This document shows positions 1-64,000 of a DNA stretch of 64,000 bases, one piece after another. Numbering within the stretch: position 1 is the first letter of the stretch; each line of letters starts with the position of its first letter. Location of the stretch: assembly GCA_963821615.1 (NCBI GenBank), contig CAWGEN010000012.1, positions 84,802 to 148,801 on the forward strand, given 5' to 3'. The stretch is from an uncultured Verrucomicrobiae bacterium (GTDB taxonomy: Bacteria; Verrucomicrobiota; Verrucomicrobiia; Chthoniobacterales; UBA10450). The notes beneath the pieces are model-generated. The model was given only the letters and a program-made list of their open reading frames with translations, did not search any database and was not told the DNA's origin. Made by a program: the position numbers and the translations under genes.

Positions 1-675
1 ACGCTCGGGGATACGCCGCATTAGTTTGCGGAAGAAGTAGGCGGCAAGCACGAAGACGACGAGAAAACCGAGTTGCCGTCCGACGCGGTTCCAGTCGAGC
101 AGGATGAGCGCGAGCACGCCCCAGATGGCGATATCGTCGAGGCTGGCGTAACGCAGGATGCGCTGGCCGATGGGCTCGCGCAGGATGCGGAGCTTCTCCA
201 TGAAGAGGACGAGGATCGGCAGAGCGGTAACCGCGCAGGCCATGCCAATGCCGAGAATCAATTGCCAGGTGTGCCCCCTGGGTCCGATCCAGCCGCCACT
301 TATCGCTGACATCGCCATCGCCGCGGCGCAGCCAAACAAAAGCGGCACGCCCAGCGCCAACCCGGCGGTGACACCCGTCTCGCGCCGATTCCGCCATGCT
401 TTCTCGATGTCGAGTTCAATGCCCGCCACCCAGACGAATATCATCACCGCCCATTGGGCGATGCCATTCAACTGGCCTATGACCTGCGGATTGAAAACGA
501 ACTTGTAGTAGTCAGGAAAGGCCGCGCCCAGCACGCCCGGCCCGAGCAGGATGCCACCGATGATCTGCACCACGACCAGCGGCGCGTAATATTCAGTCCG
601 GAACAGACGCCATACCAGATACGGCACGGTGAAGATGATGATCATTGCGATCAGGAAAACTTCGGATGTGCTCAT
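1..675 (-). CDS. Cation:proton antiporter (CPA2/Kef-type Na+/H+ exchanger family), N-terminal part; gene runs off the left edge
   Basis: Hand translation of the minus strand from ATG 675-673 is stop-free to position 1 (MSTSEVFLIAMIIIFTVPYLVWRL...VQIIGGILLGPGVLG...GIELDIEKAW...). It contains several hydrophobic helices. It is absent from the ORF track because there is no stop in the window. Confidence 0.65.
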   Translation of the reverse strand, partial: MSTSEVFLIAMIIIFTVPYLVWRLFRTEYYAPLVVVQIIGGILLGPGVLGAAFPDYYKFVFNPQVIGQLNGIAQWAVMIFVWVAGIELDIEKAWRNRRETGVTAGLALGVPLLFGCAAAMAMSAISGGWIGPRGHTWQLILGIGMACAVTALPILVLFMEKLRILREPIGQRILRYASLDDIAIWGVLALILLDWNRVGRQLGFLVVFVLAAYFFRKLMRRIPER

Positions 676-862
676 GATAGTTAGGCAGACTGATTTTGTC
701 CGGGCCGCAAGCAGCCGATTGGCTGCGATTTCGGAGGACCTCGTGGCTTTTCAGTCCTGCGTCAAATCAGGAGAGCCAGGCGTCGCTCTCACCAGCAACT
801 ATAGCTGCGCTACGGGAAATTAACCGCCGAGGACGGAGATGAGTGGTTCGCAAGCACGCAGG

Positions 863-1575
863 CTACAATCCTTTCTCGTAGCGTCGCATCAGCTTGAAGA
901 AACGAATCGTGTCGCGCACCGGATGGATGCTGCTCACTTCATCGGAGTAAATGGTGCTGATCGGCACCGAGGCGATGCGGAACCCCTGCGCGGCTGGCAA
1001 TGATGAGCATCTCGGTCTCGTATTCGAAGCGGCTCGTGCCATCGAGCAGGTGCGGGGCGAGTGCGCGCTGGACCATGCGATAACCGCATTGCGTATCGGG
1101 CACGTCCTGACCGCAGAGCCGGCTGATGCGGCGGCTCATGTAGCGATTGACCTTCCGCCTAACGAACGGCATCTCGCGCACGTCGTTCATCCGCGTGCCG
1201 ACGAAGAGACCGGCCTCGGTCGCGGTCGCGGCGGCGAGAAAGCGGCCGATCTCTTCCGGCAAATGCTGGCCGTCGGCATCGAGCAGGACGATGAACTCGA
1301 TCTCTGCGACGCGCCAGCCAGTGGCGCAGGCCGGTCTTGATCGATTCCCCTTTCCCGACATTCACCGGGTGCACGATGACTTCCGCGCCGCCTTCGCGCG
1401 CGCGGGCCGCGGTCGCGTCGGTCGAGCCGTCGTCAACCACGAGGACGTGATCGAGTTGCGCGCGGGTCCGCTCGGCCACGCGGCGGACGTGCGCTTCCTC
1501 GTGATAGGCCGGGATGACGGCGGCGACGTTGCTGCGATCGAGCGGCCGGCCTGGTTGCGGGGCCGCGCGCTCCAT
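863..1575 (-). CDS. Family 2 glycosyltransferase (dolichyl-phosphate mannose synthase-like); needs about 2 frame corrections
   Basis: Joined from ORFs 1159..1713 and 939..1361: VIPAYHEE...[10 protein letters not shown]...LLDADGQH...DTQCGYRM. Removing one C from the run at 983-986 restores a C-terminus ending at TAG 863-865. Confidence 0.7.
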
Positions 1576-1577
1576 CG

Positions 1578-2468
1578 TTAGCGGACGACCGGATGAAAAT
1601 CCGCCGCGTGATAGGAGCTGCGGACGAGCGGCCCGGAGGCGACGTGCGCGAAGCCTTTCCGGCGCGCGATCTCGCCGTAGAGATCGAACTGCTCCGGGCG
1701 TGATGTAACTCACGACCGGCAGGTGCGTTCGGCGTCGGGCGGAGATACTGGCCCAACGTCAACACCTGGCAGCCGACTTCGCGCAGGTCGTCCATCGTCT
1801 GGAAAAGTTCCGGCTCCGTTTCGCCCAGGCCGAGCATGACACCGCTCTTCGTCACGACACTCGGGTGAGAGTTCTTTCGCGCGGCGCAGGACCTGGAGCG
1901 AGGTGCGGTATTTCGCGCGCGAACGAACGGCGGGCGTGAGGCGCTCGACCGTTTCCAGGTTGTGATTGAAAATCTCCGGCGCGGCGTCGAGCACGAGCTG
2001 GATGCACCAATCCTGGGCGTGAAAATCCGGGACGAGCACTTCGATGACGATCGAGGGATCCATCTCGCGAATGGCGCGAATGGTGCGCGCAAAATGTTCC
2101 GCGCCGCCGTCTTTCAAGTCATCGCGCGCGACCGCGGTGATGACGACGTGCTTGAGCTTCAGCCGCCGGACGGCTTCGGCGACGCGCTGCGGTTCATCTT
2201 CCTCGAGCGCGAAAGGCTTCGCCGTGCTCACCGCGCAAAATCCGCAGGCGCGGGTGCAGCGTTCGCCCGCGATCATCATGGTCGCGGTGCCCTGGCTCCA
2301 GCATTCCCAGCGATTCGGGCATTGCGCGCTTTCGCAGACGGTGTGCAGGCGCAGATCGGAGATGAGCGCCTTGGTCGAGAAAAAGACGGGATTCGATGGC
2401 AGCCGCACTTTGATCCAGGGCGGCTTCTGCGCCTGGTGCAATGCGGGATCGATCTTGGCGCAGGACAT
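1578..2468 (-). CDS. lipA: Lipoyl synthase; needs at least 3 frame corrections
   Basis: ORFs 1710..2468 and 1433..2092 carry [13 protein letters not shown] and [12 protein letters not shown] (radical-SAM and auxiliary Fe-S motifs) and GLGETEPEL. The hand-restored C-terminus is [11 protein letters not shown], ending at TAA 1578-1580. Confidence 0.85.
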
Positions 2469-2783
2469 TTGTCGGCGAAAAGTAGTTCAGCGTTCGACGC
2501 GTTGAAAAGCTAAAGCATTCGTAGAACTTAACGGCGCTTCAGGCTTAACTATTCATCGCTGTTCAACAGCATTCTCAGGCATCCGCAGTGCTTGGTCACG
2601 CAAAAGCTCTCGCATGGCACCTTCGCTCATCTCGAAATTGCGACTCTTCGCTGAACACCAATAGATCATGCGGGGCGGCAGGCTCAAGAGCAGCGAGCCG
2701 CGATTTCTCGTGAAGCGGACTGCCTCCTGCTTCGGTCTCGACTCGCGCAGCCGGCGCGCAAACGATCTGGAACACTCAATCCG

Positions 2784-5075
2784 GTGACTGGTTCCAGACG
2801 CGTCAATTGGTCCGACGGCGTCCCAGACTCGGCGACCGACGCGCAGATCAATAACGGCGGGACGCCCCAGATCGATGCTGCTGCCGCCACGGCCAACAAT
2901 TTGACTCTTGGCTTTGACGCGGGCGACTTCGGGAACTTGATCGTCTCCGGCATCGGCAGTCTCCAAGTCACACGGGGACTCTCAGTAGGTTTGGCGGGAA
3001 ACGGCAGCCTAACGATTCAAGGCGGGGCGATCGTGACCGATGACACCGCCGTAATCGGCAGTTTTCCGGATACCTCGGCCGGAACTGTCGTGGTCGACGG
3101 AGCCGGCTCGACTTGGACGAACAATACCTCCCTCGAGCGTGGGCGGGTTCGGGATCGGGAGCCTGATGGTTCTCAACGGCGGCGCCGTGACAGGCGAAAG
3201 TTGCTACCATCTCTTACGGCACACATCTCTTCTTCGGGAGCGGGAGTGTGCTCGTGGACGGAGCCGGCTCGAGCTTGAGTTGCAATCAGGCTCTCGTGAT
3301 CGAGATCGGGGGCAGCTTGAGCGTGCAGAACGGAGGCGTAGTCGTAAGCGATAGCGCGTCTGTGGACGGCAGTGTCACTCTCGACGGTGCGGGTTCGACG
3401 TGGACGACGGGAATGGTCTTTATTGCGCCATCCGACCTACGGGAGTTTGACGATTCGCAACGGGGCAATCCTGACGAGCGACGATCTCGCCTACATCTCA
3501 GATGGACCTTTTCCCGGATCTGTCACGGTGGATGGACCAGGCTCCAGATGGGATCACGACTTCGACCAAGTGCAGCTCTACGTCGGGTTTGGTGATCTCG
3601 GCGTCCTCGACATTGCGAATGGCGGCGTGGTTTCCACCTTTGCCGCCGGCGTCGGTGCCGAGGGCGGCGAACGGACAACTGCTGGTCGACGGCTCGGACT
3701 CGGCGCTGAACGGTGCGCACGAATCTTTCCATCGGCGGCGGCGACTTCGGTGATGGACCCGTACCCGGTGGGAGTCGGCCTCGCGCAGATCAGCGAACGG
3801 CGGTGCAATCAACAGCGAGACGACAACGGTCTTCGGCCAGGGCACAATCGTCGACGACGGAACCCTGACGACCACGAGCCATTGCCGTTTCTCCCGGAGG
3901 ACTGCTCAGCGGAAATGGGAGTGTCTCGGGAGACGTCGATAGCGCCGGCTCAGATCGCGCCCGGCGATCCGTTAGGCACGCTCGCGATCGTCGGAAATCT
4001 CACGCAGGAGGCCGCCGGCAAGTTGGTCTTCGAAATCAGTGGCGCGAGCGCTGACGCTCAGGGTCACTTGAGCATCACGGGCGACGCGACGCTCGACGGG
4101 ACGGTGGAGGTTCGATTCACGGACGGATTTCTCCCGGTGCAAGGTCAGGTCTTTGAGCTCATCGATGTGTCGCGGTCGGTTTCCGGTTCGTTCGCGCAGG
4201 TGATTTTCCCGGATCTCCGCTCCGGGTTCCAGTTCAGCGCGCAGTTTGTTAACGGCCGACTATCAGATCACGGCCTTGAGCGATGGTGCGCCGGCCGCGG
4301 GCCTGCTGAACATCTCCACCCGAGGGCAGGTCGGTCGTGGATGACGACGCGCTCATCGCCGGGTTCATCGTGACCGGGACCACGGACAAACAGGTAATCA
4401 TCCGCGGCCTCGGACCTTCGCTCGCCGCCGGTGGAATTTCGCCCTCCGATCTCCTGGCCGATCCCACTCTCGAGCTGCGCGACCAGACCGGCGCGTTGAT
4501 CACTTTCAATGACAACTGGATGGACAGCCCGCAGCGGCAGGCCATCATCGACAGTATGCTCGCGCCGAGCGACGATCGCGAAGCGGCGATCCTGGCGACG
4601 CTGGCTCCGGGCAGTTACACCGCGATCTTGCGCGGGGCCGGCGGAGGCACTGGCCTCGGGATTGTCGAAGTCTACAACCTCGGCCCGGACCTCAGCAGCA
4701 GTCTGGCAAACATTTCGACGCGCGGCCTCGTGAACACTGGCGATCAGGTCCTGATCGGCGGGTTCATTGTCGATGACCAGAACTCGATCGTCCTTCTGCG
4801 CGGGCTGGGCGCTTCTCTCGACATCGGCAGGCGTGAGTGACGCGCTCGCCAATCCAACGCTGGAGCTTCACGACGGCAATGGAGACGTGATCGCGTTCAA
4901 TGATGACTGGCAGCAAAGCGACGAGGCAATCATCCAGAATACGGGGCTCGCACCGCAATTCAGTGAAGAATCGGCCATCCTCACCACGCTCGGTCCCGGA
5001 GCCTTCACCGCGATCCTGCGCGGGCTGGATGACAGCAGCGGCGTAGGGCTGTTCGAGGTCTACAATCTGCGCTGA
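2784..5075 (+). CDS. Large secreted beta-helix repeat protein (autotransporter-passenger-like repeats) with two tandem C-terminal modules of about 150 aa; start uncertain; at least 4 frame corrections
   Basis: ORFs 2784..3278, 3248..3595, 3372..4373, 4337..4840 and 4767..5075 chain together. Repeats of the form VDGAGSTWT...NGGxV recur. The C-terminal duplication is NISTRG...GFIV...LRGLGPSL...DPTLEL.D..G..I.FNDNW...EVYNL, present twice. Confidence 0.6.
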
Positions 5076-5234
5076 CGGCGTGACCACGCTGAGTCGTTAG
5101 GCAATCAGGCGCATTGTTTTCTCTGCTCTCCGACGCGGCGAAAAATTGTTACCTTCGGCGCGCCAATCTGCCTGCGATGGCGGGCGTAAACCGGGTTCCC
5201 TTCCGGCGTTCGGCGAAACCACACAATCAGACGC

Positions 5235-5814
5235 TTACAACTTCGTGCGACCGGAGAGAGCGCGGTAGAGCGTCAGCTCGTCGGCCGATTCCAGGCCGCC
5301 GCCGGCGGGTAGGCCGTGTGCGATGCGCGTCAGCGTGACCGGATATTTCTTCAACAGCTCGACGAGATAGTTGGTCGTCGCTTCCCCCTCCACATCGGCC
5401 GCGAGCGCGAAAATGATCTCGTTCGGGCGATTCCTTTTCCACCCGCTCGAGCAACGACGCGATCCGCAGATCCTCCGGCGCGACCCGATCGAGCGGCGAG
5501 ATGCGTCCGCCTAACGAATGGTAGCGGCCGCGAAAGGCACTCGTCTTTTCCAGCGGCAGAATGTCGGTCGGCTGCTCGACGACGCAGAGCAATTCCCGGG
5601 CGCGCGACTCGTCGGCGCAGATTTCACATAGGTCCGCGGTCGCGAAGAAACCGCACTGCACGCAGGGATGGATCGCGGCCCGCGTCTCCGTGATGGCGCG
5701 CGCGATGCCCTCCGGCTGCTGATCGCGCGCCTGCACCATCCAAAGCGCGATGCGCTCGGCCGAGCGCGGACCGACGCCCGGCATCTGGCGCAATTGCGTG
5801 ATCAGCTCGCGCAA
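5235..5814 (-). CDS. recR: Recombination protein RecR; 1 frame correction near 5440
   Basis: ORF 5227..5814 shows LPGVGPRSAERIA (HhH), a CxxC...CxxC zinc finger (CVQCGFFATADLCEIC), and YHSLGGRISPLD (Toprim). The restored tail EGEATTNYLVELLK...GLPAGGGLESADE ends at TAA 5235-5237. Confidence 0.85.
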
Positions 5815-5838
5815 GCGCGGCGGGATATTCGGTTCGTT

Positions 5839-7104
5839 TCAAAGCGGGACGAGCGGTTCCGCGACCGGCGCGGGCTCGGTCGCGGTCTGCTGACAGAGCG
5901 GCTCGAGCCGCCGCAAATACCATTCGAGAGGCTCGTCGGACGCGCCGTTTTCGGCCCGCACCCGGTTGAATTCCGCAAACGCTTCGTTCCAGCGGCGCTC
6001 GCGAAAGTAAACGATCGCGGTCCAGAATCGGTCACGCCGCGCGATTTCTTCCGCGGTCGCCTTTTCCGCGAGCGCGAGGAGTTCATAAACTTCGAGCCGA
6101 TCGTGCGCCTCGTGGCTGCGCAGGAAATCGATCGGGCGCGCGACAATCGCCTTCCCAGCCGCGCTGAAAGTGCGTGGGCCGAGCAGAATTTCTGAACCGT
6201 AGATTTGGTTGGCGCGCGCCAGGCGCCGCGCGACTTCGAACGGCTCGCCCGCGATCACGATCTCGCGGCGCCCTGCACTCCTCCCGCATGGCCGCGACCA
6301 CCATCCCGGAACTGATCCCGATGCGGAGATCGACTTTGCCTAACGAATCCGGCCGGGCGGCGGCCGCGGCGTGAAATTCCTCCCGAAAAGCGAGCGCGGC
6401 GCGAGCCGCTTCGGAGGCGTGCTGCGGACTGCTCGTTCGGAAAGCCGAAAAGAACGCGGATGCCTTCGCCATCGGCCGCCTGCAGATAGCCGCCATCCTG
6501 CAGGAAACGCTTCCTCGCGCAGTCGATGAATTCGCGGGTCAATTGCGCGCAGGCCGCGGGCGGCAGGTCGTCGATCAGCTCCGCTTCATTGGCGATCTCG
6601 CAATAGACGAAGCTGGCTTCGCGCGCACTCGGCTCGAACAGGTTGAGCGGCTCGCTTTCCGTCAGGCGATCGATGCCGGCTTGCGCGAGACGGCCGGCAA
6701 AAGCCTGTGCGGTCGCCCGGCGCTGCCGGCTCGACTCGCGTCGCGTTCAGGCCAAGCGCGAGGAGGGTCGCGCCGGTCGCGGCGAGAATGGCCGGCAACG
6801 GCGGGAAGGAAAGATGGGCCGCGTGCAGCACCCAGGCGGCGCCGAGCAGTTCCAGGATGAGCAGAACGAAGAGACCGGCCTGACGCGCGATGCCCGTCAC
6901 CTGCAACATCGTCCACGCCACCGCGAAACTGAGCAGAATGAGAAAGAAGAAATTGCCAAATCCGACGGTGTCGTTAGGCGAGAGACCGATGGCCCTGCCG
7001 AGAGCGGCGGCGGGGCGGACGAGCAGTCCGCTCATTTGCAGCGCGATGGCCAACCCGGCGGCGACCGCGCCAATCCAGAGTGTCCCGAGCAGCGCGCGCT
7101 TCAT
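5839..7104 (-). CDS. Membrane-anchored class III adenylate/guanylate cyclase; at least 3 frame corrections
   Basis: ORF 6586..7191 is a multi-TM N-terminus starting MKRALLGTLWIGAV. ORFs 6255..6542, 6083..6496 and 5839..6258 give the cyclase core (DGEGIRVLFGFPNE, LRIGISSGMVVAAM, GEPFEVARRLARANQIYGSEILL). Confidence 0.65.
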
Positions 7105-7162
7105 TCCGCCGGGCGATCGCCGCCCGGTCCGTAGGATTGCAGCACCAGCTCGACTCAAAAAT

Positions 7163-8697
7163 TTATCCGGCGCCTCGATCGCGGACTGCATCGAGCACGA
7201 AACTGTTCTTGCCCGTGTTCTTCTTGATCAAGCTGAGACCGAATTGGAAATCCTTGAAGAGATGGGCGCAGAGATCGCTCATCTTCATCCGTTCCGCGAC
7301 GGCGCGCTCGACCAGGCGGCGCAGCGCGGAGTCGTCGAACTGCAGCTCGACGCCGTGCTCGCCGCGAAAAGCGGTCGGAAAACATCCGGGCTTCGTTGCT
7401 TGAGCGTTTCTTTTTCGTGTTGCTGACCTTCCGCCATGAGGCGCTCGAGGACGCAGCTGCGGCTCGCGGACCAGCTCTTCTGTGACGCGCAGTTGGGTGA
7501 GACCGGAGCCGGCGAGGTGATATTTGTAATCGCGGAACAATTTCTCCCAGACCGTGAGCAGGCCGCGCGCGCCGGTTTTTTCCAAGGCCGCCGCACTCGC
7601 AATGAGGAGCAACGCTTCGTCCTCGAAACTGACCTCGATGCCGTAAGCACGGAAGGCGCGTTCGTATTGCCGCAGGATGCTGCCCTCGGAATACTTCATG
7701 ATTTTGTAGAGATCATCCGCGCTCAGCTCTTCGCAGACGACGCGGACCGGGAGCCGGCCGATGAACTCCGGTTCGAAACCGTATTCGATGAAATCCTGGG
7801 TGCCGACGTGCTGGAAAATTTCGTTGTCGAGAACCCTGACGGTCTCCGCCTTGAAACCAATCTGGCCCTGCGCGAGACGGCGTGAGACCTGCGTCTTCAA
7901 GCGCTCAAAGGCGCCGCTGACAACAAACAAGATGTGGCGGGTGCTGATTGTTTCGCGTTTCGTTTTGCCGCGCTTCTGGAATTCGAAGGCGGCCTGGAGC
8001 TGCCCTTGCAAATCGTTCGCGCTCCGCAGCGGCACCTCGGTTTCTTCCATTAACTTGAGCAGCGTGGTCTGGACGCCGCGCCCGCTGACGTCACGGCCGA
8101 CCATGTTGGAAGCCGAAGCCAGTTTGTCGACTTCGTCGATGTAGATGATGCCGAACTGGGCGAGCGCGACGTCGCCGTCGGCTTTCTGGACCAGTTCCCG
8201 AACGAGATCCTCGACATCGCCGCCGACGTAACCGGTCTCGCTGAACTTGGTCGCGTCGGCTTTGACGAACGGGCACTTTGATCAGCTCCGCGATGTGCTT
8301 GATGAGGTAGGTTTTTCCGACACCGGTCGGACCGACGAGGATGACGTTTTGTTTCGCGTATTCGGTTTCCTCGGCGCGGACGGCGTCTTCGCTCTTCAGC
8401 TGGCGGAGATAATTGACGTGGTTGTAGTGATCGCAGACCGCGATCGAGAGAACTTTCTTCGCTTCGTCCTGTTTGATGACGAAACGATCGAGGTGCGCTT
8501 TGATGTCGCGCGGCAGAAAATCGAAGACGAAATGGTCGCCGCTCTGGCTGGACCGGTTTTTCGTCGTCGCCGTCTTCCGCGCGCTCGGGCTGGGCGAAAG
8601 TGGCGAAGGAAACTTTGTCGCCGAAGTTCGATTTCATGAACTCGGAAAGCTTGGCCTGCAATTCTTCAGGTGTGGGAAATGGCGGGTTTTGATTCAT
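7163..8697 (-). CDS. ClpX-family AAA+ ATPase paralog without an N-terminal zinc finger, with a C-terminal extension; at least 3 frame corrections
   Basis: Hand-joined frames give VILVGPTGVGKTYLIKHIAELIKVPFVKADATKFSETGYVGGDVEDLV, IIYIDEVDKL and GRDVSGRGVQTTLLKLMEETEV. The start MNQNPPFPTPEEL (ATG 8697-8695) has no CxxC pairs. Confidence 0.75.
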
Positions 8698-8905
8698 GGA
8701 GTAAAGGCGCGGCGCGAAAGGCACGCGCTGCGGAGGAACTTATCATCCTCGTTCGCCATGTAAAATTTCGCGTCGCAGTTGTCCTGCAGACGCGCAGAGA
8801 CGGCGTTGCATCTTGCATTTAGGGCGCAACTGTGCTCAGTGGAATGCCGCTTTGGCAGGCCGGTCGCGCGCGACGCGCCCCGCTGCCGCGCACACTTATT
8901 TCATC

Positions 8906-9221
8906 ATGCTTATTTATTCTTCTCGCTCAGGCCCAACCGGCAGCACCAGCCGGTGCCGGCTCCAATCCGCTCGCTTCGTTCATCCCCATCATTCTGATCT
9001 TTGTCATTATGTATTTCGTTCTTTTCCGGCCACAGATGCGGCGCCAAAAGGAACAGCAGCGTCTGGTCTCCGCGCTCAAAACGGGCGACCGCGTCGTGAC
9101 CTCCGCCGGGATTCACGGAATGATCACCAACGTGAAAGACACGACCGTGACGGTGAAGGTGGCGGACAACGTGAAAATTGAGATGGAAAAATCCGCCGTC
9201 ACGAACGTCCTGAAAGAGTAA
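8906..9221 (+). CDS. yajC: Preprotein translocase subunit YajC; start uncertain, possible indel near 8915-8920
   Basis: ORF 8832..9221 contains FIPIILIFVIMYFVLFRPQMRRQKE...LKTGDRVVTSAGIHGMI. It lies immediately upstream of secDF. Confidence 0.8.
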
Positions 9222-11650
9222 ATGACTCCCGCGTTAACTTTCTTTATCGGGCTGGTTCTGCTCGTTCTCTTCGGGTGGTATTTCGCGACCGATCACGGCC
9301 CGCGGAAACGCCTCCTCGCCACCCTGCTCATGGTGCTGCTCGTCGTTTTCAGCATCGTGACGATCTGGCCGCCGAGCAAAAAGGTTCAACTCGGTCTCGA
9401 TATTCAGGGCGGCACTTCCTTCCTCATCCGGCTCGTGCCGGCCCAGGGCGACCGAGCCTTGACGAAAACCAATCTCGACCAGGCGGTCGAGGTCATTCGC
9501 AAGCGCGTCGATTATTTCGGCGGCGGCGAGCCAGTCATCAGCCCGGTCGGGACCGATCGGATCCTGGTGCAAATTCCCGGGCTGGATCCGGCCAAGATCA
9601 TCGAGGCGCGGCAGCAACTCTCGCGCGTCGCGAAGCTCGAGTTTCGACTCGTCTATCCGGATAACGGCGAGCGCTTGCGCGCAATCGATGCCGGGACGGA
9701 AGTCATCCCGCCGGAGTACCGGATCGAGACTTATAACATTCAGCAGGGCGAAGGACAGAAGCCGGTGCAGGAACGCTTGCTCGTAAAGAAGAAGGCCGAT
9801 CTTGGCGGCGACCGCGTGACCGAATCGAACGCCTACTATGGCAACGATGGTTGGACGGTGCAGCTGAAGTTCGACAGTGAAGGCGCAAAGAAATTCGGGC
9901 AGATCACCGAGGCGAATGTCGGGCATCGTTTCGCCATCGTGCTCGACGGCGTGATTCAATCCGCGCCCAGCATCCGGACCGCGATTTATGGCGGTGACGC
10001 GATCATCACTGGCCGTTTCCAGGAACAGGAAGCGCGCGGTCTGGCCAGCGTGCTCGAGAATCCGCTGCAGACGCCGGTCAGCGTCGAGGAAGAACGCAGC
10101 GTCTCGCCGACCCTCGGGCTCGACTCGATTCGGAGCAGCATTTTCGCCGGTCTCCTCGGCCTCGCGATCACGCTCGTGTTCGTGATGATCTACTACAAGT
10201 TCGCCGGTCTGATCGCGAATCTCGTGCTGATCGTGAACATCATCCTGCTGATGGGCGCGCTCACGATGTTCAACTTCGTCCTCACCCTGCCGGGCATCGC
10301 GGGCATCATCCTGACGATCGGTCTGGCGGTCGATGCGAGCGTGCTGATTTACGAGCGATTGCGGGAGGAACTTGCACTCGGCAAGTCGCTCAAGATCGCG
10401 CTCCAAACCGCCTACGAGAAAGCGTTCTCCTCCATTCTCGACGCCAACGTCACGACCCTGATCACGGCGGCGATTCTTTTCTGGAAAGCGAGCGGGCCGG
10501 TCAAGGGTTTCGCGATTTCGCTCACGCTCGGCATTCTGGCCTCGCTCTTCACGGCGCTGATTGTCGGGCGGAATCTTTTCGGCTGGTTTGTCGATACCGG
10601 GAAGGTGAAGCGCATTTCGATGCTCCACCTTATCTCGTCCAAGAACATCAACTTCCTCGGCAAAGGATTCCTCGCCGCGATGTTGTCGCTCGCTTTGTTG
10701 ATCGCGGGGGCGACGGCGTTCGTCATGCGCGGCGATCGCAATTTCGGCGTCGATTTCAAGGGCGGCGATCTGCTCTCACTGAGCGCGGCGAAAAGCGTGC
10801 AGGTCGTCGCAGATTCGCGAAGCACTGAAGCCGATTCATCTCGATAACGAACCGATTCAGCAATCGCTCGAAGGGAATCGCAACTTCATCACCATTCGCA
10901 GCTCCGATTAACACCAGCGAGCAGGTCGAAAAGCGCGATCAGGGAACACATCCCAATGGCGAATTCAAGGTGGAACGCGAGGAGCGCGTCGGCGCGCTCG
11001 TCGGCGGCGAGCTGGCGCGAAACTCCCTTTGGGCGCTCGGTCTCGGTATTTTCGGAATCCTGATTTACGTCACCTTCCGATTTGAGCTGTCCTTCGCAGT
11101 CGGCGCGATCGTCGCGCTGCTCCACGACGTTCTCATGACGGTGGGAGTCTTTTCACTCATGGGCCGGGAGTTGACCCTGACGATGGTGGGCGCGGTCCTC
11201 ACGATCGCCGGTTATTCGATCAACGACACGATCGTCGTCTACGATCGAATCCGCGAAGGCCTGGCCAGCGGACGGCGCGGTTCGATCGAGCAGATCATGA
11301 ACGAGAGCATCAACCAGACGCTCAGCCGCACCATTCTGACCAGCACGGTGACGTTGATCCCGATCCTCTGTCTGTTCTTCTTCGGCGGCGCGGTGCTGCG
11401 CGACTTCTCGCTCGCGATCATCATCGGCGTGGTGGTCGGAACCTATTCGTCGATCTTCATCGCTTCGCCGATCGTCCTCTGGTGGACGCGGGCGCGCGGC
11501 GGCAGCGCGAGCAGTTTGCGGCGGGAAGTGACCCAGAAAAGCGCCTGTCACTACACCCTCGTCGGCCTCCTAAACGCGCAGTTGACGCTGGGGGAACGGA
11601 GCCTTAGGATCGCTCGCCAGCCAGGGGTAGAATTTTTCATATTTAGATAA
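9222..11650 (+). CDS. secDF: Fused protein-export membrane protein SecDF; at least 2 frame corrections; 3' end uncertain
   Basis: ORF 9222..10847 is SecD plus the SecF N-terminus (ISSKNINFLGK...NFGVDFKGG). ORF 10970..11650 is the SecF core (GYSINDTIVVYDRIRE). There is no stop/start pair between the D and F parts. Confidence 0.85.
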
Positions 11651-11669
11651 GATCAGGAGAAAAAATCGC

Positions 11670-11867
11670 ATGCCAGAAGTGATCGTTCGAAAAGGTGAGC
11701 CGGTGGACCGGGCCTTGAAACGGCTGAAGAACAAGCTGGACGCGGAAGGGATTTTGGAAGAGGTGCGCCGTCTGCGCGCCTTCGAAACGCCTTCGCAGAA
11801 GACCCGTCGCAAGGCGAAAGCCAACGCGAAACGGGGCCGCGCCAAGTTCCGTTTTAATCCGTCGTAA
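11670..11867 (+). CDS. rpsU: 30S ribosomal protein S21
   Basis: Intact 65-aa ORF MPEVIVRKGEPVDRALKRLKNKL... Confidence 0.9.
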   Translation: MPEVIVRKGEPVDRALKRLKNKLDAEGILEEVRRLRAFETPSQKTRRKAKANAKRGRAKFRFNPS

Positions 11868-11889
11868 GCCATTCGCCGCCAATGATGTA

Positions 11890-11912
11890 GACGCCTCGCT
11901 CGGCGAGGCGTC
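11890..11912. terminator. Perfect 10-bp GC-rich hairpin between convergent genes (rpsU and the FGE-domain gene); no clear U-tract
   Basis: The sequence is GACGCCTCGC-tcg-GCGAGGCGTC. Confidence 0.45.
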
Positions 11913-11980
11913 AGGGCGTTATGAGCTTCGTCTCTGTTCTCGGACGAAGTCGACGCGCCAACGCGCTCTCGAGCGAACGT

Positions 11981-13591
11981 CTACAGGTCGCACTCGCAGA
12001 CGATCCGGAACCCGAGGTCGTTGCAGGAATAGTTCGGCACATTTGAGCCGCGCGTCGTCGCCCGCAGGCTGTTGAAGCGCGACTTCCAACTCCCGCCCCG
12101 ATAGACCCGTTTCGCGCCCGAAACCGCTCCCCGCGGGTTGATCTTGGGCGTGCCGCGATAGGCTTCCAGGAAGTCGCTGCACCACTCCCAGACGTTCCCC
12201 GCCATGTCTTCCATTCCGAAGGGACTGGCGCCCCGCGGAAACGCGCCGACCGGCGAGCTTTCCGCGAAGCCATCGTCGATCTCGCGATCACTCCAGGCGA
12301 AGTCCGTGTTGCGATCGGCGAAATTCGCCAGATCACCACGCCGTTCCTGGTCTCCCCACGGATATTTGCGGCCATCCGTCCCGCGCGCCGCATATTCCCA
12401 TTCGGCTTCGGTCGGCAGGCGATAGCGCCGCCGTTCGCGCGAGCTGAGCCATTGGCAAAATTTCACCGCCTCGACGCTGCTCACATAAACCACCGGATGC
12501 CGATCGCCCGCACCGGGCGCGCGTTTGCCGGCGTGGCTTGGATCAAACAACTCATATTGCGCGTTCGTGATCGGGTGGCGGGAAAGGTAGTAGCAGCTCA
12601 GGGTCACCGTGCGTGATCGGTCGTTCGTTAGGCGCAGCGTCCGGCGCCTCGCTCCCCATCTGAAAAACACCGGATGGCACGAGCAACAGTTCAGCGCCGC
12701 TGCTGCTCGTAAAATTGGGAAACTGCGCCCGCTCGGTCGCGACGTCGATCGGCGTCGGAACCTTCGGCGCAGCAGGAGGCGCGGCGGCGGCGCCATTGGT
12801 GGAAGCGGCAGGCGCTTTCGGAGCTACAACAATGACAGGTTTCGACGGGGTCGGCGCGGCGTGTTCTTCGATTTCCTCCAGGTAGAGATCCACCAAATCC
12901 TCGGCATCACCCGGCTCGATCCCGAGATTTTCCGCCATGTTCACAAAGGCGTCGCGCTGGTCATCCGTCATGTCATCGCATCGAGCCCGCTCAGGCGCAG
13001 CATCCGCATGAAATCCTCCTTCGGATCGAGCGGAGCCTTGGTTTTCTCCGCGGCCGCCCTCGCTTCCGGCGTGGGCGGAGTCACCCGCACGCCGCCGCAG
13101 TCGCGCAGCTCCGCTTCGATCAGCTCCAGCATTCGCTCGTTCGGTCAGGCCCGTGTTGCCGGCCGAACTCCAGCAGGGTCTCTTCCTCCTGCGGACGAGA
13201 GCGTTTTATCGTTCAGGGCAAAGACGACGTATTTGTTGAACTCGGCGACAGCTTCCTCCTCGGCTTGCGCGGCCAACTCTTCGTCCACCTGGCGGCGACG
13301 CTCGGGATCGAGCAGTTCGACGCGGGCCTCGGTCAGATAACGCGACGATTCGTCGAGCCCGGAACGCAACAGCTGGGCGAGCGGATTGCTTGGCTGATTT
13401 TTCAGCGGCAGCTTCTTTTGCCACCACAGAAGCAATTCGCGAAAGCGCTCTTCGATCAGCTCGTTGCTCGGATTGGTCCGCGGATCAAGGCAGAGTCGCT
13501 CGTAAGGATCAGGCGAGTTGTAGCGGCTCCAGCCGTCCCACTTCCGCGGGTCATCCGGCAACGGAATCGGGAAGCTGATCGGCTTGAGCAT
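11981..13591 (-). CDS. Hsp70-associated multidomain protein: N-terminal J-like domain (no HPD), helical middle, Pro/Ala linker, C-terminal FGE-sulfatase (SUMF1/PvdO)-like domain; at least 3 frame corrections
   Basis: Joined from ORFs 13145..13591, hand-translated 12970-13200, 12552..12971 and 11981..12796. The C-terminus reads RLPTEAEWEYAARG...GNVWEWCSD...YRGGSWKSRFNSLRATTRG...LGFRIV. Confidence 0.65.
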
Positions 13592-13592
13592 C

Positions 13593-15158
13593 TCAGACGA
13601 CGCTCAATTGCCCCAACGCCGCCGTCGCGCGATCCAGTTCCGCCTCGCGAAAGTCCGGTCTTGCGTTCGATCGAGACCGAGGCGCAATTGCCACAGGCTT
13701 CGACCGCGACTTCCAGCACCTGATTGGCGTTGTATTCGTAGGTCAACTCGACCGGAGAACCCTTCGGCAGGAACGGCGGCAGCTCGACATCGCAGATTCC
13801 CAGCGGCGTGCACTCCTGCGGCAACGTGCTTTCGCCTTCGACGATCCGCACGATCGCCCGCTGCATGTTGGCAGTCGCGGTGCCGAAGGAATTCTTCGCC
13901 ACCGCCGGCATCGCGGTCATTTTCTTGATCATCGGGAAGACGTATTCCTCGAGATGCGCTTCATCCCAGAGGACGACGCCAAGGGTGTGCGAGGTAATGT
14001 TGCGCACCTGGATGAGTCCGCCCTCGCGTGAGGAAAATTGTTGGCGCGTCTCGGACGGGAAGCATTTTTTCGCCCGTCGTTTCCTCTTCATTGAGGAGCG
14101 ACAGGATCGCCTGAATGGCCGCGCCGACCGCGACGGCTTCGTCCGGGTTCACGTCTTCGGCCAGCGGAACGGAAGCGAGTTTGGCGATCATCTCGCGCAC
14201 CATCGGCATGCGCGTCATCCCGCCGACGAGCAGAATCTTGTTCACCTGCGGACCACTGCATCTTGGCCTCGCGCATCACGATTTCGCAGATCGCCTTGCA
14301 CTTCTCGACGAGGTGCTTCGTCATCGTCTCGAATTCTTCGCGGGTCAGCTCGACCTTGATGCTCTTGCCGTTGTGGCTGTGCACGATCGTTGTGCGATCG
14401 CGACTGGAGAGCTGGATCTTCGCGGCCAGGGCCCGGCTTTGCAGATCCTGATAGCTTTGCAGATCGAGCAACGGGTTCTCGCCATGCGCGCGATCGAATT
14501 CTTCCGCGACATGATTGACGATGATGTCGTCCCAATCCTTGCCGCCGAGCCGATGGTCGCCGTTGGTCGCCACCATCTCGAGACGATGTCCTTCGATCCG
14601 CATGAGCGTGACGTCGAAGGTGCCGCCGCCGAGGTCGAAGACGAAAACCGTCTGGTCTTCATCGAGCTTGTCGAGTCCGTAGGCCAGCGCCGCAGCGGTC
14701 GGCTCGTTGATGATTTGCAGGACATTCAAGCCCGCCAGGCGGCCGGCGGTAATCGTGGCGGTGCGTTCCGCATCATTGAAATAAGCCGGCACGGTGATGA
14801 CCGCGTCGGTCACCGGCATCTTGAGATATTTTTCCGCATCCGACTTCAGCTTCTTGAGGATGAGCGCGGAAAGTTCCTCCGCCGAATAGATCTTGCCGTT
14901 GAACTCGCGGTGAAACTGTTCCTTCGACTTGCCCATCTCGCGCTTGACGAAATCGACGATCTTCTCCGGTTCCGCGACGGTGTTGTTCTTGGCGATCGTC
15001 CCGACGATGGCCTTGCTGCCATCGAACAAAACGACCGAGGGCGTGATGCGCTCACTTTCAGCGTTTGGGATGATTTGCGGTTTTCCGTAGGCATCGATGT
15101 GGGCGACGGCCGAGAAGGTCGTGCCGAGATCAATTCCGACTGCTTTGCGATTGCTCAT
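13593..15158 (-). CDS. Hsp70-family ATPase (DnaK/HscC-like, short, about 520 aa); at least 3 frame corrections
   Basis: ORFs 14088..15206, 13961..14245 and 13456..14091 give [41 protein letters not shown] and [13 protein letters not shown]. The restored stop TGA at 13593-13595 lies 1 nt before the next ATG. Confidence 0.85.
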
Positions 15159-15286
15159 GTGCTTTTTGGAGACTCTTTGAATTCGTTGTCTGGTTTGCGG
15201 ACCCACTCAATGCAGTTTCCATGCCTCGAGTTTCAATCCCGAGCGATTATTTTTTCGCTCGCACGAGCCCGCGGCGTGGCGCGGAA

Positions 15287-15959
15287 TTACTGGAATCGCT
15301 TGGCGATGACTTCTTCCGGGCGCAGGACTCGATCGTGCCAGGTAAAGCCACGCTTTACTCGCTGCACGATGCGACCGTCTTCCTCCGCGCACTCGGCCGG
15401 CTCGAAGCTGATCACGCGATGGAGCGTGCGATCGACCGTTTCGCTCGCCTCGATCTCGTTCACCTCGAGGCGATGCAGAATTTCGAGCAGGAAATGGAGG
15501 ATGTTGGTGAGATTGTTGCGCGAGCGCACATTCTCACGGTCGCTCTCTTCTTCGTTCGCCGCCTCCTCGAATTGCCCGGCAAGCGTGCTCAGGTCGTCGA
15601 ACAAAACGAGCAGATCGCGAATGAACGGCTTCTGGAGCGAATCGCGGACGAAATTATCACGGTAGCTGATCAGTTCCTCATGCAGCGAATCGAACAACTT
15701 TTGATTGACGGTCTCGCTTTCCCGGATCGCCGCAAGCTGCTCCTCGATCTTCTGGAAGTGAATCGACTCGAAATTCCGCACCACCGATTCTTCCAAGGCT
15801 TCGACCCGTTGACCGAGCGAATGGATCGCGCTGATCAACGCGGAAATGCCGGAGACCGGTATCAGCTCTGCGGAGCGCGGGCGGCGGGGTCGCCGCCTGC
15901 GCGCTCAACTCCTGCATGACCGCTGCAAAATCGGTCTCAATCTCGATCGCCTGACTCAT
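15287..15959 (-). CDS. GrpE-like nucleotide exchange factor; 1 frame correction near 15880
   Basis: ORFs 15678..15959 and 15287..15838 show a coiled-coil N-terminus. The C-terminus DRTLHRVISFEP...GRIVQRVKRGFTWHDRVLRPEEV matches the GrpE beta-domain pattern. Confidence 0.65.
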
Positions 15960-15965
15960 GTTTAA

Positions 15966-17492
15966 TCAGCGCCTGCGAAAGAAGCGCCGGATCGCATCGA
16001 CCAGGCCCGGAATATCGTGGCGTGTCGCCTCGACTCCAATCGTTAGGCCACGATCGCGCGCGGTCTTCGACGTAATCGGGCCAATGCTCGCCACCTCCAT
16101 CCCCACCGGCCAGGGCAACCCGAGCGCGAGAAAATTTTCGACGGTCGATGAGCTGGTAAAAGTGATCATGTCTGCGCCCTCTGCCGACCAGCCGCGATCT
16201 CGCTTCTGTCCGATCGCTCGTTTCTGCGACGGTTCGGTAGGCAAAAGCAACATCCACAATGGCCCCCAGGGCTCCGAGCTCCTTTGGTAGCAGATCCCGC
16301 GCCTCCTCCGCCCGCGCAATCAGAATGCGCAGATTTTCGATGTCGCCTTCCTTCTTGAATTCGCGCACCACCGCTTCGGCGACAAATTCCTCCGGCTGCA
16401 GGTCCACCTTCAGATGAAAATCGCGCACCCGCTGCGCCGTCGCCGGACCGATCGCCGCAATCCGGGCTGCCGCCGATCTCACGCGCGTCGTCGTAAAGCT
16501 TGTAAAACATTTCAAAGAACGCGGTCACGCCGTTCGGACTCGTGAAGACGATCCAGTCGTAGGCGTGCGCGTCCTGCACCAGCTCGGCAAAGGCGCGCAG
16601 ATCGCTCGGCGGCTCGATCCGGATGGTCGGCAACTCGATCACTTCGGCGCCGAGATCGCGCAATTGGTCGCTCAGCGCGCCGGCTTGTTTCCGGGTGCGC
16701 GTCACCACGATCCGCCGGCCGGCCAGCGGCCGCTCATCCTGCCAGTGCAATTCCTTGCCTAACGAGACCACTTCGCCAAAAACGGCGACCGCCGGCGGCG
16801 CAAAATTCTTCTCCGCCACTCGCTGCGCGATGTTCTGCAATGTGCCGCGGATCGTTTCCTGCCGCCCGGTCGTTCCCCAGCGGATCAACGCCACCGGCAG
16901 ATCCACGCGGACGCCGTGCTCCATCATTTGTTGCGCGATGGCTTCGATCCGCTCGACCCCCATCAGCATCACCTGGGTTCCGCCCAGTTTGGCCAGCGCC
17001 TCGAAGTCGATCGAGCTCTCGGTTTTCTCCGGATCTTCGTGACCGGTGAAAAAGGTCACATGCGAAGTCATTCCGCGATGGGTCACCGGAATGCCCGCGT
17101 AGGCCGGTGCGGCAATCGCCGAGGTAACTCCCGGCACCACCTCGAAAGGCATTCCTGCCGCGGCCAACGCCTGCGCCTCCTCGCCGCCACGGCCGAACAG
17201 GAACGGATCACCGCCCTTTAACCTAACGACTTGTTTCCCTTCGCGCGCTCTTCTCGACCAGCAGCGCATTGATTTCGTCCTGCTTCAGAGTGTGCGCGCC
17301 CGCCTTCTTCCCGGCGTAGATGATCTCGGTCGTTTCCGGCGCCCACTGCAACATCTCGGGATTGCAGAGATAATCGTAGACAATCACTTCCGCCCGTTCG
17401 ATGAACTGCTTGGCGCGCAAGGTGACCAGCCCGAGATCGCCCGGCCCCGCGCCGACCAGATAACAGCGTCCGGACTCTTTCTTAGTCGCCAT
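15966..17492 (-). CDS. cobA/hemD: Fused uroporphyrinogen-III C-methyltransferase / uroporphyrinogen-III synthase; at least 3 frame corrections
   Basis: ORFs 17223..17492 (YLVGAGPGDLGLVTLRA), 16166..17269 (RLKGGDPFLFGRGGEE...VVPGVTS, then the HemD-like VVTRTRKQAG...WIVFTSPNGV), 15937..16515 and 15966..16319. Confidence 0.8.
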
Positions 17493-18392
17493 AGAGTTTC
17501 TCCATCAGTTCGGCCGCGAGCTCCTCGGGTTGCGCGGATGCGCCGCTCACGGCACCAGCTCGCGGCGCCAACGTCTCGTCTGCAAAAACCTGCGCTTGCA
17601 GCCGCAATTCTCTCATTCGTCATTGTTCGCCTGCACGCCCACCGGCGAATCGCAGTCCCCCTCAAGCAACCGCAGGAATTCGCGTTCGGCCCGCAGACAA
17701 ACCAGCGTCGGTTCGATCATTGATCGCATCGACCAGGTGCCGAACCCGTTCATCGTTGCGCCGCACTTGCAGGGCGATCACACCCTGCCCGCCCGCCGGG
17801 ACAAAATCTTCCGGTGAAAGAATCTCGCCTTCACCTCGAGACCGAGCCGCTCCAGGCCGGCGCGCGCCAGAATAATCCCGCTCCAATTTTCGTTTTCGTC
17901 CAACTTGCGCAACCGCGTCGGCACGTTGCCGCGCAGATCGACGATCCGTCAGATCGGGCCGTTTCCAACGCAGCTGACGCTGCCGCCGGACGCTGCCGGT
18001 CGCGATCGTCGCCCCTTGCGGCAAACTCGTTAGGCCGAGATCCGTTCTTCGTGACCAGGACATCTCCGGTTTGGCCACGCGGCAGAGCCGCGCAAATCTC
18101 CAGGTCGTCCACCCGTTCGCTCGGCAGATCCTTCGCGCTGTGCACCGCGAGGTCGATTCGCCTAACGAGAAGCTGCTTTTCAATCTCGCGTGTGAACATT
18201 CCCTTGCGACCGGCCTTGCGGTCCGCCACGGCCTCCGGGCGGGCGCTCTCGTCGCCGCTTGTCCGGATGATTTCTGATCGTCACTTCCAGCTCCGGCCAG
18301 GCGGCACGCAGCGCCTGCTCGACCAGCCGCGCCTGCGCAAGGGCAAGATCGCTGCCGCGCGACCCAACGATGATCCTGCCGGGCGCGCCCAC
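17482..18392 (-). CDS. hemC: Porphobilinogen deaminase (hydroxymethylbilane synthase); at least 3 frame corrections
   Basis: Fragments read [51 protein letters not shown] and [13 protein letters not shown]. The stop TAA at 17482-17484 overlaps the cobA/hemD start by 11 nt. Confidence 0.8.
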
Positions 18393-19457
18393 TCAGCTTT
18401 CGGAAACGCGCAGGGAAGGTTCACTCAACTCGGACGGATTCAACATCCGTTCCCGCCCCGAAACGAACCAGCCGCCGAAATCGTGCACGTGTCCCGCGAT
18501 GATCTCCTCACCGGCGGCGATTTGTTCCCGCCGTAGCGCGAGCGACTGCTGGGCGATCGATTGCAGCGAGTCGATGTCGTAGAGAAACACTCCTTCCATC
18601 TCGTTCACGTCCGGCGCGACGTCACGCGGCACGGCGATGTCGATGATGAAAAGCGGCCGATCGAGGCGGTCATGCAGGAGCGGTGCGAGGTTTTGCCGTG
18701 TGACAATCGGGGTTCGCCCGGCGGTCGATGAAATCAGGATGTCGACTTCGCGGCAGTGGGTTTCCCATTTCTCCATCGGCACGGCGCGACCCCCGACAGC
18801 GCCGCGAGTGTTTGCGCTCGTTCCGCGGAACGATTCGTTACCCGAATGTCGCTCACCCCGCGCTTTACGAGGGCGCGCGCGGTGCGCTCGCTCGCTTCGC
18901 CGGCGCCGAGCAGGAGCACCTTGCGCGTCTCGAAATGGCCGAAAATTTGTTCCGCCAAGATCTACCGCGACCGAGCCGACGGAAACCGCCCCTCGGGTAA
19001 TTTCCGTTCGGGTACGGACCTGCTTCGCGACTCGGAACGCGCGTTGAAAAAGTCGATGCAGAAAGGGTCCGGCAGCGCCAGATTCGCGTGCCGCGGCGTA
19101 GGCCTTTTTGGCCTGGCCAAGAATCTCGGTCTCGCCGATCACCATCGAGTCGAGTCCCGACGCGACTCGAAAGAGATGCTGCACACATTGCTGCGCTTCG
19201 TGTCGATAGAAGACCTCCATTTCATCGTCCTCAGCGACCATCCCCTTCGCGAGCAGGCAGTGCGCGATCCGCTCGGTCGGGACCGGTTCTTCGGAGGCGG
19301 CGTAAACTTCCACTCGATTGCACGTGGTGAGGAGCAGCGCCTCCGTGCAGCCGGCTTCTTCGCGCAGGATCCGGTCGATCGCGGCGTGGCCGACGAAGCG
19401 CTCGCGCGTCTCGACATTCGCGGTGTGATGGCTGAGGCCGACGCAGAAGAGATTCAT
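18393..19457 (-). CDS. hemA: Glutamyl-tRNA reductase; 2 frame corrections (about 18960 and 18780)
   Basis: Starts MNLFCVGLSHHTANVETRERF inside ORF 18393..19949. The middle segment KVLLLGAGEASERTARAL is in ORF 18734..18958. Confidence 0.85.
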   Translation of the reverse strand: MNLFCVGLSHHTANVETRERFVGHAAIDRILREEAGCTEALLLTTCNRVEVYAASEEPVPTERIAHCLLAKGMVAEDDEMEVFYRHEAQQCVQHLFRVASGLDSMVIGETEILGQAKKAYAAARESGAAGPFLHRLFQRAFRVAKQVRTRTEITRGAVSVGSVAVDLGGTNFRPFRDAQGAPARRRRSERAHRARPRKARGERHSGNESFRGTSANTRGAVGGRAVPMEKWETHCREVDILISSTAGRTPIVTRQNLAPLLHDRLDRPLFIIDIAVPRDVAPDVNEMEGVFLYDIDSLQSIAQQSLALRREQIAAGEEIIAGHVHDFGGWFVSGRERMLNPSELSEPSLRVSES

Positions 19458-20255
19458 TAGAGCGAGTGTGTCTGCGACAGAAAAGTGATGCCCCAGAGCA
19501 AGGTCAGCGCCGCACTGAACGCGAGGACGCAAAGCGCGGCGATCCGGCGCGGAGCGGTCGTGCCGAGATGACGCGCGAGAAGGATCGCGGCGTAGAAGAT
19601 CCAGACGCCTAACGACCAGGCGATCTTCACGTAAGGCAGCGGCTGGCCGGTCAGAAAGCCGGCTGCGATCCCCAGCGTGAGCAAGACGAAATCCGAGCCA
19701 GAGCAAACGCGTGATCGCCGCGAAAAGATCAGTCAGCGGCGGGAAATGGTAGAACATCGAATTGATCTGGCGCGTCTTGAGCTGGCGCTCCTGCACGAGA
19801 TACATCAGGCCCGGCGACGCAGGCGAGCGCGAACGCCCCGTAGGCGATGAGCGAAACCGAGGCGTGCATTTCCAGCCACGGTGAGGGCGAAGCGACGCGC
19901 GGATGGGGGACGATCGATCGGCGCGAGCAAGCGCAAACGTCTGCAGCACGAAAACGAAGCGGCGCTGTGAACGCGCCCATCAGCGAGAGCCGATAGGCCG
20001 GTCCGATGAGGAGATAAATCAGCGAAACCGACCAGGCGAGAAAGATGAAGACCTCGAAAAGATTCGTCAGCGGGCAACGTCCGAGAGCGTGGCCGCGCAC
20101 CGAGAGAAAGGCGGTCTGAAAAACGAAACCGAGGGCGATGGCCGAAGAAGTTGAAACCAGCCGACGCGATAACTGCGCGCCTTGATCGCGACGGTCGTCC
20201 GCACCATCGCGAGAAAAAAACACAAGGTTGAGATGATCAGCAGTCCACGATCCAT
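19457..20255 (-). CDS. CcsA/HemX-like cytochrome c assembly family membrane protein; at least 3 frame corrections
   Basis: ORFs 20067..20426 (from MDRGLLIISTLCFF), 19729..20292, part of 18393..19949, and 19457..19684 (WSLGVWIFYAAILLARH). The stop TAA overlaps the hemA ATG by 1 nt. The position upstream of hemA matches Bacillus hemX. Confidence 0.6.
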
Positions 20256-20594
20256 CGGACCCGAAGGTAAAAGGCGGCGTGCTGCTTGGCAATCATCGTT
20301 CGCCGGGCGGCCGGAGGCGCGGTTCCTGCTTTTTAATTGGCCGACATGAAAACGTTGGCGCGCAGATTGAGCGAAAACGACCACGCAGCGAGATGAAGTG
20401 CAGAGTCTCCGGCGGGCGCTCGACAAGAGCTACGCCCAATTACGCGAAAGAGCGCAGGCTGAATGGCAGCGCCGTTGCGCCGGCCGCGACCCGAGCGATG
20501 CCTGTGTCCGCGTCCGTATCGGACAGGACGGGCGGCAGCAGGCGCTCACGTCCTAGAAGCACGGGCGTCGTGCCGAACGGGCAATGGGCGAGCG

Positions 20595-20622
20595 TTGACG
20601 ATTTCTGCCGACCCGCTAGCCT
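20595..20622 (+). promoter_or_regulatory. Candidate sigma70-like promoter for apt (TTGACG, 16-nt spacer, TAGCCT), implying a nearly leaderless transcript
   Basis: The hexamers were read directly. The -10 element ends 7 nt before ATG 20630. No Shine-Dalgarno sequence is visible. Confidence 0.25.
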
Positions 20623-20629
20623 CCCGACC

Positions 20630-21162
20630 ATGGGTGTTGATTCGATCGCTCGTTTGCACGCGGGCGATCCGCGATGTCCCCAATTTTCCGAAACACGGGA
20701 TCGTCTTCAAGGACATCACGCCGATCCTGGTCGACGCGCAGCTCTTTCGGGAATCGATCGACGTTTTCCTGGAACGCTGCCGCACCCTGCCGATTGACAA
20801 GGTCGTCGGCATCGACGCGCGCGGATTTCTTTTCGGGTCGGCGGTCGCCTACGCGCTCGGCGTTGGCTTTGTTCCGATCCGCAAGAAAGGGAAGCTGCCT
20901 TTCAAGACGGCGAGCGCGGCCTACTCGCTCGAATACGGCGATGCCGAAATGGAGATGCATGTCGACAGCATCGAGCCCGGCGAGAAAATCGTGCTGATCG
21001 ATGACCTGCTCGCGACCGGCGGGACGTCGGCGGCGGCCGCGGCGTTGATCAAGAAAGTGGGCGGCGAACTGCTCGAAGCGCAGTTCTTGATTGAGCTGGA
21101 GTTTCTTGCATGGGCGCGAAAAGCTCGATCCGACACCGGTGATGACGTTCCTGAAATTTTAG
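20630..21162 (+). CDS. apt: Adenine phosphoribosyltransferase; 2 frame corrections
   Basis: ORF 20463..21275 carries FPKHGIVFKDITPIL and VLIDDLLATGGT. An extra G in the run at 20662-20664 separates the ATG 20630 segment from the main frame. The restored tail PTPVMTFLKF ends at TAG 21160-21162. Confidence 0.85.
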
Positions 21163-21170
21163 AGAGCGCC

Positions 21171-21514
21171 CTACCCTCCGCAGGTGCAACCGCTTGCCGC
21201 AGTTCTCGCGGCGGCCTTCCACGATCACCTCCACGCGAATCTCCTGCAGCGCGAGCTGATCGTGGATCGCGTTGAGCAGATCGAGCGCACGACCGTCCGG
21301 CATCTCCGCACAACGCAGCTCGATCCGTCGCATTTTTCCCCGCCAACTCCGGATGCGCTTCGGCCATTTCGCCATCGAGCAAAAATGAGACGTAGGCATT
21401 GAACTTCTCCTGCAGCTGGAAAAGCTGAAGATCTGAATCATCCCACGGACGCGATTCGAACATCACCAGCAGCACCTCATCGCTCTTTGTGTCGTGCGCG
21501 AAAAAATCGATCAC
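21171..21514 (-). CDS. Small conserved hypothetical protein (about 110 aa; resembles DUF6572-type proteins, from memory only); 1 frame correction; 3' end uncertain
   Basis: ORFs 20921..21514 and 21049..21441 give IDFFAHDTKSDEVLLVMFESRPWDDSDLQLFQLQEKFNAYVSFLLDGEM...IELRCAEMPDGRALDLLNAI. Confidence 0.35.
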
Positions 21515-21664
21515 CCCGGGCTGCTCGACGCCAGCAGGTGTCGCGCCGACGTGTCGGCCGCAGGGCCTGTGGCGGCGGCGCTCTCCTGTTCATTTGCCAT
21601 CGGGAGCGCGATCCTACGGAAAGATTGGTCATCGTGCAACGAGCGGCTAACATTATCGTGCGCC

Positions 21665-22530
21665 ATGCGAAAAGCATTCTCCGCTCTCGTCGCGCTCTCG
21701 ATCGTTAGGGCGCTGCCCGCGGTCGGGCACAGTTCGGTCCCGAGTTTGTCCAGAACAGCAGCTACTGGAACGACGGCAAAGCCGAGTTCAACATCTACGA
21801 CGCCCAAATCGTTCGCTACGGCCAGCCCCGCCAGACGGAAGTGCTCCATATCTTGGTGCGCGAACCGTTCGATCTGAAGCAAATGGTGAAACCCGACAAC
21901 TGGCAGCGCCCCGGCGTCATCCAGGTTTTGAAGATGAACCAGATCCTGCATATCCCGACCGGCCTTTACGTTTATCAGCAGATGCAGTCCAACTTCTGGC
22001 GGGCCGACAACGCGCGACTGGCGAAATTTTCTCTCACGAGCAACGACAGTTGCGGCAATACCTACAAGGAAGCGCGCCGCGGCGGCGAGATTTTCAGCTA
22101 CCAATGGCATACTTACTGGGATGGAATGGCCGAGGGCCGGGAGAAAATACGGCTTCCGCCTAACGGATTTTTTTACGACGAGCTGCCGCTCCGGGTGCGG
22201 ACAATCGATTTTGCAAAACCGAGCGGCGACTTCGAGATCCAGCTCGCGCCCACCATCATCAACTCCAAAAAGGACAATCTCGTCTGGAAGCCGGCACAGG
22301 TGCATTTCGAATCCAGCGAGCGGGCGATTTACGTGACCGTCCGGCACGACGCCGGCACCGATCGCTTCGTGCTCGGTCGCGATTTCCCATATCTCCTCCG
22401 GACCTGGGAGGCCGCGGATGGCAGTCGTCTCACGCTGAAGCGAAGCCTTAAAGTCGATTACTGGAATTACCACAAGCTCGGCGACCGCAAGCGCGCGCTT
22501 CTCAACCGAGCGCTGGAGCATCCGGACTAA
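21665..22530 (+). CDS. Hypothetical exported protein; 1 frame correction near 21740
   Basis: Signal-like start MRKAFSALVALSIVRALPAVG (ORF 21494..21877), joined to ORF 21841..22530. I do not recognise a family. Confidence 0.45.
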
Positions 22531-22588
22531 CGGCGTCGCCGCCGTCGAAAACGATTGAACCGCAGAGGTGAAGCCGGTTTAGTGGCGC

Positions 22589-23019
22589 ATGGCAAGACCG
22601 CGAAAATCGAAAGGGCTCACGCTTCTCGGCCGCAGCGAAACGCGCGTTCCAGGCGCTCCGTCCGCGGCCATCCTCGAGACCTTCGCCAATCCTGCCGCAA
22701 CGTCCCTACTGGATTCACTTTCAATCGGCCGACTTCACGTCGCTTTGTCCGATCACCGGCCAGGCTGATTTCGCGGAAATCACAGATCGATTATCAACCT
22801 GGCACCCGCTGCCTCGAGACAAAGTCGCTCAAGTTCTATCTTGCATCCTATCGCAACGAACGGGCCTTCAACGAAGCCGTCACCAACCACATTCTCGACG
22901 ATCTGGTGCGGGCCTGTGATCCGCGGCGCATGATTGTGCAGGCCGAATTTGCCGCCCGTGGCGGGATCAGCCTAACGATTACTGCAACCTTTCCCGACGA
23001 GACCGCGCGCGCGCGATGA
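22589..23019 (+). CDS. queF: NADPH-dependent 7-cyano-7-deazaguanine reductase; 2 frame corrections
   Basis: ORF 22555..23019 reads CLETKSLKFYLASYRNERAFNEAVTNHILDDL. The hand-restored segment FTSLCPITGQADFAEI carries the catalytic Cys. Confidence 0.8.
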
Positions 23020-23701
23020 AGCGCGCGGTTGTCCTCCTGAGCGGCGGGCTGGATTCCGCTACCGTGCTCGCCATCTCCCGGGCGGAAGCGTTACGAAACC
23101 CACGCGCTTTCCTTCCGCTACGGCCAGCGGCACGAACGCGAGCTTGCCGCGGCGGAGAAGGTCGCGCAGTCGTTAGGCGCTTCCGGCGCATCGGATTGCG
23201 GAAATCGATCTGCGCGTCTTTGCCGGCTCCGCCTTGACCGCTGAACTGGAAGTTCCGAAAACGCGCTCCGCGACAGAGATGGCGAGCGGCATTCCCGTTA
23301 CCTACGTCCCGGCACGCAACACGATCTTTCTTTCCTACGCGCTGGCCTGGGCGGAGGTGCTCGGCGCGACGGATATCTTCATCGGCGCGAACGCGGTCGA
23401 TTACAGCGGATATCCCGATTGCCGGCCAGAATTCATTCGGGCTTTTGAGCAACTCGCCAACCTGGCCACACGGGCCGGCGTCGAAGGGGCACGCTTTACG
23501 ATTCACGCGCCGCTCCTTGCGCTGAGCAAGGCGGCGATCATCCAGCGCGGGCTTTCGCTAGGGGTGGACTATGCGCTGACTCACAGCTGCTACGATCCGA
23601 CGTCTGCTGGTCTGGCCTGCGGCGCCTGCGATTCGTGCCAACTGCGCTTGAAAGGCTTTCGCGAAGCGGGGCTGACCGATCCGATTGTCTACGCGCCATG
23701 A
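23016..23701 (+). CDS. queC: 7-cyano-7-deazaguanine synthase; 2 frame corrections
   Basis: [16 protein letters not shown] (ORF 23016..23237), then ORF 23234..23701 with [22 protein letters not shown] and CGACDSC. The ATGA start overlaps the queF stop. Confidence 0.85.
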
Positions 23702-23907
23702 GTTTGCAATCGAGACTCGGGATGTTTGTTCTTACGCGCCAGGAGCAGCGGACGATCGCCTTCATCGTCTTGGCTGTAATCCTGGGACTGGTCACGCAGC
23801 ACTACCGCCGCCAACACGCCGAGCGGCTCGATGCGGCGCCTGACAGCCTCAAGCAGGAAGGACCGACGTTCGCTTCTCCTGCACCCACGCCGCAGCCGAC
23901 TCGCTGA
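23698..23907 (+). CDS. Small single-pass membrane protein (69 aa), translationally coupled to queC
   Basis: [32 protein letters not shown]... within ORF 23635..23907. The ATG overlaps the queC TGA (ATGA). Confidence 0.4.
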
Positions 23908-23925
23908 TATCGTTAGGCCAAGAAA

Positions 23926-24915
23926 TCACGGCTTGGCTTCGCTCAGGCCCGGAATCCGCGCGTAGCCGACAAACCTCGGAGGATTTCCTGAAGTGGTTGA
24001 CTTCTTTGAAGCGGCGATCTTGAAATCGAAGATGCTCACCCCGAACTGCTGTTCGCCTTCATAGGTCCGCCCGTCGCTTGCGCCGACCATGATCGGCTTG
24101 CCGGTCTTCTTTTCCTTCCCGAGATAAATCATGGTGTGGGTGACCGGCGGATCGTGCTCAACGGTATAGGTGCCGATCCAGAAGAGCAGGTCTCCCGGCT
24201 TCAGTTCGTCCAGTTCAAAGGAATCGAGGTCGCGACTCAAGACGGCACGGAAGTTTCCGGCTTTGCGCACCCAGACATATTGTTCGCTCGCGTCGCGCGG
24301 CACATCCTTCACGCCATTTTCGCGCAGGACGTAGTAGATAAAACCTGAGCAATCCATCCCGCCGTTCGACGGATCGGCTGATCCGTAGCTGTAATCGAGA
24401 TTGCGTTTCGTCAGCTCGAGCGCGTCACCGAGGAGCTTGCGCACCGGCCAGGGATTTTCGTCGAAACCGTCGATTTCGTCAGGCGCGATCGTCGCCACCT
24501 TCCGTTCCGGACTGGGCGACTCCTCCGGAGCTGTTGTCGGAGTTTCGGTCGGGCTCGGCGAGGGGCTGGGCGACGGTGTCGGGGACGATTTCTTTCGTTT
24601 CGGCCTGGGTGTTTCTTCCTCTTCGAGAGAAGGCGGCGGAGAACTCTTGTGCTTGGGCTGCGCAGGTGATTTTGGAGAAGCGCTGACGGAGGGCGATGGT
24701 GCCGGACTGCTTTTCCGGGTCGAGCGTTTGTGCCGTCGCTGGCTTGGTGTCGGGGTCGGCGTGGCAAAAAATTTCTCGATCTTCTCGCCTAACGAAGATT
24801 CTTCCGCGCGCGCCGCAGGTACCGACGCGACAGAAAAAAGAAATATGAAGACCAGTGTCCCGCCCGAAGATCGATTCGTTAGGCTTGACCTGCAGCGTCG
24901 TCCGTTACTTGTCAT
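23926..24915 (-). CDS. NlpC/P60 (C40) peptidoglycan peptidase with a signal peptide and a Pro/Ser/Thr/Lys-rich linker
   Basis: Intact 329-aa ORF. DCSGFIYYVL carries the catalytic Cys, followed by GDLLFW...THTMIYLG. The low-complexity stretch reads SPTPSPSPSPSPTETPTT. Confidence 0.8.
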   Translation of the reverse strand: MTSNGRRCRSSLTNRSSGGTLVFIFLFSVASVPAARAEESSLGEKIEKFFATPTPTPSQRRHKRSTRKSSPAPSPSVSASPKSPAQPKHKSSPPPSLEEEETPRPKRKKSSPTPSPSPSPSPTETPTTAPEESPSPERKVATIAPDEIDGFDENPWPVRKLLGDALELTKRNLDYSYGSADPSNGGMDCSGFIYYVLRENGVKDVPRDASEQYVWVRKAGNFRAVLSRDLDSFELDELKPGDLLFWIGTYTVEHDPPVTHTMIYLGKEKKTGKPIMVGASDGRTYEGEQQFGVSIFDFKIAASKKSTTSGNPPRFVGYARIPGLSEAKP

Positions 24916-25030
24916 CCTACACGGTCAGGGTCACAACGCGTCTATTGCAACTGTGACGTTCGTCGCCGTCCGCGCGGCCTCGGAATAAGAAAAATGCCCG
25001 CCCCGGCATCGTAAAAACGCAGCCTTCCGC

Positions 25031-26408
25031 CTACCGATCGTTCGCGCCGAGCTCCTGCAGGATCGCCTTGTTCATCTTGAGCCCAAATTCCAGGTTCTCG
25101 AGCGGAAAATTCTCGTTAGGGGAATGCGCTCGGCAATCGGCCATGGCGAGACCAAGGAGGAGCGTCTCGACGCCCAGAATATCGCGAAATTGCGAGACGA
25201 TCGGGATGCTGCCGCCTTCGCGGATCAGCGCTACCTCCTGGCCGAAAGCCCGCTTCAAAGCGCGTTGCGCCGCTTCGCCAAACGGGGAATGCGGATCAGT
25301 CAAATACCAGGGACCGCTGTGCCCGTCGATGATTTCCATTGTCACTCCAGGCGGGAGATGTTTTTCCAAATGTTTTCGAGCCTGCTTTAGAATCGTGTCG
25401 CCATCCTGGTTTGGCACGAGGCGAAAGGTCAGTTTCGCCATTGCGTGGCTGGCAATCACGGTTTTCGTCCCCGGTCCCTGGTAACCGCCGCCAATGCCGT
25501 TGATCTCTGCGGTCGGGCGCACCCAGAGGCGCTCGAGCGTGCTGAAACCTTTTTCACCGAAGAGCTCCGGGGCGCCCGTTTCATCGAGAATCTCTTTGTC
25601 GCTGTCGATCGGCAGTTTCCGCCAGGCCTCGCGCTCCCAGTCTTCGAGCGGCTTCACCTGATCGTAGAATCCCTCGATCGCGACGTGTCCGTTCTCGTCG
25701 TGCAAGGTCGCGAGCAAGCTGCGCAAGTGCTGTGACTGGGTTCGCAACGGCGCCGCCAAATACGCCCGAGTGCAAGTCCATCTTCGCGCCCGTCACTTTC
25801 ACCTCGAGCGCGGTCACGCCGCGCAAACCGTAGCTGAGCGTCGGCACGCCGCGCGCGATCATGCCGGTGTCGGAGACGACCGCCACATCGCATTTGAGCG
25901 CGTCGCGATTATCCTTCAGAAACCCTGGCAGGTTGTCGCTGCCAATCTCTTCCTCGCCCTCGATGATGAGGTGCAGGTTAACGGGCAAATCGCCGCTTTC
26001 TTCGAGCGTCTCCTGGATGCCGAGAATGTGCGCGAGGATCTGGCCTTTGTTGTCCGTCGCGCCCCGCGCGTAGACATAGCCGTTTTTCAAGACAGGATCG
26101 AACGGCGGCGAATCCCATAGCTCGAGCGGGTCGGGCGGCTGCACATCGTAGTGCCCGTAAAGCATGACGGTCCTGCGGCCGGGTTGATGTTTGTTTTTCG
26201 CCCAGACCACCGGATGTCCAGGGGTGGAAACCAGCTGCGCCTCAAGACCGATTCCGTTCAGTTTTTCGACCAGCCAATGCGCACACTCGGCCAGCTTTTT
26301 CGAGTAGGCGTCATCGGTCGAAATGCTGGGGAATCGCAAAAAAGTGTAGAAGTCTTGAAGGTAAGAATCGCGCATCTCGGAGATTAAAGCAGCTTCGCAC
26401 GACGACAA
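25031..26408 (-). CDS. M20-family dipeptidase; 1 frame correction near 25750
   Basis: ORFs 25581..26408 and 25031..25759 give YGHYDVQP, ARGATDNKGQ, IIEGEEEIGS and ADCRAHSPNE. Confidence 0.8.
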
Positions 26409-26453
26409 CTAACGACTTGCCGCGAGCGTCTCGCCTCGCGCAGCCTGCGACGC

Positions 26454-27774
26454 ATGAATCAGCCCGTCGAGACCGCGGAAGAGACGCAATTGATCCGCGC
26501 GCTCGGCGTCCCGAGCCTGACCGCGAACATCGTTAACGCGACGGTGGGCGCGGGAATCTTCGCCCTGCCTGCACTTGTCGCGGCGCAAATTGGAGCGGCA
26601 GCGCCGCTTGCTTTTCTCGTCTGCGCATTGGCGATGGTGTTTTTTGTTACTTCGTTCGCTCTCGCCGGAAGCCGCGTCTCACTTACCGGCGGGATGTACG
26701 CTTACGTCGAGACCGCTTTCGGTCGCTACGTCGGTTTTATCGCCGGGGTGCTCTATTTTCTCACTGCGATTCTCGGTTCCTCCGGAGTCGTGACTCTGCT
26801 TGCCGACACGGTGGGCGCGATGGCCCCAATTTTCGCCAACAGAAGCGCCCATTTTCTGATCGTTCTGCTCGTTTTCGGATCGCTCGCCTGGATAAATGTC
26901 CGCGGCGTTCGATCCGGTGCCCGCGCGGTCTGGATTGTGACGATCGTCAAGCTGGTTCCGCTGCTCATCTTTGTCTGCGCTGGCATATTTTTCGTTAGGC
27001 GGGCAGATGCCCTGGCGATAACCTGGCCGGGCGCGCCTGCCTTGGGGCGCAGTGTGCTGATCCTGCTCTTTGCCTTCGTCGGGATTGAAGTCGCGCTCAT
27101 TCCGAGCGGCGAGGTGAAGAATCCGGCACGCACCGTCCCGCGGGCGATCTACCTCGCACTCGCCGTCACGACCGCGCTCTACCTGCTAATCCAATTGGTC
27201 GCACAGGGAATTCTGGGAGACACACTGGGGAAGTTCCCTGCGACGCCGTTGGCGCAGGCGGCGTCTCGCTTTCTCGGCGAACCTGGCCGCAGTCTGATGC
27301 TCGCCGGCGCGAGCATTTCGGCTTTTGGTTTCATCACGAGCGATATTCTCAGTTCACCACGCATTCTCTTCGCCTTCGGGCGTGATCGCTTTCTCCCGAA
27401 GGCTTTCGCGCATGTCCATCCACGCTTCCACACCCCGGACATCGCGATTGTGGTCTATTGCGCAATCTGCTTCGATCCTTTCCCTCTTCTCCACTTTTCA
27501 GCAGCTAGCCGTTCTGTCGAACGTCGCCGTGCTGCTGCTCTATTTCCTCAGCTGCGGTGCAGCGCTGCAGTTAATGCGACGCGATGTGCGGGCCAATGGC
27601 CGCCCGTTCGACTTTCCGGGCGCGTGGATGGTGCCGTGCGTCGCGGCTGTGATCAGTCTCTGGATTCTGGCTCAGGCGACGCGACAAGAACTGGCAGTTA
27701 CCGCCGTCGTCCTGGCGGTGGCGTCCATTCTTTTCCTCATCCAACACGCGATCACCACCAAGACGGCGGTTTGA
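26454..27774 (+). CDS. APC-family amino acid permease; 1 frame correction near 27470
   Basis: ORF 26454..27836 joined to 27325..27774. About 12 hydrophobic segments; contains NATVGAGIFALP. Confidence 0.75.
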
Positions 27775-27897
27775 CCGATAGACTCGGGATCCTGCCACCA
27801 TATCTTGTGGCGCATCCAACCCGGCCCCCAAGATAGCGTTATTTTTTCTTGTCACCATCCGGAGCGGGATGTATGCACCTCCTAGTCTTCCTACCGC

Positions 27898-30800
27898 ATG
27901 CATCTTCAGTCCCTCGAGCTCTTCGGGTTCAAATCCTTCGCCGACAAAACGATTTTCAATTTCCACGAGGGCGTGACTGCCATCGTCGGCCCTAACGGTT
28001 GCGGAAAATCGAACGTTCTCGACGCGGTCCGTTGGGTCCTCGGAGAACAATCGGCCAAGGCCCTGCGCGGAGGCGAAATGGCCGACGTAATCTTCAACGG
28101 AACCGATTCGCGCAAGCCGGTCGGGCTATGCGGAAGTTTCCCTAACGTTCACCGATTGCGCCAGCGAGCTCGGTGTCGACTGGCACGATGTGCGTGTCAC
28201 ACGCCGCGTTTATCGCGATGGGCTCTCGGAATATTTGCTCAATAAAACGGTCTGCCGGCTGAAAGACATCTACAGCCTTTTCGCCGATACGGGCATCGGG
28301 CGGAGCGCCTACTCAATGATGGAGCAGGGCCGGATCGATCAGATCCTCAGCTCGCGCCCCGAGGATCGGCGTGCGGTGTTCGAGGAAGCCGCCGGGATTA
28401 CCAAGTACAAGGGTCAAAAACGCGAAGCCTTGCGCAAGCTCGAGGCAACGGAGGCGAATCTTTTGCGCCTCGGCGACATCATCAAAGAGGTCAAACGCCA
28501 GATCGGGTCGCTCCAGCGCCAGGCCGGCAAAGCCCGGCGCTACCAGGCGCTGTTGGCCGATCTGCAAGTGCTCGATACGCATCATTCCCGCGGGCAACTC
28601 GAATCTTTGCAGGCTGAATTGGAGCGCTCGCGGGCGGCGACTGTGCGCTTCGACGAAGAACAACTCACGACCGAAGGCGAGATCGAGGAACACGAAAATG
28701 AAGTCGCGGCCCAACGCGGCCGGCTCGAGGAGGTCGATGCGCAGATCAACGAAGCGCGCGCCGAAGTGCAGCGTTTGCAAAATGAGATCGCTTCGCATCG
28801 GAACCGGATCGAGTTCAATCGCGAACGGACGCAGGAGCTAACCACGCTGATCGAACGCTACGAACTCGATGTCCAAACGGCGGAAGCCAAACGTGCCCAG
28901 CAGGAGACGGAAATTCACGACACCGATTTGCTCCTCTCCGAGACGGAGAGGTTGCTGGCCGCAAAGCAATCGGAACTCGCTACGCTGAACGATCGCGCCA
29001 CCGAGGTGCGACGGGAGCGGGAGGAAAGCGAACGCGAATTGCAGAGCGATTGAGCTGGACATCTCGAAGGCGGAAAACCGGCTGGCCGATTTGGAAACGG
29101 AAATCTCCGGAACAGCCTCCCGACGCGCGGCGACGGAGCCGCGTCTTGCGGAGCTGGCCGCGTCGTTAGGGGAAGCCTGCGGCGCGCGCGACCGGGTCAT
29201 AGCCCAACTCTCCACCGCCAAGGCAACCGCAGACGAACAACAGCAAGCGCTTCAGGATTTGGCGACGCAAATTCCAGCCGCGGAGGAAGATCTCGGCCGG
29301 CAGCAACAACAGCTGCGCGAGGCCGAGGCCGCACTCATGACAAGCGACCGCGTCGATTGCGGAACGGCAATCGCGTCTCGAAATCCTGCAGCAGCTAAAC
29401 GCCGAGGGCGAAGGCCTCACCGAAGGCTCGCAAGCTGTCCTGCGCGGACTCAACGACCCTGCCCGCATCCTGCCCGCGTTGACCGGCGCGCTAGCCTCCC
29501 TCATCGAAGTCGAGGAAGAATTTATTCCCGCGGTTGAGGCCGCCTTCGGCCGGAACCTGCACGCCATCGTCCTGCAAAACGGCGAGCTCGCGACCGAGAT
29601 CATTGCCACTGTTTCCGATCGGAAGCTCGGGCAAACCGCGCTCCTCGTGCCCGAATTGACCGGCGCTGCCGCGGCCACGCCGCGCGACCTGCCCCCCGGC
29701 GCGATCGCCTGGGCAACCGAAAAGATTCACGCGCCCGCCGTTCTCGAACCGATCGTCAGGCATTTGTTGGGCGACGTCGCGCTCGTCGCCGACCTGGACA
29801 GGCGCAAAGATTGAAGCGAGAATTTCCGGCCCTCGCTTTCGCCACGCTGGCCGGCGATCTCGTTTCCGCCAGGGGCGTGATCTACGGCGGGCGGGTCAGG
29901 GAGGAGAACAGCTCCCTTTTTGCCCGCAAAGCGCAGATCGCATCTCTCGCCGCGGACCATCGCGCGTTGCTCGACGAGCAACTCACTCTGCAGACGAGGC
30001 GCGAAGAAATTCAACAACGTCTCAGCGAGAAAACGGAACGCCTGGAGCAAATCCGCGAGCAGTATCAGGCGGCGCGTGGCGATCATTCTGCCACCGCATT
30101 GCAGGTCACGACAATCGAGCGGGAACTGCACGAAGCACCGCTCGCAAAGTGGATGCGCTCGAATGGGAGCGAACGACGCTCGAGCAGCAGCTGCAAAGCT
30201 CTGCGGAACGCGTCGCGCATCTGGAAGACGAAGCGTGCACTCAACGCTCGTCTTCTCGAAGACGCGCGGCAGCGCCAGACGCTTTTGCAATCGGCAGCCG
30301 AGACGGCGCGGTTGCGCGACGAGGAGCTGGCCGAACAGTTGAGCGAGCTGCGCCTCGCGGTTGCGACCGAACGCCAGAGGCATGAAGGGCTGCGCAGCCA
30401 GCGACAGCCGATGACGGCCCGCCAGGCGGAGCTCGCCGAGCTGATCGCCACGCGCCGGGCAGACATCGCAAGCTATCAGGCGCGTCGTGAGCAGCAGGGC
30501 ACCGAGACTACCACTGCTGAACACTCGATTGAGGAAAAGAATGTCGAGCTTTCCCGTGCGGAATCCGCCGTGACCGAGATCGCCGGGAAGCGGGCCGCCC
30601 GCCTAACGGAAGTCAACGACCTGGAGATCCGAGCTGCGCGCCCGCCGCAAAGCGCTGAGCGATCTGCACGAAGTGCGCGGCAAGGAAGAGGTTCGCCAGA
30701 CGCAGATTGCAGCTGAAGATCGAGAGTCTCGCGGAGCATGTGATGCGACGATATCAGGTCGATCTACGCGAGTTCGTGCCAGATCGTTATGCCTTCACGA

Positions 30801-31632
30801 AAACCTTTCGTGCGCAGCTTAAGCAGCGCGGAAAATCCGACGGGGAAACGATCGCAGATGAGGCAACAGGTTTCGATGAAGCCGAACTCCGTGAAGTCAT
30901 CGACCAACTTACCCGCCAGCTCGATGCGATGGGTCCGGTTAATCTCGATGCCGTGCACGAATACGACGAATTGGAGGAACGCCACACGTTTCTCGAAACC
31001 CAAAACGCTGACCTAACGAACTCGCGGCGCGAGCTGCTCGACGTCATCGCGCGAATCAATCAGACGACCGAAAAGCTCTTCGCCGAAACTTTCGCCCAGG
31101 TGCGGATCAATTTCCGGGAAATGTTCGCCGAGCTTTTCGGCGGCGGGCGCGCGGATCTGATGCTGCTCGACGAAAACGATGCGCTCAATTGCGGGATCGA
31201 CATCATCGCCAAGCCACCGGGCAAGCAATTGCAAAGCGTCTCGCTCCTTTCCGGTGGCGAACGCACCATGACGGCGGTCGCGTTGCTCTTCGCCATCTAC
31301 ATGGTAAGCGCCCGAGCCCGTTCTGCATCCTCGACGAAATGGACGCGCCGCTCGACGAATCGAACATCAACCGCTTCATCCGCGTGCTCGACCGTTTTGT
31401 CACGCAAAGCCAGTTCGTCATCATCACCCACAACAAGCGCACGATCGCGAAGGCTGACATTCTTTACGGCGTCACGATGGAAGAGCGCGGCATTAGTCGG
31501 CTGGTTGGCATGCGCCTGACGGAAGCCAGACCCGAAGGCGAACGCCTGCCGGCGAAAGAGTCAGCTCCCGCACAGCAGCAACCACTCGAGCTCGACGACA
31601 CCACCCCGGAAAACGTCGCGCTCACTCGTTAG
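27898..31632 (+). CDS. smc: Chromosome segregation protein SMC; at least 6 frame corrections
   Basis: Seven chained ORFs from 27898 to 31632. N-terminus FKSFADKT...[11 protein letters not shown]; long coiled coils; hinge region; C-terminus [18 protein letters not shown]...[11 protein letters not shown]. Deleting c28126 restores [12 protein letters not shown]. Confidence 0.9.
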
Positions 31633-31917
31633 GACGAGCACTCTGTTCCTTCGCCGCCACACTCAAACCCCGTCGGACGTTTTTTTGTTTCCGGAGTGTG
31701 TCCGGAAACGTGGGCCGGCTTGGCACCCGATTCGGCCTAACGATCCCCGGCGCCATCCACGGTAGGCACGACTTCGTCGAGCCGGGGTCGGTGCTATGCT
31801 CCAAGATTGGCTCTTCAAAACACGGCGTGCGACGTCGCCCCGGCGCCGTGCCCGCAGCTGCGCGCCATTTTCCCGCTCAACGGAGGCGGCCCCGCCACCT
31901 CACTTTGTCTCGTCTGC

Positions 31918-33238
31918 CTAACGAGACGCTGACGGTTCCACCGCGCCCGCGTCACCGGCCGGCAGATTGGCCGCCTTCCAATCCATCGCCATCCGAATCC
32001 GGGCGCGTCCGCTCGGGTGATCGAAGAAAATGAATTCCTCCACCGGACCGGGATCGAGCTTGCGATAAGCGCCCAGCTTGAGCGCCACCTTCGCGAATCC
32101 ATCGGCTTCGCGCGAGGTATTGATGCCGAAGGCATCGGCCTCTCGCTCCGTGACTCGCACCGCCGTGTTGGCCAGCGGGGTGATGAGAAAAAAGAAGGTC
32201 GAGAAAATCAAGACGAGCAGCGGGAAACCGGCCGGATCAGCGATCCCGCGCACGCCCCAACGCTTGCCCCAACGACGCACCGCGCGCTCGAAAACCGCGC
32301 GCGCGATCGTGAACGCCGCCAGAATGAAGAGACCAAAATAGAGGACCAGCTTGAAGGAGTGGTTCAGCACGTAATGGCCCATTTCATGCGCCATCACCGC
32401 GCGGATCTCCGGCAGCGTGCATTGCTTCAATAAGTTGTCGTTCAGCGAGATGCGCGTCGTCCCAAATAGCCCTGAAACATTTGCGCTCACCCGGTTGCTT
32501 TGCCGCGACGCGTCCACCTCGAACACCTGCTCGCACTGGGATTTGGTTGGCGCTCGCCATCGCGAGGATCGGTTTGCTGATTTTCGGATCGGCCAGCGGC
32601 TTGTAGGTGTTGAACAAGGGCGCGACGAAGACCGGCACGATCAACATCGCCACGGCATTCAGGACCACTGCCACCGCGGTTCCCCATAGCCACCACGTTC
32701 GCTGGGCGTGTCGAAAGACGGCGTAGAGCGCCATCATCAAAATGGCGGTCCCAACGATCGTGACCGCGAGGCTGATGAGTTGCTCGCGGAACCAGGGTCC
32801 AAAAGTTTGTGTCGCCAGCCCGTAGGCGTGTTCTCGAAAATAGTCGGAATAGACGCCTAGCGGAAAGGAGAGAACCGCCACGATGACAACGTACGGAATG
32901 GCGTAGAGGGCAACCTGCAGCGTTTTGAAACGAGTGGTGCGTTCCGCGAAATCGCGCAGACGGGCCGAAAGACCGCTCGCGAGGAAGAGAAGGGAAATCG
33001 CCGCGCCGAGCAGAAAATTCCAGAGGATCAGCCAATAGCCGCCCTCGAAGTAGGCATCCGACCGCGCGCGTTTCTCCGCCGGGACAGTGTCCAGCCAGGC
33101 GCGAGTGGCGGCCGCGGAATCGACAGGCGCAACCGTTTGCGGCAAATTCGTTAGGGGAACGGGCGCCGGTTCCGCGAAGAGGAGCGGTGCAGAGATCATT
33201 AGCCAACCGGTCAGAAGCAAGTACACGATCTTCATCAA
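31918..33238 (-). CDS. M48 (Ste24/HtpX-like) zinc metalloprotease, membrane-bound; 1 frame correction near 32500
   Basis: ORFs 32384..33238 and 31918..32526 carry HEMGHYVLNH (HExxH). The TAG stop lies inside a copy of the 9-mer. Confidence 0.8.
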
Positions 33239-33321
33239 GGACGAATAGGCGAGCTCTCGTCCAAACAGAAGCTTCTTTCTCCGAGCCTCGACTTCCGGAA
33301 GGCGACAGCCTACCTTGCCCG

Positions 33322-33687
33322 GTGAACCAGAAGGTTAGATTGCTCCTTTTTTCGGCTCTCTTCGCGTCGCTCTCCGTCGGAGGTTTCGCGCAGAGCCCGC
33401 CGCCCGCTGGCGCAGCTTACGGCGCTTACCCGGAGAATTATCAGGGGATCGTCACGGCGTGGCTCAACTCCAGCCTGGTCGATCCAAAGAGCGTGCAAAT
33501 CAAATGGCTGGGCGAGCCGAGACCGGGTGAGTTAGACGTTGGCAAAGGTCAGAAAGTGGCCGGCTTTCTCGTCGATTTCTCGGTCAACGCGCGAAACATT
33601 TTCGGTGCCTACACCGGATCGCAAAAGCACACCGCGCTGATCCGCGACGGACAGGTCGTGACCGCCACCGGCTTCGTTATTCATTAG
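33322..33687 (+). CDS. Small secreted hypothetical protein (GTG start inferred)
   Basis: VNQKVRLLLFSALFASLSVGGFAQS is a signal-like start within ORF 33187..33687. Confidence 0.4.
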   Translation: MNQKVRLLLFSALFASLSVGGFAQSPPPAGAAYGAYPENYQGIVTAWLNSSLVDPKSVQIKWLGEPRPGELDVGKGQKVAGFLVDFSVNARNIFGAYTGSQKHTALIRDGQVVTATGFVIH

Positions 33688-33715
33688 TGGTCGGTTCAGG
33701 AGAATAGGTCGATCG

Positions 33716-36584
33716 CTACCAGGATAGTTCGCCGTGCAGCGCGAGTCCCCGTTCCGTATCGGCCCGCTCAAATCCATTTCCACCCTCGGGCGGGACGGCC
33801 CGCAACAGCAATGGACTCGCCTTCACCGCGCCTGGTCCGAAAAAGTACGTCGTTTGGAAAGATGAAAAATGTCCAGGCTCCTCTGCCGTTATCGTTAGAC
33901 TGACGGATGGCGGCCAGGCTGTTCCCCTAACAAATGCTTGCTGTAAACGCGGCTGCCCTTCGCTCCTCCCTTCCCCCAGCACCCGAATGCTGGAAAGATC
34001 GGTGCCGTTATCGGGCCGACTCACCAACTCGATCGCGCCTTTCTGCGGCGTCAGGGTGAGTCCAAACACCGGCGGGCTGGTCGTTAGGCGACCCCGCAGC
34101 TGAATCGGCGTTGAATCGATCTCGAAATGGAGCGGGTCGATCAAGACCTCAGTGTTGCCGACGCGAACGTGTGCCTCGAGTTCGCTCAAATCCGGCCACG
34201 GTGGGGGCGGCTGAAAGCGTGCGTCCAGAAGGCTTGCTTCCCCGCTGATCGTGGGATTCTCCAACTTTCCGTTCCACGCGATCTTCCCCGTCACCAGTCC
34301 GCGTGCGGCGCCAAAGCGCCATTCGTTAGGCAAGGTCTCCAGGAAGAGCGCGGGGCAATCGAGAGTAACGGAAAACGGCTCCGCTCGGTCGAGCACCGTT
34401 CCCGCCTCCAATCGCTTCTTTTCCAGTCGCACGGGCAACGAGGCGCGCAAGGTAACCGGATTGGACATGCCGAAAAGTGCGGTAGCACTCGCTTCGATCC
34501 GAGCGTCGGCCAGTCGGCCATGAAAATCGACTGAGCTATTCGTCGGCTCCAACCCCGGACTTTCGAGACGGAAGGTCGTGGTCACCTGCAGCGCGCGCAG
34601 GAGGCCAAAGGCGGCGAGCTTGCCGTCAAGGATCCCAGTGGCATTCGATTTCTCTCCAAGCGCTCCGGCCAGCTGCAGCAAATCGAGGTGGTCTATCGCC
34701 AGATCCACGTCGAACTTCTGCTCTTCATCGAGCGCCGCGAGCACACTGCGGGAAGTGCGCCAACGTTCAAAGCTGAACGGCAAAAAGAGTGTGCCACCGA
34801 TTCGGCGCGCTCCGTCGAGGGCCAGTTCGAAGGCCTGGAGTTCAACAAAATTACTCCCAAGCATGAGGAAGCCACCTAACGAAAAGCGGTCGCTCGCCAG
34901 CTTGAAAGTGCGAAAGAACACATCCTGCGGCGAATAGCTGCCAACCAGAGTGACATCGAGCGGCATTCGCAGCGGGGCGACCGGCAGCTGCAAACCGTGC
35001 GCGAAAAACTGCACCGTGCCGGAATGCGCGGCCAGGGTTCCGTCGCCGCGCCAATCGAAGGTCGCGCCGCCGCCAATCTTCTCAAAACGCCAGGCCGCCG
35101 GGAGGAGCGGCACGTAAGCGCCCAGGTCGTTGATCGCGCCGGTCAGGCGCCCGGAGAAGCGATGGCCGGCCGTAAGCTCGAACGTGCCCTGCGCCCGCAG
35201 AAAATCCTCTGCGTGCCGCACTTCCAGATTCTCCAGCGTCGCCTCGCGGCCATGAAGCCGCAGAGAGGCCCCTAACGAATCGAGCGCCACGCCGCGAAAT
35301 GTTACTCCCTGCGCCGTGCCAGCACCAGTCGCCCCGAGGCTTCCGGGTCGACCGAGATCAAGTTCGCCCTCGGCCGACAAGCGCCCCGGAAAAATCGCCG
35401 GTCGTCGCGCCGAAAAACTGCGCGAAGCCGTTCAAGTCGGGAATGGTGGCATTGAGCTGCCCGCGGAAGGGCAGTTGAGCCCAACTCTTCAGTTTCTTCG
35501 GCCAGAGCAGTTCGCCGTTTACGGTCAGCTCGTTCTGGCGCTGTCGCACGTAGAGCTGATCGACCTCGAGGCGACGATCGTAGTAGGTCGCGCCGATCAT
35601 CACGTTATCTGCTCGCCGCGCGCGCCAGGCGAAGTCGGTCGCTTCCATCCAGATCGAAGCGGTCGCATCGAGAAACTCACCCGGGTTGCCGCGGAAGGTG
35701 AATTTCGAGGCGCGCACTGAACCGGTAATCGGCTCGAGGAAACCCACCGCGCCGCGAGATCTGGGCGAGCGAAATGTTGGAGGCCGAGCCCGCGACATCG
35801 ATCGCGAATTTCTCACCCGCCCGTCCCTCGAAACTGGCGCGCAAGCGTTCCGCCATAGGTATCGAGATGGAGATCGATCCCGAGGCGCCGTTTCGGCAGA
35901 TGCGAAAGGTCGATCGTGAGCGCCTCGAGATCGAGCCCGCGGGCGAGCGGGATGCCGGCGATCGTCAGGCGAGCCGCTCTCCCACGAGGTCGCGCCGCGG
36001 AGGTTGGCAAACGTCTGACGCAAGAGCGGCGAGGTGACAAGAATCTGCCGCGCAAGAAATTCGGCCGGATTCGATCGCGCTCGCCGTCAGGGACAACCCC
36101 GCGCAAGCTGAAGGCCGTCGTCGCGGTCGTGACATCGAGATCGAGGTTGTTGATCTGGAAATTGTCCGGAAGGAGCTGGGCCACAGCCGCCAATCCAGCT
36201 CTGACGGCGACCCGGGCCGTGCCCGGCACGCGGATGGTTCCGCGAGCCATCCACGTCGAGCCGATCGCAGGAGGCTGCGCGTGCTCTGCCGAAAATCCAG
36301 CCGCGAAAATTCAAATCGACGACGACGGTCGCGACGCGCAGCGAGACCTCGCGTCGCTGCGCGCTTTGCCGGGACCGACGGCAAGATTGCGAATCGTGAC
36401 CTCGCCGCAGAAAGGGCGCATCGATCCGCTCGATCTCCGCCGACAAGACCCTGCTGCTTCGCCGCCCACGAGACCCAGAAGCGGACGCCGTGCGCGACGA
36501 CAAAAGGCGCAAATAACGCGTCGAGCGCGCCGGCGAGCGAGCACGATGAGGAAGAAAGACGACGAGGCGTTTGCGAAACGACAT
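33716..36584 (-). CDS. Large AsmA/TamB-like outer-membrane biogenesis protein; many frame corrections in the N-terminal third
   Basis: ORF 33716..35380 (554 aa, beta-rich repetitive) chained with 35358..36023, 35813..36250, 35965..36384 and 36087..36872. The start MSFRKRLVVFL is at 36584. The family assignment comes from overall character only. Confidence 0.4.
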
Positions 36585-36613
36585 CAGCTTGGATGCCCGA
36601 CGCCTAACGATAC

Positions 36614-37381
36614 CTAACCGCGCGGCGTCGGCGCGGGAAAGATTGCACGCACCGGCTGTTGCGGGTGAAATTTTTCCAGCAACTCGCCGGGTGAACGTCT
36701 GCTCCGCTTCCGCGGGCAAGGCCGCCGCTCTCTCGACGCGCCAGCTGGGGCAGAGCCGCGAGCTGCGTCTGAATGTCATCCGGTGAAATCCGGTTCCACA
36801 ATCCGTTTTCGAGGGTGAGCACTTCCAGCTGCTGTTGCTCGACCGAAAGAATTTGGGCGTGCGGCAGCTCAATCAGGATTTCGTTGGGACTGCACGTTCA
36901 CGGTAAATTTTTTTCGCAGATCGAAGCCAGCTTTAACCAGGTAGGTCCCGTGCAGCTTGATCCGTTTGCGTGCTGCCGGCCCAGGAATGCAACATCTCGT
37001 GCTCGACCTCGACCCGGCGGGCGAGGACGGACAGTTCGGCGACGGTGGTCGTCTGCTCGAGGTAGACGCGATTGTTCACCGTCACCCGCGGTTGGAGGTG
37101 TGCGAGCTTGAACGAAAGTGTCCCGCGCCTTCGCGTCCGAGCCGCTCGAGCTCGGTCACGCTGCGGCCGACTGCTCGTCTCGGCCAGGTTTCCAGCCGAT
37201 AAAAAATGAAGGCCGCGAGGAGCGCGAGAATCGAGGAGATGAGGGCGGAAGCGAGCGGCCATCCCAGCCGCCACGGCGTCTTGTCCGCCGCGGGACGGTT
37301 CTGTTGCAACTCCATCAGCCCAAAAAAGTACCGCCCCCCACGCCCGAAGGACATGAAGGGCGGCTGTTCCCCCCAGAACAA
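36614..37381 (-). CDS. Membrane-anchored DUF4230-like protein; at least 3 frame corrections
   Basis: ORF 37082..37381 has a TM segment (LASALISSILALLAAFIFY). Hand-joined frames give LHGTYLVKAGFDL and IELPHAQILSVEQQ. The stop is TAG 36614-36616. Confidence 0.4.
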
Positions 37382-37484
37382 TCGTTCAAATCTGAGTTCG
37401 AAATAAGCGACCTAACCTGCGGCGTGCAAGAAAAATCTTTCGCGACCGGTGGGAAAAAGTTACAGCCTGCCCTAACCTTGCTCC

Positions 37485-38345
37485 GTGAAGCTCGGCGTGC
37501 GCTACGAAACCGCCTACCGCTACGCGCACGCCGGTCCATTTTTCGACGCACGAAATCCGGCTTTTCCCCCGGGGCGATGTCTTCACCCGGGTGCGCGGCT
37601 TGAAGTTCGAGACCAACGACGGCGCGCAGGTGCGCTTCGGTCGCGACGTCTTCGACAATTGCGTCGCCTCCTGCTCATTTTCCGCGCCGGCCGACTGAAT
37701 TGCGCTTCCAACTCGAACTGGATCTTGCTTTGGAAAAGAAAAATCCGTTCGATTTTTTGCTGACGAGCGAGGCGCTTACGCATGCCTTTCTCCTACGCCC
37801 GTGATTTGCGCCGGGTGCTCGCGCCTTTCCGGGAAACAGATGCGAGGCCGACCGCTGGAGATTCCGCGCTGGGAGCGACCGCGGCGCGACGCACCCCGGC
37901 CGACTGTCGACGACGCTGGTGGAACTAAATGAACGCCTGCACGAATGCGTCGGCTACGAGCGACGCGAAGAAGGGCCGGCGCGCCCGCCGGCAGAGACGC
38001 TCCGCCTCGGCCGCGGGGCCTGTCGCGACGTCGCGCTGCTCCTCGCGGCCGATTCTCCGGCAATACGGGCTGGCCGCACGCCTAACGAGCGGATATTTGC
38101 GCGAAGCGGAGTCGGAATCGCGCCGCGCGGAAGGCTCGCTTGCATGCCTGGACCGAAGTCTATCTGCCCGGGGCGGGCTGGGTCGGGATGGACGCGACCA
38201 ACGGCATTTTTTCCAACCACAATTTTATCGCCGCCGCCGTCGGGATTGACCCGGCGCGATGTGACGCCGATCGATGGCAGCTTCTATCCGCGACAGGCAA
38301 CCGCCGCCGCAGATGACGAGCCGGCTGGAACTCGTTAGTCTGTGA
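37485..38345 (+). CDS. Transglutaminase-family protein with a bacterial transglutaminase N-terminal domain; at least 3 frame corrections
   Basis: [11 protein letters not shown] at the start. The core reads [22 protein letters not shown] and [21 protein letters not shown] (Cys/His/Asp triad context). Confidence 0.7.
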
Positions 38346-38354
38346 GGCCGCGTG

Positions 38355-39387
38355 ATGCTTCGCGATCTGCAACTGCGGAACTTTCGCTGCTTCGAGTCGA
38401 TCGCAGTCGAATTCTCCCCCGGCTTTAATTTCATCGTCGGCGCGAATGGGCAGGGAAAAACGACGCTCCTGGAAGCGGCCTGCGTTCTCGCTGCGCTTGC
38501 AATCGCAGCGCACACTCGAGTCTCGCGCCCGCGCTGCGCGTCGGGCAGCGGTCGTTCGTCGTCTCCGGCCACGCGGACAAACATCTCCTGCAGTTCTATT
38601 ACAGCGCGCTTCGGCGCAAGGTGGCCTTCGACGGCGTCGAGCAACGCGATCCGGCGGAATATCTGCGCCTCGTCAGGGTGGTTTCGTTCGCCAATCACGA
38701 CCTCGAACTTGATCCGCGGTCCGGCGGAGACTGCGGCGGCGCTATCTCGACTTTGTCGGAAGCCAGGTGGAGGCGCGTTATCGACCGGCCTTGCGTGCCT
38801 ACGAGCGCGCGCTCCGCTCGCGCAATGCGCTTCTGAAATCGCCGCAGCCGCGACCGCGTGAGCTGGCGGCTTATACCGAACCGCTGGTGCGCGCGGGCAC
38901 CTTGTTGCGCGAGATGCGGGCGGCGCTCGTCGGGCGGCTGGCGCCGTTCGCGGAAGCGAGCCAGCGCGCGATCAGCGGCAGACCAGGAAACTCTCGGGCT
39001 TCGAATACGCGCCGGGCAGCGAGGACGATTTCGCGGCGCACCTCGAGCGCACGCGAGCGAAGGAAGAACGCCTGCGTCTCACGACGGTCGGACCGCATCG
39101 GGACGACCTGCGGTTGCAGGTGCAGGCGATGCCGGCGGCACAATTTGCTTCCGAGGGCCAGCAGCGCACGATCGCGCTCGCCCTAAAGCTGGCGCAGGCG
39201 CGGGTTTTCACGGAAGAAACGGCGATCGCGACCGCTGCTCTTGATTGACGACATCTTTGGCGAACTGGATCCCGCGCGGCGGAACGCGCTCCTCGCTCAT
39301 TTGCCTAACGATTCGCAAAAGCTCGTGACCGCGACCGCGCTCGATTGGCGCGAGGGCGAATGGGAAGGCCCAGTGCTGCGCCTGTAG
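38355..39387 (+). CDS. recF: DNA replication and repair protein RecF; at least 4 frame corrections
   Basis: LRNFRCFESIAVEFSPGFNFIVGANGQGKTTLLEA (Walker A); HRDDLRLQV...FASEGQQRTIALALKLAQ; LLLIDDIFGELD. Confidence 0.85.
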
Positions 39388-39525
39388 ACGCTTCGCTCTG
39401 CAGCGCGGGCCAAGGCGTGATCCTGACAGGATGCTGCTTTCACCCAGTGCATTCCCCCGCGCCGTCCACGCGAGAGTGCGGCGTCTACAACTTGCAGAGC
39501 TGCCCGGCGCGTCTTCTATTTTCTC

Positions 39526-40088
39526 ATGCGCCACCAGCCGGGCAAGCCGCAGACCTTCGCCGGTCAACTGCTCGTCGCCCATCCCGAACATGCTCGACCC
39601 GAATTTTCGGCGCAGCGTGCTTCTTATTTCGTCGCATGAACCCGAGGAGGGCGCGACGGGCGTGATCATCAACCGCCCGCTCGACAAGCACGTCTCTGAA
39701 TTGGTCACCGATCCGGCGCCAGGCGCGCTTGCCGATGTGCCCGGTCTTTCTCGGCGGCCCGGTGGCGACGAACCAGCTAATGTTCGCGGCGTTTGATTGG
39801 GAGGGGCGCGATTCGCTCAGCCTGAATCAGAACGTCGCGCTTGAGGAAGCGCATCAGCTCGTCGGAACGAGATCACGAACGCGGTCCGGGCTTTTGTCGG
39901 TTACGCCGGCTGGACGGCGGGTCAGCTGGAGAGTGAGTTGCGCCAGAATGCCTGGGTCCTGCAAAAGCCCAGCCGGGCCGCGCTCGAAACCGGAGCGATT
40001 GCCACGACTTTGGTTCGAGATCATGCGCAGTCTCGGGCCCTGGTTCAAAATGCTCTCCGCGGCGCCGGATGATCCGTCTTTGAACTAG
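39526..40088 (+). CDS. YqgE/AlgH-family protein (UPF0301); 2-3 frame corrections
   Basis: GQLLVAHPNMLDPNFRRSVLLISSHEPEEGATGVIINRPL; VFLGGPV; GYAGWTAGQLESEL. Confidence 0.7.
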
Positions 40089-40124
40089 CTTCGCGCGCTT
40101 TTCAGTGCGAAGCAGTGGGAAAAC

Positions 40125-41255
40125 ATGATCATCGGCATCCCGAAAGAGATTAAGCAGCAGGAGAATCGCGTCAGCCTGCTGCCTTCCGCAGCCTATCAGC
40201 TTGCCAAACGCGGCCACACCGTCCTCGTGGAAAAAAGTGCCGGCGTCGGGACCGGTTATCCCGACTCCGATTACATCGCAGCCGGAGCGAAGATTATCGA
40301 CAACGCGCGCGATCTTTTCCAGCAGGCCGAGATGATCGTGAAAGTGAAGGAGCCGCTCCCGGCGGAATACGAGCTCCTGCGCAAGGGACAAATCCTGTTC
40401 ACTTACCTGCACCTGGCGGCGAGCCGACCGCTCACGGAGGCGCTCTTGAAATCCGGCGTGACCGGAGTGGCCTACGAGACGATCCAGGTAGGCAACCGCC
40501 TGCCGTTGCTCGAACCGATGAGCGAGATCGCCGGGCGTATGTCGGTCGTGATGGGCGCCTATTTTCTGGCGAAGCACAACGGCGGCAACGGCGTCCTGCT
40601 TGGCGGTGTGCCGGGCGTGTTGCCCGGCAGGGTGGTGGTGCTCGGCGGCGGAACTTCGGGTGTGAATGCCGCACGCATGGCCACTGGCCTCGGCGCCGAC
40701 GTGACGATTCTCGAAGTGGATCTCGAACGGATGCGATTTCTCGATATCACGATGCACGGGGCGCACACGCTTTATTCGAGCGAAGCGCATTTGCAGGAAT
40801 TGATGCCGTCGGTTGATCTGCTCATCGGCGCGGTGCTCGTTCCCGGAGCCAAGGCGCCAAAGCTCATCACGCGCGAAATGTTGCGCCAGATGCGGCCGGG
40901 CAGCGTGGTCGTCGATATCGCGATCGACCAGGGCGGCTGCGTGGAAACCTCGCGCCCGACGACCCATCTCGACCCGGTCTATCGTCGAAGAAGGCGTCAT
41001 TCATTACTGCGTCGCCAACATGCCCGCGGCCTACGCGCGCACCGCGACGCAGGCGCTGACCAATATCACTTATCGCTATGTCGAGTTGCTCGCCGATCTC
41101 GGTTTGAAGGAAGCCTGCGAACGCCAGCCAGCCCTGATCGGTGGAATCAATACGATGGATGGACGGCTCACTCATCGCGCCGTCGCCGAAGCCCACGGGA
41201 TGGAATTCGAACCGCCGTTTCAACCCAACGGCGCGGCGGCGCATTTCCTTCTTAG
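40125..41255 (+). CDS. ald: Alanine dehydrogenase; 1 frame correction near 40985; exact stop uncertain
   Basis: [18 protein letters not shown]; [17 protein letters not shown]; [16 protein letters not shown] (ORFs 40125..41255 and 40813..41337). Confidence 0.85.
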
Positions 41256-41364
41256 ACGGGGATTTTCATCGCGACTGCGTCAAAAAATAAAAATGCCGCA
41301 GGGCCGAAAACTTCGCTTGCTCCGAATCAATAGTTAACCCAACATGGGCCCTCATCCATAACCT

Positions 41365-41630
41365 ATGAAGAAATATATCTGCATCCTGGCTAGCGCTGCG
41401 CTCCTCGTAGCGTGCGAACAAAAAACCGAAACCGCGGCTCCGGCCGCTTCACCCGCTGAGACGACCGAGAGCGCCGACAACCCCGGCGACCTCCGACAGA
41501 GACGACTCCCGACCACCGAGAGCACCGTGCTCCAGCGGAATCGGCTCCGATGGAGTCTATGACTCCGGCTGCCACCGAAGGCGGCACCACGGACACGACG
41601 ACAACGACCGAAGCCTCGCCGACTCCTTAA
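41365..41630 (+). CDS. Small lipoprotein with a low-complexity Thr/Pro/Ala-rich body; at least 1 frame correction
   Basis: The lipobox reads MKKYICILASAALLVAC. The tail TPAATEGGTTDTTTTTEASPTP ends at TAA 41628-41630. Confidence 0.5.
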
Positions 41631-41650
41631 TTCAAGTTTCACTTCCAACG

Positions 41651-41687
41651 CAAAATCTTCCCCAGGTCGAACGCCAGGGAAGATTTT
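41651..41687. terminator. Bidirectional intrinsic-terminator-like hairpin between convergent genes
   Basis: An 11-bp stem AAAATCTTCCC/GGGAAGATTTT with a 14-nt loop. T runs flank the stem on both strands. Confidence 0.5.
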
Positions 41688-41845
41688 TGCTGTACAGAAG
41701 CCACCAGTAGCGAACGCCGCGCCGCCGCTCGTGGCAGGTCGGTCTGCAGAACGAGTGTCGCCACGATATCTGGTTCCCGCAGCGCGGCAGGCAAAGCCGG
41801 CGACACAGTCATCGCGACTAACGAGCGCAGCACTTGGGGTGTCGC

Positions 41846-42393
41846 TCAGGAACGCGTAGTCCTCAACTTCGACCGCCCGACGGACGATGCGATCTTCTTC
41901 TCCCGCGAGCTGCGCGATCCCGTCCGGGTCAGGCGAAAGATCGTCCATTCGTCGTTAGGCCGGGCGCCCAGCTTGCGGTAAAACTCGATCGCCGGCTCAT
42001 TCCAATCGAGCACCGCCCATTCCATCCGGCCGCAATCACGCTCCCGGGCAATTTGGGCCAGGCGGACGAGAAGCGCGCGGCCGTAGCCCTTGCCGCGCAG
42101 CTTTGGCCTAACGAAAAGATCCTCGAGATAAAGTCCGCGCCGCCCCAGCCAGGTGGAGAAGTTGTGAAAGAAAAGGGCGAAGCAAACCGGCTCTCCGGCC
42201 TCCTCGCCGAGCAAGACCTCGGCCGCCGGATGCGCACCAAAGAGGTTTTCCCGCAACTGATCCTCGGTCGCCACGACTTCGTGCGGCGCCCGTTCGTACT
42301 CCGCCAGGTCGCGAATAAGCGCAAGGATAGCCGGCACATCGCCGGTTGCGCCGGGCGAATCTGAAAATCGGATTTAGTTTTCTGCAAGACCAT
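41846..42393 (-). CDS. GNAT-family N-acetyltransferase; about 2 frame corrections; ends uncertain
   Basis: ORF 41846..42337 reads LYLEDLFVRPKLRGKGYGRALL...FYRKLGA. The N-terminus lies in ORF 41929..42393. Confidence 0.7.
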
Positions 42394-42524
42394 TGATCGG
42401 TCTTGGTTGGTCGCCTATTCCTGCGTCTCCGTCATGCGAAAAAAGCACGATTCTCGAAATGCCTTGTGAGCAGTGGCGAGCGCGCTAGGAATACGCGTGA
42501 TGCGTCGATGGAGGTTGCCTCGAT

Positions 42525-43031
42525 ATGAACCCGAAGGTCCTTGAAACCGAAAGATTGATCCTCCGGCGACAGACGATCGAGGACGCCGGCTTCCTCCTCG
42601 AGCTGATGAATGAGTCTGGCTTTATCAAGTACGTCGCGGATCGCGGCCTTCGCACGACTGCAGACGCCGCGGATTACCTTCGGGAGAAGATTTTTCCGAG
42701 CTATGAGAAGTTTGGCTTCGGTTTTTACCGCGTGGAATTGAAAGAATCCGGGACGCCGGTGGGGATTTGCGGACTGGTGAAACGGGAAACGCTGGATGCG
42801 GTGGACGTGGGCTTTTCCATCCTCGAGAGGTATTGCGGGAAAGGCTATGCTTTCGAGGCGGCCGCCGCGGTCATGGACTACGGGCGGACCGTACTCGGTC
42901 TGCATGAGATCGTCGGCGTTACCGCACCCGACAACCGTGTCTCAATCCGGTTGCTTGAAAAGCTTGGACTGCGGTTTCAGCGCAAGATTCATCTTCCGGG
43001 GTACGGACCGGAAAGCCTGCTCTTCGGTTAG
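42525..43031 (+). CDS. GNAT-family acetyltransferase (RimJ/RimL-like)
   Basis: Intact 168-aa ORF: TERLILRR...GFGFYRVELKESGTPVGICGL...GKGYAFEAA...NRVSIRLLEKLG. Confidence 0.75.
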   Translation: MNPKVLETERLILRRQTIEDAGFLLELMNESGFIKYVADRGLRTTADAADYLREKIFPSYEKFGFGFYRVELKESGTPVGICGLVKRETLDAVDVGFSILERYCGKGYAFEAAAAVMDYGRTVLGLHEIVGVTAPDNRVSIRLLEKLGLRFQRKIHLPGYGPESLLFG

Positions 43032-43128
43032 CGCCTTGGCTACACCCGCGCGCTCCCGCAAAACATCAGTGCCTGGGACAGCCGAGACAGCCCACCCAGG
43101 CTCTTGATCATTAGACCGGTAACCTGTG

Positions 43129-44592
43129 TCATCTTGCGATGCAGATGTTCTTCGGTTCGGTGAAGAAGCGGAGCGCTTCGTCGCCGCCTTCGCGGCCGAC
43201 GCCGCTTTGTTTCATCCCGCCGAACGGGACGCGCAGGTCGCGCACCAGCCAGCAGTTCACCCAGACGGTGCCGGTGTGAATTTGTTCCGCGACGCGGTGG
43301 GCGCGATTCAGGTTCTGCGTCCAGACGCTGGAGGCGAGGCCGTATTCGGTGTCGTTGGCGTAGCCGATGACTTCCTCTTCGCTGGTCGAACGGCGTGATC
43401 GTGACGACCGGGCCGAAGATCTCTTCGCGATTGACGCGGCAACCGACCGGCAGGCCGGTGATCACCGTCGGCGGAAAGAAATAACCGCCACTGCAGCGAT
43501 CGTTAGGCGGCGGGGGCGCGGAACCGCCGAGCGCGATCTGGCCGCCCTCCTCTCGCGCGAGCTCGACGTAGAACTTTACCTTCTCGAGCTGCGTCTGCGA
43601 AACAATCGCGCCCTGGTCGGTCGTTGCTTCGAGCGGATCGCCCACCCTGAGCTGCGCCGTTCGTTCGACAAATCGCCTAACGAATTCGTGATAAGCCGGT
43701 CGCTCGACGAAGACACGCGAGCCACAGAGGCAGACCTGGCCTTGATTGGCGAAGGACGAGCGCACGCTGCCGGCGATGGCCGCGTCCAGGTCGGCGTCGG
43801 CGAAAATGATGTTCGGGTTTTTTCCGCCCAAGTTCGAGCGACACTTTCTTAAAGAGCGGCGCGCCCGCTTCCGCCACCTTGCGTCCGGTCACTGTCCCGC
43901 CCGTAAATGAAATCGTGCCGATCTTCGGGTGCGCGGTGATCGCCGCGCCGACATTCGGCCCGGTGCCGTGCACGATGTTGAGGACGCCGTTAGGCAGACC
44001 AGCTTCGCCGACAGATCTCGCCCAGCAAGAAGCCGGTCATCGGCGTCAGCTCGCTCGGTTTCGCAACGGCCGTATTGCCGACCGCGATGGCGGGCGCGAT
44101 TTTCCAGCTGAGCAAATAGAGCGGCAGGTTCCAGGGCGAGATGAGACCGACGATGCCGCGCGGCTGGCGCAGCGTGTAGTTGAAGGCGACGCCGTCCGTC
44201 ATGTGCGCTTCGTTCTCGGTGTGTAGGATCGCGGTTGCAAAGAAGCGGAAATTGCTCGAGGCGCGCGGAATGTCGAGGCTGCGGGCGAGCGAGAGCGGTT
44301 TGCCGGTATCGATCGATTCCGCGCGGGCGAATTTCTCGAGATCGCGATCGATCAGATCGGCGATGCGCAGGAGAATGCGCGAGCGTTCGGCCGCGGGCGT
44401 GCGTGACCATGCGGGAAACGCTTTCTCCGCCGCGGCAACCGCCAGTTCGACATCGCGGCTGTCGCTGTCGGGCACTTGCGAATACGGCTTGCCGGTCGCC
44501 GGCTCGATGTTGTCGAGATATTTGCCGCCGATCGGCGCAACGAATTGGCCGTCGATGAAGTTCTGAATCTTGTCGAGCTGAGTCGTACGCAT
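43129..44592 (-). CDS. NAD(P)-dependent aldehyde dehydrogenase; at least 3 frame corrections
   Basis: ORFs 43990..44592, 43677..43973 and 43040..43831 give FTGGTVTGRKV, ELGGKNPNIIF and QGQVCLCGSRVFV (catalytic Cys). The restored end GREGG...PKNICIAR precedes TGA 43129-43131. Confidence 0.85.
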
Positions 44593-44601
44593 GGAATGGC
44601 A

Positions 44602-45635
44602 CTATAACGATTGCCGCAAAACGCGCAGCCAGTTGCCGCGCAGAATTTTCTCAATCTGTTCGTCGCTAAAACCGCGCTCGATCAACTTTCGTGTCAGGTT
44701 GCGGGCGTGGGCATGGTTGCCCAGGTCCGGGAGGTAATGCGGCTTGGTGAGCTTGGCTTCCAGCTTCTCGCGTTCGGCGGCCGGCAGCAGCGCCGAGCAG
44801 GAGTTCGCAGAAGTCGAAACCGATCGCCACGCCATCAATTCCGATGAGATTCGCCACGTGTTCGATGTGATCGACATAACGATCGAGCGTCGCCTCTTCC
44901 TTCTTCGCGCTGACGAGAATCGCGTTGATCCCGATGACGCCGCCGCGCGCGCCGATCATCTTGATCTGGTCGTCGCTGATGTTGCGTTCGATGTCGTAAA
45001 AGTGGCGCGCGTTGGTGTGGGAAACGATCAGCGGCTTCGTGCGTTAGCGCGCAGATTTCCTCAAAGCCGGCGGGATTGATATGCGCGAGATCGAGAATGA
45101 TCCCGAGGCGCTCGCATTCCTGCACCAACTCGCGGCCGAAGGTCGTTAGGCCGGTGGAGGGTGAGCCGCTGGCGGCAAAAATTCCGCCGGCCGCGGCGGC
45201 GTTTGTCCTCGCATGGGTGAGCGAGATGGCGCGCAGTCCCAGCTCATGAAAGATTTGCAGCAGGTTAAGATCGTCGCCCAATGGCTCCGCCCCTTCCATC
45301 GTGAGGAGAAGCGCGATTCGACCTGCGACCCGGGCCTGCTCGATTTCCGCAAATGTCTTGCAGAGCACGAGACGAGGCGTGGCTTCCAGTTCCGCCTTGA
45401 GCAGGGCTACCTGATCGAGCGCGACGCGCAGTGATTGGTCGGGCACGTATTGGTCCTCGACGTAAAGCGCGACGCCGAGCACTCCGATGTCGCCAGCCTC
45501 AAACTCCGGCAGGAAATCCGGCGCGATGATGTTCCGGCGCGGGCGACTCAAAAAGAGAATCAGCGGCAGATCGAAGTGCAGATCAATCAAGCCGCCGGTA
45601 TGGAGCCGCGAGATTCTTTCCTCAGCCGTGTTCAT
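44602..45635 (-). CDS. M19-family membrane dipeptidase; 2-3 frame corrections
   Basis: IDLHFDLP; LLLTMEGAEPL; ISLTHARTN; ILDLAHINPAGF; SHTNARHF (restored frame); IGIDGVAIGFDF. Confidence 0.75.
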
Positions 45636-46772
45636 TCCGGTTGATCTCCGTCGAGAATGGCCTGGGCCGCAACCTCGTTCGCGCCACCTTTACCCAATTT
45701 GGCGATGACCTCATCGAAATCGGCCAACATCTCGCTGACGGACCTCGTGGTCGTCGAGCAGTTTCATGACTGCTCGCGCAATCTCGAAGGGTTGTGCCTT
45801 TCCCTGAATGAATTCGGGAACGATTTCGCGACCCGCGAGCACGTTAGGCATGCCAAGATGTCTTACCCGAATCAACATCCGGCCGGCCAGATAGGTTATC
45901 TCCGCCACCTTGTAGACGAGGACAAAAGGCAGACGAAAGAAAGCCGCTTCCAGTGTGGCGGTGCCGGATGCGACCACAGCCGCCGCGCTCTTCTGCATCG
46001 TCTCCGCCGCCCGGCCGACCACGACTTCGACTTGGCCTAACGAACCGGACACTGCCTCCAAATTGTGCCGGATTGCGATAGCGAGAGCTTCCGAAGCGGC
46101 GGCAATCTGAAAGCGCAAATCTGGCCGTTCCTTGTGCAACTCGCGCATCACCTCGATCAAGATTGGCAATAGCTTGCGTACCTCGCGCGCCCGGCTCCCG
46201 GGGAAGAGTCCGATCAGATGCGGAGCGCGCAGGCCTTCGATGCGTCTCGCTTCCAGATCCTCAATCATCGGATGACCGACAAAAATCGCGCGCAACCCGG
46301 ATTGTTTGTAGAGTTCGGCCTCAAAGGGAAAAATGCAGAGCATCAGGTCAAGCCAGCGCGCCATCTGCGGAATGCGGCCGCGGTTCCAGGCCCAGACCTG
46401 AGGGCTGATGTAATAGATGACTTTCCCGCCTAACGAACCTTCGTGAAGCGTGCGCGCGAGACGAAGGTTGAAACCCGGATAGTCGATGAGAACCACGGCC
46501 TCCGGTTTGGCCTGAGCGATCTCGCGCAGGGTCTTTCGAAATTCGCGCCGAAAATATGGATAGTGCTTCACCACTTCCCAAAGGCCGACCACGCCCGCTT
46601 CATCGCTCCAATCGAGGAACCGTTCGCCCGCCGCTGCCTTCATCCGCGGACCGCCTCGACCCAATAATTGAAGGTCCGGTTGCAAGCGGCGCAGCGCTTG
46701 CATGAGCGCGGCCCCGTGATTGTCGCCGCTCGCCTCTCCGGCAACGAAGTAGATGCTCAGCGGCCGATCCAT
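45632..46772 (-). CDS. lpxB: Lipid-A-disaccharide synthase; 1 frame correction near 45725
   Basis: ORF 45711..46943 read from MDRPLSIYFVAGEASGDNHGAAL: DYPGFNLRLAR, YYISPQVWAWNRGR, GLFPGSRAREV and ASGTATLEAA. The TGA overlaps the next ATG (ATGA). Confidence 0.85.
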
Positions 46773-46779
46773 CGAAAGG

Positions 46780-47700
46780 TCAGTGCGCCATTTGAATTCG
46801 TTTCGTAATCTCCACCGCGAGCTCAAGCGCGGCAGTCGCTTCGAACCCTGAAACCTTTGGCTGTAAACCGGCGCGCGCACATTCGATGAAGGAGAGCAGC
46901 TGCCGCTTGAGCGGTTCCTCTTTCTCGATCTCGACCTCGGCACGCTCGATTCCGCCGCCGACCTTGCGATAAATTTCGCCAGTTTGGTTTTGGTAATCGA
47001 GGGAGAGATACGCGTCCTCCTGGAAGACGCGAATCTTGCGCATTCGCTCGGGACTGATTCGACTCGAGGTGATGTTCGCTACACAGCCATTCTCGAAACG
47101 GAGGCGCGCGTTGGCGATGTCTTCGCGCCGGCTCAGGACCGGCACGCCGACCGCATCAATCGTTTGCACGGACGATCTGACGAGATGCAAAATGATTTCC
47201 AGGTCGTGGATCATGAGATCGAGCACGACGCCGATGTCGGTGCTGCGATTTGGAAAAGGCGAAAGGCGATGCGCTTCGATGAAACGCGGATGGGTCAGGC
47301 GTGCCTCCAGCGCGCTCAGCACGGGATTGAAACGCTCGACATGTCCGACCTGCAAGACGAGCTGCCGCTGTACGGCAAGTTCCGCAAGCTGGCTCGCCTC
47401 CACCGTGTCTTCCGCGATCGGTTTCTCAATCAGGAGATGCTTTCCCTTTTCCAGAAGCGGCTGCGCAATTGCGAAATGCGAGTTGGTCGGCGTGGCGACG
47501 GACGCGGCGTCGATCAGCTCCGAAAATTCCTCGAGCGAATTGGTCGCGCGCACCTGGTATTGCTGCGAAATCTCCTCGGCCGTCGCTGCGTCGGTGTCGT
47601 AGATTGCAGTGAAATCGGCCGTGCCTGTCTCGGCATAAAGGCGGGCGTGATTTTTCCCGATGTGCCCGACCCCGACGACTCCGACTCGTAGATTTTTCAT
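46780..47700 (-). CDS. Gfo/Idh/MocA-family NAD-dependent oxidoreductase
   Basis: Intact 306-aa ORF: VGVVGVGHIGKNHARLY; LLIEKPIA. Confidence 0.8.
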   Translation of the reverse strand: MKNLRVGVVGVGHIGKNHARLYAETGTADFTAIYDTDAATAEEISQQYQVRATNSLEEFSELIDAASVATPTNSHFAIAQPLLEKGKHLLIEKPIAEDTVEASQLAELAVQRQLVLQVGHVERFNPVLSALEARLTHPRFIEAHRLSPFPNRSTDIGVVLDLMIHDLEIILHLVRSSVQTIDAVGVPVLSRREDIANARLRFENGCVANITSSRISPERMRKIRVFQEDAYLSLDYQNQTGEIYRKVGGGIERAEVEIEKEEPLKRQLLSFIECARAGLQPKVSGFEATAALELAVEITKRIQMAH

Positions 47701-47759
47701 TAGCGCGCGCGATTAGAAAAGGCGAAGGACATGCCGGAAGTTGCCAGTCAACCGCAGCC

Positions 47760-48350
47760 ATGAAGCAAACGCAAACTGATTGGGACGAAGCCTATCGCCG
47801 GCGCGAGACGCCGTGGGAGAAGGGAATACCGCACCCCGCGTTGCTGGATTTTCTGGCGGAAAATGGACCGCTCGCCGGAGAGATTTGCGTTCCGGGCTGC
47901 GGCTCCGGCCATGACGTGCGCGCCCTCAGCACACCGCAAAATCATGTGCTGGGAATCGATCTTGCGCCGCGCGCGATCGCGAAAGCGAATTCACGGCCGC
48001 GAATCGCAAATGAAGAATATCTTCTTGCTGATTTCTTCGACTTGCCGGCGAGATTCGATCACCAGTTCGACTGGGTTTTCGAGCATACCTGTTTTTGCGC
48101 GATCGATCCCGGCGAGCGGAACGAGTATGTCGCGACTGTCGTTAGGCTCTTGAAACCGGGCGGGAAATTGCTCGCGATCTTTTTCCCTAATCCGGACCAC
48201 GATGAACCTGGGCCGCCCTACCGGGTGAGCACGGCGGAACTGGATGAGTTCTTCGGCGCGCATTTTTCGTTGGAGCGAGAGTGGGTTCCAGCGCATACAC
48301 ATCCGGGACGGGAACAACGCGAGCTAGTGCGCGTCCTACGCATGCGCTGA
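47760..48350 (+). CDS. SAM-dependent methyltransferase, thiopurine/halide methyltransferase-like
   Basis: Intact 196-aa ORF: WDEAYRRRETPWEKG...CVPGCGSGHDVRAL...GIDLAPRAI. Confidence 0.65.
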   Translation: MKQTQTDWDEAYRRRETPWEKGIPHPALLDFLAENGPLAGEICVPGCGSGHDVRALSTPQNHVLGIDLAPRAIAKANSRPRIANEEYLLADFFDLPARFDHQFDWVFEHTCFCAIDPGERNEYVATVVRLLKPGGKLLAIFFPNPDHDEPGPPYRVSTAELDEFFGAHFSLEREWVPAHTHPGREQRELVRVLRMR

Positions 48351-48469
48351 CGGAGGGACGCGCTGGAAAGCCCGGCCGTTGCTTCGCATCCGTTACGGCC
48401 GCGCGTCCGAGGACTCGTCGCGGCGAGTCCCTCCACTAGATTCATGGCCGACGCCGTTGAAGGATTCCC

Positions 48470-49153
48470 ATGCCTGCGTTTAGATTCCGCCTTCTGAAGC
48501 GCCTCTTTCTCATCCTTTTTCTCGCCCTCATCGCGGGCGCGACCGGCATCTACATAGACTGGCACTGGAAACGACCGCTATCACCCCGCGGCGGGCGTTA
48601 CTTCTTCCATCGCGTCGAGCTCCCGGTGCCTTCATTCCGTCAGGGCGACGAACGATGGCGGGACGATGCGCTCGGCGGCGTGCCCGAGAACGGCACCATG
48701 GGCGAAGCAGGATGCGCCGTCGCCGCGGCCGCGATGGTCTTCGAGTCCTATGGCATCGAGACCGATCCGCAGCAACTCAACTGGTTCCTGACCGCCGTGG
48801 GCGGCTACACCGAACAAGGCTGGCTTTACTGGGACCGCGCCGCCTGGTGGGCGCCCGACCGTGTCCGGCAAATCTACGAAGACCTGCCGTCCTACGCGCT
48901 CATCGATTCCAACCTCGCCCGCGGCAATCCTGTCATCGTGCGGGTGCGTTTTAGCAGCGGGATCACACACTTCGTCGTTATCGCCGGCAAAGACGGCTTC
49001 GACTATCTCATCCGCGACCCCGGCGCCGGCGCTGCCAAAGGCTACTACCCACTGCGCGAGCTCGGCAGCGATATCGAGGCGCTAAGGTTTTACGAGCCGT
49101 TGACGTCTCCGCGAGCAGCGGCGGATGCTCCCGCGGTTACGGCGAAGTTCTAG
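48470..49153 (+). CDS. Membrane-anchored papain-like (C39-like) cysteine peptidase domain protein
   Basis: Intact 227-aa ORF with an N-terminal TM segment. GEAGCAVAAAAMV and THFVVIAGKD supply a candidate Cys/His pair. Confidence 0.45.
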   Translation: MPAFRFRLLKRLFLILFLALIAGATGIYIDWHWKRPLSPRGGRYFFHRVELPVPSFRQGDERWRDDALGGVPENGTMGEAGCAVAAAAMVFESYGIETDPQQLNWFLTAVGGYTEQGWLYWDRAAWWAPDRVRQIYEDLPSYALIDSNLARGNPVIVRVRFSSGITHFVVIAGKDGFDYLIRDPGAGAAKGYYPLRELGSDIEALRFYEPLTSPRAAADAPAVTAKF

Positions 49154-49800
49154 AGCTGGCCCGAGATGTCCTTCTGAAAGAGCTGCGCCTTACGCTTGCT
49201 CATCTCTTCGGCGATGATCCGGGCGTCGCCGCCTTGAGCATAGAGCTTTTGCATAATGTTTTCATAGCTCGGTTCGTCCCGGTTTTGGCTTAGCTTGAAA
49301 ACATTCTCCAGCGCCCGCACTTCCATCTCGAAAGCGACAATCGCATTTTTCAGCGAATCCACATAAGCCTTCGGCAAATGACGGAAGAGAGCGGGCGAAT
49401 TTTCGTCATTCTCGAACTGCGCCGTAATTTGCTCCAGGATCTTTAAGAGCTCAGGTTCGCCGAGGAAGCGAATTTTGCCGCGCGCATGCACGCTCATGTA
49501 GTTCCAGGTTGATCCAGTTCGCGGATTCGAATACCACCGCGCGCTCACGTAAGTATGCGCCCCCGAGAAGACGCAAAGCGCCTCGTTGTTTTGCCCGAAC
49601 GCTCTGTGATGATCCGTATTCCTCATCATGTGCCCGCGAAGAAAAAGGCGATCGCCCTCACGCTCATCGATTAATACGGGCACCTGCGTGGCCATCGGCA
49701 GGCCCTGGCTGGAGCCAATCAACATCGCAAACGGATGCGCTCGGATAAACTCGAGAACGGTTCGCTGATCGCTCTCCTTAAAGTAAGGCAAATCGTACAT
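49150..49800 (-). CDS. PaiB-family FMN-binding putative transcriptional regulator
   Basis: Intact 216-aa ORF: MYDLPYFKESDQRTVLEFIRAHPFAMLI...ATQVPVL...GHMMRNTDH. Confidence 0.7.
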   Translation of the reverse strand: MYDLPYFKESDQRTVLEFIRAHPFAMLIGSSQGLPMATQVPVLIDEREGDRLFLRGHMMRNTDHHRAFGQNNEALCVFSGAHTYVSARWYSNPRTGSTWNYMSVHARGKIRFLGEPELLKILEQITAQFENDENSPALFRHLPKAYVDSLKNAIVAFEMEVRALENVFKLSQNRDEPSYENIMQKLYAQGGDARIIAEEMSKRKAQLFQKDISGQL

Positions 49801-49866
49801 GATGATGACGCCGCCTTACGATTGATGGCACGACCGCGGGCGTCCAGCCAGATCGGCAAAGCCCGC

Positions 49867-50466
49867 TTACTTCTTCCCCTCAAAGAGCAGGAGATATTTT
49901 TCGTAACCTTCTTCCTTCAGCTTCTCGACTGGGATAAAACGCAGCGACGCGGAGTTGATGCAATAACGCAGCCCGCCTTTATCCCCGGGTCCATCAGCGA
50001 AGACATGCCCAAGATGTGCGTCGCTTTTCTTTGTTCGAACTTCCGTGCGTTCTCTTCCGCCGCTTAGGTCTGGCTTTTCTTCCAGTTTCTCTCTCGCGAT
50101 CGGTTGGGTGAAACTCGGCCAGCCCGTCCCGCTATCGAATTTATCCAGCGAAGTGAAGAGCGGTTCGCCGCTGATAACATCGACGTAAATACCGGGTTTG
50201 TGGTTGTCCCAATACGCGTTCTTGAAAGGCGGCTCCGTGCCACACTGCATGGTCACGTGATACTGCTCTTCCGTGAGCCGGTTACGAAGGTCGGCCTCGG
50301 ACATTCCCTTGTTGCCGGTTCCGCTTTGGGCGGCGGCGATCTTGCTTTCGTTCTCGTGTTGAGCCATAGCGCGGTTAGAATGAAGGAGCGTCGCCATGAT
50401 TGCAAGAGCCACCAGGAACACGACGAGCAAGAACAGTCGAAACTTCCGCCAGTGTGACATCCCCAC
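49867..50466 (-). CDS. msrB: Peptide-methionine (R)-S-oxide reductase with an N-terminal signal/anchor
   Basis: Intact 199-aa ORF: [28 protein letters not shown]...[10 protein letters not shown]...[11 protein letters not shown]. Confidence 0.85.
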
Positions 50467-50870
50467 AAGGTCTTCCCGACCCCTGATGGTCTTGTCATTT
50501 AAGCTCCGCCGAAGTTAATCGCTAGATGGGCCATAGCGATCAGGTCGGAACCAAAAGTAGTCAGACAACAGGTAACGAAGTTCCTTTGCAGGTGCTGATC
50601 GAAAAGGGCTTTGCCTGCCTCGATCGCACCGGAGTGGAAAACTCCTTTCCAAATCCGCTGACTGACACGTTAACCGTTGCCGGCGTTTCTCCGGTAGCGA
50701 ACTGCGTTCCGTTTCCCATAAACTCGAATTCTCGCCCGTCCGAAGTAGGCGAGCTTCGTTCCCGGGGGCGAATGGCGGGATCCCCGGGGGCAGCTATAGA
50801 ATTTCGCTCCTTAGCTGTCAATGATGTTAGCTGAGCGACGGAAGCCATCTCTGACCTTGCCCTCAGACCA

Positions 50871-51269
50871 TCATCGCCTTTGGTATTGCTGGTCGCTGAC
50901 CTTTTCCATCCAGTCCACGGCCTTGCCATTGAGCTGTTCCTGAATGGCGAGGTGCGTCATGGCGGCGGTGGCGGTGGCGCCGTGCCAATGTTTTTCGCCC
51001 GGCGGGAACCAGATCACGTCACCGGGGCGAATTTCCTCGATCGGCCCTTCCCAACGTTGCGCAAGGCCGCAGCCGGCGGTGACAATGAGTGTCTGGCCTA
51101 ACGGATGTGTGTGCCATGCGGTCCGAGCGCCGGGCTCGAAGGTGACACTCGCGCCGACCACACGCGCCGGATCGGGCGCCTGGAAGAGAGGATCAATGCG
51201 GACCATACCGGTGAACCAATCGGCCGGTCCTTTGCCGGAGGGTTGTGAGCCGCTTCTCTTGATTTCCAT
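50871..51269 (-). CDS. Cupin-domain protein
   Basis: ORF 50871..51308 read from MEIKRSG: [20 protein letters not shown]...[16 protein letters not shown]. Confidence 0.75.
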
Positions 51270-51282
51270 TCTCTGAACTCCT

Positions 51283-52233
51283 TTAAGATCCTGGGCGTGC
51301 GGAAGCACGTTCTTCCGTGAACCACTTGTAGGTCTGCGCGATACCTTCGCGGAGCGGAATTCTTGGTTTCCAGCCTAACGATTCGATTTTCGAAATGTCG
51401 AGCAACTTGCGTGGGGTGCCGTCGGGCTGGCTTCTGTCCCAGGTCAGCTCGCCGCGAAACCCGACCACGTCGCAGATCAACTCCGCCAGCTCGCGAATCG
51501 TCAGGTCGGTTCCGGTACCGATGTTGATGATCTCGGGGCTATCGTAATTCCGGAGCAGGAAAAGGCAGGCCGAAGCCAGGTCGTCGACATGGAGAAATTC
51601 GCGCCGTGGCGTTCCCGAGCCCCAGACCACGATTTCACGCGCGCCGTTCGCTTTCGCCTCGTGCGCCTTGCGCAAGAGCGCGGCGAGAACATGCGAAGTG
51701 TCGAGATTGAAGTTGTCGTTAGGCCCGTAGAGATTTGTCGGCATGGCCGAGATGAAATTTGCACCGTATTCGCGGGCATAAGCCTGGCAAAGCTTGATCC
51801 CGGCGATCTTGGCAATGGCGTAGGCTTCATTCGTCGGTTCAAGCGGTCCGCCTAACAACGCGCTCTCCGGGATCGGCTGCGGCGCATGTTTCGGATAAAT
51901 GCAGGAGCTGCCGAGGAAGAGTAGCTTGCGCACACCGTGGGTGTGGGCGGCATGGATCAGGTTGTTCTGGATCTGCAGATTCTCGAGGAGGAACTCGACT
52001 GGCCGATCTTTGTTCGCCTTGATTCCGCCCACCTTCGCCGCCGCCACAACGACAATCGCGGGCTTTTCCCGGGCAAAGAATTCCTCGACTCCATGGCGAT
52101 TCGTCAGGTCAAGTTCGGCCCTGGTGCGGGTCAACAACCGGGCAAAACCTTCCGCTCGCAGCTTCCGAACAGCGGCGCCGCCAACGAGACCGCGATGGCC
52201 GGCGATGAAGATCGATTCGTCCTTTTCCATCAA
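51283..52233 (-). CDS. fcl: GDP-L-fucose synthase
   Basis: Intact 316-aa ORF: [13 protein letters not shown]; AAAKVGGI; [10 protein letters not shown]; NLYGPNDNF; [16 protein letters not shown]. Confidence 0.9.
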
Positions 52234-52458
52234 GTTTTGAGCAGCATCCGTTCAGCGTTTCCTTTTTCAAGCCTTCGCGCAATTCTCCTCCCGTGGTGAC
52301 GCGAGATGAAAGTCGCCTGAGCACTGTTTGCTAGGCGAGACTCCGTCGGGGTGGAGGGGCGCACACCATCCTCTCATGCGAATTCTGACGTTGATCGAAA
52401 GGGAACTTCCCTGCCTCCCCTTGTTCGAAGAGACCATTGAACTAGCCTCCCGATTCCA

Positions 52459-53001
52459 ATGGTAATCAAATCATTGCCTCTTCTGGTCGCGGCGAGCGCG
52501 GCCTTCTTCTTCCTCGGTGGTCTGCTCGTTTGGGCGGTGACGCGCTTGATGCGCAGCAACCGCGAGCAGTTCGTGGCCGGCGGGCCTTTTATGGCGGAGC
52601 AGGAGTTCATGATTAGCGCGCCAGCCGCCCTCGTGCTCCTCGTTGAAGTGCCCCGCTTCGGATCGGACTTTCGCCAACTTGAATTCGAGGTGGTCGATAA
52701 AGCCGGCGGAGAGCCAACAAAGTTGCGCTACGATTTCGTCCGTGCACAAGGGGCCGTTTACGGCGTGACGACGATGCGGGTTCCAATTGGCCGCGTCACT
52801 GTGCAGCGGCCTGGCTCCTATCTCGTGCGGGTTGATGGATTACAGCCAGGCGCGGATTACTCACGGTGCCGGATCATGCTCTCGCGCCCGTATCTGGGAC
52901 GCATGGTCCTGCAGATCATTAGCATCGTGATTTGCGCGATCGGCACGTTGTTAAGCTTGCTCCTTGCCCTGTGGCAGGTCCTGCCGCTGCAGCAGGGATG
53001 A
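52459..53001 (+). CDS. Hypothetical membrane protein (N- and C-terminal TM segments)
   Basis: Intact 180-aa ORF. I do not recognise a family. Confidence 0.4.
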   Translation: MVIKSLPLLVAASAAFFFLGGLLVWAVTRLMRSNREQFVAGGPFMAEQEFMISAPAALVLLVEVPRFGSDFRQLEFEVVDKAGGEPTKLRYDFVRAQGAVYGVTTMRVPIGRVTVQRPGSYLVRVDGLQPGADYSRCRIMLSRPYLGRMVLQIISIVICAIGTLLSLLLALWQVLPLQQG

Positions 53002-53372
53002 ATCGCTCCGGATCAGACGGTGACGCTTTGTTCGTTATGCAGTTTCCAGCCAAGCAGCGCAACCCATGGACTGAACAACGTTATTGAAGAACGCGCGCGG
53101 CCAGAGGCACGCCCAGAGACCAAAGGCAATGTTGTAGATCGCCGCGAGAGTGAAAATCAATCGGTAAAGCTTTGCTCGGTAGGCGGGGATCATTCCTCAG
53201 TCTTCATCTTATCAAACAACGGCCGCCAATCCGAATCGATGACCGATTTCGACCACAAGTGAGGTTCGCGACATCAGAATTCATGAAAAAGCGACGTTGC
53301 ACTCTGCCGGGGTCACCGACTCCGGCCGCCGCGCCATCGCCGGAAACATCGCGTCGTGTGATAAGCTGCATC

Positions 53373-53802
53373 ATGGCTGGTTATTCCGGTAAGCCGTTGG
53401 CGCAAAAACTGGGGATCAAGCAGGATCCGCCGTCGCGGCGATCGGGGCGCCGTCGAATTATCGGGAGCTGCTCGGGCCATTGCCGAACGGGGTTCGTTTT
53501 TGCACGGTGAAGGCGAAGCCGCAACTGATTCATTATTTCTGCACGGAACGCGCGCGCTGGCGAAAGATCTGCCGGTGTTACGCAAGAAAATGCGCGACGA
53601 CGCCATGCTCTGGGTCTCGTGGCCGAAGAAGAGCGCCGGCGTGCCGACGACAGTGACGGAGGACGTGGTCCGCGAATGCGCGCTGCCGCTCGGTCTGGTG
53701 GATACGAAGGTCTGCGCGGTGGACGAGACCTGGTCGGCTCTTCGCCTGGTGGTGCGGCTGGTGAACCGGAAGTTGACAGCGCGACCGCGTCCTGTTGCAT
53801 AA
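53373..53802 (+). CDS. DUF3052-like protein; 1-2 frame corrections
   Basis: [16 protein letters not shown]...; [48 protein letters not shown] (ORFs 53172..53510 and 53500..53802). Confidence 0.55.
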
Positions 53803-53834
53803 CGACGACTGCGTCGAAAGATCCAAGACGAACG

Positions 53835-55079
53835 ATGGCCTACCTGAACGAAAATTATCTCAAGCTCCAGGCGGGTTACCTTTTTCCCGAGATCGGGCGG
53901 CGGGTGAAAGAGTTTTGCGAAGCGAATCCCGAGGCCGCAAAACGGCTGATCCGCTGCGGAATCGGCGACGTGACCGAGCCGTTGCCGCCGGCCGCGGTGG
54001 CGGCAATGAAGACGGCGGTGGATGAGCTTTCCGTGCGCGAGACCTTTCGCGGCTACGGCCACGAACAAGGCGGCGATTTCCTGCGGAGCAAGATCGCGCA
54101 GATCGATTATCGCGATCGCGGGAATCGAGATCGCGGACGACGAGATCTTCGTCTCCGACGGATCGAAGAGCGATTGCGGATTCATCCTCGACGTGCTCGG
54201 CGACCGGAATCGGATTGCGATCACGGACCCGGTTTATCCGGTCTATGTCGATACCAACGTGATGGCGGGACACACCGGACCGGCGGATGAATCGGGCCGC
54301 TATGAAGGGATCATTTACCTGCCGTGCCGCGCCGAGAATGGCTTCGTGCCGGAGCCGCCTGACGGAACACGCGGATATCGTTTACCTTTGCTTCCCGAAC
54401 AATCCGACCGGCGCGGTGGCGACGCGCGCGCAGCTCGAGCGCTGGGTCGCCTACGCGCAGGAGCACCACGCGCTCCTGCTCTACGACGCGGCCTATGAGG
54501 GTTACATCAGCGAGCCGGGAATCCCGCGGTCGATCTTTCGAAATTCCGGGCGCGACGGAGTGCGCGGTCGAGTTCCGCAGCTTTTCGAAGACCGGCGGGT
54601 TCACGGGCGTGCGTTGCGGATTCACGGTGATGACGAAGCGGCTTCTTCTCCAGACGAACGACGGACGCGAGCTGCCGCTCCATCGGCTCTGGCATCGGCG
54701 TTGGAGCACGAAGACGAACAGTGTGAGCTACCCGGTGCAGCGCGGGGCGGAGGCCCTTTACAGCGCGGAAGGCCGGACGCAGGTGCGCGGGTTGATCGAT
54801 CATTACATGGGCAATGCGCGCATCCTGAGCGAGGCCGCGACGCGGGCCGGCCTGGGCGTCTACGGCGGGAAGAACGCGCCTTACATCTGGGTCCGGACGC
54901 CAACCGGCCTAACGAGCTGGCAAATGTTTGATCGGATGTTGCACGATCTGAACGTCGTCATCACACCGGGCAGCGGATTCGGCTCGGAGGGCGAAGGCTA
55001 CTTCCGCATCTCCGCCTTCAACAGCCGGGCGAACGCGGAGGAAGTGGCGCGACGACTCGAAGCAGCCTCCTTTTCCTAA
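53835..55079 (+). CDS. dapL: LL-diaminopimelate aminotransferase; 3 frame corrections
   Basis: [16 protein letters not shown]; GIGDVTEPL; [15 protein letters not shown]; [10 protein letters not shown]; [16 protein letters not shown] (PLP Lys); APYIWV...[17 protein letters not shown]. Confidence 0.85.
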
Positions 55080-55162
55080 TCCTGCTCCTGCTCTGCTCCC
55101 AATCTCTTGCACAGATTAGGAGCAGGATTAGGAGCAGGAGCAGGAGTAAGAGTAAGAGCGAA
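55074..55162. repeat. Inverted arrays of hexanucleotide repeats directly after the dapL stop; possible long terminator hairpin
   Basis: The right arm reads GATTAG GAGCAG GATTAG GAGCAG GAGCAG GAGTAA GAGTAA GAGCGA (55114-55162). The left arm TCCTAATCCTGCTCCTGCTCTGCTCC (55074-55099) is its complement; 55075-55089 pairs perfectly with 55118-55132. Confidence 0.6.
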
Positions 55163-55201
55163 TGCCTTGCGCGTGGCGAATGCGGCCTACAACTTAGCGG
55201 C

Positions 55202-55688
55202 TTGGAAAAAGAAGGAACTCACGATCTCTCACGGAGTCTGCCGCAGCTTTACCGGTTCTGTTTTCTCATGACCGGCGACGCGGCCAAGGCGCTGGAGGCG
55301 TTCCAAAATACGGTGCGCGAAGCGGCGCTGCTCGCGTCGCGCGGGCAGTTGCCGGCCGATCGGCTCTGGTCCTTTCACGAAGCGCGGCATCAGTGCCTCG
55401 AGCTCATCAAAGGACGACGTGCAACCGGAGCAACGATGATGCCGGAGGAACCGATCGCGCCCGATGCCGCGGCCCGCGTCGCGCAACTCGACCCGGATCA
55501 GCTCGCGGCGTGGATTTCGGCCGCGCCGGAGCCGCAACGCAGCGCTCTGGCTTTTTTTTACCTGAATGAATTTTCGCACCGCGAGATGCAGAATCTGCTT
55601 GATCGTGAAAATGAACGAACTGGCGAGCTTGATCTCGCATGGCCGGTCGCAATTCCAGGCCTGGCTCAATACCGTGACGGAGGCGCCG
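55202..55688 (+). CDS. ECF-type RNA polymerase sigma factor; 1-2 frame corrections; 3' boundary approximate
   Basis: Region-2-like LYRFCFLMTGDAAKALEAFQNT. Region-4-like PEPQRSALAFFYLNEFSHREMQNLL, continuing as NELASLISHGRSQFQAWL in ORF 55566..55826. Confidence 0.55.
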
Positions 55689-56483
55689 ATGAAGCGCTGG
55701 CTCTCCCGGCGCAAACGCGCTCTGATCGAATGTCGCGCCGATCAGCGACGCGCCGCCGAGCGATCGTGCGATGCGTTCGGCGCTGGAAAGTGCGCGCACG
55801 ATTCCCGGAGGCCGCGGCGAGCCTGACCGCGCAGCAGCAATTCGACCAGGCCCTGGCGAAGCTGACGCAAGGCGATCCCGATCCCGAAGGAAGCAGCCGA
55901 GTGGTTCGTCAATAGCGCCCTGATCAAGGGCGCGAAACGCAATTGGAAAAAGACGGCGCGGCATCCGGCGATCCTCGCCACGGCGCTGGCGGTGCTGGTG
56001 CTGGCCGGAATCGCGATCTTCTTTTTCGTCGAGCGGCTGCATGAATTCCCCGGTTCGGACGACTGCCAAAAAGATGCTCGTCGTACGCCAAGCACCACGC
56101 GCCAGGCCCAGTTCGAGCCGCTCAACACCGACGCGATCAATCTCGGCGATTATTTTTTCATGAAATTCCAGCTCGAGCACTTCGACGTTCCGATGCGTTT
56201 TGCCGACTTCCGGGCGCGCGGGGCGCGGGTCTTCGAGGACGAGGATGGACATCGCGTCGCGCAGGTCTTGCTGGCGGAAAGCGGGGTGCAGTTCTTTCTT
56301 TATCCCGGCGAGAAAACGGACCCGCGCCCGTCGCGTCAAAGCCAGGGCGACCGATCTGGCGGTACGTGGAGAGACGAAGGCTGGGCTGGAGCGGTGCAAG
56401 AGCGTGACGGAGTCTGTTTCATGATCGCGATGCATGGGAGCGAGGAAGAATTGCGGTCGTATTTGAGCGATCGGCAGCGCTAG
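55689..56483 (+). CDS. Putative anti-sigma factor, single-pass membrane protein; about 2 frame corrections
   Basis: MKRWLSRRKRALIE...; TM segment HPAILATALAVLVLAGIAIFFFV (ORFs 55202..55915 and 55992..56483). Placed immediately after the sigma gene. Confidence 0.45.
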
Positions 56484-56521
56484 GGCAAAACTCCGCTGGA
56501 ACCTCAAGCCATTCCATAATC

Positions 56522-56593
56522 TGCCAGGGGGGAGAGTTGAACTCCCGACCAAGGGCTTATGAGTCCCCTGCTCTACCACTGAGCTACCCTGGC
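56522..56593 (-). tRNA. tRNA with anticodon CAT (elongator Met, or Ile2 if lysidine-modified); no encoded CCA
   Basis: Hand-folded cloverleaf: GCCAGGG-TA-GCTC-AGTGGTA-GAGC-A-GGGGA-CTCATAA-GCCCT-TGGTC-GGGAG-TTCAACT-CTCCC-CCCTGGC-A. The acceptor stem is a perfect 7 bp. The G1-C72 pair argues against an initiator tRNA. Confidence 0.85.
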
Positions 56594-56678
56594 GCGCGAG
56601 CCGGTATAGTTGAATGACGCGCCGAATGTGTCAACGCGACCTCGCCCTGCGTTCGCAAGCAGGCGCCTTCAGGATTGA

Positions 56679-56708
56679 TCGGGAGTTCCACTCTCCCCCT
56701 GGCAGATT
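56679..56708 (+). repeat. Orphan copy of the tRNA 3' end (T-arm, acceptor 3' strand and 4 flanking nt), inverted relative to the tRNA gene
   Basis: TCGGGAGTTCCACTCTCCCCCTGGCAGATT compared with the tRNA-sense sequence TCGGGAGTTCAACTCTCCCCCCTGGCAGATT (plus-strand 56518-56548): 1 mismatch and 1 gap. Confidence 0.7.
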
Positions 56709-56729
56709 TTTCAAAAAGCGTCTCGATTT

Positions 56730-56757
56730 GACAATGAATGAACGTTCATTCATTGTC
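56730..56757. promoter_or_regulatory. Perfect 28-bp palindrome, candidate TetR operator overlapping a TTGACA -35-like hexamer
   Basis: GACAATGAATGAAC|GTTCATTCATTGTC. TTGACA sits at 56728-56733. The palindrome ends 8 nt before the tetR-family ATG at 56766. Confidence 0.65.
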
Positions 56758-56765
56758 TTGGTCCG

Positions 56766-57396
56766 ATGTCCACGAAACGCTCCAGCGGCACCCTCGATCG
56801 CCAGCAGCAGATCCTCGAAGCGGCCATGCTCTGCTTCGCCAAGCGCGGCTTTCACCAGACCAGCATGCACGACATCAGCGCCGAGGCCGGAATCAGCGTC
56901 GGACTTATTTATCGCTACTTCAAGAACAAGGAGGAAGTCATCGCGGCGCTCGCGGCCGAGCACAAGAAGGATATCGCCGAGCTGTTGGAGCGCGCCGGAC
57001 AGGCGCCGACACTCCTCGAGGCGATGGAAATTCTCTTCACCTCGCATTGTTGCGAGCAGTCACCGCAGATCATCTCCGCTTTCGTGGTCGATCTGTTCGC
57101 CGAGGCGAGCCGGAATCCGCAGGTGGCGAAAGTGGTGCGTAATGTCGTGAAAACAAAGACCGACGGAGTGGCGGACTTGATCGCGCGCTCGCCCGAGGGC
57201 CGCCGCATCGCGCCCTGGCTCGATCCGCACGAAATTGCCGAAATGATTTTCGCGTTGAATGATGGTGCCATGATGCGGAACGTATTTCGCGCCAGGCAAT
57301 TCCATCGCCCGGCAGCGAGAACATCAACTCAACGTCGCCCGCACTCTCTGGCGACTTCTCTTCAGTCGAACTTCCCATGCAAACGGCCACAACTAA
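56766..57396 (+). CDS. TetR-family transcriptional repressor; 1 frame correction near 57285; stop uncertain (57396 or 57416)
   Basis: RQQQILEAAMLCFAKRGFHQTSMHDISAEAGISVGLIYRYFKNKEEV is the HTH region. Confidence 0.8.
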
Positions 57397-58579
57397 ACCA
57401 CCTTCCCGACCGATAGCCGGCTCCGCTTTCTCCGCGCCGAAACGCGGCCAGAAGGGCCCGATCTTCTGGGTCGTGCTCGGCCTCATCGGACTGTTTCTCT
57501 TGTTTGCCGGAATCAAGGTTCTCCAGATTTTCACCATGATCTCCGCCGGTAAGACGATGGTCCCGCCGCCGACGACGGTCACGAGCGCGATCGTCAAGCA
57601 GGCTGATTGGCAACCGATTTTGAGCGCAATCGGTTCCATCTCGCCGGTGCAGGGCGCCATAATCAGCGCGGAAATTCCCGGCATGGTCGCCGAGATCGGT
57701 TTTGAATCGGGCAAACCGGTCAAGAAAGGCGATCTCCTTCTGAAGCTCGACGCTTCCTCGGAAATCGCGCAGTTGCGCTCCGCTCAAGCTGATGCCGAGT
57801 TGGCCAAGGCCGACTATGACCGGGCGCGCGATCTCGCGAATCGCAAGGTAATTTCCAAGGCCGAGCTCGATGCGGCCGAATCGAAATACACGCAGAAAAA
57901 GGCGATGGTCGATAACATGCAGGCGATAATCGACAAGAAGGAAATCCACGCTCCATTCGACGGCGTCGCGGGCATCCGTTCGGTCAATCCCGGGCAGATG
58001 GTCGCGGCTGGCGATCCGCTCGTTTCGCTGCAAACGCTCGATCACGTCTTCGTCGATTTTTCGCTGCCGCAGAAGGATCTTGGGAAAATCGCAAACGATC
58101 TCCCGGTCCGCGTCACGACCGACGCTGTTCCCGGCCGCGAATTCAGCGGCGCGTTGAGTGCGATCAATCCGGCGGTCGACCAGGCGACGCGCAACGTGAA
58201 GTTGCAGGCAACGCTCAACAACCAGGACCACGCCCTGCGCGCGGGAATGTTTGCCAAAGTCGAGGTCCTCCTGCCGGAGAAGAATTCAGTTCTCTACATC
58301 CCGGCGACATCGGTCGCCTACGCGCCTTACGGAGATTCGGTTTACGTGATCGAAAAGAAACACGACGAAAAAACAAAGCAGGATGAGCTGGTGCTGCGTC
58401 AGCAGTTCGTCCGGCTGGGCGAGGCGCGGGGCGATTTCGTCGCGGTCACGGAAGGGTTGAAAGCGGGACAGGAAGTGGTTAGCACGGGCGCCTTCAAGCT
58501 GCGCAACGGCATGAAGGTGGTGATCGACAACAAGCTGGCGCCGAAAGCGCAGCTCAATCCCACACCGAGCGATACCTGA
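57377..58579 (+). CDS. RND efflux periplasmic adaptor (membrane fusion protein)
   Basis: Intact 400-aa ORF with an N-terminal TM segment and lipoyl/hairpin/beta-barrel patterns (GDLLLKLD...AELAKADYDRARDL...APFDGVAG...). Confidence 0.85.
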   Translation: MQTATTKPPSRPIAGSAFSAPKRGQKGPIFWVVLGLIGLFLLFAGIKVLQIFTMISAGKTMVPPPTTVTSAIVKQADWQPILSAIGSISPVQGAIISAEIPGMVAEIGFESGKPVKKGDLLLKLDASSEIAQLRSAQADAELAKADYDRARDLANRKVISKAELDAAESKYTQKKAMVDNMQAIIDKKEIHAPFDGVAGIRSVNPGQMVAAGDPLVSLQTLDHVFVDFSLPQKDLGKIANDLPVRVTTDAVPGREFSGALSAINPAVDQATRNVKLQATLNNQDHALRAGMFAKVEVLLPEKNSVLYIPATSVAYAPYGDSVYVIEKKHDEKTKQDELVLRQQFVRLGEARGDFVAVTEGLKAGQEVVSTGAFKLRNGMKVVIDNKLAPKAQLNPTPSDT

Positions 58580-58593
58580 CGAATTTCGCAAGC

Positions 58594-61500
58594 GTGAAAT
58601 CCTTCACCGATCTTTTCATTCGCCGGCCAGTCCTCGCGCTGGTCGTCAGCCTCGTGATTATCATCGCCGGGCTGCAGGCGATTTCTTCGCTCAACGTCCG
58701 GCAATATCCGCGCAGCGACATCGCTTCGGTAAGCGTGCAAACGGTTTACGTGGGCGCGAGCGCAGAGCTGGTGCGCGGGTTTATCACCACTCCTCTCGAG
58801 CGCGCGATCGCGGCCGCGGATGGCATCGATTACCTGCAATCGCAAAGTTCGCAGGGCTCCTCGACGATTACGGCGCACCTGAAACTCAATTACGACTCGA
58901 ACAAGGCGCTCTCCGAGATCAGCTCCAAGGTCAATCAGGAGCGGAACAATCTGCCCCCGGAAGCTGAAGTGCCGGTGATCAACATCGAGCCGGCCGACTC
59001 CCAATACGCTTCGGCTTATCTCAGCTTCACCTCCAATATCCTGGAGGCCAACGAGATCACCGACTACCTCACCCGCATCGTCCAGCCGCGCCTGACCGCG
59101 CTCCCCGGCGTGCAGCGGGCGGAGATTCTCGGCGGCCGCACCTTCGCCATGCGCATCTGGCTCAAGCCGGATCGGATGGCCGCGCTCAACGTAAGCCCGG
59201 CGCAGGTGCGCCAGGCGCTTGCGGCCAACAATTTTCTTTCCGCAGTCGGCAGCACCAAGGGTTCGCTTGTCCAGGTCGACCTGACGGCGAACACCGATCT
59301 CCATTCGGTGCAGGATTTCAAAAATCTGGTCGTGCGCCAGGAAAACAACGTTCTCGTCAGGCTGGGTGACATCGCGGACGTGGTGCTCGGCGCCGAGGAT
59401 TATAACTCGCAGGTTCGGTTCTCCGGCGAGCGCGCCGTTTTCATGGGCATTTTCGTTTTGCCGAACGCCAACTCGATCGACGTCGATCAAGCGAGTTCGA
59501 ACTGAGATGGTGGAGATTCAGAAGGAACTTCCCACGCGGTCTCCAAGGCCGCATCGCCTATGACGGTACGGAATACATCAACACCGCGATCCACGACGTC
59601 TTTCGCACCCTGATGGAGACGCTCCTCATCGTCGTGATCGTGATCTTCCTTTTCCTCGGCTCGTGGCGCTCGGTCATCATTCCCGTGGTCGCGATCCCGA
59701 TCTCTCTCATCGGCGGGGTTTTTCTCATGCAGGTTTTTGGTTTCACGATCAACCTGCTCACCCTGCTCGCGATCGTCCTCTCGGTCGGTCTGGTGGTCGA
59801 CGACGCCATCGTCGTGGTGGAAAACGTCGAGCGCCATCTGCGCGAAGGCCTCAGCCCAACCAACGCCGCTCTCATCGGCGCGCGCGAGCTGATCAGCCCG
59901 ATTATCGCCATGACGATTACCCTCGCCGCGGTCTACGTGCCGATCGGTATCCAGGGCGGTCTGACAGGAACGCTCTTCCGCGAGTTTGCCTTTACCCTGG
60001 CCGGCGCGGTCACCATATCGGGCGTCGTCGCGCTCACCCTCTCGCCCATGATGTCGGCCCAACTGTTGCGCGCCAGCGCCGAGGAGCACGGCTTTGCCGG
60101 CAAGGTCAACCGTACCTTCGATCGCATCCGTGAGTCGTATGGGCGCATGCTCGATCGCACTCTGCAGGTGCGCCCGGCGGTTTACGTCGCCTGGATCGGC
60201 TTGTCGATTCTCGGGCTTCTCCTCCTCAAGTTTTCCATCTCGATGAATAGCGAATTGGCGCCGACCGAAGATCAGGGCGTTATCTTCGGCGTCATCGATG
60301 CACCCGCCAACGCGACCATCGATCAGACATCTGCGTTCGCCGACGCGGCCGAGAAGGAATTCCTCAGTTTCCCGGAAACGAATTTCACTTTTCAGCTCAC
60401 TTTTCCGTCGAGTGGCTTCGGCGGCATGGTGTTTAAGCCCTGGGGCAAGCGGAAGGAAACACCGTTTCAACTCATGCCGAAGGTCCAGGCAAAGCTCAGC
60501 ACGATTCCCGGCATCCAGATGTTTCCGTTGATGCCCCCGGCCCTGCCCGGCGGCGGACAATTCCCGGTTGAGTTCGTCATTCTTTCGACCGCGGAGCCGG
60601 AGCAGATGCTCGATTTCGCCAAGCAATTGCAGGCGGCCGCGATGAAGAGTGGCAAGTTCGCTTTTCCGCCGATCATCGATACAAAAATCGATCAGCCGCA
60701 GGCTGAGATCGTGATCGATCACGACAAGGCCGCGGCGCTCGGTCTCAACCTCCAGCAGGTCGGTGCGGACCTTTCCGCGATGATGGGCGGCAATTTCGTC
60801 AACCGCTTCGACATCGCCGGCCGCGCCTACAAGGTCATTCCGCAAATCAAGCGGGTCGATCGGCTCAATCCCCATCAGTTAGAGGAAATCTATGTCACCG
60901 GGCCGGATGGAAAATTGATCCAGCTCAGCACGATCGCGACGATCCGCAACAAAGTGGTTCCGCGCTCGCTTAACCGGTTGCAGCAGCTTAACGCGATCAC
61001 GATCAGTGGCGTTGCGATCGTGCCCGATCGATCAGGCGCTCAAGGTTCTGGAAGACGAGGCCGCCAAGATTCTGCCGAAGGGTTACTCGGTTGATTACAC
61101 CGGTGAGTCGCGCCAACTGCGCGTCGAAGGCGACAAGTTCCTGCCCGCGTTCGGACTCGCCTTCATCCTCATCTTTCTCGTTCTCGCGGCGCAGTTCAAC
61201 AGCTTCCGCGATCCGCTCATCATTCTCTTTGGCTCTGTCCCGCTGGCCATGTTCGGCGCGCTCATTTTCACCTTCCTGAGAATGCCGAGTCCAAACATTC
61301 CGTTTTTCACCAACGGCTGGACCACGACGATGAATATCTATTCGCAGGTCGGATTGGTCACGCTGGTCGGCCTCATTTCCAAGAATGCAATCCTGATCGT
61401 CGAGTTCGCCAACAAGCTGCAGCTCCAGGGCTTCGATAAAGTGGCCGCAGCTGGCGCAAGCCGCCCGAACCCGGTTGCGGCCGATCCTGATGACGACGAT

Positions 61501-61750
61501 CGCGACCGTTGCGGGTCACTTCCCGCTCGTGCTCGTAACCGGCGCCGGCGCCAAAGCGCGTAACTCGATCGGTCTGGTCCTCGTGGGCGGAATGAGCATC
61601 GGCACGATCTTTACTCTCTTCATTGTGCCGTCGCTCTATGTGCTGATCGCGCGGACGCACAACGAAGGTGCGAAAGAAAAGTCTCCCGACGCGCGCGAGC
61701 CGGAAAGGCCGCGGGAACCCGAGTTGGTGCCTGAATTCGCCGACGCCTGA
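58594..61750 (+). CDS. RND-family (AcrB/HAE1-like) inner-membrane efflux transporter; 4 frame corrections
   Basis: ORFs 58594..59505, 59366..59563, 59613..61094, 61006..61563 and 61475..61750: FIRRPVLALVVSL...; SVGLVVDDAIVVVENVERH; GLISKNAILIVEFAN; RLRPILMTTIATVAG. Confidence 0.85.
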
Positions 61751-61806
61751 GAAACGGGGTTGGTCGCAGAGAACGGGGTCAGCGATCCAGGCGACAGCCA
61801 GATTCA

Positions 61807-64000
61807 CTACGCTTCCTTCGCTGCGATTTCGCTGCACGCTTGCAGGTCGAGCTTACCCGTCGCCAGCACTGGGATTTGCTCGACCCGTCTGATCACTTTC
61901 GGAATCCAGAGATTCGGCACCCCGGCGTCGCGCAAATCCGACCGGAGTTGCGCCTGATCGATCTCGATCGCGCTCAGGAGAACGAGCGCCTCGCCCTTTT
62001 GCGGATCGACCACAGACGTCACTGCGAGCATTCGTTCTCCTTCATTGCTCAGCTTCAGCGCGGCCAGAATCTTTTGTTCCACCGTCTCGTGCGGCACCAT
62101 TTCTCCGCCGATCTTGGAAAAGCGCGAGAGCCGGCCTTCGATAAAAAGAAAGCCGTCCTCATCGAAGCGTCCGAGGTCCCCGGTCTTCAGCCAACCCTCC
62201 TGCAGCACTTCGGCCGTGCGCTCGGGATCGCCGCAGGTAGCCCTCGAAAATATTCGGGCCGCGCAGCCAGAGCATGCCGGACGCATGGAGCGAGAGCCTG
62301 GCTCCCGTTTCCGGATCGCGGATCTCCGCCGCGATTCCCGGCGCCATTTTCCCAACCGACCCGGGCCGCTGCGAAGGCTGCACCGGATCGCCTGGGTTAT
62401 CCGGTTCCGGATCGGGCAGGTTCACGCTCACGACCGGCGAAGTCTCCGTCAGGCCATAGCCTTCGTAGACCGGTTTACCAAAACGATCGGCAAAAGCGTC
62501 GGCCAGGCTGCGCGGCAATTTCTCCGCGCCGGTGATCGTTAGGCGCACACTCTTCATTTGCTCCGGCTCCGCTTTGCGCAGGTAGCCGCGCAGGAAAGTC
62601 GGCGCTGCCAGCACGAGGGTGACGCGATGGCGTTCGATCAGCTCCGCGCATTTCGCCGTCTCGAGCGGGTTCGGATAGGTGACGATGCGCACGCCCGTCG
62701 ATGAGCGGAAACCAAAGCGTGACCGTGCAACCAAAGCTGTGGAAAAATGGGAGCGAAGCGAGGATCAGATCTTCACGCGTCGCGTCGAGCATGGCGCGGA
62801 ACTGCGAGACGTTGCCAATCAGATTGCGGTGACTCAGCACAACGCCTTTGGGATCGCCCGAACTGCCGCTGGTGAAGAGGAGGACGGCCTCGGCGTGGTC
62901 CCCTTCCCGCGGAATTTCAAGCAATCGAATGAGCCAGCCAGCCGGCAGGAAGACTGCCGCCATCCACCAGAGAAAAATCCGGGCCTTCAACCTGGGGAGC
63001 AACTCATCCAGTTGCACCACATGCTCCGGCCACGGAAAATCCGTCAGGCGTTTGGCAAAAGCGTTCGCGGAAATGGCGACTTTCAATACCGGCAATTTGC
63101 TGCGCGCGCTCGAGTGCGGCGCGCCCGCTCGTGAAATTCAAACCAACCGGTACCTTACCCGCCAGTACGACCGCAAGGTTCGCCACCACGCCACCTTTGC
63201 TCGCGGGCAGGACAATGCCGATCCGGTCGTCGGGAAAATTCTTGCGCAGCGATCGACTCAGCGCTGCAGCCACGCCGAGCAGCTTTCCGCGGCTGAGCGA
63301 ACTCTGATCCATCCCTTCGATGACCGCGGTCCGAAAAGGATGACGCGCCAGGCCGCGCACCGCGGCCTGCGCCGAGATGCCCGCGCAAGGCCGGGCGCCG
63401 GCTGTAGCACCTTTCGCCCAGCTTGAGCAGTTCCTCCCGCACCGTCGCGATATCGGCCTCGTTAGGCGTAAGCGGCTCCCCGAATTCCACCGTCGCGGGA
63501 TACGGAATCCGCCGCGGCCATTTGGTGAAAAAGCGCTGACCTTGGAAGGAAAAAATGGAACCCCAGAGTTGATCGAGCCAGACCGGCACGACCGGTCCGT
63601 CAGCCTGCCGCGCGATGATCTCGTAGCCGCGCCGCAACCGCAGAAGAGTGCCGGAACGCGTCAGTTGCCCTTCCGGGAAAAGACAGACGATTTCGCCATC
63701 GCGAATCTTTTCGGCTGCCAAACGCATCGCATCCTTCGCCCGGCGCGCCGTAATCGGGATGCAACCGACGGCGCGCAGGATGGGATGCAGGAAACGGTTC
63801 TTGTAATATTCCTGGTCGATGATGAAGCGAATCGGCCGTGGACAGGCAACCAGGAGGATGAGCGCGTCGACCCACGTGATGTGGTTGGGCAAAAGCAAGA
63901 ATCCGCCGCGCGGCAAACGCTCCGTGCCGACCGCCGTGACCCGATAAATCAGCCGCACAAGCGGCAACCCAAAGAAACGCAAGACGCGCTCGGCGGCGGA
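61807..64000 (-). CDS. Aas-like bifunctional acyltransferase / acyl-ACP (AMP-forming) synthetase; at least 4 frame corrections; probably continues beyond the right edge
   Basis: ORF 63155..63982 has PNHITWVD (HX4D) and [13 protein letters not shown] 62475..63095 has [18 protein letters not shown]. ORFs 62159..62734 and 61807..62355 give GYGLTETSP and GWLKTGDLG. The reading frame is open to position 64000. Confidence 0.7.

Follow-up and report, generated by a model that had tools for sequence, protein, structure and literature searches.

Uptake sequences are the words by which some bacteria recognise the DNA of their own kind; they number in the hundreds to thousands per genome, or ~1 per kb. 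The USS of the Pasteurellaceae has a 9-bp core (AAGTGCGGT / ACAAGCGGT), for which an uptake bias is known and ComN is a candidate receptor, and the DUS of the Neisseriaceae are 10-12 bp long, occur as dialects and have the minor pilin ComP as their proven receptor. HIP1 of cyanobacteria is a palindromic octamer (GCGATCGC) with a GATC core methylated by known enzymes. Chi sites, such as GCTGGTGG, are 5-8 nt long, enriched a few fold and strongly co-oriented with replication. About half of DUS and USS copies, and more than 90% of their inverted pairs, lie in terminators (bioRxiv 10.1101/2025.10.24.684340), and HIP1 has been reported to be a methylation-dependent enhancer of transformation (bioRxiv 10.64898/2026.06.24.733823). 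Words in the abundance class of the 9-mer considered here have been described in DUS, USS and HIP1 (bioRxiv 10.64898/2026.06.24.733823; bioRxiv 10.1101/2025.10.24.684340).

This 9-mer, GCCTAACGA with its reverse complement TCGTTAGGC (W1), was analysed in a 64-kb stretch of a soil MAG of the Chthoniobacterales (Verrucomicrobiota), hereafter the window. Exact search located 38 copies (plus strand 20, minus strand 18), the same count that an earlier note on this DNA had set against an expectation of fewer than one. The expected count was 0.26 (maximum 3) in 100 dinucleotide-preserving shuffles of the window and 0.28-0.30 under order-1 and order-2 Markov models, an enrichment of roughly 130-fold over chance at a density of 0.59 per kb. 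W1 also headed the 9-mers of the window, with the runner-up far behind at 19 copies. All but two of the note's coordinates were correct (31734 should read 31735, and 45144 should read 45143), and its account of the variants held: those changed at the first or last base occurred 15 times against 1.3 expected, and internal one-mismatch variants 16 times against 11.5, and these were therefore counted as not enriched. Variants at position 4 were depleted (0 observed, 4.95 expected), as was the near-cognate GCCGAACGA (0 observed, 3.0 expected). The flanks of 198 non-orthologous copies were nearly information-free, at ≤0.17 bit per position, with a slight leaning towards Y, Y, C on the upstream side and A on the downstream side. 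Spacing was random (CV 0.98 compared to 0.96 under random placement), with no quasi-periodicity in the window.

Local codon-score analysis placed all copies in the window in the four stop-free frames, with Ser-Leu-Gly ~10, Val-Arg ~10, Leu-Thr 9 and Pro-Asn-Asp/Glu 9 (Table 1). The use of all four frames stands; the tallies in the earlier note were 9, 6, 10 and 8. Around one call in three is weak, since frameshifts abound in the window assembly, with ~40 single-base insertions in 21 kb. The open reading frame holding the copies at 43500 and 43675 is, by eye, probably a frameshifted continuation of an aldehyde dehydrogenase fragment; Pfam support for the dehydrogenase spans the neighbouring fragment (43993-44601) only. 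The conserved residues named in the earlier note, YHSLGG of RecR at 5509 and NLYGPNDNF of the Fcl-like protein at 51716, were both found at the W1 sites. Most copies are intragenic, and inverted pairs ≤40 nt apart account for 2 of ~400 copies, so that the terminator placement of DUS and USS was not seen. W1 is depleted from the most constrained genes: all W1 genomes are poor in it over the clpX-like gene, yajC and secDF. The reported lack of strand or transcription bias was borne out by the 20:18 split and by a sense to antisense ratio of 18:20. Over independent sites the orientation was 84:89, again without polarity, and a strand skew of 75% was rejected for the window (p = 0.002), where the 20:18 split shows no point at which orientation switches along the 64 kb. 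The leading-strand skew that would have counted against an uptake role was therefore not seen.

Table 1. Copies of W1 in the window and one near-cognate site
Feature	Position	Strand	Frame or gene context	Orthologous sites and other remarks
W1	1157..1165	+	antisense GTT-AGG (Val-Arg)	aligned genomes incl. window: perfect 2/3, ACCTAACGA 1/3
W1	3007..3015	+	sense CTA-ACG (Leu-Thr)	
W1	5094..5102	-	low codon score, probably non-coding	
W1 in recR	5509..5517	+	TCG-TTA-GGC (YHSLGG)	old shared site, perfect 17/20 aligned genomes
W1	6338..6346	+		old shared site, perfect 19/20 aligned genomes
W1	6971..6979	-	sense CCT-AAC-GAC (Pro-Asn-Asp)	old shared site, perfect 15/20, one mismatch 5/20
W1	12625..12633	-	CCT-AAC-GAA	common to outlying W1 genomes L029, L052, L050
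W1	16040..16048	-	CTA-ACG (Leu-Thr)	perfect 6/17 aligned genomes
W1 in cobA/hemD	16757..16765	+	TCG-TTA-GGC	old shared site, perfect 15/17
Near-cognate ACCTAACGA	17221..17229	+		orthologous to perfect W1 in relatives
W1	18027..18035	-		perfect 8/15 aligned genomes
W1	18160..18168	+	antisense GTT-AGG	perfect 10/16 aligned genomes
W1	19607..19615	+	TCG-TTA-GGC	perfect 7/15, one mismatch 5/15
W1	22970..22978	+	CTA-ACG	
W1	23170..23178	-	adjoins queC start	
W1	23910..23918	-	weak coding call	
W1	24787..24795	+		inverted pair with 24876, 80 nt apart; only close inverted pair in window
W1	24876..24884	-		other half of inverted pair with 24787
W1 in amino-acid permease gene	26992..27000	-	antisense GTT-AGG	
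W1	31735..31743	+	weak coding call	
W1 at M48 peptidase gene end	31916..31924	+		
W1 in 571-aa ORF without Pfam match	34081..34089	-	CTA-ACG	
W1 in same 571-aa ORF as 34081	34323..34331	-	CCT-AAC-GAA	
W1	36602..36610	+	weak coding call	
W1	38080..38088	+	weak coding call	
W1	39303..39311	+	CCT-AAC-GAT	
W1	41952..41960	-	CCT-AAC-GAC, context LGARPNDEW	
W1	42106..42114	+		
W1 in minus-strand ORF downstream of aldehyde dehydrogenase fragment	43500..43508	-	CCT-AAC-GAT	
W1 in same minus-strand ORF as 43500	43675..43683	+	antisense GTT-AGG	
W1	45143..45151	-	CTA-ACG	
W1 in lpxB	46035..46043	+	TCG-TTA-GGC	
W1 in lpxB	46428..46436	+	TCG-TTA-GGC	
W1 in TPMT-family methyltransferase gene	48139..48147	-	antisense GTT-AGG	
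W1 in GDP-fucose-synthase-like epimerase gene	51373..51381	+	TCG-TTA-GGC	
W1 in GDP-fucose-synthase-like epimerase gene	51716..51724	-	CCT-AAC-GAC within NLYGPNDNF	
W1	54907..54915	+	CTA-ACG, context TPTGLTSW	
W1	62536..62544	-	CTA-ACG, context SVRLTITG	
W1 in acyltransferase gene	63459..63467	-	CCT-AAC-GAG	

The enrichment is not confined to the window; such confinement, the earlier note had said, would refute its reading. Among relatives, W1 is the top 9-mer in ~25 species-level MAGs, which stem from independent projects; their accession prefixes and contig-naming styles differ, indicating different projects and assemblers behind them. Across 27 W1-rich sources (26 loci and the window, together 564 kb at 0.63 W1 per kb), 356 copies were found against 2.6 expected, a 135-fold enrichment. 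In unrelated phyla, by comparison, 1 copy was observed against 1.1 expected, and the enrichment is restricted to a lineage of uncultured soil Chthoniobacterales. Density differs three-fold among close relatives across the same syntenic 22 kb, and entire sister lineages carry either no such word or an unrelated one. We also noted that ordinary repeats inflate other k-mers in some relatives.

Comparison of orthologous sites, another check that had been proposed, revealed a footprint at the DNA level. Among 22 W1-clade loci, the nine W1 positions were 93% identical compared to 75% for the flanks, and the codon periodicity present in the flanks was absent from the W1 positions. Of 152 site-genome comparisons, 101 kept perfect W1, while retention of other 9-mers was 15.8%. 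For 20 relatives lacking W1, the perfect 9-mer was kept in 0 of 78, with 60% identity at the motif positions and 69% in the flanks. The nine bases of W1 are held at the DNA level and are actively kept. Copies arise in situ by clustered synonymous and non-synonymous substitutions, some of them convergent and including several kinds of transversion. In recR, ACG-CTG-ACG-CGC has become AGC-CTA-ACG-AGG in six genomes, creating W1, and in secD GCCGAGCGT has become GCCTAACGA in two genomes (L028 and L018), with GCCTAACGT in a third (L021). Sharing ranges from sites common to 15-19 genomes down to single-genome sites. The position orthologous to the near-cognate at 17221 is perfect W1 in 10 of the 17 main-clade genomes aligned as well as in L029, L052, L050 and L030, and relatives without W1 show GCCGAACGA or similar at the position of the 12625 copy.

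A different word, W2 (cAAGATCGACAw), was found in the sister clade that includes Ca. Udaeobacter. Its conservation footprint is the same as that of W1, its orientation over independent sites is 39:37, and it holds the overlapping palindromes GATC and TCGA. The two words have no obvious common core, and both occur in one genome (L050), interleaved on a single contig.

Sharing among relatives, upkeep at the DNA level, creation in place, absence of skew and a sister-clade word are the evolutionary hallmarks of DUS and USS. We consider it an even call that W1 is a self-recognition word of this type, whose copies have accumulated through biased uptake and recombination of DNA. A natural-transformation receptor, at the surface or in the periplasm, would bind W1-carrying dsDNA in either orientation, and fragments with W1 would therefore be imported and recombined more often. 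Mutations that improve near-matches would then be over-transmitted, as a molecular drive, with copies piling up wherever one of the four readings (Ser-Leu-Gly, Val-Arg, Leu-Thr or Pro-Asn-Asp/Glu) is acceptable in the encoded protein. Biased uptake as the force acting on W1 is what we infer from these comparative patterns; the same signatures would be expected from any position-independent process that favours a word, such as a repair ratchet or selection by a DNA-binding protein. The signature put forward in the earlier note is strengthened by the data on relatives, and its uptake reading is supported in part; the terminator location typical of DUS and USS is absent. No competence, pilin or receptor genes were seen in the 64-kb window or at 80 SecD loci, and neither a report of natural transformation in Verrucomicrobia nor a description of W1, or of any uptake sequence in this lineage, was found in the literature searched. 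W1 may, with about equal weight for and against, be a lineage-specific genomic 'password' of this uncultured soil clade that behaves like DUS or USS.

A HIP1-like origin, which we regard as unlikely, would make W1 the target of DNA modification or the product of a word-directed mismatch-correction 'ratchet' without a role in uptake. Such a methylation-plus-repair ratchet has already been proposed for HIP1 (bioRxiv 10.64898/2026.06.24.733823). Heteroduplex or damaged near-cognates would be repaired towards W1, hence its build-up, and the depletion of GCCGAACGA fits conversion in that direction. HIP1 is likewise reported to be conserved more than codons require and to arise in place, and the overlapping palindromes within W2 are also in keeping with this origin. 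W1, however, is non-palindromic and spans nine contiguous bases, more than the usual methyltransferase site, and is randomly spaced whereas HIP1 is described as quasi-periodic. The transversions that create it are beyond the reach of T:G-specific very-short-patch repair. The window has a gene neither for a DNA methyltransferase nor for a repair nuclease; its only methyltransferase is of the TPMT family, acting on small molecules.

Alternatively, an abundant chromosomal protein (nucleoid-associated, condensin-loading or another genome-wide factor) could bind W1, and selection for a function at the level of the chromosome would then maintain each copy. Conservation of exactly nine bases at the DNA level, independence of orientation and scatter through the genome among housekeeping genes are as this would predict. 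Known chromosome-organising sites nevertheless differ from W1: parS, matS, Noc and SlmA sites and KOPS are much less frequent, palindromic, polar or confined to certain regions. The three-fold density differences over syntenic DNA and the sister lineages that lack the word or have an unrelated one do not readily fit an essential structural role, and we judge this explanation improbable. It is also unlikely that the words are the product of an undescribed writing process rather than uptake signals, in which sequence-directed repair or gene conversion of exchangeable specificity would turn near-matches into a lineage-specific 9-12-mer chromosome-wide. Such a process would account for one sister clade having W1 where the other has the unrelated W2, for the coexistence of both in one genome, and for a decaying trace, still 12.8-fold enriched, where the system had been lost.

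A polar signal of Chi or KOPS type, serving recombination (RecBCD/AddAB) or chromosome segregation (FtsK), is very improbable: Chi sites too are over-represented words specific to a lineage and found in core genes, yet neither W1 nor W2 shows the strand skew, the 75% bias being rejected as described above, and a 9-mer enriched ~130-fold greatly exceeds the few fold typical of Chi. Trivial causes have a negligible chance despite the error-prone window assembly and the repeat-inflated k-mers of some relatives, since REP, MITE, IS or other dispersed repeats are rejected by the information-poor flanks and by birth through substitution rather than insertion at aligned orthologous positions, a recurrent peptide motif or codon bias by the four frames, both strands and a footprint without codon periodicity, and an assembly artefact by MAGs of differing prefixes and contig-naming styles; neither the repeat element nor the amino-acid motif that the earlier note had named as fatal to its reading is thus the cause.

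The reading of W1 as an uptake-type word can be set against each described system. W1 resembles Chi, which marks 'self' DNA for recombination, as an over-represented, lineage-specific word in core genes that may play such a part, but at 9 nt it is ~130-fold enriched and unskewed. With HIP1 it shares shortness, hyperabundance, phylum- or clade-wide occurrence and conservation of orthologous sites beyond codon needs; the function of HIP1 was long obscure and is now linked to transformation (bioRxiv 10.64898/2026.06.24.733823). HIP1 is palindromic and described as quasi-periodic, whereas W1, read directly, is not a palindrome, is asymmetric and is randomly spaced. As with DUS, hyperabundance without polarity goes together with variants specific to clades, with conservation in core genes and possibly with more than one variant per genome. 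DUS, however, lie mostly between genes, often in inverted pairs that form terminators, and one dialect departs from another by 1-3 bases around a conserved core; W1 is mainly intragenic, and W1 and W2 have no obvious core in common. The USS differs in sequence, in phylum and in its AT-rich flanking segments, which W1 lacks; its two types share most bases, as W1 and W2 do not. Terminators hold about half of USS (bioRxiv 10.1101/2025.10.24.684340) but not W1. In density (0.59-0.63 per kb, 130-135 times expectation), in its occurrence on either strand without replication or transcription polarity, and in orthologous sites common to relatives, point-mutation origin and a sister-clade word, W1 matches DUS and USS, although W2 is unrelated and not a dialect. 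The likeness to USS takes in a 9-bp non-palindromic core about once per 1-2 kb in both orientations, many intragenic copies in tolerated frames, origin by point mutation, orthologous sites across species and two types in sister clades.

In the window, the earlier note had counted 38 copies of the 9-base word GCCTAACGA/TCGTTAGGC (W1) in 64 kb, where fewer than one would be expected by chance. Both figures were borne out: the plus strand has 20 copies and the minus strand 18, and the total compares with 0.26 expected from dinucleotide-preserving shuffles and 0.28-0.30 from order-1 and order-2 Markov models. All but two of the start positions listed were correct, the two exceptions being off by one (true starts 31735 and 45143). 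When the 9-mers of the window were ranked, W1 came first with twice the frequency of the next, and the remaining top-ranked enriched 9-mers were all shifted versions of W1. Enrichment extended to words altered at base 1 or 9 (15 vs. 1.3 expected) and not to internal variants (16 observed vs. 11.5 expected), both as noted previously; position-4 variants, such as GCCGAACGA, were absent (0 vs. 4.95 expected). The flanks, previously described as lacking conservation, were essentially uninformative across 198 non-orthologous copies, apart from a weak Y-Y-C upstream and an A downstream. Spacing was random (CV 0.98), with no periodicity and no pairing of W1 copies in the spacing and pair tests, and inverted pairs within 40 nt numbered 2 among about 400 copies.

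The window was placed in the uncultured soil Chthoniobacterales/'Spartobacteria' (Verrucomicrobiota) by its SecDF protein and the best database matches. W1 was also counted in 80 MAG loci from Chthoniobacterales/Udaeobacter, each at most 22 kb long, obtained by a SecD scan with one genome per species. The accession prefixes and contig-naming styles of these loci point to many projects and assemblers, and for some MAGs (isolate names beginning "MFD") the contig names suggest assembly from long reads. The enrichment was found to extend beyond the window, and W1 heads the 9-mer ranking in about 25 of the 80 loci; density in the W1-rich loci was 0.36-1.53 per kb, and pooled with the window they held 356 copies vs. 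2.6 expected. The 54 loci that were not W1-rich (831 kb) contained 43 copies vs. 3.4 expected (12.8 times), a residue that could reflect a remnant in decay, weak activity or DNA brought in from elsewhere. For contigs of unrelated phyla the count was 1 vs. 1.1 expected. One locus titled 'Alphaproteobacteria bacterium' (L048, JBLMXD010000119.1) has a SecD 78% identical to that of the window and is probably a misbinned Chthoniobacterales contig.

The dominant dispersed word of the Udaeobacter-like clade is a different one, cAAGATCGACAw (W2), which reaches 1.9 per kb and was found in a second genomic region as well (JGI contigs). Similarity between W1 and W2 was considered and rejected, the only common part being A[AT]CGA, which is not convincing. 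Several lineages have neither word. Among the MAGs, CBDCJI010000002.1, CAVUNK010000009.1 and DASXEB01 represent the W1 pattern, DASXNN01 and JBEEGW01 that of W2, JAJPGZ01 the two words together, and CAVTTH010000003.1 and JBEEHV01 the absence of both. In one locus (L050) the two are interleaved, with 42 copies of W2 (1.9 per kb) and 13 of W1 (0.58 per kb), the latter mostly private and not common to the main W1 clade. An alanine dehydrogenase scan of JGI metagenomes, intended as a second-region replicate of the orthology comparison, detected no close W1-clade relatives and yielded other-phyla negative controls and further W2-rich contigs. In a search for W1-rich phages, viral contigs were scanned for pairs of W1 copies no more than 30 nt apart; the 34 matches were all chance pairs or local tandem repeats. 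Other abundant k-mers in the relatives were rejected as dispersed words, being ordinary tandem or REP-like repeats (see table).

Features of the window and of the contig loci of relatives (L-numbers)
Locus	Position (strand)	Feature
Window	6971-12625	W1-poor stretch
L005, L015, L016, L021, L022, L024	~7.8-16.4 kb	W1-poor stretch
Window	5424, 5814, 7152, 10806, 16470, 18276, 18960	Examples of single-base insertions
Window	21709-22527 (+)	Well-scoring 273-aa ORF without Pfam match
Window	33719-35431 (-)	Well-scoring 571-aa ORF without Pfam match; contains two W1 copies
Window	38352-38861 (+)	N-terminal Walker-A fragment of an AAA_23/SMC_N-type ATPase (RecF, RecN, SbcC or OLD-like); remainder of gene lost to frameshifts
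L050 (JAJPGZ010000012.1)	1-22256	W1 and W2 interleaved
L030, L031, L036, L038, L040, L044-L046, L049, L055, L056, L063, L067, L070, L072; also L084, L085, L091, L094, L106, L138		W2 at 0.4-1.0 per kb
L018	1441-1470, 9891-9990	AGTTGAGAG; heptamer tandem AGTTGAG
L037	7338-9250	126-bp in-frame tandem repeats
L053	1301-1400, 4949-5030	GGGCGAGAC; REP-like inverted GGTAGGGCGAGACTC pairs
L046	19340-21030	AATGACGAA clusters

The genes of the window are ordinary housekeeping genes, with roles in DNA and chromosome maintenance (recR, SMC), protein handling and export (clpX-like AAA ATPase, yajC-secDF, M20 and M48 peptidases), metabolism (cobA/hemD, queC, alanine dehydrogenase, aldehyde dehydrogenase, TPMT-family methyltransferase, Gfo/Idh/MocA-family oxidoreductase) and envelope or transport (amino-acid permease, lpxB, GDP-fucose-synthase-like epimerase, AcrB/RND-type efflux transporter). 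Frameshifts are so frequent in the assembly that gene calling with a simple GC3/codon score accounted for no more than 58-70% of the window. Relative to 6-12 relatives, the first 21 kb (5400-20700) carry ~40 single-base insertions, which break up many genes there, including secDF, and are not located at W1 copies; these insertions suggest either an assembly prone to errors, probably from long reads, or a genome in decay. Outside this region, fragmentation also affects the M20 and M48 peptidases, SMC, aldehyde dehydrogenase and acrB.

Reading frames at W1 were set by a local codon-score test in place of whole-gene calls. All four stop-free frames are used in the window, as the earlier note had it, and among 125 independent copies with a confident frame, drawn from the window and its relatives, the counts were 35 for Ser-Leu-Gly, 20 for Val-Arg, 36 for Leu-Thr and 34 for Pro-Asn-Asp/Glu. 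The residues reported at two of the sites, RecR YHSLGG and epimerase NLYGPNDNF, were verified. No bias was seen with respect to transcription (sense:antisense 18:20 in the window) or DNA strand (20:18 in the window, without a switch point, and 84:89 for independent copies), again in agreement with the first reading, and W2 was likewise unskewed (39:37). Individual loci can be lopsided compared to the overall 84:89, with ratios of 14:1 in L022 (JBBSED010000001.1), 13:4 in L024 and 9:3 in L011.

To compare orthologous sites, positions 1-24 kb of the window were aligned to the SecD loci, which have 76-82% nucleotide identity inside the W1 clade. Across 22 W1-clade loci, the nine bases at window W1 copies were 93% identical (86-99% at each position) and lacked three-base periodicity, while identity was 75% in the flanks and as low as 55-70% at third codon positions. 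An intact W1 was kept in 101 of 152 comparisons vs. 15.8% for other 9-mers. For 20 relatives without W1, identity was 60% at the W1-site positions vs. 69% in the flanks, and the 9-mer was intact in 0 of 78 cases. W1 is thus derived, and only in W1 genomes is it maintained as a DNA sequence. A conservation footprint like that of W1 was found for W2 in W2 genomes.

The orthologue comparison suggested earlier also revealed how copies come about: they are made in situ by substitutions that cluster, some of them synonymous and others not. In recR, ACG-CTG-ACG-CGC (TLTR) has become AGC-CTA-ACG-AGG (SLTR) in six genomes, and in cobA/hemD the change from GCCGAGCGA to GCCTAACGA replaces Ser with Asn. 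In secD, GCCGAGCGT has become GCCTAACGA in both L028 and L018, while L021 has GCCTAACGT; L028 and L018 seem to have gained their perfect copies convergently. Sites range from old ones common to 15-19 genomes to those of a single genome, at which the relatives mismatch W1 in 2-5 of its nine bases. The outlying W1 genomes (L029, L052 and L050) have only two old sites in common with the main clade, their other copies being private. Over the most constrained genes (clpX-like, yajC and secDF), W1 is sparse for 4.6-8.4 kb in all W1 genomes, which suggests that protein constraint limits where W1 can settle.

Collectively, these data show a strong force for the exact 9-mer in one lineage, blind to position and orientation, balanced by protein constraint and replaced in its specificity in sister lineages. 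Since W1 thus behaves as described for USS, DUS and HIP1, we rank first the reading that it may mark self DNA for natural transformation in the manner of DUS/USS, and consider the chances for and against it about even; the biochemical steps of such W1-guided uptake are inferred. No competence, pilin or DNA-methyltransferase gene was found among the window genes, and a regular expression describing prepilin leader peptides had 0 matches in either the window or the 80 SecD loci. A ratchet of methylation or repair, as for HIP1, whose evolutionary behaviour is the same, is an unlikely source of W1, and it is similarly improbable that W1 is the site of an abundant DNA-binding protein. A Chi/KOPS-like role is very hard to credit and trivial causes of the abundance harder still; the tests of skew, flanks, frames and orthologous sites reject both.

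We file W1 under hyperabundant lineage-specific genomic words, none of which is reported for Verrucomicrobiota in the literature searched; a full-text search for W1, W2, and uptake sequences or competence in Verrucomicrobia or Udaeobacter returned only primers and unrelated papers. The Chthoniobacterales/Ca. Udaeobacter group is among the most abundant, still uncultured soil bacteria, and an uptake word in this host would have several consequences. Natural transformation with kin discrimination would be predicted in bulk soil. Genomes with W1, W2, both or neither lend themselves directly to phylogenetic profiling in search of the receptor, and the word is suggested as an addition to donor DNA for genetics in this group. 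As a sequence tag, the word could serve to assign contigs to these lineages and to spot foreign DNA in their genomes. If W1 does not serve uptake, there is still a strong force recasting coding sequence, amino acids included, genome-wide.

The literature searched has descriptions of uptake words from two families of proteobacteria, the Neisseriaceae (DUS) and Pasteurellaceae (USS), with HIP1 of cyanobacteria a possible third (bioRxiv 10.64898/2026.06.24.733823), such that W1, as an uptake word, would be the third or fourth independent case of sequence-specific uptake. Two differences from the known systems stand out. DUS and USS are associated with terminators (bioRxiv 10.1101/2025.10.24.684340), whereas W1 is not, and the clade variants of DUS and USS are dialects, whereas W1 and W2 are unrelated words.
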